Source: Candidatus Dojkabacteria bacterium
GTDB taxonomy: Bacteria; Patescibacteriota; Dojkabacteria; SC72; JAHDCA01
Assembly (NCBI GenBank): GCA_030583845.1
Contig: CP129478.1
Location: 587,686-651,685 of the forward strand
DNA: 64,000 nucleotides
Direction of reading: 5' to 3'
Part shown: positions 1 to 64,000 of the stretch, one piece after another
How the letters are laid out: each line of letters begins with the position of its first letter
Position numbering within the stretch: position 1 is the stretch's first letter
Position numbers and translations under genes: made by a program
Notes under the pieces: generated by a model
Database searches by the model: none
What the model was told of the DNA's origin: nothing
What the model saw: only the letters and a program-made list of their open reading frames with translations

Positions 1-471
1 CAAATTGCAGCAGCTGGAGGATATGCCACCTCAGTTGGTACATATCGCAACTTTGGAGCTGCTCCTGGATGGAATGTATACAACCAGCGCGGAGATCAGG
101 CATATTCCGATGATTTCGCATTCGTGCCTAACGACGCGGTCTACATTGTGGTTCAGCAAGAGGCCACTTTGCAGTTTAGAGGCTCTACATATGTAGACCC
201 GGTCGATACATATCTAAAGCCGGGTTGGAATCTAATCGCGCTCAAGGGTAGCAACAGCCAGTACAGCATCCAGACATTGTTAGCCACGATAAATGAGCAG
301 ACAGGTGTAAATGCAAGGGTTGGAGCGATCTGGAGTCAGGGCAAGGGTAAGTACGATACATTTGTATTAGAGGTGGATGGGGATATTTATGGCGCGAATT
401 TTATTGTGCCTGATGATGTGGGTGTGTTTATATTCGTAGATTCGGGGTCGGGCTATTGGACGCCGGAGTAG
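1..471 (+). CDS. 3' fragment of a surface-protein paralog; the gene starts upstream of the window. Carries the conserved C-terminal domain shared with ORFs 23218-24399 and 24782-27853.
   Basis: Frame 1 is open from base 1 (QIAAAGGYATSVGTYRNFGAAPGWNVYNQ...). The C-terminal pattern GWNL..GSNS..YS...L....N..T...A.V...W......Y......Y..NF.V......F.F...G.G.W.P matches the tails of the two large Cys-rich proteins. Confidence 0.55.
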   Translation, partial: QIAAAGGYATSVGTYRNFGAAPGWNVYNQRGDQAYSDDFAFVPNDAVYIVVQQEATLQFRGSTYVDPVDTYLKPGWNLIALKGSNSQYSIQTLLATINEQTGVNARVGAIWSQGKGKYDTFVLEVDGDIYGANFIVPDDVGVFIFVDSGSGYWTPE

Positions 472-475
472 CCTC

Positions 476-510
476 TTGACTTACGACTATAATACGACTA
501 TAATACGACT
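476..510 (+). promoter_or_regulatory. Sigma70-like promoter for fic: TTGACT, 17-nt spacer, TATAAT, with only 6 nt between the -10 box and the ATG (likely leaderless transcript).
   Basis: TTGACT at 476-481 and TATAAT at 499-504. A second TATAAT at 488-493 is created by the tandem repeat. Confidence 0.4.
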
Positions 511-512
511 AT
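482..512 (+). repeat. Tandem 11-bp repeat TACGACTATAA x ~2.8.
   Basis: Reads tacgactataa tacgactataa tacgactatg directly in the sequence. Confidence 0.7.
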
Positions 513-1542
513 GTTTTCACCTAGGTATACGATAACTGACGCTCTTGCCACCAATATGCGCGAGATCGGTAAGATTATCGGTGAGCTTAACAGTAAAGTG
601 CTTTCAAGTACCGTTCTGACGGATATGGAGCGAGACGCACGTGTATTGTCGGCTCATTCCTCAACTCAAATAGAAGGTAATCCGTTGCCCCTCACCGACG
701 TAAAGAAGATCATCAAATCTAGGCCAGAGAATTTGCGGGATACCGAGCGAGAAATTCTGAATTACAACAAAGCAATTTTAATGCTCGATGAGGATATTAG
801 GTCCGCAAAAGTATCTGATCTATCCAACGTGTACATCTGCAAGATTCAAAGTGTTGTGATGAATGACCTAATAAGTCAGCCATACAACGGTAAATACAGA
901 ACTGAGCCTGTGTTTGTAAATGATCCAGTAAAAGGTGAGACAATCTATTTGCCTCCTGATGCCAAAGATGTAGAGCCTTTGATGAATGAATTAATTGTAT
1001 TTATAAATGAAAGTAAAAAACGAGTTGACCCTCTAATTATTGCAGGGCTATTTCATAAACAGGCAGTGATAATTCATCCGTTTATGGACGGTAATGGCCG
1101 GACTACTCGGTTGGTCACAAAAATGTTGCTAGCAGAGCTAGGTATTAACACTTTTCCACTGTTCAGCTTTGAGAATTACTATAACAAGAATGTTACAAAC
1201 TATTTTAAGAATGTTGGGGTTTTCGGTAACTACTACGAAATTGCTGAGAATATCAATTTTACAGAATGGTTGGAATATTTCGCGATTGGAATCATTGATG
1301 AATTGAATCGTGTGAAGTCGCAATTGCCACAATATGAGGAGAGAATTGAGTCTCATCACAAAAAGATACTAGAGTATATTAAAGAGCATGGCTCTATAAC
1401 GATGAGAGAGTACGAGGGTATTACGGATAGAGCAAGGGCGACGAGAATAATGGATTTTAAGAGGTTAGTAGATTTAGAGATGATTAGCTCTGTGGGTGTA
1501 GGCAAGTCAACGTACTATGTTTTAAAAAGGCATAGCTCGTGA
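511..1542 (+). CDS. fic: Fic family protein (putative AMPylase/adenylyltransferase), class II with an N-terminal inhibitory motif.
   Basis: Canonical Fic motif HPFMDGNGRTTR. An upstream STQIEGN matches the (S/T)xxxE(G/N) inhibitory helix motif. Confidence 0.85.
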   Translation: MFSPRYTITDALATNMREIGKIIGELNSKVLSSTVLTDMERDARVLSAHSSTQIEGNPLPLTDVKKIIKSRPENLRDTEREILNYNKAILMLDEDIRSAKVSDLSNVYICKIQSVVMNDLISQPYNGKYRTEPVFVNDPVKGETIYLPPDAKDVEPLMNELIVFINESKKRVDPLIIAGLFHKQAVIIHPFMDGNGRTTRLVTKMLLAELGINTFPLFSFENYYNKNVTNYFKNVGVFGNYYEIAENINFTEWLEYFAIGIIDELNRVKSQLPQYEERIESHHKKILEYIKEHGSITMREYEGITDRARATRIMDFKRLVDLEMISSVGVGKSTYYVLKRHSS

Positions 1543-1612
1543 GGTAGGGAATCGTCGTGTTATGGACATAGCGCTGTTTGCGTGCTACAATAATCTCGGA
1601 AGTTATGTAGGG

Positions 1613-1640
1613 AAGGTGAGTTTAGGCTCACCTTTTTTTT
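1613..1640 (+). terminator. Rho-independent terminator after fic.
   Basis: AAGGTGAG-tttagg-CTCACC hairpin followed by T8. Confidence 0.6.
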
Positions 1641-1761
1641 ACCCCGATGATTTGTGACCTGTTGATTGAGAGTTGAGGGTAACTTCACACTCTTAACCAC
1701 GCGGTTTACATAAATCTGTTATCATAATTCCGACAGAAATAAATTTTACATTTCATTAAAA

Positions 1762-3030
1762 ATGGCTTTAGTATCAGAATTCTTAGCTGCAATAAATCAG
1801 ATCGCATCAGAGCGAGGCATCGACCCTGAAGAGGTATTTCAGGCTCTTGAGGCTGCTGTCGCCGCTGCATACCGCAAGGAGTACGGTGGAACAGAAGAGA
1901 GCGTCAGAGTTGAATTAGACCGCGACGATGGGAAATTTAAGGTGATCGCCAACAAAGAGGTTGTGGCCAAAGTTGAAGATGAGTTCACACAGATCTCGCT
2001 CAAGCAGGCAAAAGCAATCGAGGATTCACTCGAGATTGGTGACTCGGTTGAGATCGAGCAGGAGGTAGAAGACTTCGGCCGAATCGCAGCCCAGACAGCC
2101 AAGCAGGTTATCATGCAGAAAGTACGTGACTCTGAGAAAGAGGCAGTGCTTGCAGAATATAGCGGCAAGGTTGGCGAAGTATTCGCTGCCATGATGCAGC
2201 GAATGCAGTATGGCGACGCAGTTTTTGAAATCGGCAAAGCGATGGCATTCATGCCACCAGAAGAGCAGATCTCTAGCGAATTTTACAGAATCGGTGAGAG
2301 ATACAAGGTATTGCTCAAAGATATTGCAGATACACCAAAAGGGAAGACATTGATTGTGTCAAGGAGTGCCCCTAACTTCCTGATTGAGCTTTTCAAGATG
2401 GAGGTTCCTGAAATTGAATCTGGCGTTGTTGAAGTTAAAGCATGTGCACGTGAAGCAGGCTCAAGGAGCAAGATGGCTGTCACATCACACCAGGAAGGTG
2501 TTGATCCAATCGGTTCATGTGTAGGTCAGCGAGGTGTAAGAATCGCTAACGTTATGGCCGAACTTGGTGATGAGAAGATCGATATCATCGAGTGGCGCGA
2601 AGAGCTTTCTGAATTTGTAGAGAAGGCACTTAGCCCAGCACAGGTGATCTCAGTCGAAATCAATGGCGACCTGGCAATTGTAAAGGTTGAAGAGGATCAG
2701 CTCTCACTGGCAATCGGTAAAGATGGTCAGAATGTAAGGCTTGCAGCCAAATTGACCGGTATGAAGATCGATATCCAGGGCCCCGACGGGAAACTAGAGC
2801 GAAGGCCAAAGGGTGAAGTGAAAACCGATGATTCTGCAGCAGCAGATGATGCAGTCGCTGATGATAGCGCAACTACAGATGGGTCAGCTTTGGACGCAGC
2901 ACTCGTTAAGAAATTAGAAAAGGCTGGAAAGACAGCAGATGATGTTAAGGGTTGGAGCGTTGAGCAGTTAATGGAGCTTGATGGAATTGGTAAGGCAACA
3001 GCAGAGAAGATCAACAAGGCTTTGAACTAA
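1762..3030 (+). CDS. nusA: Transcription termination/antitermination factor NusA.
   Basis: The N-terminal MALVSEFLAAINQIASERGI... matches the typical NusA N-terminus. S1 and KH regions are present, and the C-terminal LMELDGIGKATAEKI is HhH-like. Confidence 0.9.
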   Translation: MALVSEFLAAINQIASERGIDPEEVFQALEAAVAAAYRKEYGGTEESVRVELDRDDGKFKVIANKEVVAKVEDEFTQISLKQAKAIEDSLEIGDSVEIEQEVEDFGRIAAQTAKQVIMQKVRDSEKEAVLAEYSGKVGEVFAAMMQRMQYGDAVFEIGKAMAFMPPEEQISSEFYRIGERYKVLLKDIADTPKGKTLIVSRSAPNFLIELFKMEVPEIESGVVEVKACAREAGSRSKMAVTSHQEGVDPIGSCVGQRGVRIANVMAELGDEKIDIIEWREELSEFVEKALSPAQVISVEINGDLAIVKVEEDQLSLAIGKDGQNVRLAAKLTGMKIDIQGPDGKLERRPKGEVKTDDSAAADDAVADDSATTDGSALDAALVKKLEKAGKTADDVKGWSVEQLMELDGIGKATAEKINKALN

Positions 3031-3081
3031 GAAGGCGGATAAACTTAACGGAGCTACTACGTGAAAAAGGACCACGTTCCG

Positions 3082-3396
3082 ATGAGAACCTGTATCGTTA
3101 CGCGCGAGAAGGCTCCGAAAAGTGAGTTGATGCGGATTGTGGATAATGGTACGGTAATGCTCGACACAACCGGAAAGGTGCGCGGCCGAGGTGCAAGTAT
3201 GAAGAAAGACATCGATGTTTTTAACCTTGCGCTCGACAAAAACCATCTGGAGCGGGCTTTTAAGAGGAAGATCCACAAAGAAGAGAAAGAGAATCTGCGT
3301 GTAGAAGTTGAGAAATATCTGAGCAGGGAGAAACTACAGCCGGTTGAGGGGAAGCTGTCGGTAAGGGTGCAAGGGGAAAAAGTTAAGTTGAACTAA
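3082..3396 (+). CDS. ylxR: YlxR/DUF448 family RNA-binding protein encoded between nusA and infB.
   Basis: PMRTCIVTREKAPKSELMRIV motif at the conserved position. The ATG at 3082 follows an AAAAGGA SD-like sequence. An alternative GTG start lies at 3061. Confidence 0.7.
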   Translation: MRTCIVTREKAPKSELMRIVDNGTVMLDTTGKVRGRGASMKKDIDVFNLALDKNHLERAFKRKIHKEEKENLRVEVEKYLSREKLQPVEGKLSVRVQGEKVKLN

Positions 3397-3403
3397 GACA
3401 GCA

Positions 3404-5026
3404 GTGGCCAAAGCAAAGAAAACAGCAGAAGTTAAAGAAGTTCGAATCCCGATTGTTACAATTCTGGGCCATGTTGACCATGGTAAGACCTCTCTTCTCG
3501 ACAAAATCCGCGAAAGCAATGTACAGGCTGGTGAAGCCGGCGGCATCACACAGAAAGTGTCGGTATTTACCGTAGCAATCAATCAGAAAGATGAAAACGG
3601 CGCAAATAAGCAGATTACATTCATCGATACCCCAGGCCACGAGGCATTCGACTTGATGCGCTCTCGAGGTGGTCAGATCGCCGATGTAGTGTTGCTGATC
3701 GTAGCTGCAGATGATGGTCTCAAGCCACAAACTGAAGAGTCGATCGAAATTATCAAAGCATCAAAATCTCACCCGATCGTTGTAATCACCAAAGTCGACC
3801 TTCCTGATATCAATCTGGACAAGATCAAGCGCGAACTAAGCGTTAAAGGGATCATGGTAGAAGGAATGGGTGGAGATGTGCCTGTTGTAGAGGTATCTGC
3901 AAAAGATGGAACTGGAATAGACACACTTCTCGACACAATCAGCCTTGTAATTGATGTGCACAACTATATCGACCGAGCCGAGCTTCCAACAGGAGCTATT
4001 GGCAAGGCTTTCGTATTGGAATCAATCAAAGATGTGTCGAAGGGCAATGTCTCAACAGTAGTTATGCTTCAAGGAGATGCTTCAACAGGGAAATTCGTCG
4101 CATATGAGAAAGATGGCAACACTGTAGTAGAACGTATCAAGGGCTTCCTCTCTGAGGAGGGTGATAATGTTGATGCACTTAACACAGGCTCAGGAGGTAA
4201 GATCCTCGGCCTATCCAATCTGGTATCGCTCGGTTCAGAGATTTTCATAGTAGCTGATAATGACGCAAAAGTGGCAAAAGAGATTGTCGCCTCGAACAGG
4301 AAGATTGTTGCCGAAGAAGAAGCAGTAGTGCAGGCTGAAGGTGGCGAGGCCGATGATGAGGCAGCAGTGCTCCTCTCGCAGATGTTTGGTGCAGCCACAA
4401 CTACTGAGAATGAAGAAGAGGGTGGCAAGCTAAATGTGCTACTGAAATGCGGTTCAGAGGGTGCTCTCGAGGCAGTCCGATCCAACCTTCTATCAGTCGA
4501 TATTGAAGGATATAGCGTAAATATTGTGCTAGCAGGCGTTGGAGATATTACTCAAAGCGACATCGAGAAAGCCGCCGTGACCAAAGCAATTGTGCTTGGT
4601 TTTGAGGTGCAGGTTGATACCCGCGCAGAGGCAGAAGCTAAGAAAAGCAAGGTGCTCGTCCGCACATATGACATCGTGTATAAGCTGCTGGAAGAGATTA
4701 CCGATGCGTTGACATCAATGGCTACACCAAAAGAATCCGAAGAGGAGCTTGGTGAAGCCGAGATTCGCCAGATTTTCACATTGACTGATGGCTCACAGAT
4801 CCTTGGTGGTCGTGTAACTAAGGGACTAATCAAGCGTGGTGAGCGCTGCTATGTTGTCCGTGGCGACGATATTATTGTTGAGGGGAAGATTGTATCGTTG
4901 AGGCAGGGTAAGAATGCTGTGAATGAGGCACCTAAGGGTGCGGATTTTGGTGCTGGCATCGATCCGAAGTCGGATGATGTGAAAGAGGGGGATGTGATTT
5001 ATTGTTTCAAGGTGAATAAGAATTAG
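3404..5026 (+). CDS. infB: Translation initiation factor IF-2 (short form, G domain plus C-terminal domains only).
   Basis: GTG start. G1 motif [12 protein letters not shown] and DTPGHEAF are present. Only 540 aa, so the long N-terminal region is absent. Confidence 0.9.
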   Translation: MAKAKKTAEVKEVRIPIVTILGHVDHGKTSLLDKIRESNVQAGEAGGITQKVSVFTVAINQKDENGANKQITFIDTPGHEAFDLMRSRGGQIADVVLLIVAADDGLKPQTEESIEIIKASKSHPIVVITKVDLPDINLDKIKRELSVKGIMVEGMGGDVPVVEVSAKDGTGIDTLLDTISLVIDVHNYIDRAELPTGAIGKAFVLESIKDVSKGNVSTVVMLQGDASTGKFVAYEKDGNTVVERIKGFLSEEGDNVDALNTGSGGKILGLSNLVSLGSEIFIVADNDAKVAKEIVASNRKIVAEEEAVVQAEGGEADDEAAVLLSQMFGAATTTENEEEGGKLNVLLKCGSEGALEAVRSNLLSVDIEGYSVNIVLAGVGDITQSDIEKAAVTKAIVLGFEVQVDTRAEAEAKKSKVLVRTYDIVYKLLEEITDALTSMATPKESEEELGEAEIRQIFTLTDGSQILGGRVTKGLIKRGERCYVVRGDDIIVEGKIVSLRQGKNAVNEAPKGADFGAGIDPKSDDVKEGDVIYCFKVNKN

Positions 5027-5154
5027 AGAACAGTTAGTTACATTGGCAATTCATATGGCGATCATATATTTGCTGTCCAAGCTCCCGCTGAGGCTATATA
5101 ATCGCTTGTAGACTTTACCGCTGATGCGGGATCTAATCCATAATAAGGGGATAT

Positions 5155-6738
5155 ATGGCGAGCAACCACAAAACAGACACTACCAAAGAGCAAGAACGAG
5201 CAGAGTTGCATAGAGCGATCTGGCAGATTGCCAATGATTTGCGTGGTAGTGTCGATGGGTGGGATTTCAAGTCATATGTGCTAGGTATCCTTTTCTACCG
5301 GTTCATCAGCGAGAATCTAACAAACTATATCAACTCCGATGAACGGAGATCTAGTAAAGAAGATTTTGATTATGCAAAATTGTCAGATGAAGAGGCAGAG
5401 TTTGGCAGGGCCGATACAATTACGGAGAAGGGTTTCTATATACTGCCTAGCGAGCTCTTTGTAAATGTGTGCAGAAATGCCAGAAATGATTCTAATCTCA
5501 ACGAAACTCTATCGAGAGTATTCAACAATATCGAAAACTCCGCAAAGGGAGCTGTTAGTGAGGATGATCTAAAGGGTTTGTTTGATGATCTGGATGTTAA
5601 CTCCAACAAGCTGGGTAATACAGTTGAGAAACGTAATCAGAAGTTGGTTAAGCTCTTGGAAGCCGTAGGCAATCTCCAGCTTGGTAACTATGCTGATAAT
5701 ACTATCGATGCATTTGGTGACGCCTATGAGTATCTAATGATGATGTACGCCTCCAACGCAGGTAAATCTGGAGGTGAATTCTACACCCCTCAAGAGGTAA
5801 GCGAACTATTGGCTGAAATAACTACTGTGGGCAAGAAAGAGGTCAACAAAGTTTACGATCCAGCCTGCGGTTCCGGCTCGCTTCTGCTTAAATTTGCCAA
5901 GGTTTTGGGAAGAGAGAATGTGCGGCAGGGTTTTTTTGGTCAAGAGATCAATCTCACCACTTACAACTTATGTCGCATAAATATGTTCTTACACGACATT
6001 AACTACAACAATTTTGATGTCGCTCTTGGTGACACACTGAAAGATCCTAAGCATTGGGATGATGAACCATTCGATGCAATAGTCTCCAATCCGCCCTATT
6101 CTATTAAATGGGAAGGAGACGCTAACCCACTTCTTATCAATGACTCTCGTTTCTCACCTGCAGGTGTATTAGCACCGAAGAGCAAGGCAGACTTAGCATT
6201 TACAATGCATATGCTTTCCTGGCTCTCTACTAGTGGGACAGCAGCTATTGTTGAATTCCCAGGAGTCTTATATCGCGGGGGAGCAGAGCAAAAAATTAGA
6301 AAATATCTCATCGATAACAACTATGTAGACGCAGTTATCCAATTACCTCCAGATCTATTTTTTGGCACCACAATTGCTACCTGTGTCATAGTGCTAAAGA
6401 AGAGTAAGCAAGACAATAAGACTATCTTTATCGACGCCTCAAAGGAGTTTGTCAGGAATGGCAACAAGAATAAGCTGACAGAAGCTAATCGCAAGAAGAT
6501 CCTCGATGCTTTTAAAAACCGCACAGATGTTGATTATTTTTCTAAGCTGGTAGACAACAAAGATATTGCTGAGAATGGCTACAAAATTGCTGTATCTAGC
6601 TATGTTGTAGCCGAGGATACTCGTGAAGTGATAGATATCACCGAGCTAAATAGCAAAATCAGCCAGATAGTTGCTAGGCAGAGTGAGCTGCGAAAGGCAA
6701 TAGATGAGATTGTTTCTGATATTGAAGGGGGGGAATAG
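5155..6738 (+). CDS. hsdM: Type I restriction-modification system DNA methyltransferase subunit M.
   Basis: N6-adenine methyltransferase motif NPPY (SNPPYSIKW), an AdoMet-binding region DPACGSGSLL, and an HsdM-type N-terminus. Confidence 0.9.
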   Translation: MASNHKTDTTKEQERAELHRAIWQIANDLRGSVDGWDFKSYVLGILFYRFISENLTNYINSDERRSSKEDFDYAKLSDEEAEFGRADTITEKGFYILPSELFVNVCRNARNDSNLNETLSRVFNNIENSAKGAVSEDDLKGLFDDLDVNSNKLGNTVEKRNQKLVKLLEAVGNLQLGNYADNTIDAFGDAYEYLMMMYASNAGKSGGEFYTPQEVSELLAEITTVGKKEVNKVYDPACGSGSLLLKFAKVLGRENVRQGFFGQEINLTTYNLCRINMFLHDINYNNFDVALGDTLKDPKHWDDEPFDAIVSNPPYSIKWEGDANPLLINDSRFSPAGVLAPKSKADLAFTMHMLSWLSTSGTAAIVEFPGVLYRGGAEQKIRKYLIDNNYVDAVIQLPPDLFFGTTIATCVIVLKKSKQDNKTIFIDASKEFVRNGNKNKLTEANRKKILDAFKNRTDVDYFSKLVDNKDIAENGYKIAVSSYVVAEDTREVIDITELNSKISQIVARQSELRKAIDEIVSDIEGGE

Positions 6739-6859
6739 TATGGGAAAAATGCACGATCCATTTTCTGGGTTTCTGGGAACAACTAAACAACCCGGATTTT
6801 AAAGTACACGAATTCGTGTACTTTAAAGATAGTGATAGTTATGAGGAGTAAAAAGTGTT

Positions 6860-8083
6860 ATGTCAAAGGATAAAAGCAGAATTGAAAAACTTATCGAAGA
6901 GCTCTGTCCTGAGGGGGTAGAGTTTAAAGAATTAGCTGAAATCTTTTCGATGAAAAATGGGTATACCCCATCGAAATCCAAACCAGAATATTGGAAAGAT
7001 GGGGCAATACCTTGGTTTCGCATGGAAGATATTCGAGCGAATGGGCGCATTCTTAATGACTCTATACAGCACATCGCAGAAATTGCTGTGAAAGGGGGCA
7101 AACTTTTTCCAGCTCATTCAATCCTAGTCGCAACTTCGGCTACGATTGGTGAGCATGCACTGATCACTGTTAAACATCTTTCGAATCAGAGGTTCACTTC
7201 TCTTAGTCTTAAATCGGAGTATGTAGATCAACTAGACATGAAGTTTGCACATTACTATTGCTATGTACTTGATGAATGGTGCAGGAATAATGTTACTACA
7301 TCAAGTTTCGCCTCTGTTGATATGAACGGCTTTAGGAAATTCAAAATCCCCATCCCTCCTCTCGAAGTCCAGGAAGAAATTGTCAAAATCCTAGATAATT
7401 TTACAGAGCTGGAGGCAGAGCTGGAGGCAGAGCTGGAGGCAAGGAAGAAGCAGTATGAGTACTACCGTTCAAGGTTGATTGGATTTGATAAGTATTTGAG
7501 GTGGGTCACATTGAGTGAATTAGGGCAATTTAAATACGGGTTTACGGAGAAAGCAAAAGATTCTGGGAGTGCAAGATTCATACGCATTACAGATATCGGA
7601 GATAATGGACACATAAGAGATCAGGATATTAAGTATGTAGATATTACAGACCGTAACAAGGACTATCTTTTAACAGAAAATGATTTACTAATGGCGAGAA
7701 CTGGTGCGACCTTTGGTAAGACCCTTCTAGTAAAAGCTGAGCAACCCTCTATCTACGCATCATTCTTGATTAAGATCGATCTCGATAATTCAAAAATATT
7801 GAATCAGTTTTATTGGCACTTTACAAAAACAAGAGAATATTGGAATCAAGTTAACAATCTCGCTTCTGCAGGTGGACAACCACAATTTAACGCAAATGCA
7901 TTAAAGAAAATCAGAGTTCCAATTCCTGAGATCTCTGAGCAAAAAGACATAGTAGCCATCCTAGACAAATTCGACGCCCTCGTGAACGACATCACCATCG
8001 GACTCCCTGCCGAACTCAAAGCCCGACGACAACAGTATGAATACTATCGAGATAAACTACTAACATTCAAAGAATATGTCTGA
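6860..8083 (+). CDS. hsdS: Type I restriction-modification system specificity subunit S.
   Basis: Two target-recognition-domain halves, a central coiled-coil spacer with ELEAELEAELEA, and a conserved C-terminal LKARRQQYEYYRDKLL. Confidence 0.85.
   Translation: MSKDKSRIEKLIEELCPEGVEFKELAEIFSMKNGYTPSKSKPEYWKDGAIPWFRMEDIRANGRILNDSIQHIAEIAVKGGKLFPAHSILVATSATIGEHALITVKHLSNQRFTSLSLKSEYVDQLDMKFAHYYCYVLDEWCRNNVTTSSFASVDMNGFRKFKIPIPPLEVQEEIVKILDNFTELEAELEAELEARKKQYEYYRSRLIGFDKYLRWVTLSELGQFKYGFTEKAKDSGSARFIRITDIGDNGHIRDQDIKYVDITDRNKDYLLTENDLLMARTGATFGKTLLVKAEQPSIYASFLIKIDLDNSKILNQFYWHFTKTREYWNQVNNLASAGGQPQFNANALKKIRVPIPEISEQKDIVAILDKFDALVNDITIGLPAELKARRQQYEYYRDKLLTFKEYV
7406..7441 (+). repeat. 12-bp tandem repeat GAGCTGGAGGCA x3 inside the hsdS central spacer.
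   Basis: Three perfect copies encode (LEAE)n between the two target-recognition domains. Confidence 0.85.
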
Positions 8084-8693
8084 TCGTAACGAGATTATTT
8101 ACATATTAACAAACGAGGCGATGCCTGGATATATCAAAATTGGATTTACTCATGGCATTCTTGAGGACAGATTACGTCAGCTTGACACCACTAGCATGCC
8201 TCTGCCTTTTGAGATTTATTACGCTTGTGAAGTAGAGAATGCAAAGAAGGATGAACAATGGATGCACGAGATCTTCGGTGATAAGCGTGTACGAGACAGA
8301 CGAGAGTTCTTCAAGATGGATCCAGAACGTGCAGTTGTAGCTTTGCAAAGGATACAGGTGAGAGAAATTGGAATCTATGCAAGCATTGCGACCCCCGCCC
8401 AGCAAAAAGAAATCGCTCAAAAGAAAAGGAACCGTTCCCGCTTTGATTTCAAAAAATACGGTATAGCTGTTGGTACAGAGATCTATTTTTCCCGCGATGG
8501 TAATATAAAGGCGAAGGTGCTTGGGAAGAACAAGATCGAATTGAAAGGAATCGAAACAAGCCTTTCTAAATCAGCAGAACAATTACTAGGATTTGGACCT
8601 GTAGCAGGTACTTTATACTGGATGTACGAAGACGAAACCCTTGATGAGCGCCGCCGTCGTATGGATAGCGAAAATAACGAAAAATATGAATAA
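8076..8693 (+). CDS. T5orf172 / GIY-YIG-like domain protein embedded in the Type I RM locus.
   Basis: IYILTNEAMPGYIKIGFT...RLRQL....PLPFEIYYA...E..K.E...HEIF...R..RREFF fits the T5orf172 pattern. The position between hsdS and hsdR is common for accessory nuclease-like genes. Confidence 0.5.
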   Translation: MSDRNEIIYILTNEAMPGYIKIGFTHGILEDRLRQLDTTSMPLPFEIYYACEVENAKKDEQWMHEIFGDKRVRDRREFFKMDPERAVVALQRIQVREIGIYASIATPAQQKEIAQKKRNRSRFDFKKYGIAVGTEIYFSRDGNIKAKVLGKNKIELKGIETSLSKSAEQLLGFGPVAGTLYWMYEDETLDERRRRMDSENNEKYE

Positions 8694-8706
8694 CAAGAGA
8701 TACAAC

Positions 8707-11700
8707 ATGGTTACCCAAAGTGCAGAAAGCACGGTGGTGTCCGAATATACTCGTGAAGCCAACATGCTGAGAGATGCAGGATATCAAAGTGAGGCGGAGC
8801 TAGAACGAGCATTTATCCAGCAGCTACAATCACAAGCATATGAGTATATCTCAATTAGGACTGAGGCAGATCTGCTTGCCAACCTGCGGCACCAACTCGA
8901 AAAGCTGAACGAATATACTTTCACAGATGCTGAGTGGGATAGATTTTTCACAAGCGCTCTCGCCAACCCTAATCAGAGCATTGTAGAGAAAACAGTCACA
9001 ATCCAGGAAGATTACATTAAGAATCTTACTCGTGATGATGGCTCGACCAAGAACATCTACCTACTCAAAAAAGATACTATCCACGATAACAATCTCCAGG
9101 TCATCAATCAGTATGCAACTGATGATGGCCTCCGTTCTAACCGTTACGACGTCACGATTCTGGTCAATGGTCTCCCACTGGTTCATATCGAGCTTAAACG
9201 TCGCGGAGTTCCAATACAGGAGGCTTTTAATCAGATCAATCGCTATGATCGTGAAAGCTTCTGGGCCGCCTCTGGCCTTTTTGAATATGTACAGATATTT
9301 GTAATATCAAATGGCACCCATACCAAGTATTACAGCAACACAACCCGTGCTACTCATATCAAGGAAAATGGTGAAGGATCAGTTAAGCGAGGTAAACGGA
9401 CCAGTAATAGCTTTGAATTTACCAGCTGGTGGGCAGATGCAACAAATAGGCCGATTACTGATCTAGAGGATTTTGCGAAAACATTTTTTGCCAAACATAC
9501 GATTCTCAATATCCTCACCCGATACTGTATCTTTACCACCGATCGCCTTCTTCTCGTTATGCGCCCTTACCAGATTGTGGCTACTGAGAGAATCATAAAC
9601 CGTGTCGAAGTAAGTACTAACTATAAGAAGACCGGCGGTGTGGAGGCCGGCGGCTATATCTGGCATACAACCGGATCTGGTAAGACATTAACCAGTTTCA
9701 AAACTGCTCAATTGGTAAGCAAAATGGCTGATGTAGATAAGGTTGTTTTTGTAGTAGATCGTAAAGATCTGGATATCCAGACAATGCAGGAGTATGACAA
9801 GTTTGAAAAGGGCGCTGTGAATAGTAATACCAGTACGGCTATTCTCACCAGACAGCTTAGCGATCCGAACGCTCGAATAATCGTCACAACAATTCAGAAG
9901 CTTGATCGCTTTATTAGCCGAAACGAAGGGCACACCATTTTTAATGGGCATGTAGTGCTGATCTTTGATGAATGCCATCGCTCTCAATTTGGCGAGATGC
10001 ATGCTGCTATTACAAAAGCATTTAACAATTATCACATCTTCGGTTTTACAGGGACACCGATTTTTGCGATTAATGCATCTTCAGGCGGACGTCCAGATCT
10101 TAGGACCACAGAGCAGGCTTTTGGGGAGAAGCTTCACACATATACTATTGTTGACGCTATTGCTGACAAAAATGTCCTGCCATTCAAAGTTGACTATATA
10201 TCAACTATCAAGGAGGCAGAAGACATTGAAGATAAGAAAGTCAGCGATATTGATCGAGAAGCAGTACTTTCAGCTCCAGAGCGTATTGCAAATATTGTCA
10301 CTTATATTCGCGAGCACTTTGACCAGAAAACTAAAAGAAATAGCAGTTATAAGGTCAAAGATCGCAGATTGGCCGGCTTTAATTCGATCTTCGCAGTTTC
10401 TTCCATAGATGTGGCTAAGAAGTATTATGCTGAATTTAAAAAGCAGCTCGCTGACCTACCTAGCGACAAACAGCTAAAAATTGCAACCATCTACAGCTTC
10501 GGAGTGAATGATGAGGATGCTGATGGCATGATTGATGAGAACTCAGAGGATACAGCAGGACTCGATGCAAACTCTCGAGATTTCCTGGATAACGCAATTG
10601 TCGACTACAATCGAATGTTCGGCACCTCCTTTGATACCTCGTCTGACAAATTCCAGAACTACTACAAGGATGTGAGCAAACGAGTCAAAGATCGTGAAAT
10701 CGATCTATTGATCGTAGTCAATATGTTCCTTACCGGCTTTGATGCCACCACACTTAATACTCTTTGGGTAGATAAAAATCTGCGTTTACACGGATTATTA
10801 CAAGCCTACTCTCGCACGAACCGCATCTTAAATAGCGTTAAAACATTTGGGAATATAGTCTGTTTCCGCAACCTTGAAAAAGCCACCAATGAGTCGATAG
10901 CCCTGTTTGGTGACAAGGAAGCTAGTGGTATTGTTCTGTTGAAGGCCTATGGCGACTACTATCACGGATATAGAGATGATGAGAAAGAGGTTCGAGGCTA
11001 CGAGAGCTTAGTTAAGGAGCTCTTAGAACGATTCCCAGTCGGAGAGCGAATTTTGGGTGAGCAGAATCAAATGGATTTTGTAAAGCTGTACGGTGCAATT
11101 TTACGTGTACGCAATATCCTGACAACATTCGACGAGTTTTCAGGCAATGAGATTCTGTCCGAACGAGATATCCAGGATTATCATAGCGCCTACATCGATA
11201 TCTATAATGAGTTCCGTAAAGGTGTGGAAGTCGAAAAGGAGAATGTAAACGAAGACCTGCTGTTTGAGATGGAACTTATCAAGCAGGTGGATATTAACAT
11301 CGATTACATCCTAGGTCTGATAAAGATCTATCATGAGGGTCATACTGAAAACAAGGAGCTGCTTCTTGATATCAATAAAGCAATAGATTCAAGTGTTGAA
11401 CTACGCAACAAGAAAGACCTGATCAACCAGTTTATCTCATCGCTCGATATACACTCTGTGGTTGATGATGATTGGAAGGAATTTGTTGAAGGTAAGAAGG
11501 CTGAAGAACTCGAAACCATAATCAAGGTCGAGGGCTTGGATCGCGATGCCACTTATGCTTTTATCAAGAATGCATTTCGCGATGGGTCTGTGACAACAAC
11601 AGGTACCTCAATTACAAGGATTCTACCTCCGGTTTCTCGATTCTCACCAACTGGTGAGCGTACCAAGAAACGGGAGAGTGTAATTGAAAAACTCACAGAA

Positions 11701-11736
11701 TTCTTTGATAAGTTCTTCACGATTTCGAGTGAGTAA
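8707..11736 (+). CDS. hsdR: Type I restriction enzyme R subunit (helicase-nuclease).
   Basis: RPYQIVATERI, Walker A TGSGKTLTSF and DEAH-like FDECHRSQFG motifs. The start was moved to the ATG at 8707 to avoid a 53-nt overlap with the upstream gene. Confidence 0.9.
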   Translation: MVTQSAESTVVSEYTREANMLRDAGYQSEAELERAFIQQLQSQAYEYISIRTEADLLANLRHQLEKLNEYTFTDAEWDRFFTSALANPNQSIVEKTVTIQEDYIKNLTRDDGSTKNIYLLKKDTIHDNNLQVINQYATDDGLRSNRYDVTILVNGLPLVHIELKRRGVPIQEAFNQINRYDRESFWAASGLFEYVQIFVISNGTHTKYYSNTTRATHIKENGEGSVKRGKRTSNSFEFTSWWADATNRPITDLEDFAKTFFAKHTILNILTRYCIFTTDRLLLVMRPYQIVATERIINRVEVSTNYKKTGGVEAGGYIWHTTGSGKTLTSFKTAQLVSKMADVDKVVFVVDRKDLDIQTMQEYDKFEKGAVNSNTSTAILTRQLSDPNARIIVTTIQKLDRFISRNEGHTIFNGHVVLIFDECHRSQFGEMHAAITKAFNNYHIFGFTGTPIFAINASSGGRPDLRTTEQAFGEKLHTYTIVDAIADKNVLPFKVDYISTIKEAEDIEDKKVSDIDREAVLSAPERIANIVTYIREHFDQKTKRNSSYKVKDRRLAGFNSIFAVSSIDVAKKYYAEFKKQLADLPSDKQLKIATIYSFGVNDEDADGMIDENSEDTAGLDANSRDFLDNAIVDYNRMFGTSFDTSSDKFQNYYKDVSKRVKDREIDLLIVVNMFLTGFDATTLNTLWVDKNLRLHGLLQAYSRTNRILNSVKTFGNIVCFRNLEKATNESIALFGDKEASGIVLLKAYGDYYHGYRDDEKEVRGYESLVKELLERFPVGERILGEQNQMDFVKLYGAILRVRNILTTFDEFSGNEILSERDIQDYHSAYIDIYNEFRKGVEVEKENVNEDLLFEMELIKQVDINIDYILGLIKIYHEGHTENKELLLDINKAIDSSVELRNKKDLINQFISSLDIHSVVDDDWKEFVEGKKAEELETIIKVEGLDRDATYAFIKNAFRDGSVTTTGTSITRILPPVSRFSPTGERTKKRESVIEKLTEFFDKFFTISSE

Positions 11737-11903
11737 AGGTTCAACTGAATCTATAGATTTGGACGTAGTAGCTAGATCGATGAATTGCAACCCTCTCTCT
11801 TAGGCGACTGATGAGCTATCCTTCCCACCTCCCCTCATCCCTCATTTTAGTCTATAATAGACTATCCACTGTCCCATATACATTACCTATAAACCATCAA
11901 ACA

Positions 11904-13064
11904 ATGAGCGGTGAAGAATTCATTTCACAAATAAAGAAAGCCAAGAAAATTGCCCTTTGCGTGGACGAATTAACCGAAATGGACCATGTATATTTCGTCG
12001 TCGCGCTTGATAAACTTGCCAAACAGCTCGATACCAAGATTGACCTAATTCATCTTAATGAAATCAGACCTGAATTTAAGAAGAAGCTCGAGGAAAATTC
12101 AGTTTCATTCGCCTCCGACCCGAAGCCTCTAAGCTATGTAATTAGCATCGACTACTCCAAAACAGGAATTGAGAAAATTACATACGACCCAGACGAGAAA
12201 GAAGGAAAGCTGAAGTTTTTCATCATCCCAACCGACGGACAGTTTGATTTTGATAATGTGGAGTACTCGACCGAGGGTAGCAACTACGACCTCACAATGA
12301 CCATGAAGATTACAAGCTTCAAGGACATGGGTCGTGTTTACGAGAAGAATGGCTATATTTTCAAAGATAATAAAGTAATCTCATTTGCACAGGGGATTGA
12401 TTCGCTCGGCGATATGTTTATCGGCGTTGATGAGTCGGGCTACTCGGTCAAATTGTATGAATTAGTCAAAGATACAGCAGATCAGGAAGTGCTCAGCACA
12501 ATTGTCACAGGCGTAATTGAAGAGAGTGCGATAGCCGAAGGCGGAGCCAACTTCAATGTATGGATGCTACTTGGTGATGCTGCCGGTCGAAATATCAATG
12601 TGAATAACCTGATGCAGAAAGCCTACTATCAGAAAGATCCTTCACTTCTCGATGTGTATCGAAAGCAGATGTTTAATGTCGAGAATGATGATGATAACCG
12701 TGTGGTGTGGTCGATATTGGATAGCAACGACCTGGGAGAGCTTACGGTGTCTCAGACTCAGGAACTGCTCAAGGGGCGCCTCATCTTCAATGTCTCGAGC
12801 CAATACGATATTGCTTTCGCAGTGTATGAATTTACCAAGGATCGACTCAGTGTAGTGGTTGAATCAAATGCAACCGAGAAGTACTCAGCCGAGAAGATCG
12901 CCAAGGTGTTTGGTGGCGATGGCACAGCGGCGCATGCGCAATTTGTGGTTGAGGATATGCCTCCAAGTCAATTCAAGGATAGGTTCGCGAAAGTGGTAGA
13001 AGACCTGTACCAGATACGGTTTGGTGCGAAGCGGATTGAGGCAGTGCCTCAGGTACAGGGATAA
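11904..13064 (+). CDS. Hypothetical protein, possibly a degenerate DHH/DHHA1 (NrnA-like) protein.
   Basis: Long ORF with coding-like composition. The C-terminal FGGDGTAAHA resembles a DHHA1 GGGH motif, but no DHH motif is present. The ATG at 11904 is preferred over 11811. Confidence 0.45.
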   Translation: MSGEEFISQIKKAKKIALCVDELTEMDHVYFVVALDKLAKQLDTKIDLIHLNEIRPEFKKKLEENSVSFASDPKPLSYVISIDYSKTGIEKITYDPDEKEGKLKFFIIPTDGQFDFDNVEYSTEGSNYDLTMTMKITSFKDMGRVYEKNGYIFKDNKVISFAQGIDSLGDMFIGVDESGYSVKLYELVKDTADQEVLSTIVTGVIEESAIAEGGANFNVWMLLGDAAGRNINVNNLMQKAYYQKDPSLLDVYRKQMFNVENDDDNRVVWSILDSNDLGELTVSQTQELLKGRLIFNVSSQYDIAFAVYEFTKDRLSVVVESNATEKYSAEKIAKVFGGDGTAAHAQFVVEDMPPSQFKDRFAKVVEDLYQIRFGAKRIEAVPQVQG

Positions 13065-13134
13065 TCGCGGGTGTCGGCGAGCAGCTATCTGTTGGCAGCG
13101 AGAGCCGATGGACCCCCGGAGTAGCCTATAATTA

Positions 13135-13163
13135 TTGACAAAAGCTGATTTCTAGGGTATATT
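13135..13163 (+). promoter_or_regulatory. Candidate sigma70-like promoter for rpsO (TTGACA, 17-nt spacer, TATATT).
   Basis: Consensus -35 box at 13135-13140 and TATATT at 13158-13163, about 85 nt upstream of the rpsO ATG. Confidence 0.35.
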
Positions 13164-13250
13164 TTCTACGTTAATCTGTCCAATGATGAAATCTCATCTA
13201 AAGCACTGCTATTGTGCTATGTGCGAAATTTATGTTAGATTATAAGGAAT

Positions 13251-13514
13251 ATGTCACTTACCAGAGACGAGAAAAACCAGATTATTGCTAAGTATGCCCT
13301 CCACGAGGGTGACTCTGGTTCACCTGAAGTTCAGATTGCGCTCCTGAGCGAGAAGATCAACAAATTGAGCGAGCACCTAAAAGATCACAAGAAAGATAAC
13401 CATTCACGACGAGGATTGCTTCAGATGGTAGGTAAGCGCAGAAGGCTTATTGAGTATCTTAAGACATCCGATCCTGAGAGATATACAAAAATTGCGAAGG
13501 AACTAAAGCTCTAA
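13251..13514 (+). CDS. rpsO: 30S ribosomal protein S15.
   Basis: [36 protein letters not shown]...HSRRGLL is a canonical S15 sequence. Confidence 0.95.
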
Positions 13515-13560
13515 CAAGGGCTTTTTTACACTTCCCTTTATAACTTCCACCAAAGATGCA

Positions 13561-13721
13561 CCCGCCAACCTATAATGCGTGGCATTTCACGGCTCATCAA
13601 GTAAAATTAATGAGCAAGTATAATGCGGGATTTATTAAACGATGAGCCTTTGTGAGCTACACTCTGGTTGCTCGGTTAATGAAAAGTGCGTGATCTACGC
13701 GTTATAGGTTAGCGGGGGCGG
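13561..13721 (+). promoter_or_regulatory. Long imperfect inverted repeat (family B palindromic element) forming a structured rpsO-pnp intergenic leader.
   Basis: The left arm CCCGCCAACCTATAATGCGT (13561-13580) pairs with the right arm ACGCGTTATAGGTTAGCGGGGGCGG (13697-13721). An inner hairpin GGCTCATC (13591-13598) pairs with GATGAGCC (13641-13648). TATAATGCG occurs twice, at 13571-13579 and 13619-13627. Confidence 0.5.
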
Positions 13722-13752
13722 TAAAGATTAATTTATTCAAAATATTATTTAA

Positions 13753-16032
13753 ATGTTTGACGAGAAGAAATACGAATTTCAGATTGAGGGTGTAAACTGC
13801 TCATTCTCGACAGGGCTGCTAGCACGAAAGTCGCAGTCCGCAGTATTTGCCAAGATGGGCGATACTTCAATTTTAGCAACTGTAAACGTTGGCGAGGCCA
13901 AGACAGATGCAGACTTTTTCCCAATGAGCGTTGAGTACATGGAGAAAATGTACGCAGCAGGCAAGATTTCTGGCTCACGATTTGTGAAGCGAGAGAGATT
14001 CCCTACAGATGACGCGATCCTGAAGGCAAGAATGATCGACCGCACGGTTCGATCACGATTTCCTAAGGGTTATCGAAACGAAGTAAGCATCATTGTAAAG
14101 GTGCTTTCTTACGATCCTATGTACGATCCACTTATCTTGGGCATCAACGCCGTATCTGCAGCACTCTTGATCTCACCAGCTCCTATTGATGAGCCAGTTT
14201 CGGGAGTACGCGTTGGATATGTTGATGGTCAATTTACAGCATTTAACAGCAATACCGACCGAGATGACCTCGGAACCTCAACATTAAACCTCGTAGTAGG
14301 TGGTGATGGTGAGACATTCACCAACATCGACTCAAATGCATATGAGCTACCTGAAGATACAATGATCGATGCAATGAAGCACGGTTTGGAGCTGATGAAG
14401 CCATGGATTGAGGCACAGAACAAGTTCGTAGAGATGGTTGGTGAAGTTAAGAAGGCTGAATATGAGTCATTTGACTTGCCAGAAGCACTCGTAGAGAAAG
14501 CTATGGCAGTATATGGCAAAGAGATCGATGCTCTACTTGCCGATCGTGCATATGATAAGGGCGGTCCAAAAGAGCTTATGGAGAGGATGTTTGAAGAGTT
14601 CTCTGGCGAGTACTCGAAGCGACAGGTCACAGAGACCTACTTCGAGCTTGCTAAGAAGCTTACTCGAAAGGTTGTCTTGGAAACAGGCAAGCGAGTAGAT
14701 GGTCGAGCATTGGACGAGATCCGACCACTCGATACACAGGTAGGACTCTTGCCACGAACTCATGGTACAGGATTGTTCTCAAGAGGTATGACACAGGTGC
14801 TAACAGTTGCAACTCTTGGTAGCTCACGAAGTCAGATGATCGTTGACGACATGACTGGTGAGGACAGCCGCAGATATATGCACTACTATGTTGAAGCACC
14901 TTACGTTTTCGGTGAAGCCGGGCGTGTGAACTATATGCCTGGTCGACGTGAGGTTGGTCATGGTGCATTGGCTGAGAAGGCTCTGTTCCCAGTGCTTCCA
15001 TCGATGGAAGAGTTCCCATACACGATTATCCTCATGAGCGAGATCATGTCTGAAGAGGGCTCGAGCTCAATGGGCTCAACATGTGGATCGACACTTGCCC
15101 TGATGGATGCAGGCGTACCTATCAAGAAGCCTGTCGCAGGTGTCGCAGTCGGCGTTATGTTCGACGAGGAAACTCCAGAAAAATTCGTCACACTGGTAGA
15201 TATCCAGGGTGTAGAAGACTTCTATGGCTACATGGACTTCAAAGTAACAGGTACAGTTGATGGTGTAACTGCGGTGCAGATGGATACCAAGGCTAAGGGT
15301 CTCCCAATCGAGGTATTTGAGAAAGCAATTGCCGACTCAAAAGCAGCACGATTGAAGATTCTTGATCAGATTAACAGCGCAATCTCAGCTCCTAGAGAGC
15401 AGCTTTCTGAATTCGCACCTAAAGTTGAAGTGGTAAAGATCCCTGTAGCCAAGATCGGTGAATTGATCGGCCCAGGTGGCAAGAATATCAAGAAGATCGG
15501 TGAAGATACCGGCGCAGAGATCGACATTGAAGAGGATGGTACAGTAAACATCTTCGCTATGGATGCAGAATCACTGGCCAAGGCTAAAGCAGCTGTTGAG
15601 CCATTTGCATTCGTACCTGAAGTAGGGAAAACCTACATGGGTCTCGTAGAGAAATTGGCAGACTTCGGAGCATTTGTAGAGCTAGTACCAGGAGTAACCG
15701 GGTTGGTACATGTATCCGAGATGTCAGACAAGTATGTACGCGACGCAGGCGACTTCGTAAAAGAGGGCGAGCAGGTCGAAGTGCTTGTACTCGGCGTTGA
15801 AGATAATGGCAAGATCAAGCTTACAATGAAGGGCCTCGAGAGCAACAAAGATCGTGGTCCAGCAGATGATGGCAGTGGCGATAGTGGCAGTGACCGAGAT
15901 GGTCGCGGCGGAGATCGCGGAGGCCGAGGCGGATATGGTGGGTCACGTGGTGGCTCAGATAGACGTGGAGGTCGAGGCCGTGGCGGATATGGCGACCGAG
16001 ATGGTGGCCGTAGGGATTACAATAGGTATTAG
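13753..16032 (+). CDS. pnp: Polyribonucleotide nucleotidyltransferase (PNPase) with an unusual C-terminal RGG/GYG-rich tail.
   Basis: Two RNase PH-like domains, a KH domain (IGPGGKNIKKI) and an S1 domain are present. The last ~70 aa read DRGPADDGSGDSGSDRDGRGGDRGGRGGYGGSRGGSDRRGGRGRGGYGDRDGGRRDYNRY. Confidence 0.92.
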   Translation: MFDEKKYEFQIEGVNCSFSTGLLARKSQSAVFAKMGDTSILATVNVGEAKTDADFFPMSVEYMEKMYAAGKISGSRFVKRERFPTDDAILKARMIDRTVRSRFPKGYRNEVSIIVKVLSYDPMYDPLILGINAVSAALLISPAPIDEPVSGVRVGYVDGQFTAFNSNTDRDDLGTSTLNLVVGGDGETFTNIDSNAYELPEDTMIDAMKHGLELMKPWIEAQNKFVEMVGEVKKAEYESFDLPEALVEKAMAVYGKEIDALLADRAYDKGGPKELMERMFEEFSGEYSKRQVTETYFELAKKLTRKVVLETGKRVDGRALDEIRPLDTQVGLLPRTHGTGLFSRGMTQVLTVATLGSSRSQMIVDDMTGEDSRRYMHYYVEAPYVFGEAGRVNYMPGRREVGHGALAEKALFPVLPSMEEFPYTIILMSEIMSEEGSSSMGSTCGSTLALMDAGVPIKKPVAGVAVGVMFDEETPEKFVTLVDIQGVEDFYGYMDFKVTGTVDGVTAVQMDTKAKGLPIEVFEKAIADSKAARLKILDQINSAISAPREQLSEFAPKVEVVKIPVAKIGELIGPGGKNIKKIGEDTGAEIDIEEDGTVNIFAMDAESLAKAKAAVEPFAFVPEVGKTYMGLVEKLADFGAFVELVPGVTGLVHVSEMSDKYVRDAGDFVKEGEQVEVLVLGVEDNGKIKLTMKGLESNKDRGPADDGSGDSGSDRDGRGGDRGGRGGYGGSRGGSDRRGGRGRGGYGDRDGGRRDYNRY

Positions 16033-16037
16033 GCTGA

Positions 16038-16502
16038 GTGGTTGAGGTACGTGGGGATGGTAAGGGGCCAAGCTTAAGATTCGAAGAGACACCGGTGTAT
16101 AAGTACGCCGGTGTTGTTTTTTGTGATGTGGCACCCTGTGAGCGAGAGCATGGGATTGAAGTGTATGTTGACGTCGCTCGGGTTGGTTATCCGCTAAGGG
16201 AGCAGCTAGTCGATAGCATACTTACTGCCAAAGCATCACCTGGTGATCTGATTGTCGATCCTTTGCACTACCAAACATTATTACCAATGTCAGAATTATC
16301 GTGGTATGAGAAAGTGTGGAGTGGTAAAGGCTGGATTTTTCGAAGCGAACTTTGGGCATTTGGGTCCCCTTATGCTCTGTTTACAGTACGGTTTAAGGAT
16401 GGAGTAAAGCTAGAACTGTTTCAGTCAGCATATCCTGGGCTTTGCCATCAGATTCACTTGGGGTATCTTCGGTCGAATGGGTATAAAGGGGTGTATATGT
16501 AG
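16038..16502 (+). CDS. Hypothetical protein.
   Basis: 154-aa ORF directly downstream of pnp. No recognisable motif was seen, and it is followed by a strong terminator. Confidence 0.3.
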   Translation: MVEVRGDGKGPSLRFEETPVYKYAGVVFCDVAPCEREHGIEVYVDVARVGYPLREQLVDSILTAKASPGDLIVDPLHYQTLLPMSELSWYEKVWSGKGWIFRSELWAFGSPYALFTVRFKDGVKLELFQSAYPGLCHQIHLGYLRSNGYKGVYM

Positions 16503-16590
16503 AGTAGAGGATTCTTTAGCGCTTTATTAATTTGCTACAGTCTATAAGGCTTGAGAAGTAGATATTTAACTGTTAGAATTGCACAACCTA

Positions 16591-16622
16591 CCCCCAGTAC
16601 TGGTGACTGGGGGTTCTTTTTT
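16591..16622 (+). terminator. Rho-independent terminator.
   Basis: CCCCCAGT-actggtg-ACTGGGGG hairpin followed by TTCTTTTTT. Confidence 0.7.
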
Positions 16623-16872
16623 ATATCTGAATAGTCAAACCTTTAGATCTTACAGAGATACGGACTGTCCCTTTTTATACCATTAGTTGTGAAGCATACC
16701 CTTTTCCATTCTCATAAAAGCTATGTGGTAGATATAACGACAGACCTCGACGGGATAGTTGAGGCGGAATAGACTAAGAATATTATAGTTAGCTTCCGGT
16801 CAGGCTTCTGCCTAAACAGGTGGGGTGCAGTCTTATTTTAACTCTCCTGTATTGGTTTACACCCTATAGTAT

Positions 16873-16919
16873 TGACATCCGTTAAATTTGTTGCTAAATT
16901 TATGTTGTCTAGATACAAT
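16873..16919 (+). promoter_or_regulatory. Candidate promoter(s) for hicB. The -10 box lies 6 nt from the ATG, so the transcript is probably leaderless.
   Basis: TTGACA at 16873-16878. TTGCTA followed by a 17-nt spacer and TACAAT at 16914-16919. The ATG is at 16926. Confidence 0.3.
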
Positions 16920-16925
16920 AAATAG

Positions 16926-17267
16926 ATGATGGACATACCGGAAATAATAGATACAATTAAATATGGTGTCCTCAAAATGGAGTTACCCCCACTAAATATC
17001 CCTAACAGTATTAGGCTCGAGTTCAAAACGGATCGTACAACTGGGCTGACATGGGCGACATCACCCGATCTGCCAGCTTTCGTAGTAACTGGATACTCCA
17101 ATGAAGAGATTTTAAAGGAGACATATGAGACTCTTTTAGTGTACTTTGATGTACCTACATATTTCGCTAAAAGAATGAATGATTACGGGGAAATAACTCT
17201 CCAGAATGGCGAAAAAGTCAGAATCACGGATGTAAAAATTCCCGAAAATTTAAACTATGCCAAATGA
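16926..17267 (+). CDS. hicB: HicB-family antitoxin (UPF0150/RNase H-like fold).
   Basis: ATSPDLPAFVVTGYSNEEILKETYETLLVYFD matches the HicB pattern FPDLPGC.T.G.T.EEA..NA.EAL. It overlaps the downstream hicA by 11 nt. Confidence 0.6.
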   Translation: MMDIPEIIDTIKYGVLKMELPPLNIPNSIRLEFKTDRTTGLTWATSPDLPAFVVTGYSNEEILKETYETLLVYFDVPTYFAKRMNDYGEITLQNGEKVRITDVKIPENLNYAK

Positions 17268-17526
17268 TATCAAGCTCCCAAATAGCACTAAGGAGTGTAT
17301 TAGACTACTTGAATCATTAGATTTTACTAGAAAGAGGAATGTCGGGAAAGGAAAACATCAGTACAAGTATGTTCATCCAGTACGTCGGTGTAATTGTGAC
17401 AATGAAAGGCCTTTCATTATAATCCCAACCCATTTTTACAAACAGTTGGGGAAGGATATCTGCAAGAAACTTATATGTTACGGGTATTCATGGGAGGAGA
17501 TACGGGGTGCCTGCCGTTCTAATTAG
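17257..17526 (+). CDS. hicA: HicA-family mRNA interferase toxin.
   Basis: ECIRLLESLDFTRKRNVGKGKHQYKYVHP...IIIPTHF.KQLGKDICKKLI fits the HicA/YcfA pattern (L..L...GF...R..GSHH....HP......P.H). Confidence 0.6.
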   Translation: MPNDIKLPNSTKECIRLLESLDFTRKRNVGKGKHQYKYVHPVRRCNCDNERPFIIIPTHFYKQLGKDICKKLICYGYSWEEIRGACRSN

Positions 17527-17542
17527 CTATTTATAAGTAGGG

Positions 17543-18559
17543 CTATACGACCTTCTTTATTTTCACTATAAAGAATGCCTGCATCCTTGATCCAGGAATA
17601 ACCCTGATTGCCTTCCTAAGCTCTCGGTCATAGAAATTGCCGCTCCATTTCGTAATTCCTGAAGTCACAAACGATCGATAATCATCAAATTTTGCATCAC
17701 CTGTGATAGGGATCTCAAGAATCTCTACATCCTTGCGCAACCTTAGAAGCCTAGTGACAACACCCTCATTTTCATCTGGCTCCAATGTGCATGTTGAGTA
17801 CACCATCTCGCCACCAGGCTTGAGTGCATCAAATGCTGATAATATCAATCGTTCCTGTACTTTGACCATTGCCTTGATCTTCTTTATATTCCAGAATCGC
17901 AACGGCTTCTCACCTTTCAGGTAGATCATCCCTTCGCCGCTACATGGGGCGTCGAGCAAAATCTTGCTGAATTTATTCTGGTGGGTGTGGCCAAGCTTGG
18001 CTGCATCACCGATGGTTACTTTTGCATTGGTGACATGGAATTCGCTAAGAACTCGCTTCAAAGAACTAAGTCGCTGAAAATTCTCGTCGTTGGCAATAAT
18101 TTCGCCTTTGTTGTTCATCATTGCTGCGAGCTGTGTGGTCTTGCTGCCCGGTGCTGCACACATATCGAGCACATAATCGCCCTCGCTTGGGTTGAGGATC
18201 ACTCCAGGGAGCATGCTTGATAAATTCTGGATGTAGAAAAGCCCTTTGCGGTACTCCTCCATCTTTCCCAGCTCAGATTTATCTTTATTCGTGACTATAA
18301 AAGTATGCTTCGACCATGGAACTTGCTCGAGCTGTATCCCTTTGGATAGCAGCTTTTTCTCAATATCGTCTGGGTTAGCTGCGAGATTGTTCAGGCGAAT
18401 AGTGGATACCGTGCGCTGGCTAAAATGGTTGCGCACATCTTTTTTCGACATTTTTAGAATGCTTGCGAGTCGTGATAAGAAGATCTCTTCTTTTGTGAAA
18501 AATCGCTCCTCTTGCTGCTTTCCTCGCTTCTGTTTGTAGTTTGACCTAGTTCTTTTCAT
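17543..18559 (-). CDS. rsmB: rRNA cytosine-C5 methyltransferase, RsmB/RsmF (NOL1/NOP2/Sun) family.
   Basis: DMCAAPGSKT (AdoMet motif I) and DAPCSGEG (motif IV catalytic Cys). Confidence 0.8.
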   Translation of the reverse strand: MKRTRSNYKQKRGKQQEERFFTKEEIFLSRLASILKMSKKDVRNHFSQRTVSTIRLNNLAANPDDIEKKLLSKGIQLEQVPWSKHTFIVTNKDKSELGKMEEYRKGLFYIQNLSSMLPGVILNPSEGDYVLDMCAAPGSKTTQLAAMMNNKGEIIANDENFQRLSSLKRVLSEFHVTNAKVTIGDAAKLGHTHQNKFSKILLDAPCSGEGMIYLKGEKPLRFWNIKKIKAMVKVQERLILSAFDALKPGGEMVYSTCTLEPDENEGVVTRLLRLRKDVEILEIPITGDAKFDDYRSFVTSGITKWSGNFYDRELRKAIRVIPGSRMQAFFIVKIKKVV

Positions 18560-18612
18560 TGCTGTTTTACTAAATTGGGTAAGCCCAATATTATTGTTGT
18601 GATTATATTATA

Positions 18613-19356
18613 CTAGAGGGCTTTTTGCACGTACTTAATTATAGAGATTAGCATCAGTGCAGGAGTCTCGGTTCTCAGCATATTTCCCTTCAGGTTAACG
18701 AATTGAAAGCCTAGTCCTCGCAATTTCGCGATATCTGCTGCACTCCAGCCCTTTTCCGGACCAATCGCTATGGTGAAATCGGAGCTGCTGTGCTTTTCAT
18801 TGACGTATTCATATATGGAAGTGGTATCCATCGGCTCTGTGCTCAAGGCGATGCGGATCTCGCTACTAGCTTGAGGTAGGCGAAGATTTTCTAGCTTTTG
18901 CAATCGCTCTAGCTGTGGTGGAGTGGTGGTACGGCTTTGTATCACCGCATCGTTAACAATTTTCGACCAGAGGCCCTCTTTCTTCTGATACTTCTCGAAT
19001 TTCAGCAGGCAAAGCTCGGAGTGAATCGGTAAAATTTGTGTCGCCCCAAGCTCCACGGCTTTCTCTAGGAAGAAATTGAACTTGCTCTCATTTGAAGCTG
19101 CTTGCATGACAGTAATTTTGTGACTCGATCGCGGCATTTGCGAAATTTCTTTGCTAAGCTGCTTCATCACCTCTATCTCAACAGTGGCCTTGTCAATGAA
19201 AACAACAGTCGCGAGAAAACTTCCTGAGGGTGAGTCGACTTCTACTGTGTCTTCGAGTGCGACATCTTCCTGATTAATCAATATATCGCTGTCTCTATCT
19301 GATAGATTCGCAATATCCCCAGTCGAGATTTTGTGCGGTATGTAGACTTTCTTCAT
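18613..19356 (-). CDS. rsmE: 16S rRNA (uracil1498-N3)-methyltransferase RsmE.
   Basis: C-terminal GPEKGWSAADI...LGF..V.LKGNMLRTETPALMLISII matches the RsmE signature GPEGGWS...LR.ETA. Confidence 0.8.
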   Translation of the reverse strand: MKKVYIPHKISTGDIANLSDRDSDILINQEDVALEDTVEVDSPSGSFLATVVFIDKATVEIEVMKQLSKEISQMPRSSHKITVMQAASNESKFNFFLEKAVELGATQILPIHSELCLLKFEKYQKKEGLWSKIVNDAVIQSRTTTPPQLERLQKLENLRLPQASSEIRIALSTEPMDTTSIYEYVNEKHSSSDFTIAIGPEKGWSAADIAKLRGLGFQFVNLKGNMLRTETPALMLISIIKYVQKAL

Positions 19357-19376
19357 ATTCGGTCATCCCTAAGTTG

Positions 19377-19414
19377 CTCTGAGATTAAGAGCTCAGACCC
19401 GATCGGGTCTGAGC
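19377..19414. promoter_or_regulatory. Palindromic operator-like array in the divergent rsmE / membrane-protein intergenic region.
   Basis: Perfect 24-bp palindrome GCTCAGACCCGATCGGGTCTGAGC at 19391-19414. A third TCTGAG half-site lies at 19377-19382, about 20 bp from the rsmE start codon. Confidence 0.4.
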
Positions 19415-19529
19415 GATTGAGCTATTCCTTATGACTATAGCAGAAATTAAGAAACCTTTATCATTAAGGTTACGAAAAAATAAATCTGGCGTATACTTCA
19501 ACAGTAGAATATAACTTTTATTTATAAGG

Positions 19530-21692
19530 TTGCAGCATATGAACGGGAAGAATGAATCCACCAAGGCTAAAAATAGCCACGAGTCCCAGGATAAGCAGGA
19601 AGGTCGCGTAACTAAGGGTAGCGATAGTAAGGGCTCAAACATCTATGCAACTTACGCATTACTCTCTGGACTCTTTCTTGGACTTATCTCAGCATATCTA
19701 TTCTTCTGGAAGGTCCCTGGAGTATCGGTTTCACTTTTCGCACTCGTAGCAATCGGTGTTGTGCTACTTCCTCTATTAACCCTCGGTGGCAAAGAAATTA
19801 TGAAGAGAGTCGGCTGGAATGCACTTCCAGCTATGCTCGGCTTATCACTAGCCTTTGTATATCTATACCGACTTAATCCGGCAGCACTAGCACTTGGGGT
19901 GATATTTCTACCGATGGTTTACTCGATGCTTTATGTCGCAGCGTTTAACCCTGAGATGCTAAACAATCTGGGGATATTAAAGACGATGGTATTGCCGTTT
20001 GTCATGGTATTCTCCTGGTTTGTCGACATTGTTAATTTTGTTCAAAATATCAAGCTTGGTGGCATCAAATCCGAGAGGAGCAGGTCAGTCATAAGGCGTG
20101 TACTCCTGGGAACAGCTGTCGCATTGCCGTTCCTGTTGGTTTTCTTAGTAATGTTCACTGCTGCTGACCGGGTCTTTGCAAAATATGTGATGGAGTTCTT
20201 TGAGTCGATCTTTGGCGAGATATTTAAAGATTGGGAAACATTCACATCCTTTGTCGTGAAGGCTATCTTCTCGGCATTGATCGCCATCTACTTCATGGTA
20301 TTTAACTTCTCGCTGTACAATGAGAATTCCGCACTTAGAAAGTATATCCGTAAGACAGAGCAACCTAGTGTGGATATCAAGCGAAACTGGGATGGTTTCA
20401 CTGTCTCAATCTTTCTGACATTAATCAATGTCCTCTTCTTCCTCTTCGTCGCGGTGCAGTTCTACTATCTATTTGCCGGCGAGCAGAACATTCTTGGCTC
20501 GGATGCCAACTTTACATATGCGCAGTATGCTCGACGAGGGTTTGTGGAGCTGCTAATTGTCGCAGTAATCGTGTTCGGCATCGGCTATGTTTTGAATCTC
20601 AAGACAAATGCAGTCGGCAAGCTGCAGAGGATCTTTTTCACAACTAATTATGTTCTGCTTCTACTTTTCACATTCATCATCTCGATCTCGGCTCACATGC
20701 GCTTGGGATTAGTGGAATCAACTTATGGGATCACGGGACTTCGATTGACTGGACACTATATCTACCTGGTTATAGATATTTTGCTGTTACTGTTGGCTGT
20801 CGCGCTTCTGGTGAAGGAGCGAGCGAAATTTGCTGCAGCTGGGACGATTGCTGTCCTATTGGCGTCGATTGCAATCTACTTTATGACACCAATTGATCTA
20901 GTGGTAGCGCAGATGAACTATGAGCGGTTTAAGAATGACGGAAAGGTTGACCTATCATATTTGACAACTCTCTCTGATGAGGCTATCCCAGTGCTTGTGG
21001 CTATGTATTACGATGATGAGATGACTCCGCTTTCTAGAACATTGCTTGGTGCACACCTTGAGCAGAGGTATGACGAGATTAAAGACCAAAGAAAATTATG
21101 GCAGGAGTTCAACATTCTGGATAGATACAATAAGCAGGAGCTGAAGAAGATTGTCGAGGATGAATCGAGTCTTGTCGAGGATGCCGAAGAAGGTCTGCGA
21201 GAATTCTTGGATGATTACTCTGAAGCCTTGGAAGCCGGTAACTATAAAGAGGCTCACGAGAGATTCTGGTCTGAGAATACCAGAGCTATGCGCGATGAGG
21301 AGTTTGATGGTATTACAGTGACTAGTTATGAATACACCTCGATACCTGAATTTGAATACTGGTATCTGCTAGGTGACAATGCTCGCCAGCTTTGGTGGAG
21401 CGATGACAATTATGATTACTGGACTGGCATGTATGTGTATGCAAATATGCGCTATTCATTTGTCGACGACTATGGTTACAGGCAGTATGGCTGTCGAAGC
21501 GATTCGCTGCGCGTGAAGATCGAGAATGGCGAGTGGAAAATTATGTATGCCGATTCATTTAACCTTGGGCGTTTCGAGGATGCGGGTAATTCTAGCTACT
21601 ACTCGGAGAATGATAGCCTCGAGCATTTGAAGGAGTTGCCTGCCCCGGGTGAGTACGATTATGGTTACGATGATTACGACAACTGCTACTAA
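19530..21692 (+). CDS. Polytopic integral membrane protein (about 10 predicted TM helices) with a C-terminal Tyr/Asp/Trp-rich soluble domain.
   Basis: Multiple 20-25-residue hydrophobic stretches. The C-terminal ~230 aa are acidic and aromatic-rich (YDYGYDDYDNCY). Confidence 0.6.
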   Translation: MQHMNGKNESTKAKNSHESQDKQEGRVTKGSDSKGSNIYATYALLSGLFLGLISAYLFFWKVPGVSVSLFALVAIGVVLLPLLTLGGKEIMKRVGWNALPAMLGLSLAFVYLYRLNPAALALGVIFLPMVYSMLYVAAFNPEMLNNLGILKTMVLPFVMVFSWFVDIVNFVQNIKLGGIKSERSRSVIRRVLLGTAVALPFLLVFLVMFTAADRVFAKYVMEFFESIFGEIFKDWETFTSFVVKAIFSALIAIYFMVFNFSLYNENSALRKYIRKTEQPSVDIKRNWDGFTVSIFLTLINVLFFLFVAVQFYYLFAGEQNILGSDANFTYAQYARRGFVELLIVAVIVFGIGYVLNLKTNAVGKLQRIFFTTNYVLLLLFTFIISISAHMRLGLVESTYGITGLRLTGHYIYLVIDILLLLLAVALLVKERAKFAAAGTIAVLLASIAIYFMTPIDLVVAQMNYERFKNDGKVDLSYLTTLSDEAIPVLVAMYYDDEMTPLSRTLLGAHLEQRYDEIKDQRKLWQEFNILDRYNKQELKKIVEDESSLVEDAEEGLREFLDDYSEALEAGNYKEAHERFWSENTRAMRDEEFDGITVTSYEYTSIPEFEYWYLLGDNARQLWWSDDNYDYWTGMYVYANMRYSFVDDYGYRQYGCRSDSLRVKIENGEWKIMYADSFNLGRFEDAGNSSYYSENDSLEHLKELPAPGEYDYGYDDYDNCY

Positions 21693-21742
21693 AACTATGG
21701 TCTAACCAAGTCTGTCTTGCAACCACTATCGGTTTGTTGTAA

Positions 21743-21779
21743 TTTGATAATAAGAAAACATTAAGTTCTTATTATCAAA
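21743..21779 (+). promoter_or_regulatory. Perfect 14-bp inverted repeat abutting the start codon of surface paralog 1.
   Basis: TTTGATAATAAGAA-aacattaag-TTCTTATTATCAAA. It ends 2 nt before the ATG at 21782 and occupies the RBS position. Confidence 0.5.
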
Positions 21780-21781
21780 CA

Positions 21782-23071
21782 ATGCGCAATCGCAAACTTT
21801 TCAAGGTTGTTGTGGTCTCGGCACTCGTGTTATTTGGCGGGTTTGTGGCTTTTCTCGGCTACACCTACTGGCAAACAAGCCCATCCAAATTATACGTCAC
21901 CAACATCACTGACCGTTCCGCTTCCATCTCGTGGGTCAGCAATGAGGCTACAACTGGTGTAGTGATAGTAAAGGAGGGCAACTACATGCTCCCTCTTAAG
22001 CTCACGACTAATGGTAGTACCCGCGCCGGCTTCGATGATAGAGATCGTGCCCGTGCAGAGCTTGAAGCATCCGAGCAGACAGCTGAAAATCTTGCAGATG
22101 GCACAGCCGCCACAGCAGATGATGTCCAGACAGATGTAACGATCAAGAACTATGGCGAGTATTATGTGCACCACGCCACAATCACAAATCTAAAGCCCGA
22201 AACTGAGTACGACTTTATGGTAGGCAATGGCTGGTTCTTCCACAAGGAGAAGAGTGTCGTTGGTGGATCAGACAAATTTACTACTTTCGCACAGCTTGAT
22301 CAGCTTGCCACTCCAAACCCATCATATGGCAAGGTGGTTCTACCTGGTGAAGGTGATGATTACGAATCGAGCACTGACTCAGTGCTTTATATGAGAGTGG
22401 ATTTTGGCGGTAACAAAGTATCTCAGGTATTGTCTTCGGTAACTGCTGAGAATGGATCATGGTATATCGACCTTGGAAATGCTCGAGATGAATTCGGCAA
22501 TGAGGTCGGAGAGGTGACAGAGGATTTAAATGAGAAGGTATGGGTCGAGGGTGGTCCAAATGGTATGGTTGAAGAGTTCGATAACCCTACAAGTCTGGAT
22601 GCGCCGATGCAGATACTGTTCTTAGAAACTGATGAGGTTGAGGCACGAGCGCCTTTTGATTTCTTAGCAGGTGAAGTAAATGCTGAGTGCTGTGAGGCGT
22701 TTACCTGTGTTGATGCCGACGGGACTACTGTAGCTTCGTATGGTGGTGACGATGACTTTGGAGGAGGTAGTTGTGAGACAAGAAAGACAGGCATCTGTCC
22801 GAGTGGTAGTTCGCCTGTAGGTGGAGCGAAGTGTGGTGATACATCATCGACACCTGGAGCTCCTTCGCAGCCTGGTGGTAGTCCAACTGCTCCAGCAGGG
22901 GCATGTTCGAGCCCTCAGTCAGGAAATTGCCACAACAAATACAACACATCGATCCAGATAGGGTCTAATCCGTATAATGCCTGCACTTGCACATTTTTAG
23001 ACAGCTCTAATCCGGCACTGTGCGGTTGCCATTATATTCCCTCCACAGACACCATCTCCTTCCAATCCTGA
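21782..23071 (+). CDS. Surface protein paralog 1, N-terminal part. It has an N-terminal TM anchor, an FN3/purple-acid-phosphatase-N-like domain, and the start of a Cys-rich region. It is probably the 5' portion of one frameshifted gene running to 24399.
   Basis: Hydrophobic KLFKVVVVSALVLFGGFVAFLGY. Domain signature SASISWVS...YYVHHATITNLKPETEYDFMVG. The Cys/Pro-rich tail continues without stops in another frame (23001-23459). Confidence 0.6.
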   Translation: MRNRKLFKVVVVSALVLFGGFVAFLGYTYWQTSPSKLYVTNITDRSASISWVSNEATTGVVIVKEGNYMLPLKLTTNGSTRAGFDDRDRARAELEASEQTAENLADGTAATADDVQTDVTIKNYGEYYVHHATITNLKPETEYDFMVGNGWFFHKEKSVVGGSDKFTTFAQLDQLATPNPSYGKVVLPGEGDDYESSTDSVLYMRVDFGGNKVSQVLSSVTAENGSWYIDLGNARDEFGNEVGEVTEDLNEKVWVEGGPNGMVEEFDNPTSLDAPMQILFLETDEVEARAPFDFLAGEVNAECCEAFTCVDADGTTVASYGGDDDFGGGSCETRKTGICPSGSSPVGGAKCGDTSSTPGAPSQPGGSPTAPAGACSSPQSGNCHNKYNTSIQIGSNPYNACTCTFLDSSNPALCGCHYIPSTDTISFQS

Positions 23072-23217
23072 GCCATCTGAAGTCGTCGCTCAACCCGGTG
23101 TTAACTGTGGCTCGCCTAGCAGTTCTAATCCATGTCCAATAACTGGACCTGAAACAGTCGTACAGGAGCCTCCGGTAGTCACACCGCCACCACCGACAAA
23201 TGATGATCCGATAACTA

Positions 23218-24399
23218 TTGAAGATGCTACAGCAATACCCGTTTCACCTGTTACCGGTGGTGATGAACCGGGCAGGTACGATGGGGTTCAGTGGACTGGT
23301 AGTAATGCGAGGGCAGAATGTGAAAGCTTATGTGATGGTAACTGTGTCGATCACTATAAGCCAGAGACTGAGGTTGGACGGTATTCAACTCCACAGTTCG
23401 CCTCAACTGCATGTGGGAATAATAGCAATTGTTATCCTGGTACTTGCGCCGTTGAGTGAGGCTTCTACTGGTGAATATGCAGCAATCTGTAACTTGTATC
23501 AATACACCGAGTGTGAAGTTTCCGATGAAATGTTTCAGGCTCCATCAGTGGTGAAGAGTGCGTACGCCCAAACCAACCCCGAATCCCAAGAGTTCCTCTT
23601 CGATCCATCAGCAGGCGTCTACTATGTGGGTGAAGCAGGTGTTTACCAGATCGAATATGAGGGTCAAACATATGAAGCAATTGTCGGAGAAGGTGATCAG
23701 AATGTAATACTGTATATCGACGAAAATGCAAATGGTACATACGATGAGGGTACGGACATTCAGATCTCAGTTAACCCATCGGAGCTAAATGTCGCCCAGA
23801 CCGCTGAGGCACACACATATGATTTGCAAGCTGGATTCAACTTTATCCACCTGCCATTTATCCCTGAAGATTACCCGATGGCATCTGACCTGTTGGAGTA
23901 TGTCAACAACGAGTATGGCGGAATTGCTTTCTCGATTGCCAAATTTGACGACACCTGGAAAGTAGTCGGTGCAAATGGTGGCGAGTTCAATGTAAATGAT
24001 TTCCAGCTCGTGCCAGGTGCTGGCTACCTGCTCAAAATAACTCAGGATACTGAGGTTACATTTACGGGGCGGGAGATCCTTTATGAAACTGAAGGCGATA
24101 CTGCGCCAGTATTCTTCGCACCAGGATGGAACTTGGTCGGTATCTACGGTAGTAATGCAGCTGTTTACTCGGCTGAATCCATGATTGACAGCCTAAACGA
24201 GTATGAAACGACAGATTTTACAGCGGTCAACGTCACACGATGGCCACCAGAGAAGGCACGGTATGAAGGATTGCAAAAGGAGATGGGTGAAGATGGAGAG
24301 TACGATGTATATGGCTTCGACTTCCCATTAAATCAGTATACTTCATACTTTGTGAGAATCACTGAAGGTACTGGTAATTGGGAGCCGGCGATGGAGTAG
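23218..24399 (+). CDS. Surface protein paralog 1, C-terminal part with the conserved ~200-aa C-terminal domain. It is probably the 3' portion of the same frameshifted gene.
   Basis: The C-terminus aligns with the C-terminus of 24782-27853: GFNFIHLPFIPEDYPMASDLLEYVNNEY...SIAKFDDTWKVVG...LVPGAGYLLK...PGWNLVGIYGS...YSAESMIDSLNE...TAVNVTRWPPEKARYEGLQKE...YGFDFPLNQYTSYFVRITEGTGNWEP. The real coding start is probably upstream by read-through from frame 3. Confidence 0.6.
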   Translation: MKMLQQYPFHLLPVVMNRAGTMGFSGLVVMRGQNVKAYVMVTVSITISQRLRLDGIQLHSSPQLHVGIIAIVILVLAPLSEASTGEYAAICNLYQYTECEVSDEMFQAPSVVKSAYAQTNPESQEFLFDPSAGVYYVGEAGVYQIEYEGQTYEAIVGEGDQNVILYIDENANGTYDEGTDIQISVNPSELNVAQTAEAHTYDLQAGFNFIHLPFIPEDYPMASDLLEYVNNEYGGIAFSIAKFDDTWKVVGANGGEFNVNDFQLVPGAGYLLKITQDTEVTFTGREILYETEGDTAPVFFAPGWNLVGIYGSNAAVYSAESMIDSLNEYETTDFTAVNVTRWPPEKARYEGLQKEMGEDGEYDVYGFDFPLNQYTSYFVRITEGTGNWEPAME

Positions 24400-24400
24400 G

Positions 24401-24561
24401 GCGCTAACCTATAATGCGTAGAATTGTACGGCTTATTAACCACCCGACCCACTTGCTTCGCAAGTGGTCGGGTGGTCGGGTGGCTAACCTTTATGGACTG
24501 TGATACTCTGATACTATCTACAGATTACAAATAAACTATTAACGCACTATGAGTTAGCGGC
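24401..24561. repeat. Composite nested palindromic element between the two surface paralogs, with family B half-sites flanking a family A hairpin.
   Basis: GCGCTAACCTATAATGCGTAG at 24401-24421. A CCACCCGACCCACTTGC-ttc-GCAAGTGGTCGGGTGG hairpin at 24440-24475. AACGCACTATGAGTTAGCGGC at 24541-24561 is the near reverse complement of the first half-site. Confidence 0.6.
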
Positions 24562-24810
24562 ATGAATAAGAAGAAGTTATACGTAATAATTGGGATTATC
24601 GCACTTTCGCTGGGCATCGCGGCGGTCAGCTTCTGGTTTGTAAATAGCAAAGCTCCCGATGTTGTGAATGTGACCAATGTGACATCGTCATCCGCGACAA
24701 TCTCGTGGGTAAGCGATGAAGCCGAACCCGGCAAGGTAATCGTCAAACGGGGTAATTACCCATTTCCATTCCAGCCGCGTAATGCAGAGCACGCAGGTAT
24801 ATTTCGATGA
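24562..24810 (+). CDS. Surface protein paralog 2, N-terminal fragment (TM anchor plus start of the FN3/PAP-N-like domain). It is truncated by a frameshift and continues in 24782-27853.
   Basis: MNKKKLYVIIGIIALSLGIAAVSFWF then SSATISWVSDEAEPGKVIVKRGNY. The stop is created at GGT ATA TTT CGA TGA. Paralog 1 reads RAGFDDRD at the same point, and here FDDRD continues in the +1 frame. Confidence 0.6.
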   Translation: MNKKKLYVIIGIIALSLGIAAVSFWFVNSKAPDVVNVTNVTSSSATISWVSDEAEPGKVIVKRGNYPFPFQPRNAEHAGIFR

Positions 24811-27800
24811 TAGAGATGTAGCCGAGTGGGAGGTGAATAATGCAAGCAGTGAAAGCGCATCTGTTGAATTACCAGACCTGACCGACGACGAGATCGGACT
24901 ATACTATACCCATCATGTCACTGTAGTCGGTCTTGAGCCCGATACAAAGTATGACTTTATGGTTGGCACTGGCAATTTCTTTTACAGAGCAACCGACCAT
25001 GATGGTGCAAATGAATTTACCACAGCCGCAATAGCCGACGAGATTGATACACCGGACCCTGCCTACGGCAAGATAGTGGCAACCGGTGAGACCATGTCTG
25101 ACCTGATCCCAGTCGTCGATGCAAATGTTTACTTCTATGTTGAGAATTCGTTTGGAGATGTTCTCACCAATAGGATCTCAGCAACATTAAATGATGAGGG
25201 CTCATGGTATCTCGACCTCAATACACTGTATGACAGTGAGGGAGAGGTATTCTTCTCAACTATCCCGGAAGAGGAGACAGAGCTCTACAAAGAGGTTGTT
25301 GAAGTTCATGTCCCAAGTGGTGATATCTACATGAAGCGAATCTCGCCTTCAGAGGACACTCCGGCTGAAGATATGCTGCTAATTGAAGATTATAAGGTTG
25401 AGAAAGCAATTGAAGGTGAACCCCCATTAAGTGGACTAGCATCATCCGCATATGCATGGGATCTTACCTGTCCAAATGGTAAAAAATTGCATGCTGATGC
25501 AGCTGATGAAGCCAGCTTTATAGCCGTATATGGCGCATCTCAAGCCCAATCGAAGTGGGAGCAGGAGGCAAGCGGCTACTGTGGCGACCCGAACACCCCG
25601 AGCTGGCAAGAGGGCCAGCCTACTGTACAGCTTACCGACGAAGTCTGCGCTGTAACCTATACTGAGACAGGCGCATTTGGCTCTAACGATGGCTGTGAGT
25701 ATAACTGTGTAGGTATGGGGCATAGAACCATAGGTGGTGATTGTAAGAATGAATGGGGTAATGGCTCCTACTGCCAGAAGAAAGATCCAAACTGTGGAAC
25801 TGTGTGCGTAGGTGGTGAAGTATGTAAGCAGGGAGATTTCTGTATTTCTGGTGATTATCAGTGCTGCACTGCAGGATGTAATGTGAGAGGCTCCGAGGGT
25901 GGTAGCTCAGGCTCTGGAAATGGGTCTGGTACTCCTACCAATCCATCTGTGTGCCCTAACAAGAAGCCTGACAATGCAACTGAGAGGTGTGGTGAAGATA
26001 ATGTCTGTAATACTGGTGAGTGGTGTGGAGACTTGAATGGTGTTAGCTGTAAGTGCGGTGAAGGGACTGTCGAGTGTGGGATGGTGTGTACACAGTCGAT
26101 CTCCGAAGGCAAGGTAGCTGTAAAAGTATGTTGCCTGTATCATGGTGTGCCATCGCTATTGACGAACTATACAGGGGAATGTCCAATAGGCTGGCAAGAG
26201 GGAACTCAGAACCAATGCAAGACAACGGCGGGTACGTTGCCAACAGAGCCTGTGTGTTGTAAACCTCCAAGTGGCGAGGATATATGGATGTATACTCCAT
26301 CGGGACAGTGTGAAGCGCCACTGGTTTCATCAACTTGTCCAGCCAAGCCTAAGCCTGTACCTCTGCCAATCAATCAATCAACTCCTGCTCCAGTCGTGAC
26401 AAGCGGCAGTGAGTATACAAACACATGCACTGTCGAGCCTAATCAGAGATGTGGTGATTGTAAAGGGCAGGTAGGTGAGGCAAATGGCATAACTTATATG
26501 TGTACAGATATTGGAGCCGGTAGCTTCTTATATTGGTGGAAAGCTGTTGTGCCTGCTGGTGAGAGATGTCCTGATGGAAATGAGTGTATATGTGTAACTA
26601 GAGGCGGTGATGGTTCGATCGAACATTACTCTGGTGACCACAATTGCAATTCTTTAGCGCAGCCTGCTGGATCGCTTACTCCGATAGGTAACAACCAGCA
26701 GTGTCCCGCGGACAGCAACGGATGCTTCTGTGATACTCAAAATGGATACATATATCCTGGCTCATGGTGTGGATATGCCGTCTCATGTGACGCCAATAAC
26801 GTCGGAAGCGTGTGTAATAACGATGGCACAACATGTGAATTCACTGAAGGACAAACGGCTACATATACTACGTTAGGTGGAGATACCAAGACTATGCCGT
26901 GGGATGAATGTCAAAATACCCCTGAGTGTATCAACGGCTATCCACAAGTTCGTTCAGGTGAATATACATGCACTGGTCCGACAGCTTCATCTTTGGACAA
27001 CGGGTCTGACCTCATCTCAGAAGCTAGCACAGCTGTGCTTGGTGCGGGAACGGGTAGGTCGGTCAAAGTGTCTCCTCAAAACAACGCTGTAGCTATAGAT
27101 GATAGTGGAATATATTGTACCGCTGTCGATGCTCAGGAGTACTGCTTCGAATTAACCGATGCAGCAGAAAATATCCTTTACGCTGATCTAAACGGTAATA
27201 ATACCTACGAAGAAGGTACTGATTTACTGGTCTCTCAGGATGGTAGAGAGCTTGAGCTCCAACAGCAAAATACCACCTTCGACTACCAGATGGTGAAAGG
27301 ATTCAATTTCGTCTCGTTCCCATTTGTTAACGCAAGCTATATGGCTACAGCTTCTGATCTACTGACCTATCTGAATTCCGAATATAGCAATGGTTTCTAC
27401 TCCATCGCGAAATTTGAAGCCGGTCGTTGGAGAATTGTTGGGAATAGAGAAGGCGACAACTATGGCTCAGAGGACTTCCCATTGGTTCCAGGAGAGGGAT
27501 ACCTGTTTAAAGCCAATCTTGACATCTTAATTTCATTAAGTGGTCAGCGAATTACAGAGCCAGTCCCAGTGTATATAGCAACAGGCTGGAACCTAATCGG
27601 TGTTAATAGCGGTAGCGATGAATCCAAATACACAGCTGAAAGCCTAATTGACGACGTTAACTCAACCGAGGGACTCACCGCAGTGAACCTATCGCGCTGG
27701 TCAACCAGCAAAGCCCGCTACGAAGGCCTACAGAAAGAAGATGTTGATGGCACTGCACAGGTTTATGGTTTCGACTTCCCGGTCGACAACCGTAGCTCAT

Positions 27801-27853
27801 ACTTCTTGAGAATCGTTGAAGGTGAGGGACTTTGGACACCCGACGCACAATAG
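24782..27853 (+). CDS. Surface protein paralog 2, main part. It has the rest of the FN3/PAP-N-like domain, a ~550-aa Cys-rich region (more than 60 Cys) and the conserved C-terminal domain.
   Basis: YYTHHVTVVGLEPDTKYDFMVGTGNFFY completes the domain. Cys-rich repeats read CxxGxxC...CC. The C-terminus is GFNFVSFPFVNASYMATASDLLTYLNSEY...GWNLIGVNSGS...KARYEGLQKE...YGFDFPVDNRSSYFLRIVEGEGLWTP. Confidence 0.65.
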   Translation: MQSTQVYFDDRDVAEWEVNNASSESASVELPDLTDDEIGLYYTHHVTVVGLEPDTKYDFMVGTGNFFYRATDHDGANEFTTAAIADEIDTPDPAYGKIVATGETMSDLIPVVDANVYFYVENSFGDVLTNRISATLNDEGSWYLDLNTLYDSEGEVFFSTIPEEETELYKEVVEVHVPSGDIYMKRISPSEDTPAEDMLLIEDYKVEKAIEGEPPLSGLASSAYAWDLTCPNGKKLHADAADEASFIAVYGASQAQSKWEQEASGYCGDPNTPSWQEGQPTVQLTDEVCAVTYTETGAFGSNDGCEYNCVGMGHRTIGGDCKNEWGNGSYCQKKDPNCGTVCVGGEVCKQGDFCISGDYQCCTAGCNVRGSEGGSSGSGNGSGTPTNPSVCPNKKPDNATERCGEDNVCNTGEWCGDLNGVSCKCGEGTVECGMVCTQSISEGKVAVKVCCLYHGVPSLLTNYTGECPIGWQEGTQNQCKTTAGTLPTEPVCCKPPSGEDIWMYTPSGQCEAPLVSSTCPAKPKPVPLPINQSTPAPVVTSGSEYTNTCTVEPNQRCGDCKGQVGEANGITYMCTDIGAGSFLYWWKAVVPAGERCPDGNECICVTRGGDGSIEHYSGDHNCNSLAQPAGSLTPIGNNQQCPADSNGCFCDTQNGYIYPGSWCGYAVSCDANNVGSVCNNDGTTCEFTEGQTATYTTLGGDTKTMPWDECQNTPECINGYPQVRSGEYTCTGPTASSLDNGSDLISEASTAVLGAGTGRSVKVSPQNNAVAIDDSGIYCTAVDAQEYCFELTDAAENILYADLNGNNTYEEGTDLLVSQDGRELELQQQNTTFDYQMVKGFNFVSFPFVNASYMATASDLLTYLNSEYSNGFYSIAKFEAGRWRIVGNREGDNYGSEDFPLVPGEGYLFKANLDILISLSGQRITEPVPVYIATGWNLIGVNSGSDESKYTAESLIDDVNSTEGLTAVNLSRWSTSKARYEGLQKEDVDGTAQVYGFDFPVDNRSSYFLRIVEGEGLWTPDAQ

Positions 27854-27896
27854 ATTAAAATCAAGGTAGAAATAAATTATTTACATGATTAGTTAA

Positions 27897-28232
27897 ATGT
27901 TAAATCAGATTCCCGCAGAATTTTGGATGGTTATTATCTCAGTCCTGACACTGTTCCTGGTATTTATCATGTACCAAATTGCCAACCTGTTGAAGGAAAG
28001 CACCAAGACTATGGCCGAGACAACCAAAGTTGTTACAGAGCTCCAGGATACAGTGAAGAAAGCCAATCTAGTGCTAGAGGATGCAGCAGAAGTTGTCTCA
28101 ATGACAAAAACCACTGTCGAAGAGGTACAGGATAACGTGGTGACTCCAGTCATTAAGATAGCTTCGATCATCGGTATGGTCTCAGATATTGTAGATAGCT
28201 TCACTGGCGGGTTCAAGGGCACCAAGGAGTAG
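27897..28232 (+). CDS. Small membrane-anchored protein, DUF948-like.
   Basis: N-terminal TM WMVIISVLTLFLVFIMYQIANLL followed by a charged coiled-coil-like region. Confidence 0.5.
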   Translation: MLNQIPAEFWMVIISVLTLFLVFIMYQIANLLKESTKTMAETTKVVTELQDTVKKANLVLEDAAEVVSMTKTTVEEVQDNVVTPVIKIASIIGMVSDIVDSFTGGFKGTKE

Positions 28233-28303
28233 CCATATCTTGCGCTGTGAGTATCCTACACGAGTAGACAATTTCTGCTCTGTTTCCTATTATAAAAGCA
28301 GAA

Positions 28304-30214
28304 ATGTACATCACACCTAGGCAGAAAAAAAGGTATATATTCAGATTCACACTTGTCGCTTTAGCCATTCCGCTAGTGGTTTTGGCCATCTATGCTGGTG
28401 TCCAATGGTTTTCAAGCGCTGACACCGAAGCAACTCCCGAGGATGTAGTTATCAGCAACCTCACTACCAGCGCTGTCACATTGAGCTGGACCACGACGGT
28501 GGATGCTAGCTCCAGCGTGAAGATGGTCGAAAGCGGAGATGTCTTCACCGATCCGCGAGGTGCAAGCTCAAGAAGGACCCATTTTGTTGAAGTCACTGGG
28601 CTCGAGCCAGAGACAGAGTATGAGTTCAAAATCACTTCAAATGGCCAGGATTATACCGCAGAGGGTGGAGCTGCATTTAGATTTACCACTGCCCCAGTGA
28701 GCGATGAGGCCTCAGTGCCCTTCCCAGCATATGGGACAATAGAGGGTGCGAATGGAGATGATGCACTTATTTTCTTCGTGGTTGCTGGTGCCACTCAATC
28801 TCTGCCGGTCTCAGCAGTGCCGCAATCAACAGGGAACTGGATCTTGGATCTATCTTCAGTCCGATCACTGGATGGTACTTCATTAATACAGGTCAGCAGC
28901 GATAGCTCTGTTGAGCTTCTGGCAATCGGGCATGACGGGATGGGCTCGAGAGTCACAGGAAAATTTAGCGATCTTTTCGACGAAGAGGGGATGCTTATTG
29001 CGGAATTTTCTCTTCAGTCCGATACCGATGTGATGGCCTACCTACCTGGCGCGTCAAAGATTACGACGATTATTGCTGAGCAGCCACCAGGAGAGGAACC
29101 ACCACCGTCTGAAGAACCACCACCATCTGAAGAGCCGCCTCCATCTGAAGAACCACCACCATCTGAAGAGCCACCTCCTGCTGAGGAGCCGCCACCATCT
29201 AACGACTTTGACCCTGCATCAAGACAGTTCCTGATTCGCGCCGATATCGTGTGGGTTGATATGGTTGAGATAACAGGCGATGGTGCTGCTCCAGTAGTTG
29301 TGACCGGTGAGCAGTCGGTACAGCTTGTTGCACGAAATGACACCAGCTTCTCTGTCGTATGGCTTACAGAAGATGAGGTCCCGGGCTATGTAAGCTATGG
29401 AGAGGATGAAGATGATCTGATCGAAGAGGCGATCGACATTCGCGACACCTTGGTATCGCGCGGAGATTACAGATCACACCTAGTCGAGATATCTGGTCTT
29501 ACCCCTGAGACCATATACTACTTTGAGATACATTCGGGCGACGAGACATACTCGTTGAACGGAGAGCCATATCAACTAGAAACATTTGACACAGTGGTCA
29601 CTCCACCACCATTTAGTACAGCCCAAGGCACAGTATCTGGCTTAGAGAGTTATGACGATGTTGTGGTGCTTGTGCAGCTAAATGATGTTGATGGCGCAGG
29701 TACTGCAGGTGCATCACAGCTTGGAGCTGTAGTCCCTGATGAGAATGGTGCTTGGATCGCAAGCATCGGCGACCTACGAAGCGAAAGTGGCACTGAGTAC
29801 TATGTGTTAGGCGATACAGATGAGGTTACAGCTGAATTGGTTGTATACGCTAATTCTGAGCCAGTCACGATTACAGGTGATGAGATTGAGGATAGTGAGC
29901 TAGCCTTGACTGCCGATCCGCCTACAGAGGGTGGGAGCAGCTACCAGCGAATAGCCTTGCTAAATGATTATGGGGTCTCATCGACCTATGCGGAGTCTCC
30001 AACAAGTGGCGTAGGGGGTGGTGGCCCTGCCGATGTCGATACTGGGAGCGAGATTACTACACCGAAGACCGGTATTGAAGATAACTTGGTAGTGGCTTCA
30101 GCGGTTGGTGGAGGTTTGCTTACGGTTGGGGCGGCTACTTTGTTGGTCGCTTACAGTGGTCGTGGCAAGAAGAAGGGCGTAAACAAGGGCTCTTTGACTA
30201 GTCGGGTCTCATAG
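28304..30214 (+). CDS. Cell-surface protein with an N-terminal TM anchor, two FN3-like domains, (EEPPPS)6 repeats and a C-terminal LPXTG-like sorting signal.
   Basis: FN3 signatures VTLSWTT...THFVEVTGLEPETEYEFKI and SFSVVWLTEDEV...YRSHLVEISGLTPETIYYFEI. The C-terminus reads TPKTG, then a 21-residue hydrophobic stretch, then RGKKKG. Confidence 0.7.
   Translation: MYITPRQKKRYIFRFTLVALAIPLVVLAIYAGVQWFSSADTEATPEDVVISNLTTSAVTLSWTTTVDASSSVKMVESGDVFTDPRGASSRRTHFVEVTGLEPETEYEFKITSNGQDYTAEGGAAFRFTTAPVSDEASVPFPAYGTIEGANGDDALIFFVVAGATQSLPVSAVPQSTGNWILDLSSVRSLDGTSLIQVSSDSSVELLAIGHDGMGSRVTGKFSDLFDEEGMLIAEFSLQSDTDVMAYLPGASKITTIIAEQPPGEEPPPSEEPPPSEEPPPSEEPPPSEEPPPAEEPPPSNDFDPASRQFLIRADIVWVDMVEITGDGAAPVVVTGEQSVQLVARNDTSFSVVWLTEDEVPGYVSYGEDEDDLIEEAIDIRDTLVSRGDYRSHLVEISGLTPETIYYFEIHSGDETYSLNGEPYQLETFDTVVTPPPFSTAQGTVSGLESYDDVVVLVQLNDVDGAGTAGASQLGAVVPDENGAWIASIGDLRSESGTEYYVLGDTDEVTAELVVYANSEPVTITGDEIEDSELALTADPPTEGGSSYQRIALLNDYGVSSTYAESPTSGVGGGGPADVDTGSEITTPKTGIEDNLVVASAVGGGLLTVGAATLLVAYSGRGKKKGVNKGSLTSRVS
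29093..29200 (+). repeat. 18-bp tandem repeat x6 encoding (EEPPPS)6.
   Basis: gaggaaccaccaccgtct and five near-identical in-frame units follow one another. Confidence 0.85.
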
Positions 30215-30282
30215 AGGTTATAACTGATGACTCCTGCAGCTCAATCAAGGCTAATTCTTAATCGTTCCCACACCTATAGCCT

Positions 30283-30311
30283 TGTAAACTTTTTGCCTAA
30301 TCAGTACAATT
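30283..30311 (+). promoter_or_regulatory. Candidate promoter (TTGTAA, 17-nt spacer, TACAAT) for gene 30338.
   Basis: -35 box at 30283-30288 and -10 box at 30306-30311, 26 nt upstream of the ATG. Confidence 0.35.
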
Positions 30312-30337
30312 TGGCAATTTAGCTTCTGTAATATTGA

Positions 30338-31864
30338 ATGTTGAAACTCGATAAAAGCAATTCACTATTTTTTCTGTTGGGCATCTTTGCACTGCTTTTT
30401 CTCGGCTATGTAGCCCTTTTCTATGAAAGCGATGCTTTTTATAGCGATGCGAAAGCCCCGGCAGAAGCATCCACAAGTAGCGAAGAGGCTGGTGGGTCAC
30501 AGGAAGTAGTGTTGGTGGGAAATACGGTCGGAGAAAATGTGGAAGTCCCAGAGATCACCGAAGAGCAGTATCGTCTTGTAAAAGAGCTAGTAATTGCAGC
30601 CGAGCCTTCACTCGCGAGCATGAGCAATCTGGATGAGGTTATTCGGGAGCCATATCTGGCTCAAAATATTGCTAGCCTGATGGAGCAGGTGGAAGAAAAT
30701 GATCTGACAGTGACACAGGTTCGAGCATCAGTACGTGGTGCTGGTACTGGGGATTTTAGCCCGACCGGTGAAGATTGCGCGGCAGGCGCGAAGGTGATTT
30801 TGATGGATCCGGCCTGTTATATTACCGAAGAAAACACCTCAATTAACGAGAATCTAGGTAACTATGTAGGCTCAGGGTGTGACAATAACCCTGCAACCCC
30901 GTGCCAGGTGCGGGCCAGCTCAGTTATTGAGCCGTGGGAGATCAATGGCCCAGATCAGAACCAGGGCTACTCTGCTGGAACTGATGTACGAGGAAAGACC
31001 GAGAGTGAACGGATCCTGATTCAGAACAAGCAGATGAAAGATGGAGTCCTAGCCTATCACTCAGAGAGCGGTAGCTATTATGGCGATGCCTCGGATGCGG
31101 AGAAGTATGAGCAGTTCAAGCAGGTAAATATGGGCGTGGCAAATTTGCTACGTCCACAGCTAGCAAGGGAGGTTTCAGAAGACTCAGCTGATGCCAAGAG
31201 AGACTTTGCAGTAGAGATCTGCGCAGGTGGTGAAGAGGTGTGTGATCAGAACGAGAAGACATTGGCCAGATTCAAAGGTACCAACTCAGATGGTGATTAT
31301 CTTAGCCCTGCAAACAGCAATAAATTTGCCGAGGCCAGATATTTTGGGAAGGCGCTCCAGCCACCTACTGGTGAGGTCGAGACTGAGCTACGAAATGAAT
31401 GCGTTGATAACAGCTCTCCACAATATCGCAATATTAGTAAGACAGATCAGCTATGTCTTGGGTCACGCAGGGTTTCTGATGTGTATCATGGCGTAAAGCA
31501 GCTTGGCAATGAGATACTTTGCAGACTAAGGCCGAATGACAGCGATTGTCAGCTACAGGTTGTTACAGGCATCCAGGTCGGTTCGATGTTTGGCGATACT
31601 GAGTATTTTGTTGAAGGAATATCTAGCAACTATATGGCAGAAGCAATGGTTTCAGTGTATTCTTCCCCTGTTGATGACAGGAATGTGACTATGCTTAGAA
31701 CTCCGTGTACAATACGTATAGATTATTCTAAGATTGTTGACGTATACTGTTATATCAAGAATCAGAATGAGTATGCAGAGTTCTCAAGGCAGGCTGCAGA
31801 GATGACGCCCGGAGATTCATTCAAGTATGAAGCATATGGAAGCGCGCTTGAGGAGGAGTTTTAA
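30338..31864 (+). CDS. Secreted or membrane-anchored Cys-containing hypothetical protein.
   Basis: N-terminal hydrophobic anchor FFLLGIFALLFLGYVALF. About 14 Cys are scattered in the mature part. No recognisable catalytic motif was seen. Confidence 0.55.
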   Translation: MLKLDKSNSLFFLLGIFALLFLGYVALFYESDAFYSDAKAPAEASTSSEEAGGSQEVVLVGNTVGENVEVPEITEEQYRLVKELVIAAEPSLASMSNLDEVIREPYLAQNIASLMEQVEENDLTVTQVRASVRGAGTGDFSPTGEDCAAGAKVILMDPACYITEENTSINENLGNYVGSGCDNNPATPCQVRASSVIEPWEINGPDQNQGYSAGTDVRGKTESERILIQNKQMKDGVLAYHSESGSYYGDASDAEKYEQFKQVNMGVANLLRPQLAREVSEDSADAKRDFAVEICAGGEEVCDQNEKTLARFKGTNSDGDYLSPANSNKFAEARYFGKALQPPTGEVETELRNECVDNSSPQYRNISKTDQLCLGSRRVSDVYHGVKQLGNEILCRLRPNDSDCQLQVVTGIQVGSMFGDTEYFVEGISSNYMAEAMVSVYSSPVDDRNVTMLRTPCTIRIDYSKIVDVYCYIKNQNEYAEFSRQAAEMTPGDSFKYEAYGSALEEEF

Positions 31865-31882
31865 TATTAAGTAACGCCCAAA

Positions 31883-33361
31883 ATGGTAGATCGAATATAT
31901 AAGATATACAAATTCGCAGGAAAGATAGCTAGGTCGAGGGCTTTGAACAGTGCGCTGGTGCTTGTGGCGACATTCGGTCTAGGCTTGGAGGTCGTATCGC
32001 CAATTGTCTATGCACAAGACGGCGAAGGTAATGCAACCGTTGACGCAGGAGAGTCTTATACTTCTGGGACTGCTGTGATTGATACTCTGACAGAGTCAGA
32101 GGGTGTGACAGACAGTGCGAATCTGGCACAAAATCAGGCAACAGACTTCGCGATTGTTGCACTTTCGATTACATGTATGGAGTGTCTCGAGAATGCAGAT
32201 GATGTGGCTGCCAACCCAAATATCCATCCTTCTGCAAAGACAAGTCTACTGACCCTCGTTGATAATAACAATAGACAGATGCTTACAAATCCGCCTACAC
32301 AGAACCTTTACGCACATATGCAGACCCAGTGGATGCCAGGCGAGACATATGCAAATAGAAGCGTCTATGCTCAGTCTGGGTATGACTTACTCATATCGAC
32401 CGGCATTGATCAGCTCTGGGAAAATGTGAGAAATGTTGCCTACGTTATCTTCGTGCTAGTGCTTATAGTTGCCGGGTTTATGATGATGTTTAGGCAGAAA
32501 ATAGGTGGTCAACTGGCTGTGACGGTATTCAACACAATTCCTCAGGTCATAATATGCCTGATATTGGTAACATTCAGTTTCGCCATAGTCGGTTTAGTCT
32601 TAAATCTTAGCGCCACGCTTACAAATGTAGCTGCTGGTATTCTTGGCCTAGCTGATCCGACAGATGGTGTAACGGCCACGGGGCCGCTTTCAGTGTTTAG
32701 CGCATTTATTTCTGGGAATATTGTTACTGTTGGTGCGGCAAGTGTAACGACAATAGTAACTACAGTAGCAGGATCGATCTTGGCAAATAGTGGAATTGCA
32801 GCACTGGGTATAGCTGCCTCTCCATTGGCAGGTGGTACACTAGCTATTATAGGTCTTGTTGGCATCTTGATAGTGTTAGTTATCCTCGGAATCGTTCTGG
32901 TTGGATCAGTGAAGGTATGGATTACCCTTCTAAAGGCATATGTTGGTATACTTATCGATACAATATTGGCTCCACTCTATTTAACAATGTCCGCCTTGCC
33001 TGGCAGATCTCAGATGCGCGGAGATTGGTTTAGACGAATCCTCAAAAATGCATTAACTTTTACTGTTGTGTTTTTCTTCCTTAATCTTGCGGCTTTTGTA
33101 TTTAATGCAAACATTAATCTTGGATTTCCTACCTCTCTGGCAGAAGGTCAGACAGCTCCAGTTGGCTCTGGCCCCGTTTTGCTTGCGTGGCTGCTGAAAG
33201 GTGCAGTCTCGATCTATCTAGTATATGTAGCGGCTGAGGCACCTAAATTCCTTGAAGAGTTCTTGCCGCAGACTGGTGGGAAGAGTGTTGCAGGGGCACT
33301 GCAGTCAGCTGCTAAGGGTGCATTTGGCAAGCTTCCAATTGTCGGTGGCATGATGGGCTAA
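31883..33361 (+). CDS. Polytopic membrane protein with a VirB6/TrbL-like topology: a signal peptide, a ~170-aa extracytoplasmic domain, then 5-7 TM helices.
   Basis: Signal-like SALVLVATFGLGLEVVSPIVYAQ. Dense TM bundle from VAYVIFVLVLIVAGFMMMF onward, with Gly/Ala-rich helices. Confidence 0.6.
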   Translation: MVDRIYKIYKFAGKIARSRALNSALVLVATFGLGLEVVSPIVYAQDGEGNATVDAGESYTSGTAVIDTLTESEGVTDSANLAQNQATDFAIVALSITCMECLENADDVAANPNIHPSAKTSLLTLVDNNNRQMLTNPPTQNLYAHMQTQWMPGETYANRSVYAQSGYDLLISTGIDQLWENVRNVAYVIFVLVLIVAGFMMMFRQKIGGQLAVTVFNTIPQVIICLILVTFSFAIVGLVLNLSATLTNVAAGILGLADPTDGVTATGPLSVFSAFISGNIVTVGAASVTTIVTTVAGSILANSGIAALGIAASPLAGGTLAIIGLVGILIVLVILGIVLVGSVKVWITLLKAYVGILIDTILAPLYLTMSALPGRSQMRGDWFRRILKNALTFTVVFFFLNLAAFVFNANINLGFPTSLAEGQTAPVGSGPVLLAWLLKGAVSIYLVYVAAEAPKFLEEFLPQTGGKSVAGALQSAAKGAFGKLPIVGGMMG

Positions 33362-33437
33362 TGAGCTGTTTTTCGACCAATTCCCAAGCTGAGAGAATCA
33401 GGCCACTGTTCTGAAATAATTATGTGAGCATAACTTA

Positions 33438-36400
33438 ATGGCGCAAAGAAAAGACCTATACTCCAATTCGTTCTCCTCGGTGTCGAGCTTTATTTTGGGT
33501 AATAACAAGCCTAAGAAGCCTGTAAAACGCAAGCCGCCTAAGTATGATGGGATTGATTATAATGATGGTCTCGCAGGCGCGCTTGCAACCATGGCAGGTG
33601 CGCCTGGTGTGTTTCTGGGTGAATCAGCCATAAACTCGCTTAACTCCACCCTTGGAGACCCTTCTCTGATAGAGCTTTATATTGATAAAAGCGAGAAGCA
33701 AAAGATGCAGGGTCTGGATAAGAATGCTGGACGTATTAGGGTCCGTGGATCTGACCTTAACAAGTTTATACAGTCTCCAAGCTCATTTCTCGACAAGGCA
33801 CTTCAAGGTGCACGTGCTGAACGGAAGTGGGCACTTACGGTAGCGCTTCTTGGTGGTGGTGCAGAGGTAGCAAATACCTATATGTGGGCAAAGAAAAACA
33901 ACCTCAGCAATAGTGATGCAGCTCGGCTTGCAAGCTCGGTATGGGATCTGGATAAGAGTATTTACACCGATCAAGAAAGTCTTGGAATAATGACAGAAAC
34001 GGCGCTCCTTAAGAGTGGAGGCCGGTCGATCAAAGAGGCTGAGGAATTAAACGCCAAACTTGTGGCGAGCGTGGCAAAGCAGAAAGAGGGTAGGCAGACT
34101 GTATCACGTTTATGGACTGGAGCGGCATCCGATGTTTCTGATCACATAATGTCTGGTGCACTGTTTAAATCTCAAGATGAGTACTCAAAATTTCTCTTGG
34201 AGAAGGGTCTTAAAGATAAGGAACGAGACTTAGTCTTGAAGCTTAGAGCAGGTACACTTACGGAACCGGAGGAAGTTAGTTACGCCAATCGGCTTGAGAA
34301 TGATCTCAAGTCTGCCGCTGCAGCAGGATGGCCTAAAATTACGTCGCAGAAGACAAAGCTAGATGCTCTTGTTAGTCAGAGCATACCAGATCCGGCAGCT
34401 CGTGAGCGATTCTATCAAGAGTTTGCGAAAGAGTATACCTCAAGGTATGGAAAAGTTGATTATACGGCAACAGGCAACTTAACGAATTTCGGTGTCCGCG
34501 AGATGTTGAAGGATAATTATTGGGCGAAGGCACAGCTTTCGACTGGAGCTGATAAGGAGAAGTATCTGAGAACAATAGCAGCTGTAGATGTATTGCAGAG
34601 GACGAAATCGCCGGGTGATTATTCAAAGCCTGATTACGATAAAGCAAGAGAGGCTGTTACATCACTCAAAGGACAGCCAGGTGTATCTCAGTCGGATATA
34701 GATGGCCTCTTGGGACAGATAAATAAAGCGGAGTCAATGTACGCAAAACGGTATGTTAAGCATCGTGCGCATAATGAGGTTGAAACTAAGTGGCTAAAGC
34801 CACTTAATAATCCGATGATGTCCTATGAAAATGCTCCTGAGGCCAAGCTTTTGCTTGAGGCCAAGCTGAAAACAAGCAGATATAGTCTTATATCACGAGG
34901 TTTAGCAGTGGATGACCCACGGGTACAAGAGATCGATTATGCGTTGGAGACGTTAAAAAGTGGGTTCAACCCGTTTGGTGGTGGTCGTCCACGTATGGCA
35001 AATATGATAATGATGTACCGCTCAAGGGGTAGCATGGCAAATTTTGTACCTGGGCTGTTTACTGGTGCTTCCTATGCCGATGGTGTGATGTCACCAGGGG
35101 ATTGGGGAGGGATCACTATGAAATATAGGATGAAAGATCGTTGGGGGGTTGATAAGAACGGTAACCCGAAGTTACAGGTCGGAGAAGCTAAAGGATTTAT
35201 CCTGCAAGGCCGCTCGCACCTTCCAACTGCATATCAAGGGCTAGTGAACTACTACTATCTGACTCCAGGCAGTTTGATCAAGAGTACATTGTGGAATGGT
35301 GAGGGTCTTTACTACCTTGCAGAGCAACGAAGGCGCCGAGGGATTACCAAGATGCTTTCTGAGCTCGATCCCGATAAAATCCAGAATCCAACAGGCTCCC
35401 TGGCGAAGTACTTCGAAGCGTTGAAGGATGATGCGGGCAATGTAACGGGGCATAGGTTTATGTGGGAAAAGGTGGATGGGGATTTTCTTGGGATTCTGGA
35501 AGCGCTAAAAGATTCTGGCTACGCTGAACTATACAGGAAGTATGACAAAGTATTTAGAGGATATGAGTCTACTGTCGCGTGGGCGCATAGATTCGCAATG
35601 CCTGAAAGATTTTTCGGAAATAAGGGGGTAATCGGAGCGCAAAGACTTAAACTTCAAGGTAAAGTTGTACAATTCTTTGGTGCATTGTCAAAAAATAAAG
35701 AATGGAATGCTGCACTTAAGCTGTTCGGAGCAGGTGAGATCGGGCTCTATCAGCTGGTCGAGGCTGGTGTGAAGATTGTATTTGGCACAGTACTTAAGGC
35801 TCTCGGCCCAGTCGGTACCGTACTCTCATTTGTCATCACGGATGTAATTGTCTCAGCCCTTGTCAAAATAAGCAAACCAATCCTCGATATGAGCGTATTT
35901 GCCCTAATGGCAACGGTCGCTCTCTTCTTCCTACTTCTCTGTACAGTAATCTCAAGCCCATTCACTCTTGCCAACCGCCTCAAGACACATGCAGTCCAGC
36001 CGCCAGTCGAGGGAGTCGAGCTCGAGCCATTGCCAGGTGAATTCCCGGATGATCCAGATGCAGTAGTTATTGACCCAACCAAAGATGCGATCTGTCCAAT
36101 AAATGCAGGTGCAATCTGTACGCAGGGACCACGCGGCTCCTACTCACACGCCAGGATGGGTACATATGCAATCGATGTGAGCACAGGTGCAGGTCCATTC
36201 AGAGCGCCAACCGATGGTGTAGTTGTGAGTGTGAGATCGTCAAACTCTTGCCCATGGGGACCAAACCGTGGAGCAAATTATGGTGGATCTGTTGTTTTCC
36301 GATCGTCGGATAATATCTACTATGAAGTGATGCACGCAAATCCAACAGTAGGCACTGGTCCTGTTGAGCAGGGCACAGTGTTAGCGACAATGGCTTACGG

Positions 36401-36554
36401 ATTGCCACGAAGCGGGTGCTGGACTGGGGCACACTACCATATCGATACCTGCTTCGGCAGCCAGTCTGCTTGTGTAGCTCGAAGCCGAAGTGCCAGATGG
36501 CTTAACTCTAAAGATTGGTATAACGAGTTGAAATGTAATATCCGCGGATGTTAG
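33438..36554 (+). CDS. Large (1038 aa) protein with a ~760-aa N-terminal domain, an internal TM hairpin and a C-terminal M23 (LytM-type) peptidase domain.
   Basis: M23 motifs HARMGTYAIDV...GAGPFRAPTDGVVV (HxxxD and active-site region) and GAHYHID (HxH). TM segments at aa ~770-840 (IVFGTVLKALGPVGTVLSFVITDVIVSALV and VFALMATVALFFLLLCTVI). Confidence 0.7.
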   Translation: MAQRKDLYSNSFSSVSSFILGNNKPKKPVKRKPPKYDGIDYNDGLAGALATMAGAPGVFLGESAINSLNSTLGDPSLIELYIDKSEKQKMQGLDKNAGRIRVRGSDLNKFIQSPSSFLDKALQGARAERKWALTVALLGGGAEVANTYMWAKKNNLSNSDAARLASSVWDLDKSIYTDQESLGIMTETALLKSGGRSIKEAEELNAKLVASVAKQKEGRQTVSRLWTGAASDVSDHIMSGALFKSQDEYSKFLLEKGLKDKERDLVLKLRAGTLTEPEEVSYANRLENDLKSAAAAGWPKITSQKTKLDALVSQSIPDPAARERFYQEFAKEYTSRYGKVDYTATGNLTNFGVREMLKDNYWAKAQLSTGADKEKYLRTIAAVDVLQRTKSPGDYSKPDYDKAREAVTSLKGQPGVSQSDIDGLLGQINKAESMYAKRYVKHRAHNEVETKWLKPLNNPMMSYENAPEAKLLLEAKLKTSRYSLISRGLAVDDPRVQEIDYALETLKSGFNPFGGGRPRMANMIMMYRSRGSMANFVPGLFTGASYADGVMSPGDWGGITMKYRMKDRWGVDKNGNPKLQVGEAKGFILQGRSHLPTAYQGLVNYYYLTPGSLIKSTLWNGEGLYYLAEQRRRRGITKMLSELDPDKIQNPTGSLAKYFEALKDDAGNVTGHRFMWEKVDGDFLGILEALKDSGYAELYRKYDKVFRGYESTVAWAHRFAMPERFFGNKGVIGAQRLKLQGKVVQFFGALSKNKEWNAALKLFGAGEIGLYQLVEAGVKIVFGTVLKALGPVGTVLSFVITDVIVSALVKISKPILDMSVFALMATVALFFLLLCTVISSPFTLANRLKTHAVQPPVEGVELEPLPGEFPDDPDAVVIDPTKDAICPINAGAICTQGPRGSYSHARMGTYAIDVSTGAGPFRAPTDGVVVSVRSSNSCPWGPNRGANYGGSVVFRSSDNIYYEVMHANPTVGTGPVEQGTVLATMAYGLPRSGCWTGAHYHIDTCFGSQSACVARSRSARWLNSKDWYNELKCNIRGC

Positions 36555-36567
36555 TTAGGAATCAAAT

Positions 36568-37659
36568 ATGGACAAGCTGCTCAACATAATAAAAAAGAAT
36601 AAAGTCGTGGTGCTTGGAGCTCTAGGGCTGTTGCTGGTAATTGCTATTGCACTAATTGTTATGCAGCTAATTGGTGGTGAAGAGACAGAAATCCCGAAAG
36701 GGAGTGTTGACCAGCCTTTTACATATGAGACGGGCAAGCAGTTGGAGATACCGGAAACAGTTGAGTACACAAATTTCGACCCAGGTGATGATACGACTGC
36801 GCCAATTTACGAATTTGCACTTGAGAATAAAGTCGATCTTGTGAAATCGTTCCTGGGTAGCATCGGTAAACGCTCGATGGAGCTCGAGGAGTATGAGGAT
36901 GTTGTGTATTACTGGAGAGATGACCCGAGCGATGATTTCTATGTGGTTGAGTACAACGCGTTGACCGACCGTGTATTCTTTAGATTTGAGAGCGCTGTAG
37001 ATCCAGACCTGAATGCTGGTGGATATCTGAGCAGAGAGGATCTCGAACAGTATTTTACTGCTTTTGTTCATGAGTATTGGGATCAGTCGTACAGCTACAC
37101 TGATTTCAATGTGACTAGGGATGGATCGACTTATCGAATTGAGGCGAGCAGGCTGATTGGGAAGTATCCTTTGCACATCTCTGGCTTTGAAGAGTATTCG
37201 GATTATCTGGTTGTTGAAGATGATGGAGATATACTCGAGGGGCAGATCTATCTGATGAATTACGATCTCTCTACAGCACAGAATGTTGATCTTATTACGA
37301 CAGTTGGTCTCGGATCAGTGATCGGGCGAGATGATTATCCGAAGGATTTCTATCAATTGGAGCCTCAAGATCTTGATGGTACCTTATTATATGGTGAGCC
37401 ATACACACCTGCACAATCAGCAGGTGATCCTCCTCCAACGCCTGATGGTGAGATCCCAGAATTGACCGAGTGCACAGCTGAAGAGATATCGTTGGTGTAC
37501 CTCTACATGAGCGGTACATATCAGATGCTTACCCCAGCGTATAAGATCAGGTGTGCTGGAAATGTCGTCGTAGAAGGTAGGAGCTATAGAACAGAGGCGC
37601 TTGTTTTTGCCAATGCGATCGATCCGGAGCTTGTGTATGTGCCGGCAACGACGGAGTAG
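36568..37659 (+). CDS. Membrane-anchored extracytoplasmic hypothetical protein.
   Basis: N-terminal TM VVVLGALGLLLVIAIALIVMQLI. Acidic, aromatic-rich body with C-terminal Cys residues. Confidence 0.55.
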   Translation: MDKLLNIIKKNKVVVLGALGLLLVIAIALIVMQLIGGEETEIPKGSVDQPFTYETGKQLEIPETVEYTNFDPGDDTTAPIYEFALENKVDLVKSFLGSIGKRSMELEEYEDVVYYWRDDPSDDFYVVEYNALTDRVFFRFESAVDPDLNAGGYLSREDLEQYFTAFVHEYWDQSYSYTDFNVTRDGSTYRIEASRLIGKYPLHISGFEEYSDYLVVEDDGDILEGQIYLMNYDLSTAQNVDLITTVGLGSVIGRDDYPKDFYQLEPQDLDGTLLYGEPYTPAQSAGDPPPTPDGEIPELTECTAEEISLVYLYMSGTYQMLTPAYKIRCAGNVVVEGRSYRTEALVFANAIDPELVYVPATTE

Positions 37660-37779
37660 CTTACGGATGGGTTATGTAAGAAATTCATTAACTCTTAATG
37701 GGAGATTCTGTATATAATAGTGCCGCTACTGACTAATTTTGTAGTTGCGGATTTAATCTTTGCCCGATAAGATATAGGT

Positions 37780-38976
37780 ATGAAAATTTTGACCAAGATT
37801 GTAAATATTCTGCTTGTTGTTGCCGCGTTTGTGGTGGTTGTGCCTCAGGTTCCAGGATATCAAGCTGTCAAAAGAGAAGATCTTGGTTTTGATGAAGGTC
37901 TCTCAAGCAAAGACGCTGCACTATATGCATTTCCAGGTAAGATATTAATAACACAGGTCGAAGCTCCAAATACCGCGATGGAATCTGACCCGGAATCATG
38001 GATCGATCTGCTCTACTACTACTACATCACAAGACTCGGTTTTGGCGACCTACCATACACCTATCTGGTTGATAAGTCGGGCACAGTGTACGAAGGCCGC
38101 TCGAATTATGAGGGAGTTGTGCCAGAGCTGCTGGATGCAGAAGGTGCTGTGCTAATTGGCTATCTATCAAATGGTGCCGATGTTACCTCTGCAGCAGCAG
38201 ATTCAATCAACGAGCTGGTCGAAGAGGTCTCATATAAATATGGAATCACTCGTGAAAATGTAGAGGCCGTTGACCTTGAAGTATCTCAGCAGACTGCTGA
38301 AGGTGAGCTGAGCAAGCTCGAGTATAAGAGTACTGATTCAATGTTTGCAGATGAGCTTGATCAGATCCTTTCAAAGGTTACATATTCCGATAGAGAAAAT
38401 TTGAGCTTTAAGGCAGCTGTCAGCGAGGTAAGCTTCGAAGAGAAGGTGCCGATCGGCGGGAAGCTAACTGTGAAATTCAAACTGAAGAATGATGGCGATA
38501 CTCCATGGTTTACACTGAACGATTTTGTCTATGTGGTCACATCAAGCAACGAAGATAGTCAATTTGCGGTAAATGGTGAGTGGGATAGCTTCGATACACC
38601 AACCCATGTTGAGGGCAAGACTGTGTTGCCTGGCGAGAGCGTAGATATTGAGTTCCAGATGGCAGCCAATACAATGCCTGGTGAGTACTCTGAGAGCTTC
38701 AAATTTAGCCGTACTGGTGGTAAAGATCTGCAGGGTGGTGAGTTTGAAGTTAAGTTCACAATCGAGCAGGGCGATGTCCAACTGATTGAGATCACAGAAA
38801 CTGAGACCGGTAATCTAAATGTCCGCAAAGACCCAAATCTTGGGGCACAGGTGGTTGGACAGGTTGATTCCGGCGCAATCTTTGTAGTTAAAGAATCGCA
38901 AAATAACTGGTATAAGATTGAATATGAGCCTGGCGCAGATGGCTGGGTGATCGGTAGATATATAAAGCGGCTTTGA
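37780..38976 (+). CDS. Secreted amidase_2/PGRP-like domain protein with a C-terminal bacterial SH3 (SH3b) domain. The catalytic Zn ligands are possibly substituted.
   Basis: Signal/TM ILLVVAAFVVVVP. LGFGDLPYTYLVDKSGTVYEGR resembles the amidase_2 GYHFLI..DG.I..GR block but lacks the His residues. The C-terminus TGNLNVRKDPNLGAQVVGQVDSGAIFVV...NNWYKIEY..GADGWVIGRYI has an SH3b signature. Confidence 0.55.
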   Translation: MKILTKIVNILLVVAAFVVVVPQVPGYQAVKREDLGFDEGLSSKDAALYAFPGKILITQVEAPNTAMESDPESWIDLLYYYYITRLGFGDLPYTYLVDKSGTVYEGRSNYEGVVPELLDAEGAVLIGYLSNGADVTSAAADSINELVEEVSYKYGITRENVEAVDLEVSQQTAEGELSKLEYKSTDSMFADELDQILSKVTYSDRENLSFKAAVSEVSFEEKVPIGGKLTVKFKLKNDGDTPWFTLNDFVYVVTSSNEDSQFAVNGEWDSFDTPTHVEGKTVLPGESVDIEFQMAANTMPGEYSESFKFSRTGGKDLQGGEFEVKFTIEQGDVQLIEITETETGNLNVRKDPNLGAQVVGQVDSGAIFVVKESQNNWYKIEYEPGADGWVIGRYIKRL

Positions 38977-39049
38977 ACTACCCGACCACTTGGCGTTTAT
39001 CGTATAGTGAGCAGCACTTTGCCACCTAGCCAAGTGGTCGGGTAGTTTT
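38976..39049 (+). repeat. Family A palindromic element, likely the terminator after gene 37780-38976.
   Basis: Perfect 19-bp stem AACTACCCGACCACTTGGC / GCCAAGTGGTCGGGTAGTT with a 34-nt loop and a TTTT tail. Confidence 0.6.
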
Positions 39050-39059
39050 ACCAATAAAG

Positions 39060-41078
39060 ATGAAAGACAATACCTTCCTTGAACAATTAAACACGCCTCA
39101 GAGAGAGGCTGCAGAGCATGTTGATGGCCCGTTGCTTATTTTTGCTGGTGCAGGGTCGGGGAAAACTCGCGTTCTTACCTACCGAGTCGCGAACCTAGTT
39201 ATCAACCACGATGTGAAGCCGCACAATATCCTCGCTGTAACGTTCACCAAGAAAGCTGCACAGGAAATGCTTGAGCGTATCAACAATATCTTGCTTGAGA
39301 AAAGTCCAGACATCTCTGAGCGACCACACATAGGAACATTTCACTCGATATCTGCCCAAATCTTGCGGCGCGAGGGGAAATATCTTGGATTTGATAGCAA
39401 TTTCTCAATTTATGATACGAGCGATTCAGAGGGACTGATCAAGGAGCTGATGCTCGCTGCAAACCTTGATGTGAAGCAGTTTAAGCCGGCGGTGATAATG
39501 CATATGATAGGTGCAGCGAAAAACGATATGGTGAGTCCTGATCAATTTGCATTTCATTATGCTGGTTTTATAGAGGATATTGCAGGTCAGATATACCCTG
39601 AATATCAGAAGCAGCTGCTTGAGATGAATGCAATGGACTTCTCGGATCTGCTCTACTATGTAGCCGAGCTTTTTACAAAACAGCCAGACATCCTCGAGAA
39701 GTATAAGAATCTTTATAAGTACATCATGGTCGACGAGTATCAAGATACCAATAAGGTTCAGTACACCATAATAAAGAAGCTTTCAGAGGCGAGCAAAAAC
39801 CTATGCGTGGTTGGTGACGATGATCAAAGCATCTATAAATGGCGTGGGGCAGACATCCACAATATCATATCTTTTGAACGCGATTTCGATAATGTAAAGA
39901 TCGTCAAGCTTGAGCAGAACTATCGCTCAACAGACAACATAATTAAAGCTGCAGTTGCAGTTATCCAGCAAAATAACGAGCGTGTTGAGAAAGAGCTTTG
40001 GACCGATAAGGGCGAGGGTGACAAAATAACGGTATACCAGGCTAGAGATGAGAAAGGCGAGGCGCAATTCATTGTGGATGAGATTACTCAGCTCAAGAAT
40101 AACCGCTACTACAAGCTTGGTGATTTTGCCGTCCTATACCGCACCAACTACCAGTCGCGTGTAATCGAGGAAGAGCTGCTCAAGCGGGGCATCCCTTACA
40201 AATTGGTTGGGGGCTTCAGATTTTATGATCGCAAAGAGATCAAAGACCTTCTCTCCTACCTGCGCGTCGCCAATAACCTGAAAGACGACATCAACCTATA
40301 CCGAGTTATCAATGTGCCCGCCCGCAAGATGGGCCCAACCTCGCTCGCCAAACTGGTGCAAACTGCTCGTAAATGCAAGACATCCGCGGCAGAAATGTTG
40401 GCAATTGCCTATATTCTTGGGCGAAACGACTTAAACATTAGCGACTACGAATTCGACCAGACCAAGGTCGACGCTGTGGATAAGTCTCTCGACGAGCTGC
40501 TTAAATTTCAGAAAGTTGTGGATATCTTCGGTGGTCTATACGCAGCTGCGCAAGATATGAATGTGATGGAGCTGCTAACAGAGCTGCTCAATAGGTCGAA
40601 GTATATTGAATCGTTTGACGACGGTAGTGAGCTTGCCGAATCGCGCAAAGAAAACGTGCAGGAGTTAAGAAACCTTGCAGCCAGCTATGCCGAAAAGTAT
40701 GGCGCAAAATCGCTAAATAAATTCCTGCAAGATATCGCACTTATTGAGGAGGAGCAGGAGAAGAGCAAGAAAGAAAGCTCAGCTGGGGCTGTTACATTGA
40801 TGACGCTTCACTCTTCGAAGGGGCTGGAGTTCCCAGGTGTATTTATGATCGGAATGGAAGAAGGAATAATGCCTCACTCAAGGTCTTTTACCGATCCTAC
40901 CGAATTAGAAGAGGAGCGTAGACTCTGTTATGTAGGGATTACGCGTGCACAGGAGAGGCTTTGGATGACCTTCTCAGAAGCGAGGACGCAGATGGGTGGC
41001 TACAGCGATCAGATACCGTCAAGATTCCTGGGTGAAGTGCCACAGGAGCTGTGTGAATATTACAGCTGGAATATCTAG
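39060..41078 (+). CDS. pcrA: ATP-dependent DNA helicase, UvrD/PcrA/Rep family.
   Basis: Walker A GAGSGKTRVLTYR, DEYQDTN (motif II) and the helicase motifs of SF1A. Length is 672 aa. Confidence 0.9.
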   Translation: MKDNTFLEQLNTPQREAAEHVDGPLLIFAGAGSGKTRVLTYRVANLVINHDVKPHNILAVTFTKKAAQEMLERINNILLEKSPDISERPHIGTFHSISAQILRREGKYLGFDSNFSIYDTSDSEGLIKELMLAANLDVKQFKPAVIMHMIGAAKNDMVSPDQFAFHYAGFIEDIAGQIYPEYQKQLLEMNAMDFSDLLYYVAELFTKQPDILEKYKNLYKYIMVDEYQDTNKVQYTIIKKLSEASKNLCVVGDDDQSIYKWRGADIHNIISFERDFDNVKIVKLEQNYRSTDNIIKAAVAVIQQNNERVEKELWTDKGEGDKITVYQARDEKGEAQFIVDEITQLKNNRYYKLGDFAVLYRTNYQSRVIEEELLKRGIPYKLVGGFRFYDRKEIKDLLSYLRVANNLKDDINLYRVINVPARKMGPTSLAKLVQTARKCKTSAAEMLAIAYILGRNDLNISDYEFDQTKVDAVDKSLDELLKFQKVVDIFGGLYAAAQDMNVMELLTELLNRSKYIESFDDGSELAESRKENVQELRNLAASYAEKYGAKSLNKFLQDIALIEEEQEKSKKESSAGAVTLMTLHSSKGLEFPGVFMIGMEEGIMPHSRSFTDPTELEEERRLCYVGITRAQERLWMTFSEARTQMGGYSDQIPSRFLGEVPQELCEYYSWNI

Positions 41079-41144
41079 CCCGACCACCCGACTACTTGCG
41101 AAGCAAGTGGGTCGGGCAAGTGGTCGGGTGGTCGGGCTAGTTTA
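41075..41144. repeat. Family A palindromic element with an internal duplication, shared by the convergent pcrA and rpfB-like genes (bidirectional terminator candidate).
   Basis: The left arm CTAGCCCGACCACCCGACTACTTGC pairs with GCAAGTGGTCGGGTGGTCGGGCTAG (1 mismatch). An extra GCAAGTGGGTCGGG copy sits in the loop. Both stop codons lie inside the element. Confidence 0.6.
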
Positions 41145-42126
41145 CCAGTCGTGTGCAGGCAGGCCAATGGTGTGCAGCACCACCTGAACGATAAATTGTG
41201 AGGGAGATTCTAAGCTGCTGATAACCATCCCAAATATTGGTACCGCCATATCCAGCGAAAGTCCTTTCGGAGAACTGCATTAAGCCTTTGTAGAGCCCTC
41301 CATTATTAGCACCTGCATAGCAGCCAGACTCACACCTCATCACAGATTTGAGCCAGTATCGTTCTGCATCGCTGCCAGTGATCTGGTCAATATAGCTATC
41401 CCACTGTACACAGCTGTTATTCAACCCTGGGACTGTGCTGAAATCAATTCTTTCTCTAGTTCCGACTTTGGTGATCTTGTTTACGACAGGTGTGACCATT
41501 TTCTGGTCAGTGACTTTCTCTTCAACCATCTGGCCATCATGGAATGTCCTTAAGATTGTTATCTCTTTCACACCATTCTGCCCTTCTTGTGTTACAAGTG
41601 ATGTGCCAACATACATGCTCGAGTCATTTACCTGCTCAGACCTGAATGGGACTATCTCTGTAACTGTCTCAAATGTTTTCTCAACTTTAACCAGTTTTAC
41701 GAGGAGGTTGTCGCTGATCTTAGTATCAAGATCTGGGGTGATAATATAGTCATCGACGTTGATCCCTAATGTTTTGACCACATCTCCGACAGTTGCTCCG
41801 TATATAAGCTCGGTAGTTACACCATCTACATTTTCTACTTTTACCATTACAATATTCTCTCCGTCGATAACTAGACGGTCATCATCCTCAAATTTGCTTG
41901 AGAAAGTGTGTGAGAAACGTTCGCTTGAGAGTTCTGATGCTCCGAGTACTGCCTGCTCATAAGCAGAAACAGAACGGCCTGTAGAAATAAAGCTGTGGAA
42001 AAGTGACGATAACACGAGAAAGGTCAAGACGTAGGCAGTAAAGGAAAAGATTCGCTTACTTCTTCTGCGTCTGTTTGAGGCTCTCAGGAGTCTACTATAA
42101 CTGCGATTGTGCAGCGGTATACTCAC
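41137..42126 (-). CDS. rpfB: Resuscitation-promoting factor RpfB-like protein: membrane anchor, DUF348-like region, G5 domain and a C-terminal Rpf-type transglycosylase-like domain.
   Basis: The C-terminal CESGCYAGANNGGLYKGLMQFSERTFAGYGG...HHWPAC fits the Rpf domain pattern (CESGGNW...GYYGGLQFS..TW...GG...W..C). The G5-like block is GQNGVKEITILRTFHDGQMVEEKVTDQKMVTPVVNKITKVGT. Confidence 0.7.
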   Translation of the reverse strand: MSIPLHNRSYSRLLRASNRRRRSKRIFSFTAYVLTFLVLSSLFHSFISTGRSVSAYEQAVLGASELSSERFSHTFSSKFEDDDRLVIDGENIVMVKVENVDGVTTELIYGATVGDVVKTLGINVDDYIITPDLDTKISDNLLVKLVKVEKTFETVTEIVPFRSEQVNDSSMYVGTSLVTQEGQNGVKEITILRTFHDGQMVEEKVTDQKMVTPVVNKITKVGTRERIDFSTVPGLNNSCVQWDSYIDQITGSDAERYWLKSVMRCESGCYAGANNGGLYKGLMQFSERTFAGYGGTNIWDGYQQLRISLTIYRSGGAAHHWPACTRLVN

Positions 42127-42389
42127 TTTTTCTTTAATTAATATCTTAATTCCATCGCTACATCTAATCTCAAGAACTAGAAGTAACTCATGTTGCTTTT
42201 ACTCACTCTAGCCGTCTGAATAATAACAGTCTGACCAGTGGTGCAACTTATGAGGCTACCATGCGGCAAACTTCGTATTTGCCCGTTGGTACGCTGTTTT
42301 TGATGGAACGGTGCATACTAACATATATTTGACAAGAAGTCACATAAGTAACTAGTATGTAGGTAGCACAATTAAGAAATAGTATTCTC

Positions 42390-43820
42390 GTGGAAGAAAA
42401 ATTTCAAGAGGGCGAAATCTCAAAGATTTCATTAAAAGATAATGAAGTGTCTGCCCAAGAACAGAAAAATAAGAAAGGTAGTAAGAATATGCCGGGTAAG
42501 CCTAAGAACAAAAAGTGGCTAACACTCCTTATGGTTGTGACAGGTATACTGCTTCTCGTACTAGTCGGGCTTATCGGTTATCGATTTTTCGCAAGATCTT
42601 CATCGAAAGATAAGTATGAGGCTCTTATGCTTGAGGCTGCCGGGCAGCACGACGATCAGGAGTACTCGCTTGCACTTGCTACATATAATGAGGCTCTCGC
42701 ACTTGATCCCACATTCCCTTCTGCATATATAGGTGTATTAAATATATTGCTCGAAAAGAACCTCGCTGATGATGCCGAAGAATTTGTAGCCGGTGCCGAA
42801 GAGATAATCGGTGGTGGAGATATGGCCGAGCTATATCTGCTTATGGCTGACTATTACTATGATGCTAAGGCTTGGGACAAAGCATATGCTTACTATGCAA
42901 AGGTCGGCAATCTCGAGGGAGAATCAATCGATCGATTTGCTATCGCCTCTGTAAACTCGCAAGAAGAGGATTGGAAATCACTTACCAGCCAGGTAAGCGA
43001 TGAGAAATTGCAGACTGTACTTCAGCAATATTCAGACATAAGCACCCAAAGTGATACAGATCTTTATGATCGAGCCAAGTTGGCTCAATTGGCCATCAAC
43101 GCCAAGGCTTACTACTTTGCGGTGAATCTGCTAAAGGATGATCAAGATCTGCCAGATTATTGGGATGGGCTCTACTATGTTGGGCGGGCCTACTACGAGC
43201 TGGGTGAGTATGAAAGAGCCGCCGACTACCTTGACCAGGCAGTACAGATTGCCCCTGAAGATCCAGCCTTACAGCTACTTGCTGCTCGTAACAGCGTACA
43301 AGATGGAAATCGTGATCTAGCATTCAGTCATTACGATCAGTACATCTCCTATTCAAAAGGTGATGGAGCTGACCAGGCAGTACTCATTGAATATATTGAG
43401 CTCTTGATTGAGGCGGAGAGATATTCGAAAGCGCTCGAGGTAATTTCTGAGCAAGAGACATCAACAGATGAGCTTGAGCTTCTAAAATTGCAGGTCTATA
43501 TCGCTCAGAAGGATAGCTCTGAGGTTATCCAGCTACTTGATAGGATGGAGTCGACCGTGGCTCCTGGGTCAGATAGCTATTATATGTATATCTGGTTAGC
43601 TGCTCTTTGGTATATCGAAGAGGGCCAATTCACAAAAGCAGAGGGATTGCTCTCACCAGTTGAGGAAGCGACTGCACAAGATCCGTACTATTTCTATGTA
43701 ATGGGCAGGCTAGTCGATGCAAAGGGTGACGAAAAAGGTGCTGATGAGTACTTTAAACTTGCTGTGGAGAAAGACCTGGAGGGTGAGGTGTCAAAATTGG
43801 CACTCAACTATATCCAGTAG
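42390..43820 (+). CDS. Membrane-anchored TPR-repeat protein.
   Basis: N-terminal TM WLTLLMVVTGILLLVLVGLIGY. Repeated A/L/Y-rich 34-residue TPR-like units (LALATYNEALALDP..., YYVGRAYYELGEYERAADYLDQAVQIAP...). Confidence 0.6.
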   Translation: MEEKFQEGEISKISLKDNEVSAQEQKNKKGSKNMPGKPKNKKWLTLLMVVTGILLLVLVGLIGYRFFARSSSKDKYEALMLEAAGQHDDQEYSLALATYNEALALDPTFPSAYIGVLNILLEKNLADDAEEFVAGAEEIIGGGDMAELYLLMADYYYDAKAWDKAYAYYAKVGNLEGESIDRFAIASVNSQEEDWKSLTSQVSDEKLQTVLQQYSDISTQSDTDLYDRAKLAQLAINAKAYYFAVNLLKDDQDLPDYWDGLYYVGRAYYELGEYERAADYLDQAVQIAPEDPALQLLAARNSVQDGNRDLAFSHYDQYISYSKGDGADQAVLIEYIELLIEAERYSKALEVISEQETSTDELELLKLQVYIAQKDSSEVIQLLDRMESTVAPGSDSYYMYIWLAALWYIEEGQFTKAEGLLSPVEEATAQDPYYFYVMGRLVDAKGDEKGADEYFKLAVEKDLEGEVSKLALNYIQ

Positions 43821-43947
43821 CCGCCCCGTTAACTTATAGTACGTGCATCAATAGTGTATTCATAGCCTTCCTTTCAATTTATGAATTCTAAATAAGTGAA
43901 ACTGCTGCAGCAATTAAGACTTGACGCACTATAAGTTAGCGGGGCGG
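43821..43947 (+). repeat. Family B palindromic element (long-loop version) immediately after the TPR gene stop.
   Basis: CCGCCCCGTTAACTTATAGTACGTGC (43821-43846) pairs with GACGCACTATAAGTTAGCGGGGCGG (43923-43947), separated by a 76-nt loop. Confidence 0.55.
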
Positions 43948-43957
43948 CAGGCGGTAC

Positions 43958-43986
43958 TTGCATTAGTTGCTCGCCGCATATATACT
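43958..43986 (+). promoter_or_regulatory. Candidate fusA promoter (TTGCAT, 17-nt spacer, TATACT).
   Basis: -35 box at 43958-43963 and -10 box at 43981-43986. The leader is about 125 nt. Confidence 0.35.
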
Positions 43987-44114
43987 CCACAGCAGCCAAT
44001 CACCCCGTTAGTTCGCAGCCAACCTATCAGCTGATATCTTGAGTATCCACCTGATTTATTGCGAGCTGACGAGATGGTCGGAAGCGACTATATATTAATT
44101 AATGTATTAAAAAT

Positions 44115-46205
44115 ATGGCGAACATATCTTATAACGTAAAGTTCGATCTTAAAAAGATTCGAAATATTGGTATCATCGCACACATCGACGCTGGTAAGAC
44201 TACAACTACCGAGCGATTGCTATTCTTCACTGGACAGATCCACAAGATCGGTGAGGTTCATGAAGGTGCAGCGACCACTGACTTCATGGAGCAGGAGAAG
44301 GAGCGTGGTATCACCATTATGTCAGCAGCTGTAACATGCTTCTGGAAATATAAGGGAGAGGATTACCGAATCAACATCATCGATACACCAGGCCACGTAG
44401 ACTTCACTGCAGAGGTAGAGAGGTCACTCCGAGTATTGGACGGTGCGGTTGTAATCTTCGACGGTAAGATGGGTGTTGAGCCACAGTCTGAGACAGTATG
44501 GAGGCAGGCAAACAAGTATAAGGTTCCTCGCATGTGCTTTGTAAACAAGTTGAACCTACTCGGTGGAGACTTCGAGATGTCACTTGCTTCTATTAAGGAG
44601 CGACTCACTCCAAATGCAGTTGCAATTACACTTCCAATGGGACGTGAGCAGCAGCTATATGGAACTATCGACCTGATCGAGATGAAAGCATATAAGTACG
44701 AGACAGTAGATGACCTCGATATGAAAGAGGTTGAGATCCCTGCTGAGTATAAGGATAAGGCCGAAAAATTAAGAGCAGAGCTTATTGAGAAGCTTGTTGA
44801 GCAGGATAATGCACTTATGGAGAAATACTTTGCTGGCGAGGAGATCAAAGAAGAAGAAATGCTTGAAGCATTGAGAAAGGGTACATTGAGCATGAATATC
44901 TTCCCAGTAATGGGTGGAGACTCACGAACAGCTATTGTAAAGAGGTTGTTAGACAAGGTTGTGACATGCCTCCCATCACCAATTGATGACGGTGGTGCAG
45001 ATGGTACACACCCAAAGACAGGTGAAGAGATGCATCGTGATCCAGCTGAGACCGAGCCATTCTCCTCGTTGGTATTCAAGATTGTAAATGACCCACACGT
45101 TGGAAACCTATCCTACTTCAGAATCTACTCTGGAAAGGTAAGTGCAGGTACATATGTATACAACTCAACACAGGGTGCACGAGAAAGAATCGGTCGATTG
45201 GTGTTGATGCATGCTGAAGATCGAGAAGAGGTAAGTGAGCTACGTGCTGGAGATATTGGAGCGATAGTTGGTCTAAAAGACTCAAACACTGGTGATACTC
45301 TCTGTGAAGAGGGTAATCAGATAGTGCTTGAAAAGATCCAGTTCTCAGAGCCGGTTGTATCGCAGGCTATCGAGCCGAAGTCGAACGCCGATGAAGAGAA
45401 GATGGGTATGGCTCTCGCAAGATTGGTCAAGGAAGATCCTACATTTAAAGTATCTTCAAACCATGAGACAGGCCAGACGATTATCTCAGGAATGGGTGAG
45501 CTTCACCTCGAGATCAAGGTAGATATCATGAAGAGAGACTTCGGCGTCGAGGTAAATGTAGGTAAGCCACAGGTTGCATACCGAGAGACAATCAAGGCGG
45601 TACGTGAGCAGGAAGGTAAGTATGTGAAGCAGTCAGGTGGTAAGGGTCAATATGGACACTGCTGGTTGAGGCTTGAGCCAAATGAAGTTGGAAAAGGCTT
45701 TGAGTTCCTGAATGAGCTAAAGGGTGGGTCGATCCCACGTGAGTATGTGCCTGCTATTCAGAAGGGCGTTGAAGAGGCTATGAAGTCAGGTGTCGTTGCA
45801 GGATACCCAATGGTTGATGTTAAGGTCGCAGTATACGATGGCTCATACCACGAGGTTGACTCTTCGGAGGCAGCATTCAAAGTGGCAGGATCGATGGCCT
45901 TGCGCGAAGGTGCCAGAAATGCAAACCCAGTTCTTCTTGAGCCAGTCATGAAGTTGGAAGTAACTGTGCCTCATGAGTACCAGGGTGATATCACAGGTGC
46001 GATCAGCAGCAAGCGTGGTGAGATCCGCGAGACTGAGGCAGCACACAACCTGCATATTGTGCATGCGTTTGTGCCTCTTGCAGAGCTTTTCGGATTCACA
46101 TCGGAGTTGCGATCGATCACAAGTGGTCGTGGTAACTCGAGCATGGAGTTCTCACACTATGCAGAGGTTCCAAGGCATATTGCCGAGGAAGTTGCTAAGA
46201 AATAG
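44115..46205 (+). CDS. fusA: Elongation factor G.
   Basis: [27 protein letters not shown] and the full five-domain length (696 aa). Confidence 0.95.
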
Positions 46206-46228
46206 CGTTTGGTCAAGGTTTAAGGCCG

Positions 46229-46285
46229 CCGCCCCGCTAACTTACAGTGAAGTTCTCACTATAAGTTAGCGGGGCGGTTTCATTT
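46229..46285 (+). terminator. Family B palindromic element acting as a probable intrinsic terminator after fusA.
   Basis: 22-bp stem CCGCCCCGCTAACTTACAGTGA / TCACTATAAGTTAGCGGGGCGG (1 mismatch), loop agttc, then TTTCATTT. Confidence 0.7.
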
Positions 46286-46328
46286 AATACCGCTCGCGAA
46301 AAATAGTGAAAAATATTGTGTAAAACGC

Positions 46329-46357
46329 TTGCATACCTCTGATCTTTTTGATAAGAT
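46329..46357 (+). promoter_or_regulatory. Candidate tuf promoter (TTGCAT, 17-nt spacer, TAAGAT).
   Basis: -35 box at 46329-46334 and -10 box at 46352-46357. An AT-rich leader follows. No tRNA was seen in the 270-nt spacer. Confidence 0.35.
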
Positions 46358-46478
46358 CCATTCGACGCCGACCACGGTAGGCAAAGCCGTAGCGGTAGTG
46401 CAATTGTGTGGTTATACAATAGAAAATCTGGTATAAACACATAATTGGGAAATTTTTAATTTTTTAATAATTAAGTAA

Positions 46479-47645
46479 ATGGCAGACTATCAAAGAGATC
46501 TACCACACGCCAATATTGGTACACTCGGTCACGTTGACCACGGTAAGACCACATTGGTTAGAGGTATCCTCCGAGCATTCTCAGAGGAAGCCGATAAGTT
46601 TATTGATAAGCTAGACAAGGATCCTATTGCCCGTGCAAAGGCAATCACGATCTCTGTTGCTCACGTTGAGGTAACTACACCTAACAGACACTACGCACTC
46701 GTAGACTGTCCAGGTCACAAGGACTACATCAAGAACATGATCACAGGTGCCGCACAGATGGACGGCGCAATCTTGGTTGTTTCTTCATCTGACGGAGCAA
46801 TGCCTCAGACAAGAGAGCACTTGCTACTCGCTCGACAGGTTGGTGTGCAGCATTTGGTTGTTGCTATCAACAAGTTCGGTGAAGTTGATCCTGAAATTAT
46901 GGAATTGATCAAGGCCGACATCCAGGGCTTGCTCGAGAAATATGGATACGACGCAAGTACACCTATTGTTGAGGTTGATGCACTCAAGGCATTCAATGGT
47001 GAAGCAGAGGGTATCGAGAGCGTTAAGAACCTTATGGCAGTAGTCGACGAGAAGATCCCTCTCCCAGAGAGACCTCTTGATCAGCCATTCTTGATGCCAG
47101 TTGAGGATGTATTCTCAATTGAGGGTCGAGGTACAGTTGTAACAGGAAGAATCGAGAGAGGTGTAATCGCACTTAACGGTGAAGTAGACATCCTCGGAAT
47201 GGGTCGAAAAGACCAGAAGACAGCTGTAACTGGAATCGAGACATTCAACAAGCCAATGAAGGAAGGTCAGGCAGGCGACAACGCAGGTCTCCTCCTCCGT
47301 GGTTTGAAGAGAGAAGATGTAGAGCGAGGTCAGGTTCTTGCAGCTGCAGGCTCAGTAAAGACACACACAGACTTCAAGGCTGAGGTTTATGTACTTAGCA
47401 AGGAAGAGGGTGGTCGACACTCACCATTCACATCAGGATATAAGCCACAGTTCTATGTAAGAACTGCAGATGTGACAGGTGAAGTTAAGCTCCCTGATGG
47501 AGTAGAGATGGTAATGCCAGGAGAGAATGTTGAGCTCCAGGTTACATTGATCGCTCCTGTGGTTGTTGAGCAGGGAATGAAGTTTGCTATCCGTGAGGGT
47601 GGTAGCACAGTAGGTCACGGGGTTGTAACAGAGATTACTAACTAG
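46479..47645 (+). CDS. tuf: Elongation factor Tu.
   Basis: [10 protein letters not shown] and DCPGHKDY motifs. Length is 388 aa. Confidence 0.95.
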
Positions 47646-47653
47646 TCAGTAAA

Positions 47654-47702
47654 CTCCCCCGCTAACTTATAGTGAGAAGCTCACCATAAGTTAGCGGGGG
47701 AG
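47654..47702 (+). repeat. Family B palindromic element after tuf (hairpin or attenuator between tuf and the S10 operon).
   Basis: CTCCCCCGCTAACTTATAGTGA-gaagc-TCACCATAAGTTAGCGGGGGAG, a 22-bp stem with 1 mismatch and no clean T-tract. Confidence 0.65.
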
Positions 47703-47740
47703 AACTAAGAATTATTTTATTTGCTCTTTGATTAAAGGAA

Positions 47741-48061
47741 ATGGCAAACAAACTACCAAAAATTCGAGTCAAACTTGAAGGTTATGACCCGGTTGTTGTT
47801 GATAAGTCCGTAAAAAGTCTTGTTGAAGCTGCTGTAGGTACAGGTGCAAAAGTCGCGGGACCGGTTCCACTCCCGACTCGAAGCCAGAAGTTTGCCGTAA
47901 ACCGATCGCCTCATGTGTATAAGAGCTCTATGGAGCACTTTGTAGTGAGGAAGCATAAGAGACTGGTCGATATTGTGGAACCAACTGCCAAGACTATAGA
48001 TGCATTACAGCATCTCCAGATGCCTTCTGGTGTGGGTATTGAAATTCAGCAAGTGAATTAG
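47741..48061 (+). CDS. rpsJ: 30S ribosomal protein S10.
   Basis: KIRVKLEGYDPVVVDKSVKSLVEAAVGTGAKVAGPVPLPT is a canonical S10 sequence. Confidence 0.95.
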   Translation: MANKLPKIRVKLEGYDPVVVDKSVKSLVEAAVGTGAKVAGPVPLPTRSQKFAVNRSPHVYKSSMEHFVVRKHKRLVDIVEPTAKTIDALQHLQMPSGVGIEIQQVN

Positions 48062-48113
48062 ATTTGGGTGGCCACTTAAGAAAAGGCTGCTAAATGGTTA
48101 ACTAACGAAAGAT

Positions 48114-48698
48114 ATGAAATACATTCTAGGTATTAAAAAGGGAATGACAAGGGTATTTGATGGTGACCACTCTGTCGCTGTCACAGTTGTTGACGTTGAT
48201 GGCTGTAAAGTCTCTTTTGCTGATGATAAGGGCTACGAGCTTGGAATTGGCAGCAAAAAGGGTAATGGCGCAGCAGTCGGCAAGTATAAGAAATATGGCT
48301 CTGTCCCGAGATATACACAATGGGTTTCGACAAAGCTTGATGATGGCATGGAGGTAGGTAGTGATGTAAGTACAGATGGATTTGAGAAAGGCGTTAAGGT
48401 AAATGTAAAGGCTACAACAAAGGGTAAGGGTTTTGCAGGTGTAGTTAAGAGATGGGGTTTCCATGGTGGTCCTAAGACCCACGGTCAGTCAGATAGGCAT
48501 AGAGCTCCTGGCTCGATCGGTGCAGGTACAGACCCAGGTAGGGTATTGAAGGGTAAGAGAATGGCTGGAAGAATGGGTGGTGATCAGATTACTGTTAAGA
48601 ATAAGATGATTGTTGATAAGAAAGAGAATTATCTATTGGTATCTGGGGCAATCCCAGGATCAAAGGGAAGCAAAGTTTTAATTGCAGTAGCCGAATAA
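48114..48698 (+). CDS. rplC: 50S ribosomal protein L3.
   Basis: ILGIKKGMTRVFD and FAGVVKRWGFHGGPKTHGQSDRHRAPGSIG are L3 signatures. Confidence 0.95.
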   Translation: MKYILGIKKGMTRVFDGDHSVAVTVVDVDGCKVSFADDKGYELGIGSKKGNGAAVGKYKKYGSVPRYTQWVSTKLDDGMEVGSDVSTDGFEKGVKVNVKATTKGKGFAGVVKRWGFHGGPKTHGQSDRHRAPGSIGAGTDPGRVLKGKRMAGRMGGDQITVKNKMIVDKKENYLLVSGAIPGSKGSKVLIAVAE

Positions 48699-48703
48699 TT
48701 GAC

Positions 48704-49291
48704 ATGAATTACGAAGTAGTAGACCTAAAAGGAAAGAAGACAGGTGACAAGGTAGAGCTAAATGATGCTGTATGGGCAGCACCTTTTAACGCGGATCTTG
48801 TTGCACAGGTTGTAAACGTGTTTAGGTCTAACCAGAGGTCAGGTACAGCACATGCAAAAGGCAAGGGTGATGTAAGCGGTGGTGGTAAGAAGCCATGGAG
48901 ACAGAAGGGTACCGGTCGTGCAAGACATGGATCGATCCGCTCCCCTCTATGGGTTGGTGGTGGTGTAACATTCCTCCCTAACTACCGAAATTGGAAGCGC
49001 GGCATCAATAAGAAAATGAAGGTAAACTCGCTCAAGTCAATTCTATCGAAGAGACTTGGAGATAACGAATTGATGATTGTAGATTTTGGCAAGGCAGATC
49101 GAAAATCATTTGAAGAGAAAGGAAAGGTGCTTTTCGTGACTTCAGATAAGGATACATATATGAAATTTAGAAATGTCGGAAATGTGCAGCTTGTATCAGG
49201 TATGGATCTGCACACCTACGATATCTCTATATGTAGAAAGATCTATGTTGATAAAGAGGATTTAAGTAAGTTGGAGGGTAGGCTCTCATGA
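48704..49291 (+). CDS. rplD: 50S ribosomal protein L4.
   Basis: KKPWRQKGTGRARHGSIRSPLWVGGGVTF is the L4 signature. Confidence 0.95.
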   Translation: MNYEVVDLKGKKTGDKVELNDAVWAAPFNADLVAQVVNVFRSNQRSGTAHAKGKGDVSGGGKKPWRQKGTGRARHGSIRSPLWVGGGVTFLPNYRNWKRGINKKMKVNSLKSILSKRLGDNELMIVDFGKADRKSFEEKGKVLFVTSDKDTYMKFRNVGNVQLVSGMDLHTYDISICRKIYVDKEDLSKLEGRLS

Positions 49292-49578
49292 AAAGAAATG
49301 CTATAATACAGCCCGTTATTTCGGAGAAGAGCTACGACATGGCAAACGCTCAGAACAAGTATGTTTTCTATGTCGATCCTGCAGCTTCTAAAGTAGAAAT
49401 TGCCAAGGCGATAGAGGGTGAATACAAGGTCAAGGTTGTATCAGTAAATACAACAGTCCGACCTGGCAAGATTAGGAGAGACTGGAGATACTCTAAGTCT
49501 ACCCGAATCTCTGACCGCAAGAAGGCAGTTGTGAAATTGAAAGATGGAGATAAGATTGATGATTTCTTTAACTTCTAG
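49288..49578 (+). CDS. rplW: 50S ribosomal protein L23.
   Basis: IQPVISEKSYDMANAQNKYVFYVDPAASKVEIAKAIE is L23-like, and the gene sits at the conserved L4/L2 position. Confidence 0.9.
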   Translation: MKRNAIIQPVISEKSYDMANAQNKYVFYVDPAASKVEIAKAIEGEYKVKVVSVNTTVRPGKIRRDWRYSKSTRISDRKKAVVKLKDGDKIDDFFNF

Positions 49579-49580
49579 AG

Positions 49581-50432
49581 ATGGCAACAAGGAAATTTAA
49601 ACCAACAACCGCATCAATGAGAGGTACAAGGCTTGAAGATAGGTCTTACCTCGCCAAGGAGAAGGGTCCAAGGTCATTGACAACATCGAAGAGGAAAATT
49701 ACCGGTCGAAACAACCAGGGTAGGATCACTGTACGCCATAGAGGTGGTGCACAGAAGCGAAGATTGAGGATTATTGACTTCAAGAGAGATAAATTTGATA
49801 TCCCTGGAGAGATTGTAAACTTCTACTTCGACCCTAACCGATCTGCAAACCTAGCATTGGTACAGTATACCGATGGCGAGAAGCGATATATAATCGCACC
49901 TCGAGGGATGTCAGTTGGAGATAGTGTTGTCTCTGGTGAGAAGACAGACGTGCTTGTAGGAAATGCAATGAAATTGAAGAATATTCCTTCAGGTACTGAA
50001 GTGCACTGTGTTGAGCTTACACCTGGCAAGGGTGCAAAGCTTGGACGGGCAGCAGGCCAGGTGATTGTTGTTCTGGGTGTTGATTCAACAGGTAAATATG
50101 TGCAGCTAAGGATGTCATCGGGCGAGGTACGATTAGTACATGGTGAGGCTATGGCTGTAATTGGACAGGTTGGAAACGAAGATCGAATGAATATGAAGCT
50201 TGGTAAGGCTGGACGAAAGAGAAGGCTTGGCTGGAGACCAGAGGTACGAGGAATGGTGATGCATCCTGCACAGCACCCACATGGTGGTGGTGAAGGTAAG
50301 GGTGTAATCGGTGGACCAGCAAAGGATATTTATGGAAACAGAGTTGGCGTGAAGACAAGAAAGAATAAGAGAACTGATAGATTTATTGTAAGGATGAGAA
50401 GGTCTAAGACAAGGCCTTACGCGAAGAAGTAA
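49581..50432 (+). CDS. rplB: 50S ribosomal protein L2.
   Basis: The L2 motifs MHPAQHPHGGGEGK and KTRKNKRTDRFIV are present. Confidence 0.95.
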   Translation: MATRKFKPTTASMRGTRLEDRSYLAKEKGPRSLTTSKRKITGRNNQGRITVRHRGGAQKRRLRIIDFKRDKFDIPGEIVNFYFDPNRSANLALVQYTDGEKRYIIAPRGMSVGDSVVSGEKTDVLVGNAMKLKNIPSGTEVHCVELTPGKGAKLGRAAGQVIVVLGVDSTGKYVQLRMSSGEVRLVHGEAMAVIGQVGNEDRMNMKLGKAGRKRRLGWRPEVRGMVMHPAQHPHGGGEGKGVIGGPAKDIYGNRVGVKTRKNKRTDRFIVRMRRSKTRPYAKK

Positions 50433-50452
50433 TTATTTTAAAGTAGATTTCG

Positions 50453-50755
50453 ATGTCACGATCAGTAAAAAAAGGTCCGTATGTAGACGAGAAGTTAATG
50501 AAAAAGGTTCGAAAGGCTCTGGAAACAGGTGAGAGGTCTCCTATTAAGACATGGAGCCGAGCTTCTGTTATAACTCCAGAGATGGTTGGATTGACTTTTG
50601 GTGTGCACAACGGTAAAGATCATGTTTCAGTACTGGTCTCAGAGAGCATGGTTGGACATAGACTTGGTGAGTTCTCCCCTACAAGGAAATTCAAGGGTCA
50701 TGCTAAGAAGGGTAAGCTCTCTAAGGTTTACGGTAGCTCAGGTAGATTCGAATAA
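50453..50755 (+). CDS. rpsS: 30S ribosomal protein S19.
   Basis: [11 protein letters not shown]...[21 protein letters not shown] is S19. Confidence 0.95.
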
Positions 50756-51099
50756 TGGAAAACAGAACAGTCAAAACACAAGTAAAAAATATCGCGCAGT
50801 CTCCTCTAAAGTTGAGGTTGGTTGCAAATATGGTTCGAGGAAAGAACGCAGCAGAGGCTATGGAGATGATGAAATTTGTAAACAAGAAGGGCGCAAATTT
50901 TGTGTATAAAGCACTGAAGGGTGCGCTCGCCGATGCTGAGAATAATTACAACATGGACGGAAAAGATCTTTTTGTAAGTCATATCTCTGTAGATGGTGCG
51001 ACCCCTTATAAGAGAGGTCGATATGCATCACGAGGTAGGGCATCAAGAATTTTGAAGAGAAGGTCGCATTTAAATTTAGAGCTGAGTGTTAAGAGCTAA
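50755..51099 (+). CDS. rplV: 50S ribosomal protein L22.
   Basis: SPLKLRLVANMVRGKNAAEAMEMMKF is the L22 signature. The start overlaps the S19 stop (TAATG). Confidence 0.95.
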   Translation: MENRTVKTQVKNIAQSPLKLRLVANMVRGKNAAEAMEMMKFVNKKGANFVYKALKGALADAENNYNMDGKDLFVSHISVDGATPYKRGRYASRGRASRILKRRSHLNLELSVKS

Positions 51100-51741
51100 A
51101 TGTCACACAAAATCAACTCCAATGCGATGCGCATGGGGATAAGTAAAACTTGGAAGTCAAAGTGGTATGCCGAAGGTGATGCATACAAAGAGCAGCTCCA
51201 CCAGGATCTAAAGATCAAAAAATTTGTGGCAGAGAATCTTGATGCAGCAGGCTTGGACAGTATCGAAGTAAGTAGGTCAGCTGGCAAGGTATCGGTTGAT
51301 GCATTTGTGGCAAGGCCAGGTGTAGCAATTGGACGAGGTGGCACAGGAATTGAAGATCTTAACAAGAAGCTGAAGCAGATGTTGAAGCTAGAGGTTGATG
51401 TAAAGGTAAAAGAGGTTCAGAAGCCCGACCTTTCAGCAAATATTCTAGCTAGCGAGATTGTAAGTGGTTTGAAGAGGAGGATGCCTGCAAAAATGTTGGC
51501 TCAGGCCGCAATTGAGAAGGCAATGGGTGCAGGTGCAAAAGGAATCAGAGTGTGGATAGCCGGACGAATCAATGGTGCACAGCAGGCTAGAACTGTAAAG
51601 TTCTCTCAGGGTGCTGTCCCACTTCACACATTGAAGGCAAACATTGAGTTCTGCTCTGCTGTTGCGCAGACAGGTGACTTGGGCAAATTTGGTGTAAAGG
51701 TGTGGGTATATCGAGAGAGCAAATTAGATGATCAGGAATAG
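51100..51741 (+). CDS. rpsC: 30S ribosomal protein S3.
   Basis: KH-domain-containing S3 with HKINSNAMRMGISKTWKSKWYA and the conserved downstream core. Confidence 0.95.
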   Translation: MSHKINSNAMRMGISKTWKSKWYAEGDAYKEQLHQDLKIKKFVAENLDAAGLDSIEVSRSAGKVSVDAFVARPGVAIGRGGTGIEDLNKKLKQMLKLEVDVKVKEVQKPDLSANILASEIVSGLKRRMPAKMLAQAAIEKAMGAGAKGIRVWIAGRINGAQQARTVKFSQGAVPLHTLKANIEFCSAVAQTGDLGKFGVKVWVYRESKLDDQE

Positions 51742-51750
51742 TTAAAAATT

Positions 51751-52164
51751 ATGATGCAGCCAAAGAAGACAAAATATAGGAAAGAGTTCAGAGGCAAGAG
51801 GGGTGGAATTGCTTCAGCAAACAATGAGGTACAGTTCGGACAGTATGGTCTGAAGGCTGTAGATCGAGGCTGGGTAGAATCAAGAGAGATTGAAGCTGCA
51901 CGTAGAGCTATCGTTGGTCATATCAAGCGAAAGGGAAAGGTATGGATCAAGATCTTCCCACACAAGCCTTATACATCGAAGCCAGTAAACTCGAAAATGA
52001 CTGCAGGTAAGGGTGATCTTGAAGGCTATGTAGCAGTAGTAAAGCCAGGGACAATGCTTTTTGAGATGAGTGGTACTACCGAGGAGATCGCACGCGAGGC
52101 ATTCAGACTTGGAGCACACAAGCTTTCAGTAAAAACTAAGTTTGTATACCGAAGCGAGATCTAA
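51751..52164 (+). CDS. rplP: 50S ribosomal protein L16.
   Basis: MQPKKTKYRKEFRGK...VWIKIFPHKPYTSKP is L16. Confidence 0.95.
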   Translation: MMQPKKTKYRKEFRGKRGGIASANNEVQFGQYGLKAVDRGWVESREIEAARRAIVGHIKRKGKVWIKIFPHKPYTSKPVNSKMTAGKGDLEGYVAVVKPGTMLFEMSGTTEEIAREAFRLGAHKLSVKTKFVYRSEI

Positions 52165-52218
52165 AAATAGTTGAATATATGAAGGAATATTGATACAATC
52201 CTTCAGCGCAAAACAGTT

Positions 52219-52476
52219 ATGGATAAAGCAAACAAGAAGAAAAATAGAAAGAGATTAGAAGGTGTAGTGCTAAGCAATAAGATGCAGGGCACCGTAAAAG
52301 TACGCGTTGAGAAGCCTGTACAGCACGCACAGTACTACAAGATCGTGTCTTACAGGAAAGCTTTCTTTGCCAGTACAACCAAGGAGATTGAAGTCGGTGC
52401 AAGAGTTGTAATTGAAGAGACCCGACCAGTTGCCAAGAACGTGAACTGGAAAGTTGTGCAAGTTCTAGAAGCATAA
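52219..52476 (+). CDS. rpsQ: 30S ribosomal protein S17.
   Basis: RKRLEGVVLSNKMQGTVKVRVEK...ETRPVAKNVNWKV is S17. No L29 gene precedes it. Confidence 0.9.
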   Translation: MDKANKKKNRKRLEGVVLSNKMQGTVKVRVEKPVQHAQYYKIVSYRKAFFASTTKEIEVGARVVIEETRPVAKNVNWKVVQVLEA

Positions 52477-52559
52477 ATAGGTCTAGCGACTTTGATTAAG
52501 TCCTCAACTTTATTGTTAAGGATTTAACAGAAGAATTGTTAGATTAATAGGAGCTTTAA

Positions 52560-52928
52560 ATGGTTCAGAGAGAATCGAAGCTAAAAGTTACGGATAACTC
52601 AGGAGGAAAAGTAGCCAAGGTTATTGGTATTCCTGGCGCATCTAAGAAAAGATGGGCAAGAGTTGGAGAGATCGTTAAGGTCTCTATTGTGCAGGCAGCA
52701 CCAAATGCTGCTATTGAAGCACATGAGGTACATAGCGCAGTGATCGTACGAACCAGAAAAGAGAAGCGAAGATCCGGTGGATCTTACATCCGATTTGATG
52801 ACAATGCTTGTGTATTGATCGACGCAAAGAAGGCTCCTAAGGGTACCCGCGTGTTTGGCCCAGTTGCTCGTGAATTGAAGGATAACGGATTCGACAAGAT
52901 AATCTCGTTGGCACCGGAGGTACTATGA
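52560..52928 (+). CDS. rplN: 50S ribosomal protein L14.
   Basis: MVQRESKLKVTDNSGGK is the L14 N-terminus. Confidence 0.95.
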   Translation: MVQRESKLKVTDNSGGKVAKVIGIPGASKKRWARVGEIVKVSIVQAAPNAAIEAHEVHSAVIVRTRKEKRRSGGSYIRFDDNACVLIDAKKAPKGTRVFGPVARELKDNGFDKIISLAPEVL

Positions 52929-53350
52929 GAATAAAGAAAGGTGATACAGTAAAGGTTTTGTACGGAGTAAATCGAGGCAAGACAGGCGTAGTTGTACGAG
53001 TTTTGCCAAAGAAAGGTACTGTTGTAGTTGATGGTGTTAATGTCTTTAAGAAGCACCTAAAAGGTGACGGACAGCGAAGGCAGTCAGAGATCATCGATGT
53101 AGTAAAGCCAATGCCAGTATCAAAAGTACAGCTTATTGACCCATCTACATCTAAGCCATCAAGGGTTGGATATACAGTAGAGGGCGGCAATAAAGTAAGA
53201 GTAGCAAAGCGATCAGGCAAGGCATTGAGCAGTGTAAAGGAAGAGAAGAAAGCAGATAGCAAACCAGAAACGAAAAAGAAGACGACAAAAGATAAAACAA
53301 AGAAGACAGTAGCTAAGAAGAGCACAAAAACTAAGAAAGCTGATAAATAG
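52925..53350 (+). CDS. rplX: 50S ribosomal protein L24 with a Lys-rich C-terminal extension.
   Basis: MRIKKGDTVKVLYGVNRGKTGVV is L24 (KOW). The tail is a 40-aa K/T-rich stretch. Confidence 0.9.
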   Translation: MRIKKGDTVKVLYGVNRGKTGVVVRVLPKKGTVVVDGVNVFKKHLKGDGQRRQSEIIDVVKPMPVSKVQLIDPSTSKPSRVGYTVEGGNKVRVAKRSGKALSSVKEEKKADSKPETKKKTTKDKTKKTVAKKSTKTKKADK

Positions 53351-53352
53351 AT

Positions 53353-53907
53353 ATGGCACGACTAAAGGAATTATACGACAAACAGTACAGACAGGAATTG
53401 CTCAAAGAGGGTGGATTCAACAATATTATGGAGGTCCCTCGAATTGAGAAGATCGTTATAAACACAGGAGTAGGTGATGCTACAAAGAACTCGGCGGCGA
53501 TTGATGAAGCAGTAGAGATTCTTACCCTGATCAGCGGGCAGAAGCCAGTTGTATCTAAGGCAAAGAAAGCTGTATCTTCATTCAAAGTGAGAGAGAATAT
53601 GGATATTGGAGTACATGTTACACTGCGAGGTGAGAAGATGTGGGAGTTTTTGGACAAGCTGATTAGCGTTGTATTCCCAAGAACCACAGACTTCCGTGGA
53701 CTTTCACCAAAGGCTTTTGATGGAAGTGGTAACTACTCTGTAGGTATCCCTGAGCATACAGTGTTTATAGAGATTGACGCGAATAAGGTACAGAAATTGA
53801 GAGGCTTGCAGGTAAACATTGCAACTTCTGCGAAGAATGACAAAGCAGCGAAGATGTTGTTGGATAAATTTGGTTTCCCATTCAAGAAAGATGGCAAAGA
53901 AGTCTAA
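53353..53907 (+). CDS. rplE: 50S ribosomal protein L5.
   Basis: [36 protein letters not shown] is L5. Confidence 0.95.
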
Positions 53908-54085
53908 GGTAGCACAAGCGAAAAGATACAAGAAGTCACAGAAGCACAGTACCAAAGTGTATAATAGGTGCGAAATTTGTGGCAGGCCAAGGGGATATAT
54001 TCGAAAGTTTGGTATGTGCAGAATCTGTTTTAGAAAATTGGCACACGAGGGTGAAATCCCGGGTGTTAAGAAATTAGTTTGGTAG
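53891..54085 (+). CDS. rpsZ: 30S ribosomal protein S14, type Z (zinc-binding).
   Basis: [15 protein letters not shown]...[35 protein letters not shown] carries the C4 zinc ribbon. The start was moved to the ATG at 53891. Confidence 0.9.
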
Positions 54086-54093
54086 GAAGAAAA

Positions 54094-54471
54094 ATGAGCG
54101 ATATAGTTGCAGACACATTGGCAAGAATTAAAAATGCAGTAATGAGGAGACACGAGAGTGTTAACGTCACTAACTCAAAGATTTCTGCATCGATCGTTGA
54201 GATCTTGAAGCAAGAGAACTTTGTTGAGGGTTATGAGATTGATGGGAACGATATTGTTGTAAGTTTGAAATATGCTGCTGGCGAGCCAATGGTTGAGAAT
54301 TTTGTAAAGGTAAGCAAGCCAGGTCAGAGAATATATGTTGGTTATAAGGATATCTTGCCAGTGATGAACGGACGAGGTATTGCTATAATCAGCACTTCGA
54401 ATGGCTTGATGACTGGTGCGCAAGCAAAATCAAAGAAGCTTGGTGGAGAATATATCTGTAAAATCTGGTAA
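54094..54471 (+). CDS. rpsH: 30S ribosomal protein S8.
   Basis: MSDIVADTLARIKNA is the S8 N-terminus. The start was moved to 54094. Confidence 0.9.
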   Translation: MSDIVADTLARIKNAVMRRHESVNVTNSKISASIVEILKQENFVEGYEIDGNDIVVSLKYAAGEPMVENFVKVSKPGQRIYVGYKDILPVMNGRGIAIISTSNGLMTGAQAKSKKLGGEYICKIW

Positions 54472-54473
54472 TT

Positions 54474-55013
54474 ATGTCGAGAGTAGGGATAAACCCAATC
54501 AAAATTGAAGAAGGTGTAGATGTAAACATTAATGGAAACGTTGTGTCAGTAAAAGGCCCAAAGGGCGAAATTGTTCACACACTACCTGCAGAGCTTACTG
54601 TAGAAGTTAAAGACGGTCAGATTGTAGTTGGTAGGAAAGATGATGAGAGATTCTCAAGGTCGATCCACGGTACATTCAGAGCTCTTCTGGCTGGTGCGGT
54701 AGCAGGTGTCAAAGATGGATTTGAGAAGAAGCTTGAATTGGTAGGCGTTGGATACAGAGTCAGGATGGAAGGTGCAAACCTATCACTCTCACTTGGGCTG
54801 ACTCATCCAGTAGTAGTCGAGCCAGTTGAGGGTATTCAGTACGAGGTTCCAGATGAGGTTACAATAATTGTTAAAGGACATGATAAGCAAAAAGTTGGTG
54901 AAGTTGCAGCAAGAATCAGAGAGATAAAGAAGCCTGAGCCTTATAAAGGCAAGGGAATCCGATATGAGGGTGAGTATGTACGTAGAAAGAGTGCTAAAGC
55001 AGTAACTGCATAA
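54474..55013 (+). CDS. rplF: 50S ribosomal protein L6.
   Basis: SRVGINPIKIEEGVDVNINGNVVSVKGPKGE is L6. Confidence 0.95.
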   Translation: MSRVGINPIKIEEGVDVNINGNVVSVKGPKGEIVHTLPAELTVEVKDGQIVVGRKDDERFSRSIHGTFRALLAGAVAGVKDGFEKKLELVGVGYRVRMEGANLSLSLGLTHPVVVEPVEGIQYEVPDEVTIIVKGHDKQKVGEVAARIREIKKPEPYKGKGIRYEGEYVRRKSAKAVTA

Positions 55014-55033
55014 TAATTTTGAGATCTGTTGAA

Positions 55034-55363
55034 ATGAAGGCTAGTAAGAAAGTAAGAAGAGAAAAAAGAAAGAGACATATCAGGAAGAATCTGCATGGTA
55101 GTGCAGCAATTCCTCGAGTCTTCGTCTTCAAGAGCAATAGCTACCTCTATGCTGGCGCTGCTGATGATGATGCTCACAAGGTAATTGCTTCAGCAATGTC
55201 TGACAAGGGCATGGATAATGCGGCAAAGATGGGTGAGGAATTGGGAAAGAAGCTTGTTAAGGCAAAGTATGAGAAAATTGTGTTTGACAGAAGCGGATAT
55301 AAGTATCATGGCAATGTCAAAGCAATAGCAGATGGAATCAGAAAAGCTGGTCTTAAGTTCTAA
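55034..55363 (+). CDS. rplR: 50S ribosomal protein L18.
   Basis: RVFVFKSNSYLYAGAADD is the L18 core. The ATG at 55034 is preferred over the TTG at 55019. Confidence 0.85.
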   Translation: MKASKKVRREKRKRHIRKNLHGSAAIPRVFVFKSNSYLYAGAADDDAHKVIASAMSDKGMDNAAKMGEELGKKLVKAKYEKIVFDRSGYKYHGNVKAIADGIRKAGLKF

Positions 55364-55387
55364 AGAAATTAAATATTTAAGCACGAT

Positions 55388-56110
55388 ATGAGAGAAGGAA
55401 ATAACAGGAACAATAGAAGAGATCGAAGAGAATCAAAGTACGAGTCAAAGACCGTAGCTATTCGACGCGTTGCCAAGGTAACCGCCGGTGGTAAGAGGCT
55501 TAGATTCAGTGCCATGGTTGTATCAGGAGATAAGAGCGGTTCTGTAGGCGTAGGTCTTGGACGTGGTCTTGATACCCGAAATGCAGTAGAGAAGGGCTCA
55601 CGTAAGGCAGAAAAGAACATGACAAAGATCCAGTTGGTTGGAGATACCATCCCACATGAAGTTATCTACAAGAGTGGAGCATGCAAAGTGATGCTTCGTC
55701 CTGCCAAGCCAGGTACAGGAATCATCGCAGGCTCTTCAGTACGAACAGTGCTTGAGGTGTGTGGTATTGATAATGTTTATGGTAAAATCTTGGGCTCGAA
55801 CGACCTGATCGGAAACACCTACTGCACATTTGAGGCTTTGAAGTCACTTCGAAATGAAAGAGTGCTCGCAAAGATGAAGAATATGCAGGCAAGAATTGGT
55901 CTCAAAGAAGAGATTGAGCGGGAGAGAAAGAAGAAAGAGCTCGCCGCAAGGAAATTGAGACAGCAGAATGATAAGCGTGGTGATAACCGAGGAAGAAAAG
56001 GTGGAAGATTCGGTGGAAAGCGACATGATAGAAGGAAGCCAGAGGCAGCTGTTGAGGTTGCAAAAGTAGACAAACCAGAAGTTAAAGTTGAAACTGAGGT
56101 AAAAGAATAA
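55388..56110 (+). CDS. rpsE: 30S ribosomal protein S5 with a ~70-aa basic C-terminal extension.
   Basis: S5 core VAKVTAGGKRLRFSAMVVSGD...GTGIIAGSSVR, then a KR/E-rich tail. rplO follows directly, so L30 is absent. Confidence 0.9.
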   Translation: MREGNNRNNRRDRRESKYESKTVAIRRVAKVTAGGKRLRFSAMVVSGDKSGSVGVGLGRGLDTRNAVEKGSRKAEKNMTKIQLVGDTIPHEVIYKSGACKVMLRPAKPGTGIIAGSSVRTVLEVCGIDNVYGKILGSNDLIGNTYCTFEALKSLRNERVLAKMKNMQARIGLKEEIERERKKKELAARKLRQQNDKRGDNRGRKGGRFGGKRHDRRKPEAAVEVAKVDKPEVKVETEVKE

Positions 56111-56112
56111 GT

Positions 56113-56568
56113 ATGAAACTCGAAAATCTACCAAAAAGAAAAAATAGAACATTCAAGGGAAAGAGAATCGGCCGCGGTTATGGTAGCGGTGTTGGTGGAC
56201 ATACCGCAACTCGAGGTTCGAAGGGTCAGAAATCACGATCAGGCCACAAGTCACTCGTAATGTTTGAAGGTGGTAATGTGCCTTTCTACCGCAGAATGCC
56301 TAAGTACAAGGGATTCAGCCGACCATTCAAGATTGAGTATGAAGTTGTAAATGTCGCAGTGCTTAACGAAGAGTTTAAAACAGGTGAGACAGTAAATCTT
56401 GATACATTGAGAGAGAAAGCATTGATTCAGAAAAGGACTACACATGTGAAGATCCTCGGATCAGGAGATTTGGATAAGAAGCTTACTATAGAGGGTCTAG
56501 CGCTGTCTGAGAGCGCACGAGACAAAGTGCTTGGAGCAAAGGGTGTAATTAAGGAAGTTAAAGAGTAG
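56113..56568 (+). CDS. rplO: 50S ribosomal protein L15.
   Basis: KLENLPKRKNRTFKGKRIGRGYGSGVGGHTATRGSKGQKSRSG is L15. Confidence 0.95.
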   Translation: MKLENLPKRKNRTFKGKRIGRGYGSGVGGHTATRGSKGQKSRSGHKSLVMFEGGNVPFYRRMPKYKGFSRPFKIEYEVVNVAVLNEEFKTGETVNLDTLREKALIQKRTTHVKILGSGDLDKKLTIEGLALSESARDKVLGAKGVIKEVKE

Positions 56569-56576
56569 CATTTCTT

Positions 56577-57857
56577 ATGTTTATAGACGGCCTACAAAGA
56601 TTCCTGACCTCTCTAAGGTCAACGGAGATCAGAGATAAGATTTTTTTCTCTTTGTTAGTCATAGTTGTATTTAGGGCACTCGCTGCTGTGCCTGTTGTCG
56701 GCATTACCGCCGATACGATGGCTCAATTGAGTGGAATTATCGGCGCAGGTGGCACAATCTCAGCTGTCACAGGAGGTGTGCTAGAAACTGCATCGGTAAT
56801 TGCGCTAGGGGTTGGTCCATATATCTCAGCATCGATCATACTTCAGCTACTTGGAACGATAGTCCCGAGGCTTGAAGAGCTTAAGAAAGAAGGCTCATCA
56901 GGCAGAAGGGTTATCTCAATGTACACCCGATATCTTGCTGTGCCTCTTGCGATAATGCAGGCAATCTTGATCTACTCGACTCTACGAGGGTACGGCTTGA
57001 TGGGCGAGCTTGAGCTCCTGCCATTGGTTACAATGATTGCCACGCTTACAGCTGGAGCTATGTTGATGATGTGGATCGGCGAGCTTGTGACTGAGTCTGG
57101 ATTAGGAAATGGCTCTTCGTATATTATCTTCTTAGGAATTGTGGCGACCATTCCTGGTATATTTTCGGCAAACCTCCAGTCGGCAGATGCGCTGCAGATG
57201 GTTTGGTTCTTCCTGATCATATTGGGGATGATTGCAGTTGTTATCTTTATTACCGAGGGTGAACGAAGGCTTCCTGTGACATATTCAAGAAGGGTGCGGG
57301 CGACTGGGAATCAAGACAGCTATATCCCGGTAAAATTGACCCAGTTCGGTGTAATGCCGGTGATCTTTGCGTCGTATGTGCTTGCGTTGCCTACCGCGAT
57401 TGCCTCATTCATCGTGAGTCCGAATCGTGAGAATGTAGTCTCCGATAGGATGGTTGATTTCGCAAACCAGGTGCTTGAATGGAGCAATGATCCGTGGGTT
57501 CAGGTTGTAGTGACCTTTGTGCTTGTGATACTTTTCTGCTTCTTCTATGTGACAATTGTATTCAACACCGACGAGTATGCCGAGAACCTCCAGAAGCAGG
57601 GCGCATTCATCCCGGGTATCAGGCCTGGTGCACAAACTGCTAGATATCTCAGGATGGTCTCTTTCAGGCTAACTACGGCAGGTGCGCTTTTCCTCGCAAT
57701 TTTGGCTGTATTGCCAACTGTTTTGGTGGCTGGAGGGGTACTGGTAGCCGCAATATTCACAGGTACGGGGCTGCTCATCATGGTTAACGTGGCATTGGAT
57801 ATGAGAAGGCAATATAACTCACTGGTAGTAGTCAGAAGTTACGAGAAGTATATCTAA
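56577..57857 (+). CDS. secY: Preprotein translocase subunit SecY.
   Basis: Ten-TM topology, conserved IRDKIFFSLLVIVVFR...GISASIILQLL, and position after rplO. Confidence 0.95.
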   Translation: MFIDGLQRFLTSLRSTEIRDKIFFSLLVIVVFRALAAVPVVGITADTMAQLSGIIGAGGTISAVTGGVLETASVIALGVGPYISASIILQLLGTIVPRLEELKKEGSSGRRVISMYTRYLAVPLAIMQAILIYSTLRGYGLMGELELLPLVTMIATLTAGAMLMMWIGELVTESGLGNGSSYIIFLGIVATIPGIFSANLQSADALQMVWFFLIILGMIAVVIFITEGERRLPVTYSRRVRATGNQDSYIPVKLTQFGVMPVIFASYVLALPTAIASFIVSPNRENVVSDRMVDFANQVLEWSNDPWVQVVVTFVLVILFCFFYVTIVFNTDEYAENLQKQGAFIPGIRPGAQTARYLRMVSFRLTTAGALFLAILAVLPTVLVAGGVLVAAIFTGTGLLIMVNVALDMRRQYNSLVVVRSYEKYI

Positions 57858-57923
57858 TGTCCGACCACTTGGCGGCACTAGAAGAATAAATATCCAAAGC
57901 TATGGTCGCCAAGTGGTCGGACA
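57858..57923 (+). repeat. Family A palindromic element after secY (likely terminator).
   Basis: Perfect 17-bp stem TGTCCGACCACTTGGCG / CGCCAAGTGGTCGGACA with a 32-nt loop, starting at the base after the secY stop codon. Confidence 0.6.
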
Positions 57924-57949
57924 GTTGATAACTTTAGCCCTAGCTATTC

Positions 57950-58600
57950 ATGAGGACAGTTCTCTTTCATGGTCCTTCCGGTTCCGGAAAGGATACGCAG
58001 GTAGATCTTATTTGCGAGAAGTTTGGATTCACCAAGATCGGGACGGGTGAGGCGATGAGGAAGCTGTATGAAGAGGGTGATCCGGACGCCGTGAGGGCAC
58101 ATGATGATTATGCGGTGAAGGGGATATTTGTCGAGTCGGAATTGATCTACAAGATTGCGGCGAAATATATCACCCGCTTCGATCAGAATAGTGACTGGGC
58201 ATTTGTATCGCTTGTCCGCAAGGCAGACCAGATCCCGATGTTTGACGAGCTCTTGAAAAATTGTAATAGAACACTGGATAAGTTTATTCACTTCACCCTA
58301 TCTGAAGAAGAGGCTGTATTAAGGCGATCTTTGAGGTGGTACTGTCCTACCTGTCAGGCTACATATCACGAGCAGTTTAAGCCAGAGAAGGTAAAAGGTG
58401 TATGTGACAAGGATGGGACAAAGTTGACCCAGCGAGACGACGACAGCAAGGAAACGACATTGAGTTTATTGCGAGAATACAATAAAGATATCGAGCCGAT
58501 ACTTGCTGAGTATCGAAATCGAGGAGTGCTCGCAGAGATTGATGCTTCGCCTTCGATTGAGGAGATACATGCAGAGGTGGTGAAGCAGCTCGGTTATTAA
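57950..58600 (+). CDS. adk: Adenylate kinase (long form with a Zn-binding lid).
   Basis: P-loop GPSGSGKDTQ and lid cysteines CPTC...C.KDG. Confidence 0.9.
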   Translation: MRTVLFHGPSGSGKDTQVDLICEKFGFTKIGTGEAMRKLYEEGDPDAVRAHDDYAVKGIFVESELIYKIAAKYITRFDQNSDWAFVSLVRKADQIPMFDELLKNCNRTLDKFIHFTLSEEEAVLRRSLRWYCPTCQATYHEQFKPEKVKGVCDKDGTKLTQRDDDSKETTLSLLREYNKDIEPILAEYRNRGVLAEIDASPSIEEIHAEVVKQLGY

Positions 58601-58603
58601 ATA

Positions 58604-59368
58604 TTGAGAAAGTTAATGAAAAAATACGATCGCGAAAAAATTAAAAAAATGGAGGATGCCGGCAAAATCTGCTCGGATATTATGGAAAGGCTTGTCGAGA
58701 AGGCAAAGGCCGGTGTATCGCTGCTAGAAATTGACGACCTCGCTTTTGATCTGGCCAAGAAAAATAACGTCCAATCAGCTTTTCTAGGCTACGAGGGCTT
58801 TCCTGCCAATGCCTGTATAGGTGTAAATGATGTAGTTGTACATGGCATCCCTACCGATTACGAGCTAAAGGATGGCGATATTGTAAGCATTGACTATGGA
58901 ATTCGGTATAAGGATGTGTTTTCAGATATGTCTGTGACCCTCCCAATTGGTGGGGTCCCGAAGGAGGTTATAAGCCTTATAAATACAACAAAAGAAGCCA
59001 CTCTTGCTGGTATAATGGCTGCAACCCCAGGTAGCACGAGTGGAGATATTGGCTATGCAATGCAAAATGTGATCGAATCCAACGGTTTCTCGGTAGTGAA
59101 AGAGTTTGTGGGGCATGGTATTGGCTACTCGTTGCATGAAGACCCATATGTGCCAGGATATGGCCAGCCAGGAGCCGGAAGTAAGCTTCATGTGGGTCAA
59201 ACTTTGGCTATTGAGGCGATAGTCAATCAAGGCTCGCCAGAAGTGGTGATTGATGCCGACGATAACTGGACAACCTATACAAAAGATGGTATGCTGTCAG
59301 CACTTTTCGAACACACCATAGTCGTTGAGGAGAACCCCAAGATTTTGACGGATTGGCGATTGCTATAA
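58604..59368 (+). CDS. map: Methionine aminopeptidase type I.
   Basis: Pita-bread fold motifs: ...VHGIP..., metal ligands D, D, H, E, E, and FVGHGIG. Confidence 0.9.
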   Translation: MRKLMKKYDREKIKKMEDAGKICSDIMERLVEKAKAGVSLLEIDDLAFDLAKKNNVQSAFLGYEGFPANACIGVNDVVVHGIPTDYELKDGDIVSIDYGIRYKDVFSDMSVTLPIGGVPKEVISLINTTKEATLAGIMAATPGSTSGDIGYAMQNVIESNGFSVVKEFVGHGIGYSLHEDPYVPGYGQPGAGSKLHVGQTLAIEAIVNQGSPEVVIDADDNWTTYTKDGMLSALFEHTIVVEENPKILTDWRLL

Positions 59369-59428
59369 CCACATCTGTCTGATATAATCCGAAGGATTTC
59401 TAAGAAGTATAGGTGAAATAGCGAATTT

Positions 59429-59662
59429 ATGGCTAACGAAACGAAAAAAGTAGTCGAGGTCGAAGGCGTTGTCAAAGAGTGCCTCCCGAATACTAAGTTC
59501 GTAGTAGAGATAGAGGTGAATGGTGCAAAGCATGAGATTATAGGATACCTATCGGGTAGGATGAGGATGCACTATATCCGAATTCTGGAGGGCGATAAGG
59601 TGAGGATGGAAATCTCGCCGTACGACCCAACCCAAGGACGAATTACTTATAGATACAAGTAG
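59429..59662 (+). CDS. infA: Translation initiation factor IF-1.
   Basis: [56 protein letters not shown] is an S1-like IF-1 sequence. Confidence 0.95.
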
Positions 59663-59664
59663 AA

Positions 59665-59781
59665 ATGAAGGTTAAGGCTTCGGTTAAAAAGAGATGTAGA
59701 GATTGTTATGTTGTCCGAAGGAAAGGGCGCATTTATGTTTATTGCAAGAAAGATCCTAAGCACAAGCAAAAGCAAGGATAA
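59665..59781 (+). CDS. rpmJ: 50S ribosomal protein L36 (below the ORF-track size cutoff).
   Basis: Hand-translated as [38 protein letters not shown], with the C-x2-C...C...H zinc ribbon, at the conserved position between infA and rpsM. Confidence 0.85.
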
Positions 59782-59801
59782 ATTTATATTTATTGAACCA
59801 G

Positions 59802-60185
59802 ATGGCGAGAGTCTCAGGAGTTGAAATACCAGATAACAAGAAGTTGAAGATTGCACTCACATATATCTATGGAATTGGGCAGACAACTGCAGAGCAGATT
59901 GTCGACGAATTGAACCTTGATGGTGATGTACGGTTGAAAGAGCTCTCAGAGAGCGATATCACAAAGCTTCGAACCCATATTGATGCGAACTATGAAGTAG
60001 AGGGTGAGTTGAAGCAGAAAGTTTTCCGAAATGTTAAGAGATTGAAGGACACAAGAAGCTACCGAGGTATTAGGCATAAGCTTGGTCTTCCAGTAAGAGG
60101 ACAACGAACAAGAGTAAATGCTAGAACACGAAAGGGTAGAGCTTTGCCAGTTGGTGGATTGAAGATCAAGGTCTCAAAGACCTAA
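59802..60185 (+). CDS. rpsM: 30S ribosomal protein S13.
   Basis: MARVSGVEIPDNKKLKIALTYIYGIG is the S13 N-terminus. The ATG at 59802 is preferred over the TTG at 59793. Confidence 0.9.
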   Translation: MARVSGVEIPDNKKLKIALTYIYGIGQTTAEQIVDELNLDGDVRLKELSESDITKLRTHIDANYEVEGELKQKVFRNVKRLKDTRSYRGIRHKLGLPVRGQRTRVNARTRKGRALPVGGLKIKVSKT

Positions 60186-60212
60186 ATATATTACTTATTA
60201 CTCGTAGGTTAA

Positions 60213-60608
60213 GTGGCTACAGAAGAGAAGAAGACAGTATCAAAGAAGAAGAAACAGAATGTAAGTTCTGGGGTTGTTACTGTACAGTCAACTTTCAACA
60301 ATACAGTTATCACTATTAGCGATCAGGAAGGCAATACTCTAGTACAGGGAAGCCCAAAAAGCGTTGGCTTTGTTGGCTCAAAGAGAAGCACAGCTTTCGC
60401 AGCAACCAAGGCAGCAACAGATGCAGCATTAAAAGCAATTAAGAAATATAACCTACAAGATGTAAAAGTATATGTAGCAGGTCCTGGCGCAGGTAGAAAT
60501 GCCGCTGTTAAGGGTCTCGACGCTGCAGGCTTAAAGATCACTATGCTTGTAGACCGCACACCTCTTCCACACAACGGATGCAGGCCAAGAAAGAAGCCAA
60601 GGAAATAG
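60213..60608 (+). CDS. rpsK: 30S ribosomal protein S11.
   Basis: GTV.VQSTFNNTVITISD..GN.L...S.G..GFKGS.K.T.FAA is S11. GTG start. Confidence 0.9.
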   Translation: MATEEKKTVSKKKKQNVSSGVVTVQSTFNNTVITISDQEGNTLVQGSPKSVGFVGSKRSTAFAATKAATDAALKAIKKYNLQDVKVYVAGPGAGRNAAVKGLDAAGLKITMLVDRTPLPHNGCRPRKKPRK

Positions 60609-60640
60609 TAATTTTATTCTTTATTATCTAATTATTAGCT

Positions 60641-61252
60641 ATGGGAAGATATACCGGACCAAAAGGAAAACTAAGTAGGAGAGAAGGAATTAACCTATTC
60701 CTTAAAGGTTCGCGATCGCACTCAGAGAAGGATGCACTTGCACGCAAGCCTTATGCACCTGGACAGCACGGCAATGCGCGAAAGCCAAGATTGTCTCAGT
60801 ATGGTATCCAGTTGCGTGAGAAGCAGAGAGTAAAGAGGACTTATGGAATGCGTGAAAAGCAGTTCAATAACCTCTATACCGAGGCTAACCGAAGATCAAA
60901 GGTAAACAAGAGTGATAAGGGTCTTGAGCTTCTAAGGTTGCTCGAAACACGATTGGACAACGTAATCTATCTCGCAGGCTTGGCACCTTCAAGATCGGCA
61001 GCCCGCCAGTTTGTAACACATAAGCATGTAGAGGTTAATGGAAAAGTAATGAACATCCCATCTTATGAGGTAAAAGTTGGTGACGAGGTGAAATTGAAGA
61101 ATGAGAAACTGAAGCCAGCTGAAAGCTTGATTCCAAAGCCAGTATGGATTGAGGGTGAAAAGTCGGTAGTGAAAGTTGGAAGGTTGCCTGAGCGAGATGA
61201 GATCGATCAGGGAATCAAAGAGCACTATATTATTGAGTTTTACTCTAGATAA
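60641..61252 (+). CDS. rpsD: 30S ribosomal protein S4.
   Basis: MGRYTGPKGKLSRREG and the S4 domain RLDNVIYLAGLAPSRSAARQFVTHKHVEVNGK are present. Confidence 0.95.
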   Translation: MGRYTGPKGKLSRREGINLFLKGSRSHSEKDALARKPYAPGQHGNARKPRLSQYGIQLREKQRVKRTYGMREKQFNNLYTEANRRSKVNKSDKGLELLRLLETRLDNVIYLAGLAPSRSAARQFVTHKHVEVNGKVMNIPSYEVKVGDEVKLKNEKLKPAESLIPKPVWIEGEKSVVKVGRLPERDEIDQGIKEHYIIEFYSR

Positions 61253-61274
61253 CATTAATTTATTCATTAATATA

Positions 61275-62240
61275 ATGGTCGATTTTAAAGATATAAAGGT
61301 AAAAGTGGTAAAGGATGAGGGCAATGCAGCCCAGTTCGAGATCTCACCTCTCCCACGAGGATATGGTCATACACTCGCAAACTCATTGAGAAGGGTTCTT
61401 CTCTCAAGCCTAGAGGGAGCAGCAATCACAAGCTTGAAGGTTGCAGGGATTGATCATGAGTACACAACAATTGAGGGTGTAAAAGAGGATGTAGTTGAGA
61501 TTATCTTGAATTTGAAAGCATTGAAATTTAGCTCAACATCAGATGAGCCACAGATTGTTTCGCTCGATGTATCAGGCGAGAAAGAAGTCACAACTGGCGA
61601 CTTGATGCTCCCAGGTGGTGTTGAAGTAAGTGATAATAAGGCACATATCGCAACCCTCACAAATAAGAAAGCTTCATTAAGCATGGAGCTCGTTGTTGAG
61701 CGGGGTGTTGGATATAGGACAGCTGATGAAGCAGGTCGATCAGAGATGGGAAGAATCCCTCTTGATGCAGACTTCTCACCAATCAAGAATGTTAGCTTCG
61801 ATGTAACCAGCGCACGTAAGGGTCAGAAGACCAACTTGGACGCTGTAATCGTAGAGATTGAGACAGATGGTTCAATCAAGCCTATTGATGCTCTCTTAGA
61901 ATCTGCTAAAATCATCCAGGATTTTGCAGGCAAGGTAATGGTCGCACTTGGTGTGCCTGTTACTGAGGTTGAGGAGATGGCACAGGCAGCAAGAGAGTCC
62001 GACACAGCCGCAGAAGCAGCTGGTGAAGGGATGGACGATGAAGTTAGCGGATGGAGAGTTGAAGATCTTCCAATTTCAAAGAGATCAAAGTCAGGATTGT
62101 TGGCAGGAGGATATGAGACAGTTGGCGACCTTCGAGGGGTAACAGCAAGTGACCTTTTGGCACTTCCTGGATTTGGCAACAAGTCACTCAACGAGGTTTT
62201 GGATCTGATGAGCCAGTATGGCATTGAGATCGAGGCATAA
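61275..62240 (+). CDS. rpoA: DNA-directed RNA polymerase subunit alpha.
   Basis: The N-terminal domain PLPRGYGHTLANSLRRVLLSSLEGAAIT and the C-terminal domain LPISKRSKSGLLAGGYETVGDL are present. The start was moved to the ATG at 61275. Confidence 0.9.
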   Translation: MVDFKDIKVKVVKDEGNAAQFEISPLPRGYGHTLANSLRRVLLSSLEGAAITSLKVAGIDHEYTTIEGVKEDVVEIILNLKALKFSSTSDEPQIVSLDVSGEKEVTTGDLMLPGGVEVSDNKAHIATLTNKKASLSMELVVERGVGYRTADEAGRSEMGRIPLDADFSPIKNVSFDVTSARKGQKTNLDAVIVEIETDGSIKPIDALLESAKIIQDFAGKVMVALGVPVTEVEEMAQAARESDTAAEAAGEGMDDEVSGWRVEDLPISKRSKSGLLAGGYETVGDLRGVTASDLLALPGFGNKSLNEVLDLMSQYGIEIEA

Positions 62241-62265
62241 GATTTATTATTAACTGATTAGTTAG

Positions 62266-62823
62266 ATGTTTAAGAGGACAGGACAAAAAAAATTAGGAAG
62301 AAAGCAGTCACACAGGCATGCGTTGGTTAAGAACCAGGTTCGATCGCTTTTTGTTGACGGTAGAGTTACAACTACAACCCCTAAAGCAAAGGTGTTGAAG
62401 GCCAATGCTGAGAGTCTGCTCAAGAAGGCAGAAAAGGGTGCAGATGAGCTCGCAACAGTTAGATACCTCAACATGATGCTCGGAGATGCAAGACTTGTTA
62501 AAGCAGTTCAGGAGTATGTTGCAGCAGGTAATACAGGTGTAACAATCATGAAAGTGGGATTTAGAGCTGGTGACAACAGTGAGAAATCAAAGGTACAGGT
62601 AACTGGATATGCTGGCGTTAAGAAGCATGTAAAGAGGAAGAAAGTCACAGCAGACAGCAAGAAGAAAGAGGCTGAAGTGAAAGAAGCAACCAAGCAGCAG
62701 ACAGAGTTAGCCGCACAAGAGGGTGCCAAGGATGACAAGATCGGCAGCAAGATTGCCAAGTCATTCAGAAGCCGAATCGGTGGTAGCAACAAGGGTAAGT
62801 CAACAGTAAGATCAGGAATTTAA
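62266..62823 (+). CDS. rplQ: 50S ribosomal protein L17 with a Lys/Ala-rich C-terminal extension.
   Basis: HRHALVKNQVRSLFVDGRVTTTTPKAK is L17. About 70 extra C-terminal residues follow. Confidence 0.9.
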   Translation: MFKRTGQKKLGRKQSHRHALVKNQVRSLFVDGRVTTTTPKAKVLKANAESLLKKAEKGADELATVRYLNMMLGDARLVKAVQEYVAAGNTGVTIMKVGFRAGDNSEKSKVQVTGYAGVKKHVKRKKVTADSKKKEAEVKEATKQQTELAAQEGAKDDKIGSKIAKSFRSRIGGSNKGKSTVRSGI

Positions 62824-62845
62824 GCATTAATTTAGATAGACTCGG

Positions 62846-63292
62846 ATGAAATATAAGACAGATTGGGTAAAACCAGAAAACATTGAGCGAAATTGGCACC
62901 TAGTGGATGTTGGTGACCAGGTACTTGGCCGTGTAGCTACTCAGATTGCATCGCTGCTTATTGGAAAGCATAAAGTAAACAAGTCACCAAACCTCGACTC
63001 AGGAGACTATGTTGTAGTTATCAATAGCGACAATGTTAAGGTTACCGGTCGAAAAGCTACACAGAAGATGTATAGGCGACATAGCGGTTATCCTGGTGGT
63101 TTCAAGGAGATCACTTTTGATAAGCAGATGAAGAAGGACTCAACATTCGTAATTGCAGAAGCTGTCAAAAATATGATCCCAAAGAACAAGCTTCGAGATG
63201 GTAGAATGCTGAGATTGTTTGTGTACCCAGGTGCGACACATAAGCACGACGCACAGAAGCCCGTTGAATATAAATTGTTATCTGCTAAGTAG
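62846..63292 (+). CDS. rplM: 50S ribosomal protein L13.
   Basis: WHLVDVGDQVLGRVATQIASLLIGKHK is L13. Confidence 0.95.
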   Translation: MKYKTDWVKPENIERNWHLVDVGDQVLGRVATQIASLLIGKHKVNKSPNLDSGDYVVVINSDNVKVTGRKATQKMYRRHSGYPGGFKEITFDKQMKKDSTFVIAEAVKNMIPKNKLRDGRMLRLFVYPGATHKHDAQKPVEYKLLSAK

Positions 63293-63684
63293 TGGCTGAG
63301 AAGTATTTTGAAGGTGTAGGTCGAAGAAAAACATCAACCGCACGAGTAAGAATTTACAAAGGAAAAGATACAAGCATCGTAAACGAGAAGCCATTGGACG
63401 GCTACTTCCCTACAAAGGCAGATGTTTCTATCGTTTTGGAGCCACTAAAGACTGTAGGTCTCGAGGGTGAGTACTACTTCACAGCTAAGGTAAGCGGTGG
63501 TGGTATGACTGGCCAACGAGAAGCTGTTCAGCTTGGACTAGCCCGAGCGCTTTACAGCATGGATAGCGAGCTCAAGCCAAAGCTACGAAGCAAGGGCTTG
63601 GTAACCCGCGACCCAAGGATGGTTGAGCGAAAGAAGTACAATCTTCGCAAAGCTCGAAAGAAGGCACAGTTCTCAAAGCGTTAG
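63292..63684 (+). CDS. rpsI: 30S ribosomal protein S9.
   Basis: GVGRRKTSTARVRI...ARKKAQFSKR is S9. GTG start overlapping the rplM stop. Confidence 0.95.
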   Translation: MAEKYFEGVGRRKTSTARVRIYKGKDTSIVNEKPLDGYFPTKADVSIVLEPLKTVGLEGEYYFTAKVSGGGMTGQREAVQLGLARALYSMDSELKPKLRSKGLVTRDPRMVERKKYNLRKARKKAQFSKR

Positions 63685-63694
63685 TCTTACGCTT

Positions 63695-64000
63695 TTATCG
63701 AAGTCCTCTGGCCTCGAGCATATTTTCAACTGTTACAAGTTCATTCCCGTCTATATCGGCTATTGTTCGCGCGACCCTAGCAATGCTGAGGCAGTCTCTC
63801 AATGGCACTCTTTCGCGTGACCTAATCGTACTTAGTTGATCGAGCGCCTCGCTGCTGTAAATTGTCTGATCTATATCGGTAACCTCGAGCTGGCTGTTGA
63901 GCATACCTCCTCTCTCTCGCTGTAGATTCCATAGCAGCCGGATGCTTTTGCTAATCTGCTCGGGCTCGTTCTGCTTGCTTGAGCTCTGGCTACCCTCAGA
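63695..64000 (-). CDS. comM: 3' end of a ComM/YifB-family (Mg-chelatase-like AAA+) gene. The gene continues beyond the window end.
   Basis: The C-terminus RDCLSIARVARTIADIDGNELVTVENMLEA matches the ComM tail (R..LRVARTIADL.G.E.V...HL.EA). The reverse frame is open up to position 64000. Confidence 0.6.
   Translation of the reverse strand, partial: SEGSQSSSKQNEPEQISKSIRLLWNLQRERGGMLNSQLEVTDIDQTIYSSEALDQLSTIRSRERVPLRDCLSIARVARTIADIDGNELVTVENMLEARGLR

What the first reader, a model, noticed from the sequence alone, without database searches (positions are those of the whole stretch)
5155..13064. Type I RM island (hsdM-hsdS-T5orf172-hsdR) inserted into the nusA-infB...rpsO-pnp operon; rbfA and truB absent
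The widely conserved order is nusA-infB-rbfA-truB-rpsO-pnp. Here infB is followed by a complete Type I RM system plus a hypothetical gene before rpsO, and neither rbfA nor truB is present. This suggests a defence island integrated into a core operon with loss or relocation of rbfA and truB. The T5orf172 gene between hsdS and hsdR is a defence-island-associated nuclease-like module.
Basis: partly seen in the sequence, partly recalled or inferred. Interest (0 to 1): 0.55.

Follow-up and report, generated by a model that had tools for sequence, protein, structure and literature searches.

The report
Swappable defence cassette inside core operon
A complete, horizontally acquired Type I restriction-modification system with an extra small nuclease-like gene sits in a swappable slot just after infB in a tiny-genome (CPR, Dojkabacteria) bacterium. 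The missing rbfA and truB were never at this site in this lineage, so the insertion did not remove them.

Summary
hsdM, hsdS, a T5orf172 gene and hsdR lie between infB and rpsO, and no rbfA or truB is detectable in the 64-kb window.

The causal interpretation does not hold. The genome is a Candidatus Dojkabacteria (CPR) MAG. Eight other Dojkabacteria-type loci have nusA-(ylxR)-infB-[386-aa gene]-rpsO-pnp with no rbfA or truB, whether or not there is cargo. Class-wide loss of rbfA is already published.

The "hypothetical gene" (true CDS 11904-13064) is a conserved operon member: a divergent NrnA-like DHH/DHHA1 protein whose catalytic motifs are lost.

The island is 5027-11819. It fills the infB|DHH-like spacer, which is 66-420 nt and empty in distant relatives. 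In close relatives the same spacer carries other cargo: a Cas12a CRISPR-Cas module, or a 153-aa gene of unknown function.

A near-identical strain differs only across window 2100-13155, and is 100% identical for 5.6 kb downstream. There is no integrase and there are no flanking repeats. The cassette was therefore most likely exchanged by homologous recombination through the flanking core genes.

The restriction system is EcoR124-like (Type IC), looks intact, and is 82-90% identical to systems in other CPR classes, which indicates recent transfer. The T5orf172 gene matches PADLOC candidate PDC-S57 and is a clean 617-bp insertion at the hsdS|hsdR junction.

This is a new member of a known kind, of moderate interest.

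The parts
2100..13155 (.). Recombinant tract. This is the only segment that differs from the near-identical strain L008/L009. It covers part of nusA, ylxR, infB, the cargo and the DHH-like gene.
   Evidence: There are 18 mismatches in 481-2099. From 2100 to 5026 divergence is dense (62-94% identity). The cargo is different. 11820-13155 is 72-92% identical. The last mismatch is at 13155, and 13156-18802 has 0 mismatches.
3404..5026 (+). infB (short IF-2, 540 aa). It is the left anchor of the hotspot; homology to relatives ends at its stop codon.
5027..11819 (+). Variable cargo slot, here a 6.8-kb Type IC RM plus PDC-S57 island. It is replaced by 0.8 kb in L008/L009 and by a Cas12a module in L013, and is empty (66-420 nt) in L011, L012, L014, L016 and L017.
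5043..5070 (+). Promoter-like site (TTGGCA-16-TATATT) at the left edge of the island, upstream of hsdM. This is a consensus match only.
   Evidence: Promoter-like sites in the region are not enriched over shuffles.
5155..6738 (+). hsdM, the Type I m6A DNA methyltransferase subunit. It carries the NPPY and DPACGSGS motifs.
   Evidence: It is 85% aa identical to the Shapirobacteria homologue.
6798..6827 (.). A 30-bp perfect palindrome, TTTAAAGTACACGAATTCGTGTACTTTAAA, in the hsdM-hsdS spacer. Its function is unknown; an operator or an RNA hairpin is possible.
   Evidence: self reverse-complement match; I5.
6860..8083 (+). hsdS, the specificity subunit, with two target-recognition domains. Only the central and C-terminal conserved regions match relatives.
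7404..7441 (+). A 12-nt tandem repeat, three copies, encoding ELEA-ELEA-ELEA in the central conserved region of hsdS. Copy number varies among homologues (3 or 4).
   Evidence: (D1).
8076..8693 (+). T5orf172/MUG113 (GIY-YIG-like) gene, equal to PADLOC candidate PDC-S57. It is a clean cassette insertion at the hsdS|hsdR junction.
8707..11736 (+). hsdR, the EcoR124-type restriction/translocase subunit. NCBI calls its start at 8686. It carries D...ELK, QxxxY, GSGKT and DECH motifs.
11820..11903 (+). Conserved spacer upstream of the DHH-like gene, containing a TATAAT box. It is the common right-hand boundary of all three cargo variants.
11904..13064 (+). A 386-aa divergent NrnA-like DHH/DHHA1 protein with degenerate catalytic motifs. 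It is a conserved operon member and the right anchor of the hotspot.
13251..13514 (+). rpsO (ribosomal protein S15).
13753..16032 (+). pnp (polynucleotide phosphorylase).

Best explanation
The window comes from a Candidatus Dojkabacteria (CPR/Patescibacteria) genome. In this lineage the ancestral order is nusA-(ylxR)-infB-[degenerate NrnA-like DHH/DHHA1 gene]-rpsO-pnp. rbfA and truB are not part of this cluster in any relative examined.

The short spacer between the infB stop codon and the promoter-bearing leader of the DHH-like gene acts as a defence-cargo hotspot without an integrase. In this strain it holds a 6.8-kb EcoR124-type (Type IC) restriction-modification operon, hsdM-hsdS-[T5orf172/PDC-S57]-hsdR. 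The operon appears intact and has its own promoter-like site.

The RM genes were acquired horizontally from the pool shared among CPR bacteria. The cassette reached or left this site by homologous recombination through the flanking core genes. Crossovers lie in nusA (about 1769-2100) and in the DHH-like|rpsO spacer (13155/13156). This is inferred to follow DNA uptake.

Inferred function:
- M2S methylates a bipartite target, set by the two TRDs and by the three ELEA repeats that fix the spacer length.
- R2M2S translocates and cuts unmodified DNA.
- The embedded T5orf172 protein is most likely an accessory nuclease effector, either a second defence layer or a guardian of the RM system. It may alternatively be a selfish free-standing homing-type nuclease gene.

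What is shown and what is inferred:
- Shown: gene identities, intact motifs, site polymorphism, empty sites, the recombinant tract and the HGT signal.
- Inferred: enzymatic activity, the direction of the swap, the uptake route and the role of T5orf172.
For: Identity of the organism:
- The 386-aa protein and HsdR are 100% identical to NCBI MAG proteins labelled Candidatus Dojkabacteria bacterium, on a 1,036,382-bp contig.

Ancestral gene order:
- L011, L012, L014/L015, L016 and L017/L018 have DHH-like proteins 28-46% identical to the window's.
- All have nusA-(ylxR)-infB-DHHlike-rpsO-pnp, spacers of 66-420 nt, and no rbfA or truB.
- Class-wide rbfA loss is published (PMC12641178).

Hotspot:
- L008/L009 are the same strain background and carry a 153-aa minus-strand gene of unknown function in place of the RM island.
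- L013 (DHH-like protein 81% identical) carries cas12a-cas2-cas1-cas4 plus a 140-aa ORF at the same site.
- All three cargos end at the same conserved leader of about 85 nt.

Exchange by homologous recombination:
- Compared with L008, the window shows near-identity (99-100% per 200-nt window) outside 2100-13155 and 62-94% inside it.
- There are 0 mismatches in 13156-18802.
- The island has no integrase, tRNA or flanking direct repeats.

Foreign origin:
- HsdR is 82-90% identical, and HsdM 85%, to proteins of Shapirobacteria, Woesebacteria, Daviesbacteria and Paceibacterota.
- The core DHH-like protein is only 38-48% identical within Dojkabacteria.
- GC is 41.8% in the island against 45.3% elsewhere in the window.

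Type IC and intact:
- HsdR matches EcoR124I HsdR (2w00) at E=6e-256.
- Catalytic motifs are present.
- The HsdS TRDs differ from relatives while the conserved regions are retained.

T5orf172:
- It matches PDC-S57 at 3e-63 over its full length.
- It is a clean 617-bp insertion relative to the hsdS|hsdR overlap in L025.
- The same cassette occurs in L023, and at hsdM|hsdS in L020.
- Homologues lie next to other RM systems.
Against: - The left junction (infB|hsdM) is seen only in the window itself. The independent contig L007 starts at 6798 and confirms only the right junction.
- The direction of the exchange cannot be determined from two alleles. RM could have been gained here or lost in L008.
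- Only three occupied variants of the site were found, so "hotspot" rests on a small sample.
- Compositional deviation is modest.
- No activity, methylation or expression data exist.
- The role of T5orf172 is unproven.
- Absence of truB from the whole genome was not tested.
Confidence: 0.8

Rival explanations
1. One reading: integration of the defence island into the core operon displaced or caused the loss of rbfA and truB.
For: rbfA and truB are indeed absent between infB and rpsO and anywhere else in the window.
Against: Eight related loci, with no cargo or with different cargo, also lack rbfA and truB here. They carry the DHH-like gene instead. Loss of rbfA is a class-level trait of Dojkabacteria (PMC12641178). 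Empty-site spacers are only 66-420 nt.
Confidence: 0.03
2. The RM operon is the older state at this site in this species, and the L008/L009 allele arose by replacement or deletion. On this reading the window shows retention, not insertion.
For: The direction of the window/L008 swap cannot be polarised. Both alleles appear to co-occur in one sample series: contig L010 from DRR779145 starts exactly at the breakpoint 13156.
Against: More distant relatives have empty sites. HsdR and HsdM are far more similar to other CPR classes than the core genes are. The island has the lowest GC in the window. At the scale of the lineage, the RM is therefore an acquisition.
Confidence: 0.1
3. The cargo is a site-specific mobile element (integrative island, transposon or homing cassette) that targets the infB 3' end. 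Its recombinase is encoded elsewhere or has been lost.
For: Three unrelated cargos share precise boundaries at the infB stop codon and at the conserved leader. The GIY-YIG-like T5orf172 gene could in principle act as a homing nuclease. Related RM operons in other CPR sit beside conjugation-like genes.
Against: There is no integrase, transposase, tRNA, or direct or inverted terminal repeats. Divergence extends 3 kb and 1.3 kb into the flanking core genes. Homologous recombination predicts this; site-specific insertion does not. The Cas12a cargo and the 153-aa cargo lack T5orf172.
Confidence: 0.06
4. Assembly or binning artefact: the island was mis-joined into a Dojkabacteria contig.
For: The left junction is supported only by the window. 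HsdR-like proteins are very similar across many CPR, which can confuse assemblers. The Logan contig breaks at the palindrome at 6798.
Against: The independent assembly L007 (SRR24881069) is 100% identical from 6798 to 19410. It therefore spans hsdS-T5orf172-hsdR into the DHH-like gene, rpsO and pnp. The source contig is 1.04 Mb.
Confidence: 0.02

Closest known systems
EcoR124I / EcoR124II / EcoprrI (Type IC restriction-modification family)
   Same: - HsdR is full-length similar to EcoR124I HsdR (E=6e-256) and has the EcoR124_C domain.
- Gene order is hsdM-hsdS-...-hsdR.
- HsdS has two TRDs and a central conserved region that carries a 4-aa/12-nt tandem repeat whose copy number varies between homologues. 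From my own knowledge (Price et al. 1989, listed as a reference in PMC12707154), this parallels the TAEL repeat that distinguishes EcoR124 from EcoR124/3.
- An extra gene is embedded in the operon, as prrC is in EcoprrI (PMC12707154).
   Different: - It is chromosomal, in a CPR bacterium, at a core-operon spacer rather than on a plasmid or in an enteric island.
- The embedded gene is a T5orf172/GIY-YIG-like protein, not the PrrC anticodon nuclease.
- The recognition sequence is unknown.
- Subunit complementation, the classical family criterion, has not been tested.
Enterobacterial Immigration Control Region (yjiA-yjiN; E. coli hotspot 36) and similar defence hotspots anchored by core genes
   Same: There are conserved anchor genes, an identifiable empty site, alternative defence systems (Type I RM and others) that replace one another, and no resident integrase (PMC12707154). 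All of these are seen here.
   Different: - The anchors here are translation and RNA-metabolism genes of a single conserved cluster (infB and an NrnA-like gene).
- The host is a roughly 1-Mb CPR genome.
- Only three cargo types have been sampled.
- A recombinant tract with mapped breakpoints is directly visible between two otherwise identical strains.
PADLOC phage-defence candidate PDC-S57 (T5orf172/MUG113, GIY-YIG superfamily)
   Same: It gives a full-length HMM match (3e-63). It has a conserved core of about 200 aa with invariant Y9, K21, R32 and E77. It recurs next to RM genes.
   Different: PDC-S57 is only a candidate family. No paper in the searched library mentions it, and no solved structure is detectable by sequence. 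Here it is embedded precisely at the hsdS|hsdR junction of a Type IC operon.
NrnA / TM1595 / Rv2837c (CnpB) DHH-DHHA1 nanoRNases (for the 386-aa neighbour)
   Same: It has the two-domain DHH/DHHA1 fold (Foldseek E about 1e-16 on a model with pLDDT 91). It shows profile homology (E=1e-38 to TM1595). From my own knowledge, M. tuberculosis Rv2837c also lies in the nusA-infB-rbfA neighbourhood.
   Different: The DHH motif is FAQ, GGGH is GGDG, and the motif I aspartates are lost. An extra beta-rich insert lies at about residues 73-135. The protein itself has no Pfam hit. It is probably not a phosphodiesterase.

Membership tests
Type I restriction-modification system, family IC (EcoR124-like) | HsdM with N6-adenine methyltransferase motifs (AdoMet-binding motif I; NPPY/F motif IV) | tested here: met
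   TIGR00497 at 2e-230 over the full length. DPACGSGS at residue 235 and NPPY at residue 312.
Type I restriction-modification system, family IC (EcoR124-like) | HsdS with two target-recognition domains separated by conserved regions | tested here: met
   Two Methylase_S stretches. PADLOC Specificity_I at 1.7e-125. The conserved centre and C-terminus match relatives while the TRDs differ.
Type I restriction-modification system, family IC (EcoR124-like) | HsdR with a PD-(D/E)xK nuclease, an SF2 translocase and a C-terminal EcoR124-type domain; close similarity to EcoR124I HsdR | tested here: met
   HSDR_N, SWI2_SNF2/ResIII, T1R_D3-like and EcoR124_C domains. Match to 2w00 at E=6e-256. D...ELK, QxxxY, GSGKT and DECH motifs.
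Type I restriction-modification system, family IC (EcoR124-like) | Subunit complementation with family members; ATP-dependent restriction and methylation of a bipartite site | not testable with these tools
   Requires biochemistry, or methylome data such as SMRT or Nanopore motif calling.
PADLOC PDC-S57 / T5orf172 (GIY-YIG superfamily) module | Match to the family HMMs over the full length | tested here: met
   PDLC05041 at 3e-63, residues 1-200 of 205. PF10544 at 2.7e-15 and PF13455 at 4.7e-15.
PADLOC PDC-S57 / T5orf172 (GIY-YIG superfamily) module | Nuclease catalytic residues of the GIY-YIG type | tested here: inconclusive
   Y9, K21, G23, R32, E77 and others are invariant in 14 homologues. 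They were not mapped to a structure, and there is no PDB hit by sequence.
PADLOC PDC-S57 / T5orf172 (GIY-YIG superfamily) module | Demonstrated anti-phage activity | not testable with these tools
   This is a candidate family only. No paper in the searched library mentions it.
Core-gene-anchored (integrase-less) defence hotspot | The same site between conserved anchor genes carries alternative cargos, and empty sites exist | tested here: met
   RM plus PDC-S57 (window and L007); the 153-aa gene (L008/L009); the Cas12a module (L013); empty in L011, L012, L014, L016 and L017.
Core-gene-anchored (integrase-less) defence hotspot | Exchange by homologous recombination in the flanks (a divergent tract extending into the anchors) | tested here: met
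   A divergent tract at 2100-13155 lies within otherwise near-identical genomes (99-100% per 200-nt window).
Integrase-mobilised genomic island / transposon | Integrase or transposase, att or terminal repeats, often a tRNA target | tested here: not met
   No such gene in 5027-11819. No flanking repeats. No tRNA in the window.
Canonical nusA-infB-rbfA-truB-rpsO-pnp cluster | rbfA and truB between infB and rpsO | tested here: not met
   Absent here and in 8 related loci. The class-wide lack of rbfA is published.
NrnA-type DHH/DHHA1 phosphoesterase (386-aa neighbour) | DHH/DHHA1 two-domain fold and profile homology | tested here: met
   (31 of 43 family members hit PF01368).
NrnA-type DHH/DHHA1 phosphoesterase (386-aa neighbour) | Catalytic motifs (DxD, D, DHH, D; GGGH) | tested here: not met
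   DHH is replaced by FAQ and GGGH by GGDG, and motif I is degenerate in the window protein and its Dojkabacteria relatives.

The most novel reading that the evidence does not exclude
Two non-exclusive readings remain open.

(a) The T5orf172/PDC-S57 protein wedged at the hsdS|hsdR junction may be a PrrC-like guardian of the Type IC enzyme. On this reading it is a latent nuclease, held in check by the RM complex and released when a phage inhibits restriction.

(b) The catalytically degenerate NrnA-like protein is fixed between infB and rpsO in a lineage that lacks RbfA and Era. It may have been recruited as a non-enzymatic RNA- or ribosome-maturation factor.

Either would be a new functional assignment. 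Neither is tested here.
Probability: 0.2. Interest if true: 0.6.

Novelty: new member of a known kind. Interest (0 to 1): 0.38.

Why it matters
It corrects a tempting inference. Here, "defence island destroyed a core operon" turns out to be lineage-wide gene loss that predates the island.

It also documents, with mapped breakpoints, that even roughly 1-Mb CPR genomes keep a swappable defence slot inside a translation-gene cluster. That slot is refilled by homologous recombination with RM or CRISPR-Cas cargo drawn from a pool shared across CPR classes.

This bears on how episymbiotic, reduced-genome bacteria maintain immune diversity without dedicated mobile-element machinery. It also flags two testable proteins: the PDC-S57 embedded in a Type IC RM, and a pseudo-NrnA in the infB-rpsO cluster.

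Tried and rejected
- The genome-contig scan with IF-2 returned only distant or irrelevant loci (at most 37% identity), so it gave no species-level synteny. It did supply a Burkholderiales rbfA and truB, used as probes.
- The metagenome-contig scan with the DHH-like alignment gave only two loci.
- Rfam and tRNA scans of the window found nothing.
- I looked for att-like direct repeats or terminal inverted repeats around 5027 and 11819. Only short chance matches appeared.
- I looked for a CRISPR array in the Cas12a-bearing locus L013. None was found in 21 kb.
- Pfam and PADLOC gave nothing significant for the 153-aa (L008) and 140-aa (L013) cargo ORFs; the only match was a far sub-threshold DUF7006 hit at E=0.093. 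Neither has a tblastn match (E<=1) in the window, and the two show no similarity to each other.
- Literature searches for PDC-S57 and for truB or pseudouridine synthases in CPR found nothing usable.
- I considered whether the 386-aa ORF could be a fused or divergent rbfA-truB. This was rejected: it has a confident DHH/DHHA1 fold.
- The last context look-up, for a distant DHH-family member (L031), landed on a 2.5-kb contig beside a PilB-like ATPase. The operon association therefore holds for the Dojkabacteria-type clade, not for the whole CPR DHH-like family.

Full report
**1. What is in the window**

Pfam and NCBIfam scans give the following genes, all on the + strand:
- A Fic gene, 511-1542.
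- nusA, 1762-3030.
- ylxR/rnpM, 3061-3396.
- A short infB, 3404-5026 (540 aa, with no N-terminal extension).
- hsdM, 5155-6738.
- hsdS, 6860-8083.
- A T5orf172/MUG113 gene, 8076-8693.
- hsdR, 8707-11736.
- An ORF without a Pfam hit.
- rpsO, 13251-13514.
- pnp, 13753-16032.

No tRNA and no Rfam family is present.

No rbfA or truB is detectable. Pfam scans of essentially all ORFs of at least 100 aa up to about 50 kb found none. phmmer with RbfA and TruB taken from a Burkholderiales locus, run against every six-frame ORF of the window, gave nothing better than E=0.49.

**2. Organism**

The Pfam-less protein, the T5orf172 protein and HsdR are each 100% identical to NCBI proteins of a "Candidatus Dojkabacteria bacterium" MAG. 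That MAG is a 1,036,382-bp contig with locus tag QY318_02690. This is a CPR/Patescibacteria genome.

**3.

An exact-sequence look-up of S15 returned four contigs:
- L007 and L010 are 100% identical to the window.
- L008 and L009 are identical to each other. They have infB, then a 153-aa minus-strand ORF, then a 386-aa ORF, rpsO and pnp, with no RM genes.

blastn aligns window 481-5020 with L008 1-4585, and window 11820-18802 with L008 5405-12369. The variable segment is therefore window 5027-11819 (6.8 kb), against 0.8 kb in L008.

The homology and the gene calls also show that the last ORF starts at the ATG at 11904 (386 aa), not at 11811.

Homologues of the 386-aa protein, their contigs and two metagenome loci come from progressively more distant relatives, with 28-46% protein identity. 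All of them show nusA-(ylxR)-infB-[386-aa homologue]-rpsO-pnp. The infB-to-homologue spacer is only 66-420 nt, and there is no rbfA or truB.

phmmer with the same probes found nothing in about 136 kb of these loci. This control is weak, because its sensitivity to very divergent sequences was not calibrated.

[quoted passage not shown] An earlier study found RbfA in only 969 of 2177 CPR genomes (PMC6744442).

The absence of rbfA is therefore an old, known lineage trait that does not depend on the island. For truB, I can say only that it is not in this cluster in any relative and not in this window.

**4. The site is a cargo hotspot**

L013 is a relative whose 386-aa protein is 81% identical to the window's. 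It carries cas12a, cas2, cas1, cas4 and a 140-aa ORF in exactly the same infB|386-aa interval.

An alignment of the region upstream of the 386-aa gene shows that the window, L008/L009 and L013 regain homology at the same point. This is about 85 nt before the ATG, in a leader that contains a TATAAT box.

On the left, homology ends at the infB stop codon in all of them.

The slot therefore has three unrelated cargos and several empty sites, with fixed boundaries.

**5. How the cargo moves**

The island has no integrase or transposase, no flanking direct or inverted repeats beyond chance, and no tRNA.

The window and L008 are essentially the same genome outside one tract:
- 481-2099 has 18 mismatches.
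- From 2100, inside nusA, to the end of infB, identity falls to 62-94%.
- The cargo differs.
- 11820-13155 (the DHH-like gene and its 3' spacer) is 72-92% identical.
- After the last mismatch at 13155, the next 5.6 kb are 100% identical.

This is the footprint of an allelic replacement of about 11 kb by homologous recombination, with crossovers in nusA and in the spacer before rpsO.

Contig L010, from a sister sample of the one that yielded L008, begins exactly at 13156. This is expected if the assembly graph branches there because both alleles are present.

The direction of the swap, and the route by which the DNA entered the cell, are inferred and not shown.

**6. Origin and nature of the RM system**

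HsdR is 82-90% identical to more than 100 protein clusters. These include proteins labelled Shapirobacteria, Woesebacteria, Daviesbacteria and Parcubacteria/Paceibacterota, and one labelled Methanofastidiosum. HsdM is 85% identical to the Shapirobacteria protein.

Core proteins of the same cluster are only 38-48% identical even within Dojkabacteria. This contrast, together with the lowest GC in the window (41.8% against 45.3%), argues for recent horizontal spread within CPR.

In Shapirobacteria-type contigs the operon is hsdM-hsdS-hsdR. It lies next to an OLD-TOPRIM/UvrD pair and to TraC- and VirB4-like genes, which is a mobile-element context.

HsdR matches EcoR124I HsdR (2w00) at E=6e-256 and has the EcoR124_C domain, so the system is Type IC-like. 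Catalytic motifs are intact in HsdM (DPACGSGS, NPPY) and in HsdR (D...ELK, QxxxY, GSGKT, DECH).

HsdS shares only its central and C-terminal conserved regions with relatives (32% identity overall). This is the usual TRD swapping.

The central region of HsdS carries a 12-nt repeat, three copies, encoding ELEAELEAELEA. Two otherwise near-identical homologues have 3 and 4 copies. From my own knowledge, this resembles the repeat-number change that alters spacer length between EcoR124 and EcoR124/3.

**7. The T5orf172 gene**

- It matches PADLOC candidate PDC-S57 over its full length (3e-63).
- It belongs to a large, tightly conserved family: 1120 hits, the listed ones 53-83% identical, with many invariant residues.
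- Relative to the T5orf172-less operon of L025, where hsdS and hsdR overlap, it is a clean 617-bp insertion at 8085-8700.
- The same hsdS-T5orf172-hsdR arrangement occurs in L023 in a different neighbourhood.
- In L020 a homologue sits between hsdM and hsdS.
- Other homologues flank an EcoRI-like methylase with a GmrSD/HNH gene, an Eco57I-type system, a BsuBI/PstI RM, or a Type I MTase/S pair on plasmids.

It is thus a small module that recurrently lodges in or beside RM systems.

Two mechanisms fit. It could be an accessory defence or guardian nuclease, by analogy with prrC embedded in the Type IC EcoprrI locus (PMC12707154). Or it could be a selfish free-standing homing-type GIY-YIG gene. 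I favour the first, weakly, because the family also occurs in defence islands away from Type I operons. No experiment or structure is available.

**8. The 386-aa neighbour**

A profile search of 1.84 billion representatives found 2199 relatives. Of 43 sampled, 31 hit Pfam DHH.

The 43-sequence profile matches TM1595, NrnA and Rv2837c in the PDB, with E down to 1e-38. An AlphaFold model built on that alignment (pLDDT 91.3, pTM 0.83) matches the same DHH/DHHA1 phosphodiesterases by Foldseek (E about 1e-16, probability 1.00).

The catalytic motifs are gone, however. DHH is FAQ, GGGH is GGDG, and motif I is degenerate.

It is a conserved, probably non-catalytic NrnA-like protein that belongs to the operon and not to the island.

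**9. Verdict**

The "defence island inserted into a core cluster" reading is supported and sharpened: it is an integrase-less hotspot exchanged by homologous recombination. The "loss or relocation of rbfA/truB due to the island" reading is rejected.

The components (Type IC RM, PDC-S57, core-anchored hotspot, rbfA-less CPR) are all known kinds. The specific instance, the mapped recombinant tract in a CPR genome and the alternative Cas12a cargo are new details. Interest is moderate.

Noticed in passing
window 511-1542: The Fic-domain gene just upstream of nusA matches the PADLOC SoFic defence model (6.5e-46). It is present in L008. In more distant relatives (L011, L012, L017) the dnaJ-nusA interval instead holds a hypothetical gene of about 1300-1400 aa. 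This may be a second variable or defence slot flanking the same operon.
   Followed up: partly
window 7404-7441 (hsdS); L024 and L025 hsdS: A 12-nt tandem repeat encodes ELEA three times in the central conserved region of HsdS. Near-identical Shapirobacteria-type HsdS proteins differ by exactly one repeat (3 or 4 copies; 385 or 389 aa). This suggests that specificity switches through spacer length, as in EcoR124 versus EcoR124/3.
   Followed up: partly
window 6798-6827: A perfect 30-bp palindrome with a central GAATTC lies in the 121-nt hsdM-hsdS spacer. The independent Logan contig L007 breaks exactly here. It could be an operator, an RNA hairpin or a recombination site. It was not compared across homologous operons.
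   Followed up: no
window 11904-13064: This conserved NrnA-like DHH/DHHA1 protein has lost its DHH and GGGH motifs and gained an extra beta-rich insert (about residues 73-135). It is fixed between infB and rpsO in Dojkabacteria-type genomes that lack rbfA. Its function is unknown; it may be a pseudoenzyme.
   Followed up: yes
L013 3264-9669: The Cas12a (type V-A) gene and the cas4-cas1-cas2 module occupy the same hotspot in a related genome. No CRISPR array was found anywhere in the 21-kb locus. The array may be elsewhere, or it may have collapsed in the assembly.
   Followed up: partly
L008 4888-5349 (minus strand): The alternative cargo in the RM-less strain is a single acidic 153-aa ORF. 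It has no significant Pfam match (only a sub-threshold DUF7006 hit, E=0.093) and no PADLOC match, and it has no homologue in the window. Its function is unknown.
   Followed up: partly
window 16926-17526: An overlapping pair of small ORFs (113 aa and 89 aa) lies downstream of pnp. The second has a weak HicA-toxin hit (E=9.8e-4), so this may be a HicAB-like toxin-antitoxin pair.
   Followed up: no
protein P0388: An HsdR 84% identical to the window's is labelled Methanofastidiosum sp., an archaeal MAG. This is either cross-domain transfer of this RM family or a binning error.
   Followed up: no
window 3404-5026: IF-2 is only 540 aa and starts directly at the G domain. The same holds in all related loci (528-556 aa), so it is a lineage feature of these reduced genomes.
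   Followed up: no
L024-L028 (about 11075-14633): In Shapirobacteria-type contigs the homologous Type IC operon is followed immediately by an OLD-TOPRIM ATPase plus a UvrD helicase (a Gabija-like pair) and preceded by TraC- and VirB4-like genes. This points to carriage on a conjugative or integrative element in CPR.
   Followed up: no

Follow-up and report, generated by a model that had tools for sequence, protein, structure and literature searches.

Does a block of envelope-protein genes in the chromosome of a Candidatus Dojkabacteria bacterium specify a hitherto undescribed host-interaction system, or is it a part of a machine that is already known? The block lies in a 64,000-nucleotide stretch of DNA (hereafter the window), where the ORF listing reveals an unbroken plus-strand run from 21782 to 38976. 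It comprises nine co-directional genes (21.8 to 39.0 kb), one fewer than counted in a first-pass annotation, with membrane-anchored or secreted products (Table 1). The ORF listing, hydropathy and domain checks bear out the earlier observation of a co-directional envelope cluster: by hydropathy, all the products are envelope proteins, and all bar the 1038-aa protein have an N-terminal hydrophobic anchor, leaving that protein as the exception to the signal anchor noted for almost every product. The genome, previously judged CPR-like, is indeed that of a CPR bacterium, a tiny and probably host-dependent one.

Table 1. Genes of the cluster and its flanks (window coordinates).
Feature	Position	Strand	Remarks
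DUF4153 membrane protein gene	19530-21692		5' flank of the cluster
Giant Cys-rich surface protein, paralog A	21782..24399	+	
Giant Cys-rich surface protein, paralog B	24562..27853	+	
111-aa small membrane protein	27897..28232	+	N-terminal TM segment, weakly DUF948-like
636-aa FN3 surface protein	28304..30214	+	Signal anchor
508-aa secreted Cys-rich protein	30338..31864	+	Core gene 1, directly upstream of the VirB6-like gene
492-aa polytopic membrane protein	31883..33361	+	Core gene 2, anchor of the cluster
1038-aa protein	33438..36554	+	Core gene 3, C-terminal M23 metallopeptidase domain (~900-1010)
363-aa N-terminally anchored extracytoplasmic protein	36568..37659	+	Core gene 4
398-aa secreted protein	37780..38976	+	PGRP/amidase_2-like (~41-160), Ig-like (~219-314), bacterial SH3 (344-396)
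uvrD/pcrA	39060-41078		3' flank of the cluster
Rpf-like transglycosylase gene	41137-42126		Near the cluster

The 492-aa polytopic protein shows fold matches to VirB6/TrwI of R388 and DotA of the Legionella Dot/Icm system (PDB 7o3v, 8rt9, 8rtd, 9ngy), at 8-13% sequence identity and with modest TM-scores (0.29 by query length, 0.44 by target length); both belong to diderm systems that have outer-membrane core complexes, unlike the Dojkabacteria cluster. Its sequence relatives, recovered at E-values of 1e-20 to 1e-29, are the VirB6-position proteins of patescibacterial type IV secretion system (T4SS) loci. Four such phmmer relatives (P0112, E 4e-25; P0114, E 1e-24; P0116, E 4.5e-23; P0119, E 1e-21) all reside in T4SS loci with 4-8 PF18895 pilin genes each, three of which also display PrgI, TraC-like, VirB4 and M23 genes. 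In a metagenome sample of the relatives' branch, VirB4 is encoded in 19 of the 23 loci with at least 8 kb of downstream sequence (median distance 6.8 kb), and at least three pilin ORFs occur in 28 of the 32 loci with at least 5 kb upstream. The fold matches and the residence of its sequence relatives in T4SS loci qualify the 492-aa protein as a VirB6-type polytopic channel subunit. The Pfam TrbL/VirB6 profile (PF04610) misses the window protein, and none of 30 family members reaches E 0.01; two of ten further relatives give sub-cutoff matches to it (E 5e-4 and 5e-3), and a weak TrbC/VirB2-like segment within the 492-aa protein (E 1e-4) likewise falls short of the cutoff. The earlier VirB6/TrbL-like call is hence sustained by the VirB6-like fold, although not at the Pfam TrbL threshold. 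By standard profiles, VirB6 homologues are scarce or absent in some classes (survey of Quinonero-Coronel et al. 2025, PMC12102498). In the cluster's channel protein we see a highly diverged VirB6/DotA, the channel protein of type IV secretion. The first proposal, of an undescribed system unrelated to T4SS, is therefore not supported, since this protein is a sequence relative of the VirB6-position protein in T4SS loci that have already been described (PMC10633639, PMC12102498).

The 1038-aa protein combines a conserved basic N-terminus and a helical region of ~770 aa, lacking a signal peptide, with hydrophobic segments at 780-838 only. Pfam does not detect M23 in the window protein itself; 12 of 29 relatives do show the domain, and the family profile retrieves M23 enzymes from the PDB (E 1.4e-6). 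Among aligned relatives the candidate metal-binding or catalytic residues are conserved at D913 (24/29), H966 (28/29), H999 (24/25) and H1001 (23/25), a count restricted to these four positions; the candidate first His is H904. Relatives, PDB profile and residues together vindicate the original M23 call, and the domain supplies the dedicated peptidoglycan hydrolase (VirB1 function) of a T4SS. Some phage tape-measure proteins, such as T5 Pb2, are likewise long and helical, have hydrophobic segments and end in an M23 domain, and one relative has exchanged M23 for CHAP, as phage and T4SS hydrolases often do. The 1038-aa protein could accordingly be construed as tape-measure-like with a lytic domain, in a remnant of a prophage tail/lysis module or of a conjugative element. 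That reading is close to refuted: the 64 kb contain no capsid, terminase, portal, tail tube, integrase or relaxase gene, tblastn found no match for the 1038-aa protein in 50,697 phage records or for the 492-aa protein in 72,556 plasmids, the cluster occupies the same core locus across the class, and its GC content is unremarkable. The absence of phage genes nearby agrees with the earlier view that this is no prophage module.

The 508-aa family is fast-evolving with invariant cysteines, in keeping with its annotation as a secreted Cys protein, and has no Pfam or PDB match. The 363-aa protein displays tandem alpha/beta domains that are YycI/YycH/YpeB (PepSY)-like by fold match; its likeness to VirB8, an NTF2-fold anchored subunit, is not convincing. 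Its close counterparts are the PepSY-type anchored proteins of Bacillus, YycH/YycI (WalK regulators) and YpeB (partner of the lytic enzyme SleB), which are partners in wall-hydrolase control. The 398-aa family profile matches PGRPs (E ~1e-4), so that the amidase_2-like/SH3b assignment stands. Across 30 relatives, no His or Cys in residues 38-160 is invariant, and the amidase_2/PGRP zinc ligands (His, His, Cys/Asp) are not conserved, which suggests binding without catalysis; the protein is probably a peptidoglycan binder.

The M23 endopeptidase, YycI/YpeB-like regulator and PGRP/SH3b binder, with the polytopic protein as scaffold, could instead form a housekeeping wall-remodelling or division module acting on the cell's own peptidoglycan. 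Such a module would accord with the fold match to wall-hydrolase control partners, the Rpf-like transglycosylase gene nearby, the constant location of the cluster on the chromosome amid core genes (rRNA methyltransferases, uvrD, EF-G and the ribosomal operon) and its apparent universality in the class. We nonetheless consider it unlikely, given that the scaffold fold is specifically VirB6/DotA, that the scaffold's relatives occur in T4SS loci and not in division clusters, and that adhesin-like FN3/Cys-rich and fast-evolving secreted proteins better fit surface interaction.

These adhesin-like proteins occupy the 5' part of the cluster. Besides its N-terminal anchor, paralog A has an FN3/purple-acid-phosphatase-N-like domain, a middle part rich in Cys and a C-terminal domain that is conserved and specific to the family. 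The corresponding domain of paralog B is 43% identical to it over 265 aa, and the domain family has no PDB match. Paralog B features 50 Cys within a 1023-aa ORF. The description of two giant Cys-rich paralogs with FN3/Pur_ac_phosph_N and family-specific C-terminal domains is correct, but both are frameshifted in this assembly: paralog A is spread over three frames by two frameshifts (21782-23071, ~23072-23457 and ~23455-24399), and paralog B is split by a single 1-nt insertion near 24778. Logan contig L001, assembled independently from the same strain, encodes paralog B unbroken at 1096 aa. Relatives of the giants are found upstream of the cluster in 35-49 of 84 loci. The DUF948 likeness of the 111-aa protein is weak, yet 22 of 30 family members yield matches, all below threshold. 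In the 636-aa protein both noted features, the repeats and an LPXTG-like signal, are present: two FN3/PAP-N-like domains and an (EEPPPS)n linker are followed by a C-terminal TPKTG, a hydrophobic segment and a basic tail (RGKKKG), the layout of a sortase-type sorting signal, with [T/I]PxTG, TM and K/R tail recurring in 25 of 67 orthologs. With this predicted signal and a sortase gene in the genome, it is a likely sortase substrate. A sortase gene is situated ~6 kb ahead of the window start.

Gene order and strand are kept across ~80 Dojkabacteria genomes, with the same arrangement beside the polytopic gene in 54-80 of the 58-80 related genomes covering each position (80/80 loci for the 1038-aa gene, 70/73 for the 508-aa, 61/64 for the 111-aa, 54/58 for the 398-aa and 61/64 for a further partner). 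As order and strand recur in related genomes, the arrangement is far beyond chance, and the prospect that the genes might prove unlinked in relatives is not realized; the cluster appears to be universal in the class. The flanking uvrD, G5/Rpf, TPR and EF-G genes are likewise order-conserved in most loci, which would also be expected if there were no functional unit and the genes were neighbors merely through the collinearity of Dojkabacteria chromosomes. We deem this quite improbable, because every product is an envelope protein, the gaps between the core genes are short (19, 77 and 14 bp), and a four-gene core, namely the Cys-rich secreted, polytopic, large TM and M23, and anchored proteins, also stands intact as a unit elsewhere on the chromosome, flanked by queA and tgt, in three genomes (L067, L073 and L077; the 508-aa gene travels with it in L067 and L077). 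In the source genome, queA and tgt are adjacent. Since much of the wider region is collinear in Dojkabacteria, synteny proves less for the adhesin and SH3b genes than for the four-gene core.

Are the other parts of a T4SS encoded nearby? The first-pass annotation saw no VirB4/VirD4-type ATPase, relaxase, pilin, capsid or terminase, and Pfam scans of large ORFs and phmmer likewise find none, nor a pilin array, in the 64 kb. With three patescibacterial VirB4 queries, phmmer detects no VirB4 in the window or in 84 related loci; together with PrgI, the TrsD-like gene and a pilin array, VirB4 is absent from the window, from the 10 kb beyond either end and from within 10 kb in all 84 Dojkabacteria-type loci. 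PrgI-like/TraC-like queries from L085, L086 and L090 recover no VirB3/PrgI or TrsD-like partners in the window or the Dojkabacteria loci. These also have no VirB2-like pilin ORFs, the one match (E 0.0014) being to a 111-aa-family member, and the scanned ORFs include no Pfam families for type IV pilus components (PilB/PilT ATPases, PilC platform or prepilins). Conversely, cluster-family HMMs hit nothing beyond the channel protein among T4SS-locus genes, and the secreted and giant proteins align with the upstream 'X' proteins of those loci at hhalign probabilities below 1%. The big M23 proteins of the two settings match weakly (hhalign 60% over 99 columns; phmmer E 2e-4), and one adjoining VirB4 in L086 has a similar build, with a long N-terminal region without signal, a TM cluster and a Pfam M23 domain.

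One construal of this separation, which we hold to be possible if doubtful, is an autonomous envelope complex without an ATPase, in which the VirB6/DotA-like channel has been uncoupled from VirB4 to serve as a motor-less host-contact organelle or passive conduit. Its partners, no less doubtfully, would be the secreted protein rich in Cys, the 770 aa at the N-terminus of the M23 protein, and the giant adhesins. The separation from VirB4, PrgI and pilins in 84/84 loci (~30 kb either side in the source genome), the partner families without detectable relatives in T4SS loci and the movement of the four-gene core as a self-contained block are all compatible with it. We know of no VirB6/DotA-type protein that works without a VirB4-class ATPase. 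Moreover, VirB4 has been reported in Dojkabacteria genomes, and T4SS genes are dispersed in some organisms, such as Rickettsia (PMC12102498). Were the complex autonomous, one would expect the VirB4 loci either to contain a VirB6-family gene distinct from that of the cluster or to lack all of the cluster's partners, and the cluster would amount to a second system, independent of the first and conserved throughout a CPR class; the Dojkabacteria VirB4 locus may have a VirB6-family gene of its own.

With VirB4 reported in Dojkabacteria though no ATPase is near the cluster, a split system is the simplest reading. Being built around a diverged VirB6/DotA, the cluster would be the surface half of a known machine encoded apart from its motor. 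We thus favor, with a probability of roughly 55%, the view that it is the membrane and cell-surface part of a Dojkabacteria version of the patescibacterial (Gram-positive-type) T4SS-like apparatus; most likely, it is a diverged, physically split variant of that system with lineage-specific accessory proteins. The earlier interpretation survives as to a co-conserved unit, the domain calls and the lack of phage genes, but not as to an undescribed non-T4SS system. For the split T4SS we infer the following roles from position, fold or family. The VirB6/DotA-like protein would be the channel subunit, and the secreted Cys-rich protein, judging by position only, might cap or extend it in the way that VirB5 acts on VirB6, or IcmX on DotA, in their pentameric assemblies. 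The 1038-aa protein may cross the membrane, with a large part in the cytoplasm and an apparently active M23 peptidase on the outside that would cut peptidoglycan cross-links, such that the machine could pass its own wall or enter that of the host; the YycI/YpeB-like protein may position or restrain this peptidase. The PGRP-like/Ig/SH3b protein would bind peptidoglycan, while the FN3 and giant Cys-rich proteins might act as adhesins, one of them sortase-anchored. The genes for the energizing VirB4 ATPase, for VirB3/PrgI and for any pilins would lie at other sites of the genome, and their products would cooperate with these parts upon assembly. A host-contact, wall-breaching role for the cluster is a reasonable inference.

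Among known systems, the Prg/Pcf system of pCF10 contains the VirB6-like PrgH, the wall hydrolase PrgK, the VirB8-like PrgL and the LPXTG surface proteins PrgB/PrgC. Unlike it, the Dojkabacteria cluster has no clear VirB8-like protein, encodes neither ATPases nor a relaxase, lies outside any plasmid/ICE context and yielded no sequence match to plasmid genes, and its hydrolase is M23 only, with TM segments near the C-terminus after the 770-aa region; nevertheless, each brings together a VirB6-like membrane protein, a wall hydrolase bound to the membrane, and surface proteins that are repeat-rich and sortase-anchored. The patescibacterial T4SS is represented by SEML1_0006-0019 of Southlakia epibionticum (Wang et al. 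2023, PMC10633639), and T4SS genes are essential for the epibiotic growth of a cultivated Saccharibacterium (PMC10633639). The T4SS loci of the channel protein's relatives contain arrays of VirB2-like pilin genes, along with genes for PrgI/VirB3, a TrsD-like protein, VirB4 and a large M23 protein. Unlike these, the Dojkabacteria loci have no VirB4, TrsD-like gene, PrgI or VirB2-like pilin array within 10 kb, and the channel gene instead neighbors genes for FN3/Cys-rich adhesin-like, Cys-rich secreted, YycI-like and PGRP/SH3b proteins that have no detectable relatives in the patescibacterial T4SS loci. The two are nonetheless alike in belonging to the same phylum with a monoderm envelope, in having no relaxase or coupling protein nearby, in possessing a large M23 peptidase protein (there just after virB4), and in a VirB6-position protein of the same sequence family as the cluster's channel protein.

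The 492-aa product of the cluster has the VirB6/DotA fold and belongs to a VirB6-like family of more than 4,000 clusters at 50% identity. With its AlphaFold2 model (30 sequences, mean pLDDT 74) as the query, Foldseek recovered chains of TrwI/VirB6 from the stalk of the R388 T4SS as the top four matches in the PDB (probability 0.99-1.00, E 0.017-0.07, TM 0.44 by target length); the remaining matches have probabilities of at most about 0.5, and those to non-T4SS proteins of at most 0.2. With the family profile, a full HMMER search retrieved 4,322 cluster representatives (E <= 0.001), 2,544 of them at E <= 1e-30, and one sequence cluster of the family contains a protein of Candidatus Shapirobacteria (Microgenomatia). 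The window protein has no match to Pfam TrbL, for which sub-threshold matches were obtained with two of ten relatives (E 5e-4 and 5e-3). Separately, residues 160-237, spanning the first two TM helices, show a weak match to the TrbC/VirB2 pilin (E 1e-4), seen in 3 of 30 relatives, and a PF18895 pilin from a sister-branch T4SS locus (L086) matches a family member's ORF in L064 (E 4.5e-5). The channel protein may contain an embedded pilin-like hairpin, or the similarity may be compositional only.

The most distant phmmer matches of the 492-aa protein (P0112, P0114, P0116, and P0119; E 1e-21 to 4e-25) occupy, in all four cases, the VirB6 position in T4SS loci of Patescibacteria. Such a locus typically comprises, in order, an array of four to eight PF18895 pilin genes, genes for a Cys-rich signal-bearing protein and a VirB6-like protein, an opposite-strand gene for a 750-850-aa protein, PrgI-like and TraC-like genes (the latter equated here with TrsD), a VirB4 gene, which is intein-bearing twice, and a gene for an M23 protein of 700-833 aa. 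One of these loci (L091) has both the array of pilins and the gene on the other strand, with no VirB4 within its contig. A metagenome scan with the T4SS-linked sister branch as the query added 80 loci: VirB4 is present, at a median distance of 6.8 kb, in 19 of the 23 loci whose downstream sequence reaches 8 kb or more, and three or more pilin ORFs occur in 28 of the 32 that extend 5 kb or more upstream. The first-pass annotation had suggested a categorically new system, a view at odds with this placement of the relatives in known T4SS loci. As a side observation, the VirB4 inteins combine Intein_splicing and LAGLIDADG endonuclease domains, and small PF05635 (23S_rRNA_IVP) genes occur in or beside several sister-branch loci, one of them also matching PF22296 (bAvd), an accessory protein of diversity-generating retroelements.

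None of the 80 sister-branch metagenome loci has Dojkabacteria-type partners, and queries with VirB4, PrgI, TraC-like, and pilin sequences from the T4SS loci had no comparable match in either the window or the 84 Dojkabacteria-type loci. The absence of a VirB4-type ATPase, already remarked on in the first-pass annotation, extends to 10 kb past either end of the window. The main rival explanation is that the products constitute an autonomous complex without a motor, which we consider rather improbable. We favor, at a probability of about 0.55, the reading of the cluster as the envelope and surface module of the form that the patescibacterial T4SS-like apparatus takes in Dojkabacteria, with the ATPase encoded apart. 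Among the neighboring components, the 1038-aa family weakly matches the M23 protein adjoining VirB4 (hhalign probability 60% over 99 columns; phmmer E 2e-4), and the version beside VirB4 in L086 is similar in build to the 1038-aa protein; beyond the M23 domain there is only a hint of homology. We also considered the 508-aa protein and the giant proteins as relatives of the Cys-rich products upstream of the VirB6-like gene in T4SS loci, and rejected this (hhalign probability <1%), their likeness being one of position and composition only.

A GTDB scan with the 492-aa family alignment, using one genome per species, yielded 338 confirmed relatives, and the best 80 of these loci were fetched with 10-kb flanks; about 35 of them bear Dojkabacteria or WS6 names, and the remainder, with generic or automated names, share the synteny. 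Iterated family HMMs run on the ORFs of these loci, with denominators restricted to loci covering each expected position, place the 1038-aa family next to the 492-aa gene in 80/80 loci, the Cys-rich secreted (508-aa) family in 70/73, the 363-aa anchored and 111-aa families in 61/64 each, and the PGRP/SH3b (398-aa) family in 54/58, with strand and order matching the window in nearly all cases. However, the flanking housekeeping genes are collinear as well, and synteny alone is therefore weak evidence for a functional unit. A four-ORF block matching the core in sizes and order (a ~490-aa ORF, a polytopic protein, a big M23 protein, and an anchored protein) lies between queA and tgt in three loci (L067, L073, and L077), its first ORF being matched by the secreted-family HMM in L067 and L077 and not in L073. 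In the window's own genome queA directly neighbors tgt, roughly 13 kb beyond the end of the window; the four-gene core has therefore moved as a unit, and for these four genes the three genomes resolve the doubt left by synteny. A variant organization is seen in another Dojkabacteria-type locus (L035), which has two tandem VirB6-like genes and no giant protein, with DUF4153 directly before the 111-aa gene.

The M23 domain at the C-terminus of the 1038-aa protein is matched by Pfam Peptidase_M23 in 12 of 29 relatives, is replaced by CHAP in one, pointing to a swapped wall-cutting module, and matches solved M23 enzymes through the family profile (E 1.4e-6); given the conservation of D913, H966, H999, and H1001, activity of the peptidase is probable. 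The N-terminal 770 aa show neither a signal peptide nor an informative profile match, and the first 40 residues are basic and conserved; the predicted topology is N-in, C-out. The anchored 363-aa family has no Pfam or PDB match in sequence or profile searches, the profile search with its alignment returning six proteins only; a second search, from a different clade, supplied the folding alignment for a model with pLDDT 82 and pTM 0.76. The 398-aa family profile matches PGRPs (E ~1e-4) and SH3b (E 4e-8), and no invariant His or Cys is found at the expected zinc-ligand region; we read the protein as a likely wall binder rather than an amidase. The 508-aa protein has seven invariant cysteines, its relatives being just 12-21% identical, and sequence and profile searches with this family found no Pfam or PDB match.

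Upstream of the core lie two giant paralogs whose C-terminal domains are 43% identical over 265 aa and have no Pfam or PDB match in sequence and profile searches. Pfam upholds the FN3 and SH3b assignments of the first reading, giving FN3/Pur_ac_phosph_N in the giants and the 636-aa protein and Ig-like plus SH3b domains in the 398-aa protein. In this assembly paralog A is interrupted by two frameshifts and paralog B by one; an independent short-read assembly of the same strain lacks the extra base and has paralog B intact at 1096 aa, and exact-product look-ups for the first fragment of paralog A and for the DUF4153 protein found no record. The frameshifts could represent assembly error, decay, or switchable expression. 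The LPXTG-like signal initially proposed for the 636-aa protein takes the form of TPKTG followed by a hydrophobic segment and a basic tail; it is probably real, as [T/I]PxTG with the same C-terminal layout recurs in 25 of 67 orthologs and a sortase gene lies ~6 kb upstream of the window start. This sortase is part of a stretch in the same strain (L087) that also codes for a solute-binding protein, a Big_7 protein (truncated where the locus ends, 1001 aa), and a 1354-aa protein, and is further coding space for large surface proteins just upstream of the window. The 111-aa protein shows weak DUF948 matches, sub-threshold NCBIfam matches to Mycoplasma ICE membrane proteins (E 0.002-0.008), and one isolated pilin match (E 0.0014); its identification as a VirB2 pilin or VirB3 was not adopted.

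The source chromosome is that of Candidatus Dojkabacteria (WS6, Patescibacteria/CPR), and the cluster comprises nine genes by ORF listing, not the ten first counted. It is flanked by housekeeping regions, upstream with nusA, infB, the type I restriction system, pnp, rpsO, two rRNA methyltransferases, and a DUF4153 membrane protein, and downstream with uvrD/pcrA, a G5/Rpf-like transglycosylase, a TPR protein, fusA, tuf, and the ribosomal protein operon. GC content gives no island signature, the promoter and terminator scan found nothing exceeding shuffled expectation, and neither plasmids nor phages gave a tblastn match. The hydrophobic N-terminal anchors noticed at the outset are borne out by hydropathy for all products except the 1038-aa protein, whose hydrophobic segments lie only at 780-838. 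A functional tie between the transglycosylase and the cluster may or may not exist.

Coordinates of the cluster, neighboring genes, and features of related loci
Feature	Locus	Position	Strand	Remarks
Restriction-modification system, type I	window	5155-11736		hsdM, hsdS, hsdR
T5orf172/MUG113 (GIY-YIG-like) gene	window	8076-8693		wedged between hsdS and hsdR
417-aa ORF	window	11811-13064		after restriction-modification genes
Envelope gene cluster	window	21782-38976	+	every gene on this strand
Giant paralog A	window	21782-24399	+	three frames: 21782-23071, about 23072-23457, about 23455-24399
Giant paralog B	window	24562-27853	+	split by single extra base near 24778
492-aa VirB6/DotA-like gene	window	31883-33361	+	product identical to NCBI protein QY318_02765
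G5 + Rpf-like transglycosylase gene	window	41137-42126	-	two genes past cluster; kept there in most Dojkabacteria loci
Surface protein genes	L087	1-9961		about 0.5-10 kb before window start
Tandem VirB6-like genes	L035	7742-11239		645 and 520 aa
VirB4 gene with intein	L086	15632-19204		
VirB4 gene with intein	L090	12758-16504		
PF05635 gene	L086	19197-19553		also matches bAvd
PF05635 genes	L090	635-1006, 10696-11064		
PF05635 gene	L085	14379-14798		

Under the favored T4SS-like reading, we propose that the cluster products would assemble together and work with a distant VirB4, with a host cell as the presumed target. The secreted Cys-rich 508-aa protein might, judged by position only, have a VirB5/IcmX-like role, and the YycI-like 363-aa protein might control the M23 peptidase. 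In Dojkabacteria, the surface half of the machine stands apart as a single conserved block. As candidates for new subunits it offers a cap protein, an M23 protein that crosses the membrane and has a large cytoplasmic portion, a regulator resembling YycI, a wall-binding protein, and adhesins, all open to tests of host recognition and wall penetration; searches of virB4 neighborhoods will overlook such parts. To our knowledge, no envelope machine other than the one encoded by T4SS genes has yet proved essential for a cultivated CPR bacterium to live as an epibiont. The somewhat unexpected arrangement should be useful to specialists who study CPR biology or the evolution of T4SS.

The kind of system is already known: T4SS are reported to be widespread in Patescibacteria, Dojkabacteria included (PMC12102498 and a preprint), and Southlakia epibionticum requires the patescibacterial T4SS in order to grow epibiotically (PMC10633639). 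A survey with standard profiles found VirB6 homologues scarce or absent in Microgenomatia and Gracilibacteria (PMC12102498); given its VirB6/DotA fold and its VirB6 position in T4SS loci, the present family probably fills this gap for at least one large CPR class. What appears to be undescribed is this large VirB6/DotA-like family, invisible to profiles, together with the Dojkabacteria architecture, in which a permanent linkage joins the VirB6-like protein to lineage-specific envelope proteins, with VirB4, PrgI, and the pilins unlinked from it.

Follow-up and report, generated by a model that had tools for sequence, protein, structure and literature searches.

The 64,000 nt stretch of Candidatus Dojkabacteria bacterium DNA analysed here (referred to as the window, to which all positions refer) forms part of a contig of 1,036,382 bp and contains, on its + strand, two adjacent and related genes, designated here as paralog 1 (P1) and paralog 2 (P2). 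P1 is represented by a frame-2 ORF at 21782-23071, which encodes 429 aa and ends with a TGA stop codon, and by a frame-1 ORF at 23218-24399, which starts with TTG and encodes 393 aa. These ORFs are bridged by a stretch in frame 3 that is free of stop codons from 23001 to 23459 (152 sense codons followed by TGA, with a TAG just before it at 22998-23000). Both the ORF ends and the open frame had been reported in a preliminary description of the locus; the coordinates hold, and the translation includes the peptide given there exactly. ATG, GTG and TTG codons were found to be entirely absent from frame 3 across 23001-23459, which rules out that frame 3 of P1 represents an independent gene.

In the two off-frames of 22 genes in the window, stop codons occur at a rate of 0.072 per codon, and the geometric probability of a stop-free run of 152 codons is 1.2e-5 per run. 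None of the 1842 off-frame stop-free runs reached 152 codons, the longest spanning 148. The open frame-3 stretch thus exceeds chance expectation, in agreement with the earlier view that such a bridge would be very unlikely to arise by chance. Furthermore, codon-usage scores favoured frame 2 up to ~22970 and frame 3 over most of ~22970-23270, were ambiguous between frames 1 and 3 at ~23270-23450, and favoured frame 1 beyond ~23390-23420.

Homology divided P1 into three consecutive segments, with a tblastn frame order of 2, 3 and 1. Segment A (frame 2; 21782..23041), delimited by its ORF and by the tblastn match of the orthologues from two fetched loci (L001 and L002), which extends from 21782 to 23041, encodes an N-terminal transmembrane helix, two FN3-like β-sandwich domains and the beginning of the Cys/Pro-rich variable region. 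As written, frame 2 runs on to the TGA at 23069-23071 and includes an out-of-frame tail of 10 residues (STDTISFQS). Segment B (frame 3; 23040..23456; 139 codons), delimited by orthologue alignment, corresponds to a Pro/Cys-rich hypervariable stalk and aligns with the orthologues through motifs such as VAxPGxNCGSPSSSNPCP, VVQEP, DPITI and C..C..G.C; the corrected P1 gave a frame-3 HSP over the same interval (23040-23456). Segment C (frame 1; 23458..24399), which ends with a TAG stop codon at 24397-24399, comprises the end of the variable region and a conserved C-terminal β-rich domain of ~270 aa. This domain exhibited 69-70% identity to the C-termini of the L001 and L002 orthologues, a level similar to that of the neighbouring genes, and 43% identity to the C-terminus of P2.

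The 870-aa conceptual protein obtained by joining the three pieces was matched by five orthologues (P0001-P0005; 860-881 aa), all of which are uninterrupted and cross both frame junctions of P1 (J1 and J2) unbroken, at 100% query coverage and 55-61% identity. L001 and L002 share a conserved gene order with the window, namely PNPase, rsmF-like, rsmE, DUF4153, P1, P2, a 110-aa gene and P3, with P1 and P2 each present as a single ORF, and three distant homologues (L003-L005) are likewise single ORFs. Across the 22 kb that are syntenic with L001/L002, frame changes were observed only in P1 and P2, and in none of the nine other genes. At J1, J2 and the P2 junction (J3), the orthologues all read through in a single frame. 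The end-to-end match of the joined P1 with five uninterrupted orthologues indicates one ancestral gene with two +1 shifts. P1 is shown by this comparison to represent a single ancestral gene of ~870 codons that is interrupted, in the sequence analysed here, by two one-base insertions, each causing a +1 shift. The single coding sequence proposed earlier is thus borne out, while conserved separate genes with their own starts, which were sought among the orthologues, were not encountered.

J1 (23039..23042) consists of one extra base within ATT CCC TCC ACA G, by which reading shifts by +1 from frame 2 to frame 3. Removal of one C (or the T) restores ATT CCT CCA CAG (I-P-P-Q), with the flanks in the window reading CGCHYIP (frame 2) and PPQTP (frame 3), and the corresponding region of orthologue P0005 in L001 reading CGCYYIPPQVP (TAT ATA CCG CCT CAG). 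The extra base gives rise to a CCC codon, which is very rare here (1.1 per 1000), the common Pro codons being CCT and CCA. J2 (23448..23459) consists of one extra base within GCC GTT GAG TGA (GCCGTTGAGTGA in the window), which produces a +1 shift from frame 3 to frame 1; its position could be narrowed only to this interval because the orthologues are too divergent there. Before J2, frame 3 matches the orthologues through C-x-P-G-T-C (NCYPGTC in the window versus ECLPGSC in P0001), and after J2, frame 1 matches them from ..EASTGEYAAIC.. onwards, with the frame-1 HSP of the L002 orthologue beginning at 23455. Homology therefore places both sites inside the zones previously proposed for the shifts (~23001-23071 and ~23440-23459).

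P2 was found to be divided in a similar manner, with a tblastn frame order of 1 and 2, a frameshift that had been overlooked in the preliminary description. Its N-terminal segment (frame 1; 24562..24801), which encodes the transmembrane anchor and the start of the FN3-like domain, is separated by the shift at J3 from the remaining part of the gene. Residues 1-72 of the L001/L002 orthologues of P2 align at 64-65% identity with frame 1 of 24562-24777, and their remainder matches frame 2. J3 (24802..24804) consists of an extra T (TT to TTT) in GGT ATA TTT CGA TGA, causing a +1 shift from frame 1 to frame 2. Replacement of TTT by TT yields the single-frame reading ..HAGIFDDRDVAEWE.., in which AGIFDDRD parallels AGFDDRD of P1 and the spacing of the orthologues is regained (FPIVP, eight residues, YDDRD). 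The main segment (frame 2; 24803..27853) lies within an ORF at 24782-27853 encoding 1023 aa, and the public protein WKZ30743.1 (1023 aa) was called from the internal ATG at 24782, J3 having been missed by the annotation. A 100% identical protein of 1023 aa (P0010) is named 'MAG: fibronectin type III domain-containing protein [Candidatus Dojkabacteria bacterium]', and the P2 orthologues P0011 and P0012 are intact, at 1114 and 1097 aa, respectively. A full reading across the shifts would be predicted to contain the trans-frame sequences ..CGCHYIPPQTPSPS.. and ..HAGIFDDRD.., with CGCHYIPPQTPSPSNPEPSEVVAQPGVNCGSPSSSNPCPITGPETVVQEPPVVTPPPPTNDDPITIEDATAIPVSPVTGGDEPGR and GNYPFPFQPR/NAEHAGIFDDR as the predicted junction peptides.

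The P1 product was shown to be a membrane-anchored surface protein, consisting of a transmembrane helix, two FN3-like domains, a Cys/Pro-rich hypervariable stalk and a C-terminal β domain. Pfam domain PF16656 (Pur_ac_phosph_N) was detected at residues 36-150 of P1 with a score of 34.7 bits (cut-off 30). The AlphaFold model of orthologue P0001 consists of a helix at residues 4-31 and β domains at 35-280, and residues 607-876, the equivalent of segment C, were also modelled confidently. A fold search with the whole P0001 model returned only tandem FN3 matches, confined to the N-terminal part, and a PDB sequence search for the C-terminal domain, which is common to P1, P2 and the orthologues, gave no matches. 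With PF16656 following the transmembrane helix, and with the shared C-terminal domain, P1 belongs to a family of FN3/PAP-N surface proteins. Proteins of this type are of the exposed and rapidly evolving kind that episymbiotic Patescibacteria would be expected to use for attachment.

The centre of the gene is shuffled among strains as two cassettes, which occur in all four combinations across P0001-P0004 (12-47% versus 91-100% identity), while the cassette flanks remain 80-100% identical; J1 and J2 both lie inside the reshuffled cassettes. Logan contigs from four runs (the sequencing runs named for the locus being SRR24881069, DRR779145, DRR779146 and DRR859400) showed 100% identity to the window in three intervals (8613-19410, 19385-23028 and 24803-40214). 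The intervening stretch 23029-24802 (J1, J2 and J3) was spanned by none of the Logan contigs retrieved, with contig L010 ending at 23028, 11 nt before J1, and contig L006 beginning at 24803, i.e. at J3. A difference between alleles in the T-run would make a de Bruijn graph branch exactly where L006 starts, and this contig break is a hint of some TT/TTT polymorphism in the reads of one sample. An exact repeat of 15 nt, present in both P1 (22031-45) and P2 (24803-17), is not supported as the cause of the break: it is too short for branching at k=31, and a P1/P2 fusion allele would also break contig L011 of the same sample at 22045, yet L011 continues to 22251.

A full-length or in-frame P1 or P2 of this strain was absent from a collection of 5.8 billion proteins, and exact look-ups of the 429-aa, 82-aa, 391-aa and 152-aa products of the window gave no matches. 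Searches for the same strain returned three distant relatives only from genome contigs and nothing from metagenome contigs, so that no independent sequence across J1-J3 was found. P0010 is present in the protein collection and absent from the contig index.

On circumstantial grounds, among them the cassette shuffling and the contig ends at 23028 and 24803, which are indirect evidence of heterogeneity at precisely this locus, we regard the insertions as probably, if only modestly so, representing a consensus artefact or collapsed strain heterogeneity, a reading that is favoured over a recent genuine inactivation. Co-existing strains would carry different alleles of the hypervariable P1/P2 locus, their reads would have been collapsed into one sequence during assembly of a metagenome-assembled genome that consists of a single contig (1.04 Mb), and consensus or polishing errors at this position would create the one-base insertions, which would then not be fixed biological features. 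A single contig of such a size usually derives from a long-read or hybrid assembly, in which the errors that remain are mainly single-base indels. Against an artefact, the window elsewhere agrees perfectly with independent assemblies while three indels fall within 1.8 kb, so that a uniform error model fails and a local cause must be assumed. The runs at J1 and J3 comprise only 2-3 bases, in contrast to the long homopolymers in which long-read errors concentrate, which likewise argues against an artefact. Of the causes listed in the preliminary description (a decaying pseudogene, strain heterogeneity collapsed in assembly and homopolymer errors), all still belong on the list, although homopolymer error is only weakly apt for runs this short. 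The TTT at J3 could be one of the real alleles.

The foremost alternative holds that the three insertions are real and either fixed or frequent in this strain, which would make P1 and P2 recently formed pseudogenes. The rapidly evolving surface-protein module to which both belong would then have been lost because selection was relaxed or because an exposed antigen or receptor was selected against. We consider this possible, at a probability clearly short of even. The window copies are disrupted while their orthologues are intact, and the confinement of three lesions to two adjacent paralogs with intact neighbour genes fits a module that has lost its function; clustering of lesions in two adjacent, related paralogs is equally expected from real gene decay. 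Genuine inactivation is also consistent with the very accurate assembly of the flanks (100% identity to independent contigs), and the branch point at J3 in an independent assembly fits a real TT/TTT polymorphism in the population. Furthermore, the P1 fragments are absent from the NCBI proteins, where the neighbour WKZ30743.1 is present, suggesting that the depositor's pipeline may already have called P1 a pseudogene. However, no further decay is apparent: with one base deleted per site, P1 is open over 870 codons and P2 over 1096, the sole stop being the terminal one, and no further in-frame stop, as a lesion of older decay, was found in either corrected gene. By a rough estimate from substitution-to-indel ratios, between one and three in-frame stops should also have arisen in the time required for three independent indels. 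Each of the events is an insertion, counter to the deletion bias that generally characterizes bacterial mutation; pseudogenes are uncommon in streamlined genomes of ~1 Mb, and the disrupted stretch was reproduced by none of the retrieved independent assemblies.

That the shifts are real and exploited, either by +1 frameshifting at short slippery sites (CCC_U, and UUU_C next to UGA) or as a population ON/OFF polymorphism in two tandem hypervariable surface proteins, appears very improbable. If true, an organism whose translation apparatus is minimal would possess a recoding or switching device that does without a long repeat tract. The shift sites are not conserved in relatives and have neither a long repeat tract nor a shared motif, and on these grounds neither programmed frameshifting nor phase variation is supported. 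Nothing that can be read from the sequence would point to cellular read-through of the shifts.

Programmed +1 ribosomal frameshifting, with slippage at CCC-U for J1, on or close to GAG-UGA for J2 and at UUU-C ahead of CGA-UGA for J3, would produce full-length proteins in tuned amounts; it is given very little weight. All three shifts are indeed +1, the three downstream frames are perfectly kept, the P-site tRNA could re-pair at +1 on CCC_U (J1) and UUU_C (J3), and a 0-frame UGA lies at or beside J2 and J3, loosely resembling the CUU-UGA of prfB. Conversely, no site is conserved, the protein being encoded in a single frame in all orthologues and distant homologues examined, and no motif common to the three sites and no Shine-Dalgarno-like stimulator upstream of them was found, in a genome in which such motifs are seldom used (8/35 starts). 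Moreover, CGA is not rare here (10.4 per 1000), and GAG is unable to re-pair at +1. Proximity of a stop codon was discarded as a sign of a programmed shift, as random insertions give the same result (median 5-6 codons; joint probability ~0.09).

Even less credence is given to phase variation, by which reversible slipped-strand mispairing at the shift sites would switch the surface proteins, with the assembly capturing an OFF state. Exposed, hypervariable proteins constitute a class that is often phase-variable, J1 and J3 are changes in run length, and a sign of polymorphism was observed exactly at J3 in one sample. The runs (CCC and TTT) nonetheless comprise only 2-3 bases, and known contingency loci reach useful switching rates only with tracts of at least ~7 bases or with several repeat units. 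Tandem Repeats Finder detected no simple-sequence tract at or near J1, J2 or J3, and none is present at these positions in the orthologues.

The least probable of these accounts, to which we attach almost no weight, is that the stretch encodes two or three separate genes, with N-terminal and C-terminal products of 429 and 393 aa and with GIIAIVILVLAPLSEA, located in frame 1 ahead of J2, providing the C-terminal domain with a signal peptide of its own. Several candidate starts do occur in this part of frame 1, as does a hydrophobic stretch with an A-x-A-like site after it, but the split is seen in no relative, the frame-3 piece has no start codon, the internal starts are devoid of the AT-rich leaders that precede real genes here, and no promoter-like site was found on the + strand across 21600-24900. 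Recoding of TGA was rejected, as many more stops follow the frame-2 TGA at 23069 and TGA is a normal stop codon in the window.

P1 and P2 are ordinary broken genes, or reflect assembly error, in a very variable locus and do not represent a new mechanism. Taken literally, the sequence would yield from P1 only an anchored N-terminal fragment of 429 aa lacking the C-terminal domain, and from P2 a protein lacking its membrane anchor. A public single-contig Dojkabacteria genome seemingly carries a broken P1 and an N-terminally truncated P2 (WKZ30743.1), and both records need to be re-examined against the reads before comparative or structural use. The locus marks a family of tandem FN3 proteins anchored in the membrane. 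Between close strains, their central stalk is reshuffled by cassettes, and this variability is of more interest than the ordinary frameshifts.

Several known systems may be compared with this locus. The +1 frameshifting of prfB (release factor 2) shares the +1 direction, a UGA at or near two of the sites and the re-pairing options CCC_U and UUU_C, whereas the sites described here are not conserved, have no upstream SD-like stimulator and no common sequence, and present no slow codon at J1 or J3. The phase-variable contingency loci of Neisseria, Haemophilus and Campylobacter, built for example on homopolymers or short repeats, likewise involve exposed variable proteins and changes in run length, with a hint of polymorphism at one site here, but P1 and P2 possess no simple-sequence tract and their runs of 2-3 bases are far below switching tracts. 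The 'frameshifted' pseudogene class of NCBI PGAP, taken to include real lesions and assembly indels alike, corresponds in its intact orthologues, in coding that resumes in another frame, in a bridge without a start codon and in correction by single bases. The window differs from that class in having three lesions, each an insertion, of which two affect one gene and the third its adjacent paralog, in the location of all lesions within a stretch not covered by the retrieved independent assemblies, and in a public annotation that apparently treats P2 as an intact, shorter protein. Finally, the FN3/purple-acid-phosphatase-N (PAP-N) surface proteins of Dojkabacteria and related Patescibacteria, for which 'fibronectin type III domain-containing protein' is the sole annotation, exhibit the same transmembrane helix followed by a PF16656/FN3-like domain, the same C-terminal domain and the same occurrence as tandem paralogs, and it is by their interruption that the copies in the window differ from them.

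P1, a surface-protein gene at 21782–24399, was found to be distributed over three reading frames of the + strand, namely a frame-2 ORF (21782–23071; 429 aa), a frame-3 open stretch running from 23001 to the TGA at 23457–23459 (152 sense codons, with a TAG at 22998–23000 just before it) and a frame-1 ORF (23218–24399; 393 aa, counted from TTG). The preliminary description had presented P1 as one CDS split by two shifts; its ORF coordinates proved exact on recheck, and the frame-3 translation was identical to the peptide quoted there. Frame 3 contains no ATG, GTG or TTG over 23001–23459, which precludes translation of the stretch as an independent gene. Across 22 window genes, the two wrong frames contained stops at a rate of 0.072 per codon and stop-free runs of at least 152 codons were absent (0/1842), the geometric expectation for a run of 152 codons being 1.2e-5 per run, so that the opening is, as had been argued, not attributable to chance. 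The codon-usage score favoured frame 2 up to about 23000, then frame 3, and frame 1 from about 23400–23450 onward. Elsewhere in the window, the hsdR gene (8641–11736; type I restriction enzyme R subunit) harbours a same-strand, off-frame open stretch of ~148 codons (9965–10408), the longest wrong-frame run aside from that of P1, and open runs of such size are therefore possible without a frameshift.

P1 was joined as 21782–23038 (frame 2), 23040–23456 (frame 3) and 23461–24396 (frame 1), and the resulting 870-aa protein was searched against a collection of 5.8 billion proteins. Five matches of 860–881 aa were obtained, with 100% of the length covered at 55–61% identity, and the orthologue alignment was unbroken across both shift sites (designated J1 and J2); additional relatives include a 'fibronectin type III domain-containing protein [Candidatus Dojkabacteria bacterium]'. 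The two orthologue loci that were fetched, L001 and L002, match the window in gene order (PNPase, rsmF-like and rsmE methyltransferases, DUF4153 protein, P1, the neighbouring paralog P2, a gene encoding 110 aa and a third FN3 protein), with P1 (878 and 876 aa) and P2 (1114 and 1097 aa) each present as a single ORF. Three distant homologues in reference genomes likewise consist of one ORF each (1032–1113 codons). Conserved split orthologues, the finding that would speak against a single gene, were looked for, and none exist among the relatives examined. Full-cover orthologues, alignment across both junctions and syntenic single ORFs thus show P1 to be one gene and support, overall, the original reading.

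At J1, the orthologue P0005 reads CGCYYIPPQVP (TAT ATA CCG CCT CAG), and the window encodes CGCHYIP in frame 2 followed by PPQTP in frame 3; removal of one base from CCCT (23039–23042) in the sequence CAT TAT ATT CCC TCC ACA G yields ATT CCT CCA CAG. The CCC codon created by the extra base is hardly ever used here (1.1 per 1000), CCT and CCA being the normal proline codons of the genome. At J2, the frame-3 match to the orthologues holds through N-C-Y-P-G-T-C (E-C-L-P-G-S-C in orthologue P0001) and the frame-1 match starts at EASTGEYAAIC, which places the extra base within GCC GTT GAG TGA (23448–23459), an interval rather than a single base, as the orthologues are too divergent there. Since both shifts are +1, they do not compensate for one another.

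P2 (24562–27853) was shown to be frameshifted as well, at a site (J3) absent from the preliminary description. Its first 80 codons, encoding a transmembrane anchor and the start of an FN3 domain, lie in frame 1 of the + strand (24562–24801), and the remainder lies in frame 2 (public ORF 24782–27853). The sequence at J3 is GGT ATA TTT CGA TGA, with an extra T at 24802–24804; with TT in place of TTT, P2 reads HAGIFDDRDVAEWE in frame, parallel to RAGFDDRDRA of P1, and the spacing of both orthologues is regained. The public P2 protein WKZ30743.1 (1023 aa) is 100% identical to the product of the ORF opening at the internal ATG (24782) and thus lacks the ~80-residue N-terminus with the membrane anchor; the third shift is hidden by this annotation. 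Neither P1 fragment is present among NCBI proteins, which suggests that P1 may have been treated as a pseudogene in the annotation. P1 (22031–22045) and P2 (24803–24817) have in common a 15-nt direct repeat without mismatch, TTCGATGATAGAGAT, which encodes FDDRD; the independent contig L006 begins exactly where the second copy does (24803), directly after the T-run of J3.

The sole Pfam match of P1 was a purple-acid-phosphatase-N/FN3-type domain (residues 36–150). The AlphaFold model of P0001, built from 21 sequences, displayed a transmembrane helix (residues 4–31), two confident β-sandwich domains (35–280) matched by tandem FN3 structures, a long low-confidence Cys/Pro-rich region (284–606) within which both J1 and J2 fall, and a confident β-rich C-terminal domain (607–876), for which no solved relative was found by sequence. 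In the central region (~22680–23600 of the window), the four closest orthologues, from closely related strains, carry two cassettes in all four combinations: P0001 equals P0003 and P0002 equals P0004 over alignment columns 301–450 (between-group identity down to 12%), and P0001 resembles P0002 and P0003 resembles P0004 over columns 501–650. Cassette types share 12–47% identity, compared with 80–100% for the flanks, and this arrangement argues for recombinational reshuffling. It indicates that P1 encodes an exposed surface protein with a recombinationally reshuffled central stalk.

Another family paralog, of which the window holds the C-terminal domain only (16–468; 28–32% identical to its P1 and P2 counterparts), leaves the window at its left edge. 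The third family member (28304–30214; 636 aa) is intact, with two FN3/PAP-N domains and an 18-nt tandem repeat (29078–29200) encoding (EEPPPS)n, the length of which could vary among strains. The downstream genes (30338–41078) encode large proteins without Pfam domains, except for a weak TrbC/VirB2 pilin match under the cut-off (31883–33361; E = 1e-4), and the FN3 paralogs might be part of a more extensive gene cluster, of surface or pilus-like type, that is conserved in L001.

Logan contigs of this strain from four runs (SRR24881069, DRR779145, DRR779146 and DRR859400) were 100% identical to the window over 8613–19410, 19385–23028 and 24803–40214, indicating that the assembly is in general very accurate. 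Such nucleotide identity over >10 kb (8613–40214; contigs L006–L013), seen in both SRR and DRR runs and thus across two archives or more, also implies a clonal organism that is widespread in those sample types. Six independent contigs from the four runs end inside a perfect 24-nt palindrome, GCTCAGACCCGATCGGGTCTGAGC (19391–19414), which separates the convergent/divergent rsmE and DUF4153 genes and is probably a bidirectional terminator; the shared contig break at 19385–19410 is due to this palindrome.

Positions 23029–24802, exactly where J1, J2 and J3 are situated, were covered by none of the retrieved contigs, and no Logan run was represented in the protein collection by a full-length P1 or P2 of this strain, whether in frame or not. 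Contig L010 ends 11 nt before J1, and L006 starts at 24803, where a de Bruijn graph would branch if alleles differed at the final T of the J3 T-run. The contig breaks, together with the cassette shuffling, point to co-existing alleles at the P1/P2 locus, from which a long-read or hybrid consensus could pick up single-base indels. This circumstantial support tips modestly in favour of consensus error or collapsed heterogeneity as the origin of J1–J3. Recent genuine inactivation of P1 and P2 would fit the clustering of lesions in two related genes with clean neighbours, yet neither gene carries a further lesion and all three events are insertions, which leaves it a possible but somewhat doubtful explanation.

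Recoding, switching or separate genes are, even taken together, very improbable, as the shifts are conserved in no relative compared, share no common motif, have no detected Shine–Dalgarno-like element upstream, involve a common codon at J3 (CGA after UUU) and are followed by the next stop at short distances, as for random insertions (median 5–6 codons; joint probability ~0.09), and an independent C-terminal gene is likewise unsupported, with no promoter-like site found on the + strand over 21600–24900, internal starts without the AT-rich leaders of genuine genes here and zero split orthologues. No simple-sequence tract was found at J1, J2 or J3 (runs ≤3 bases), making classical slipped-strand phase variation implausible, and programmed shifting or switching found no support at any of these sites. 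Across the whole window, a Shine–Dalgarno-like motif precedes only 8 of 35 gene starts and most leaders are AT-rich, rendering start prediction from ribosome-binding sites unreliable in this genome.

Beyond the preliminary description, the present analysis gives exact positions for the shifts, adds a third one in P2 and characterizes the locus as hypervariable. As a phenomenon, the interruption of P1 and P2, for which consensus error or collapsed heterogeneity is favoured here, is ordinary, a case of a metagenome-assembled genome in which a gene is broken by frameshifts.
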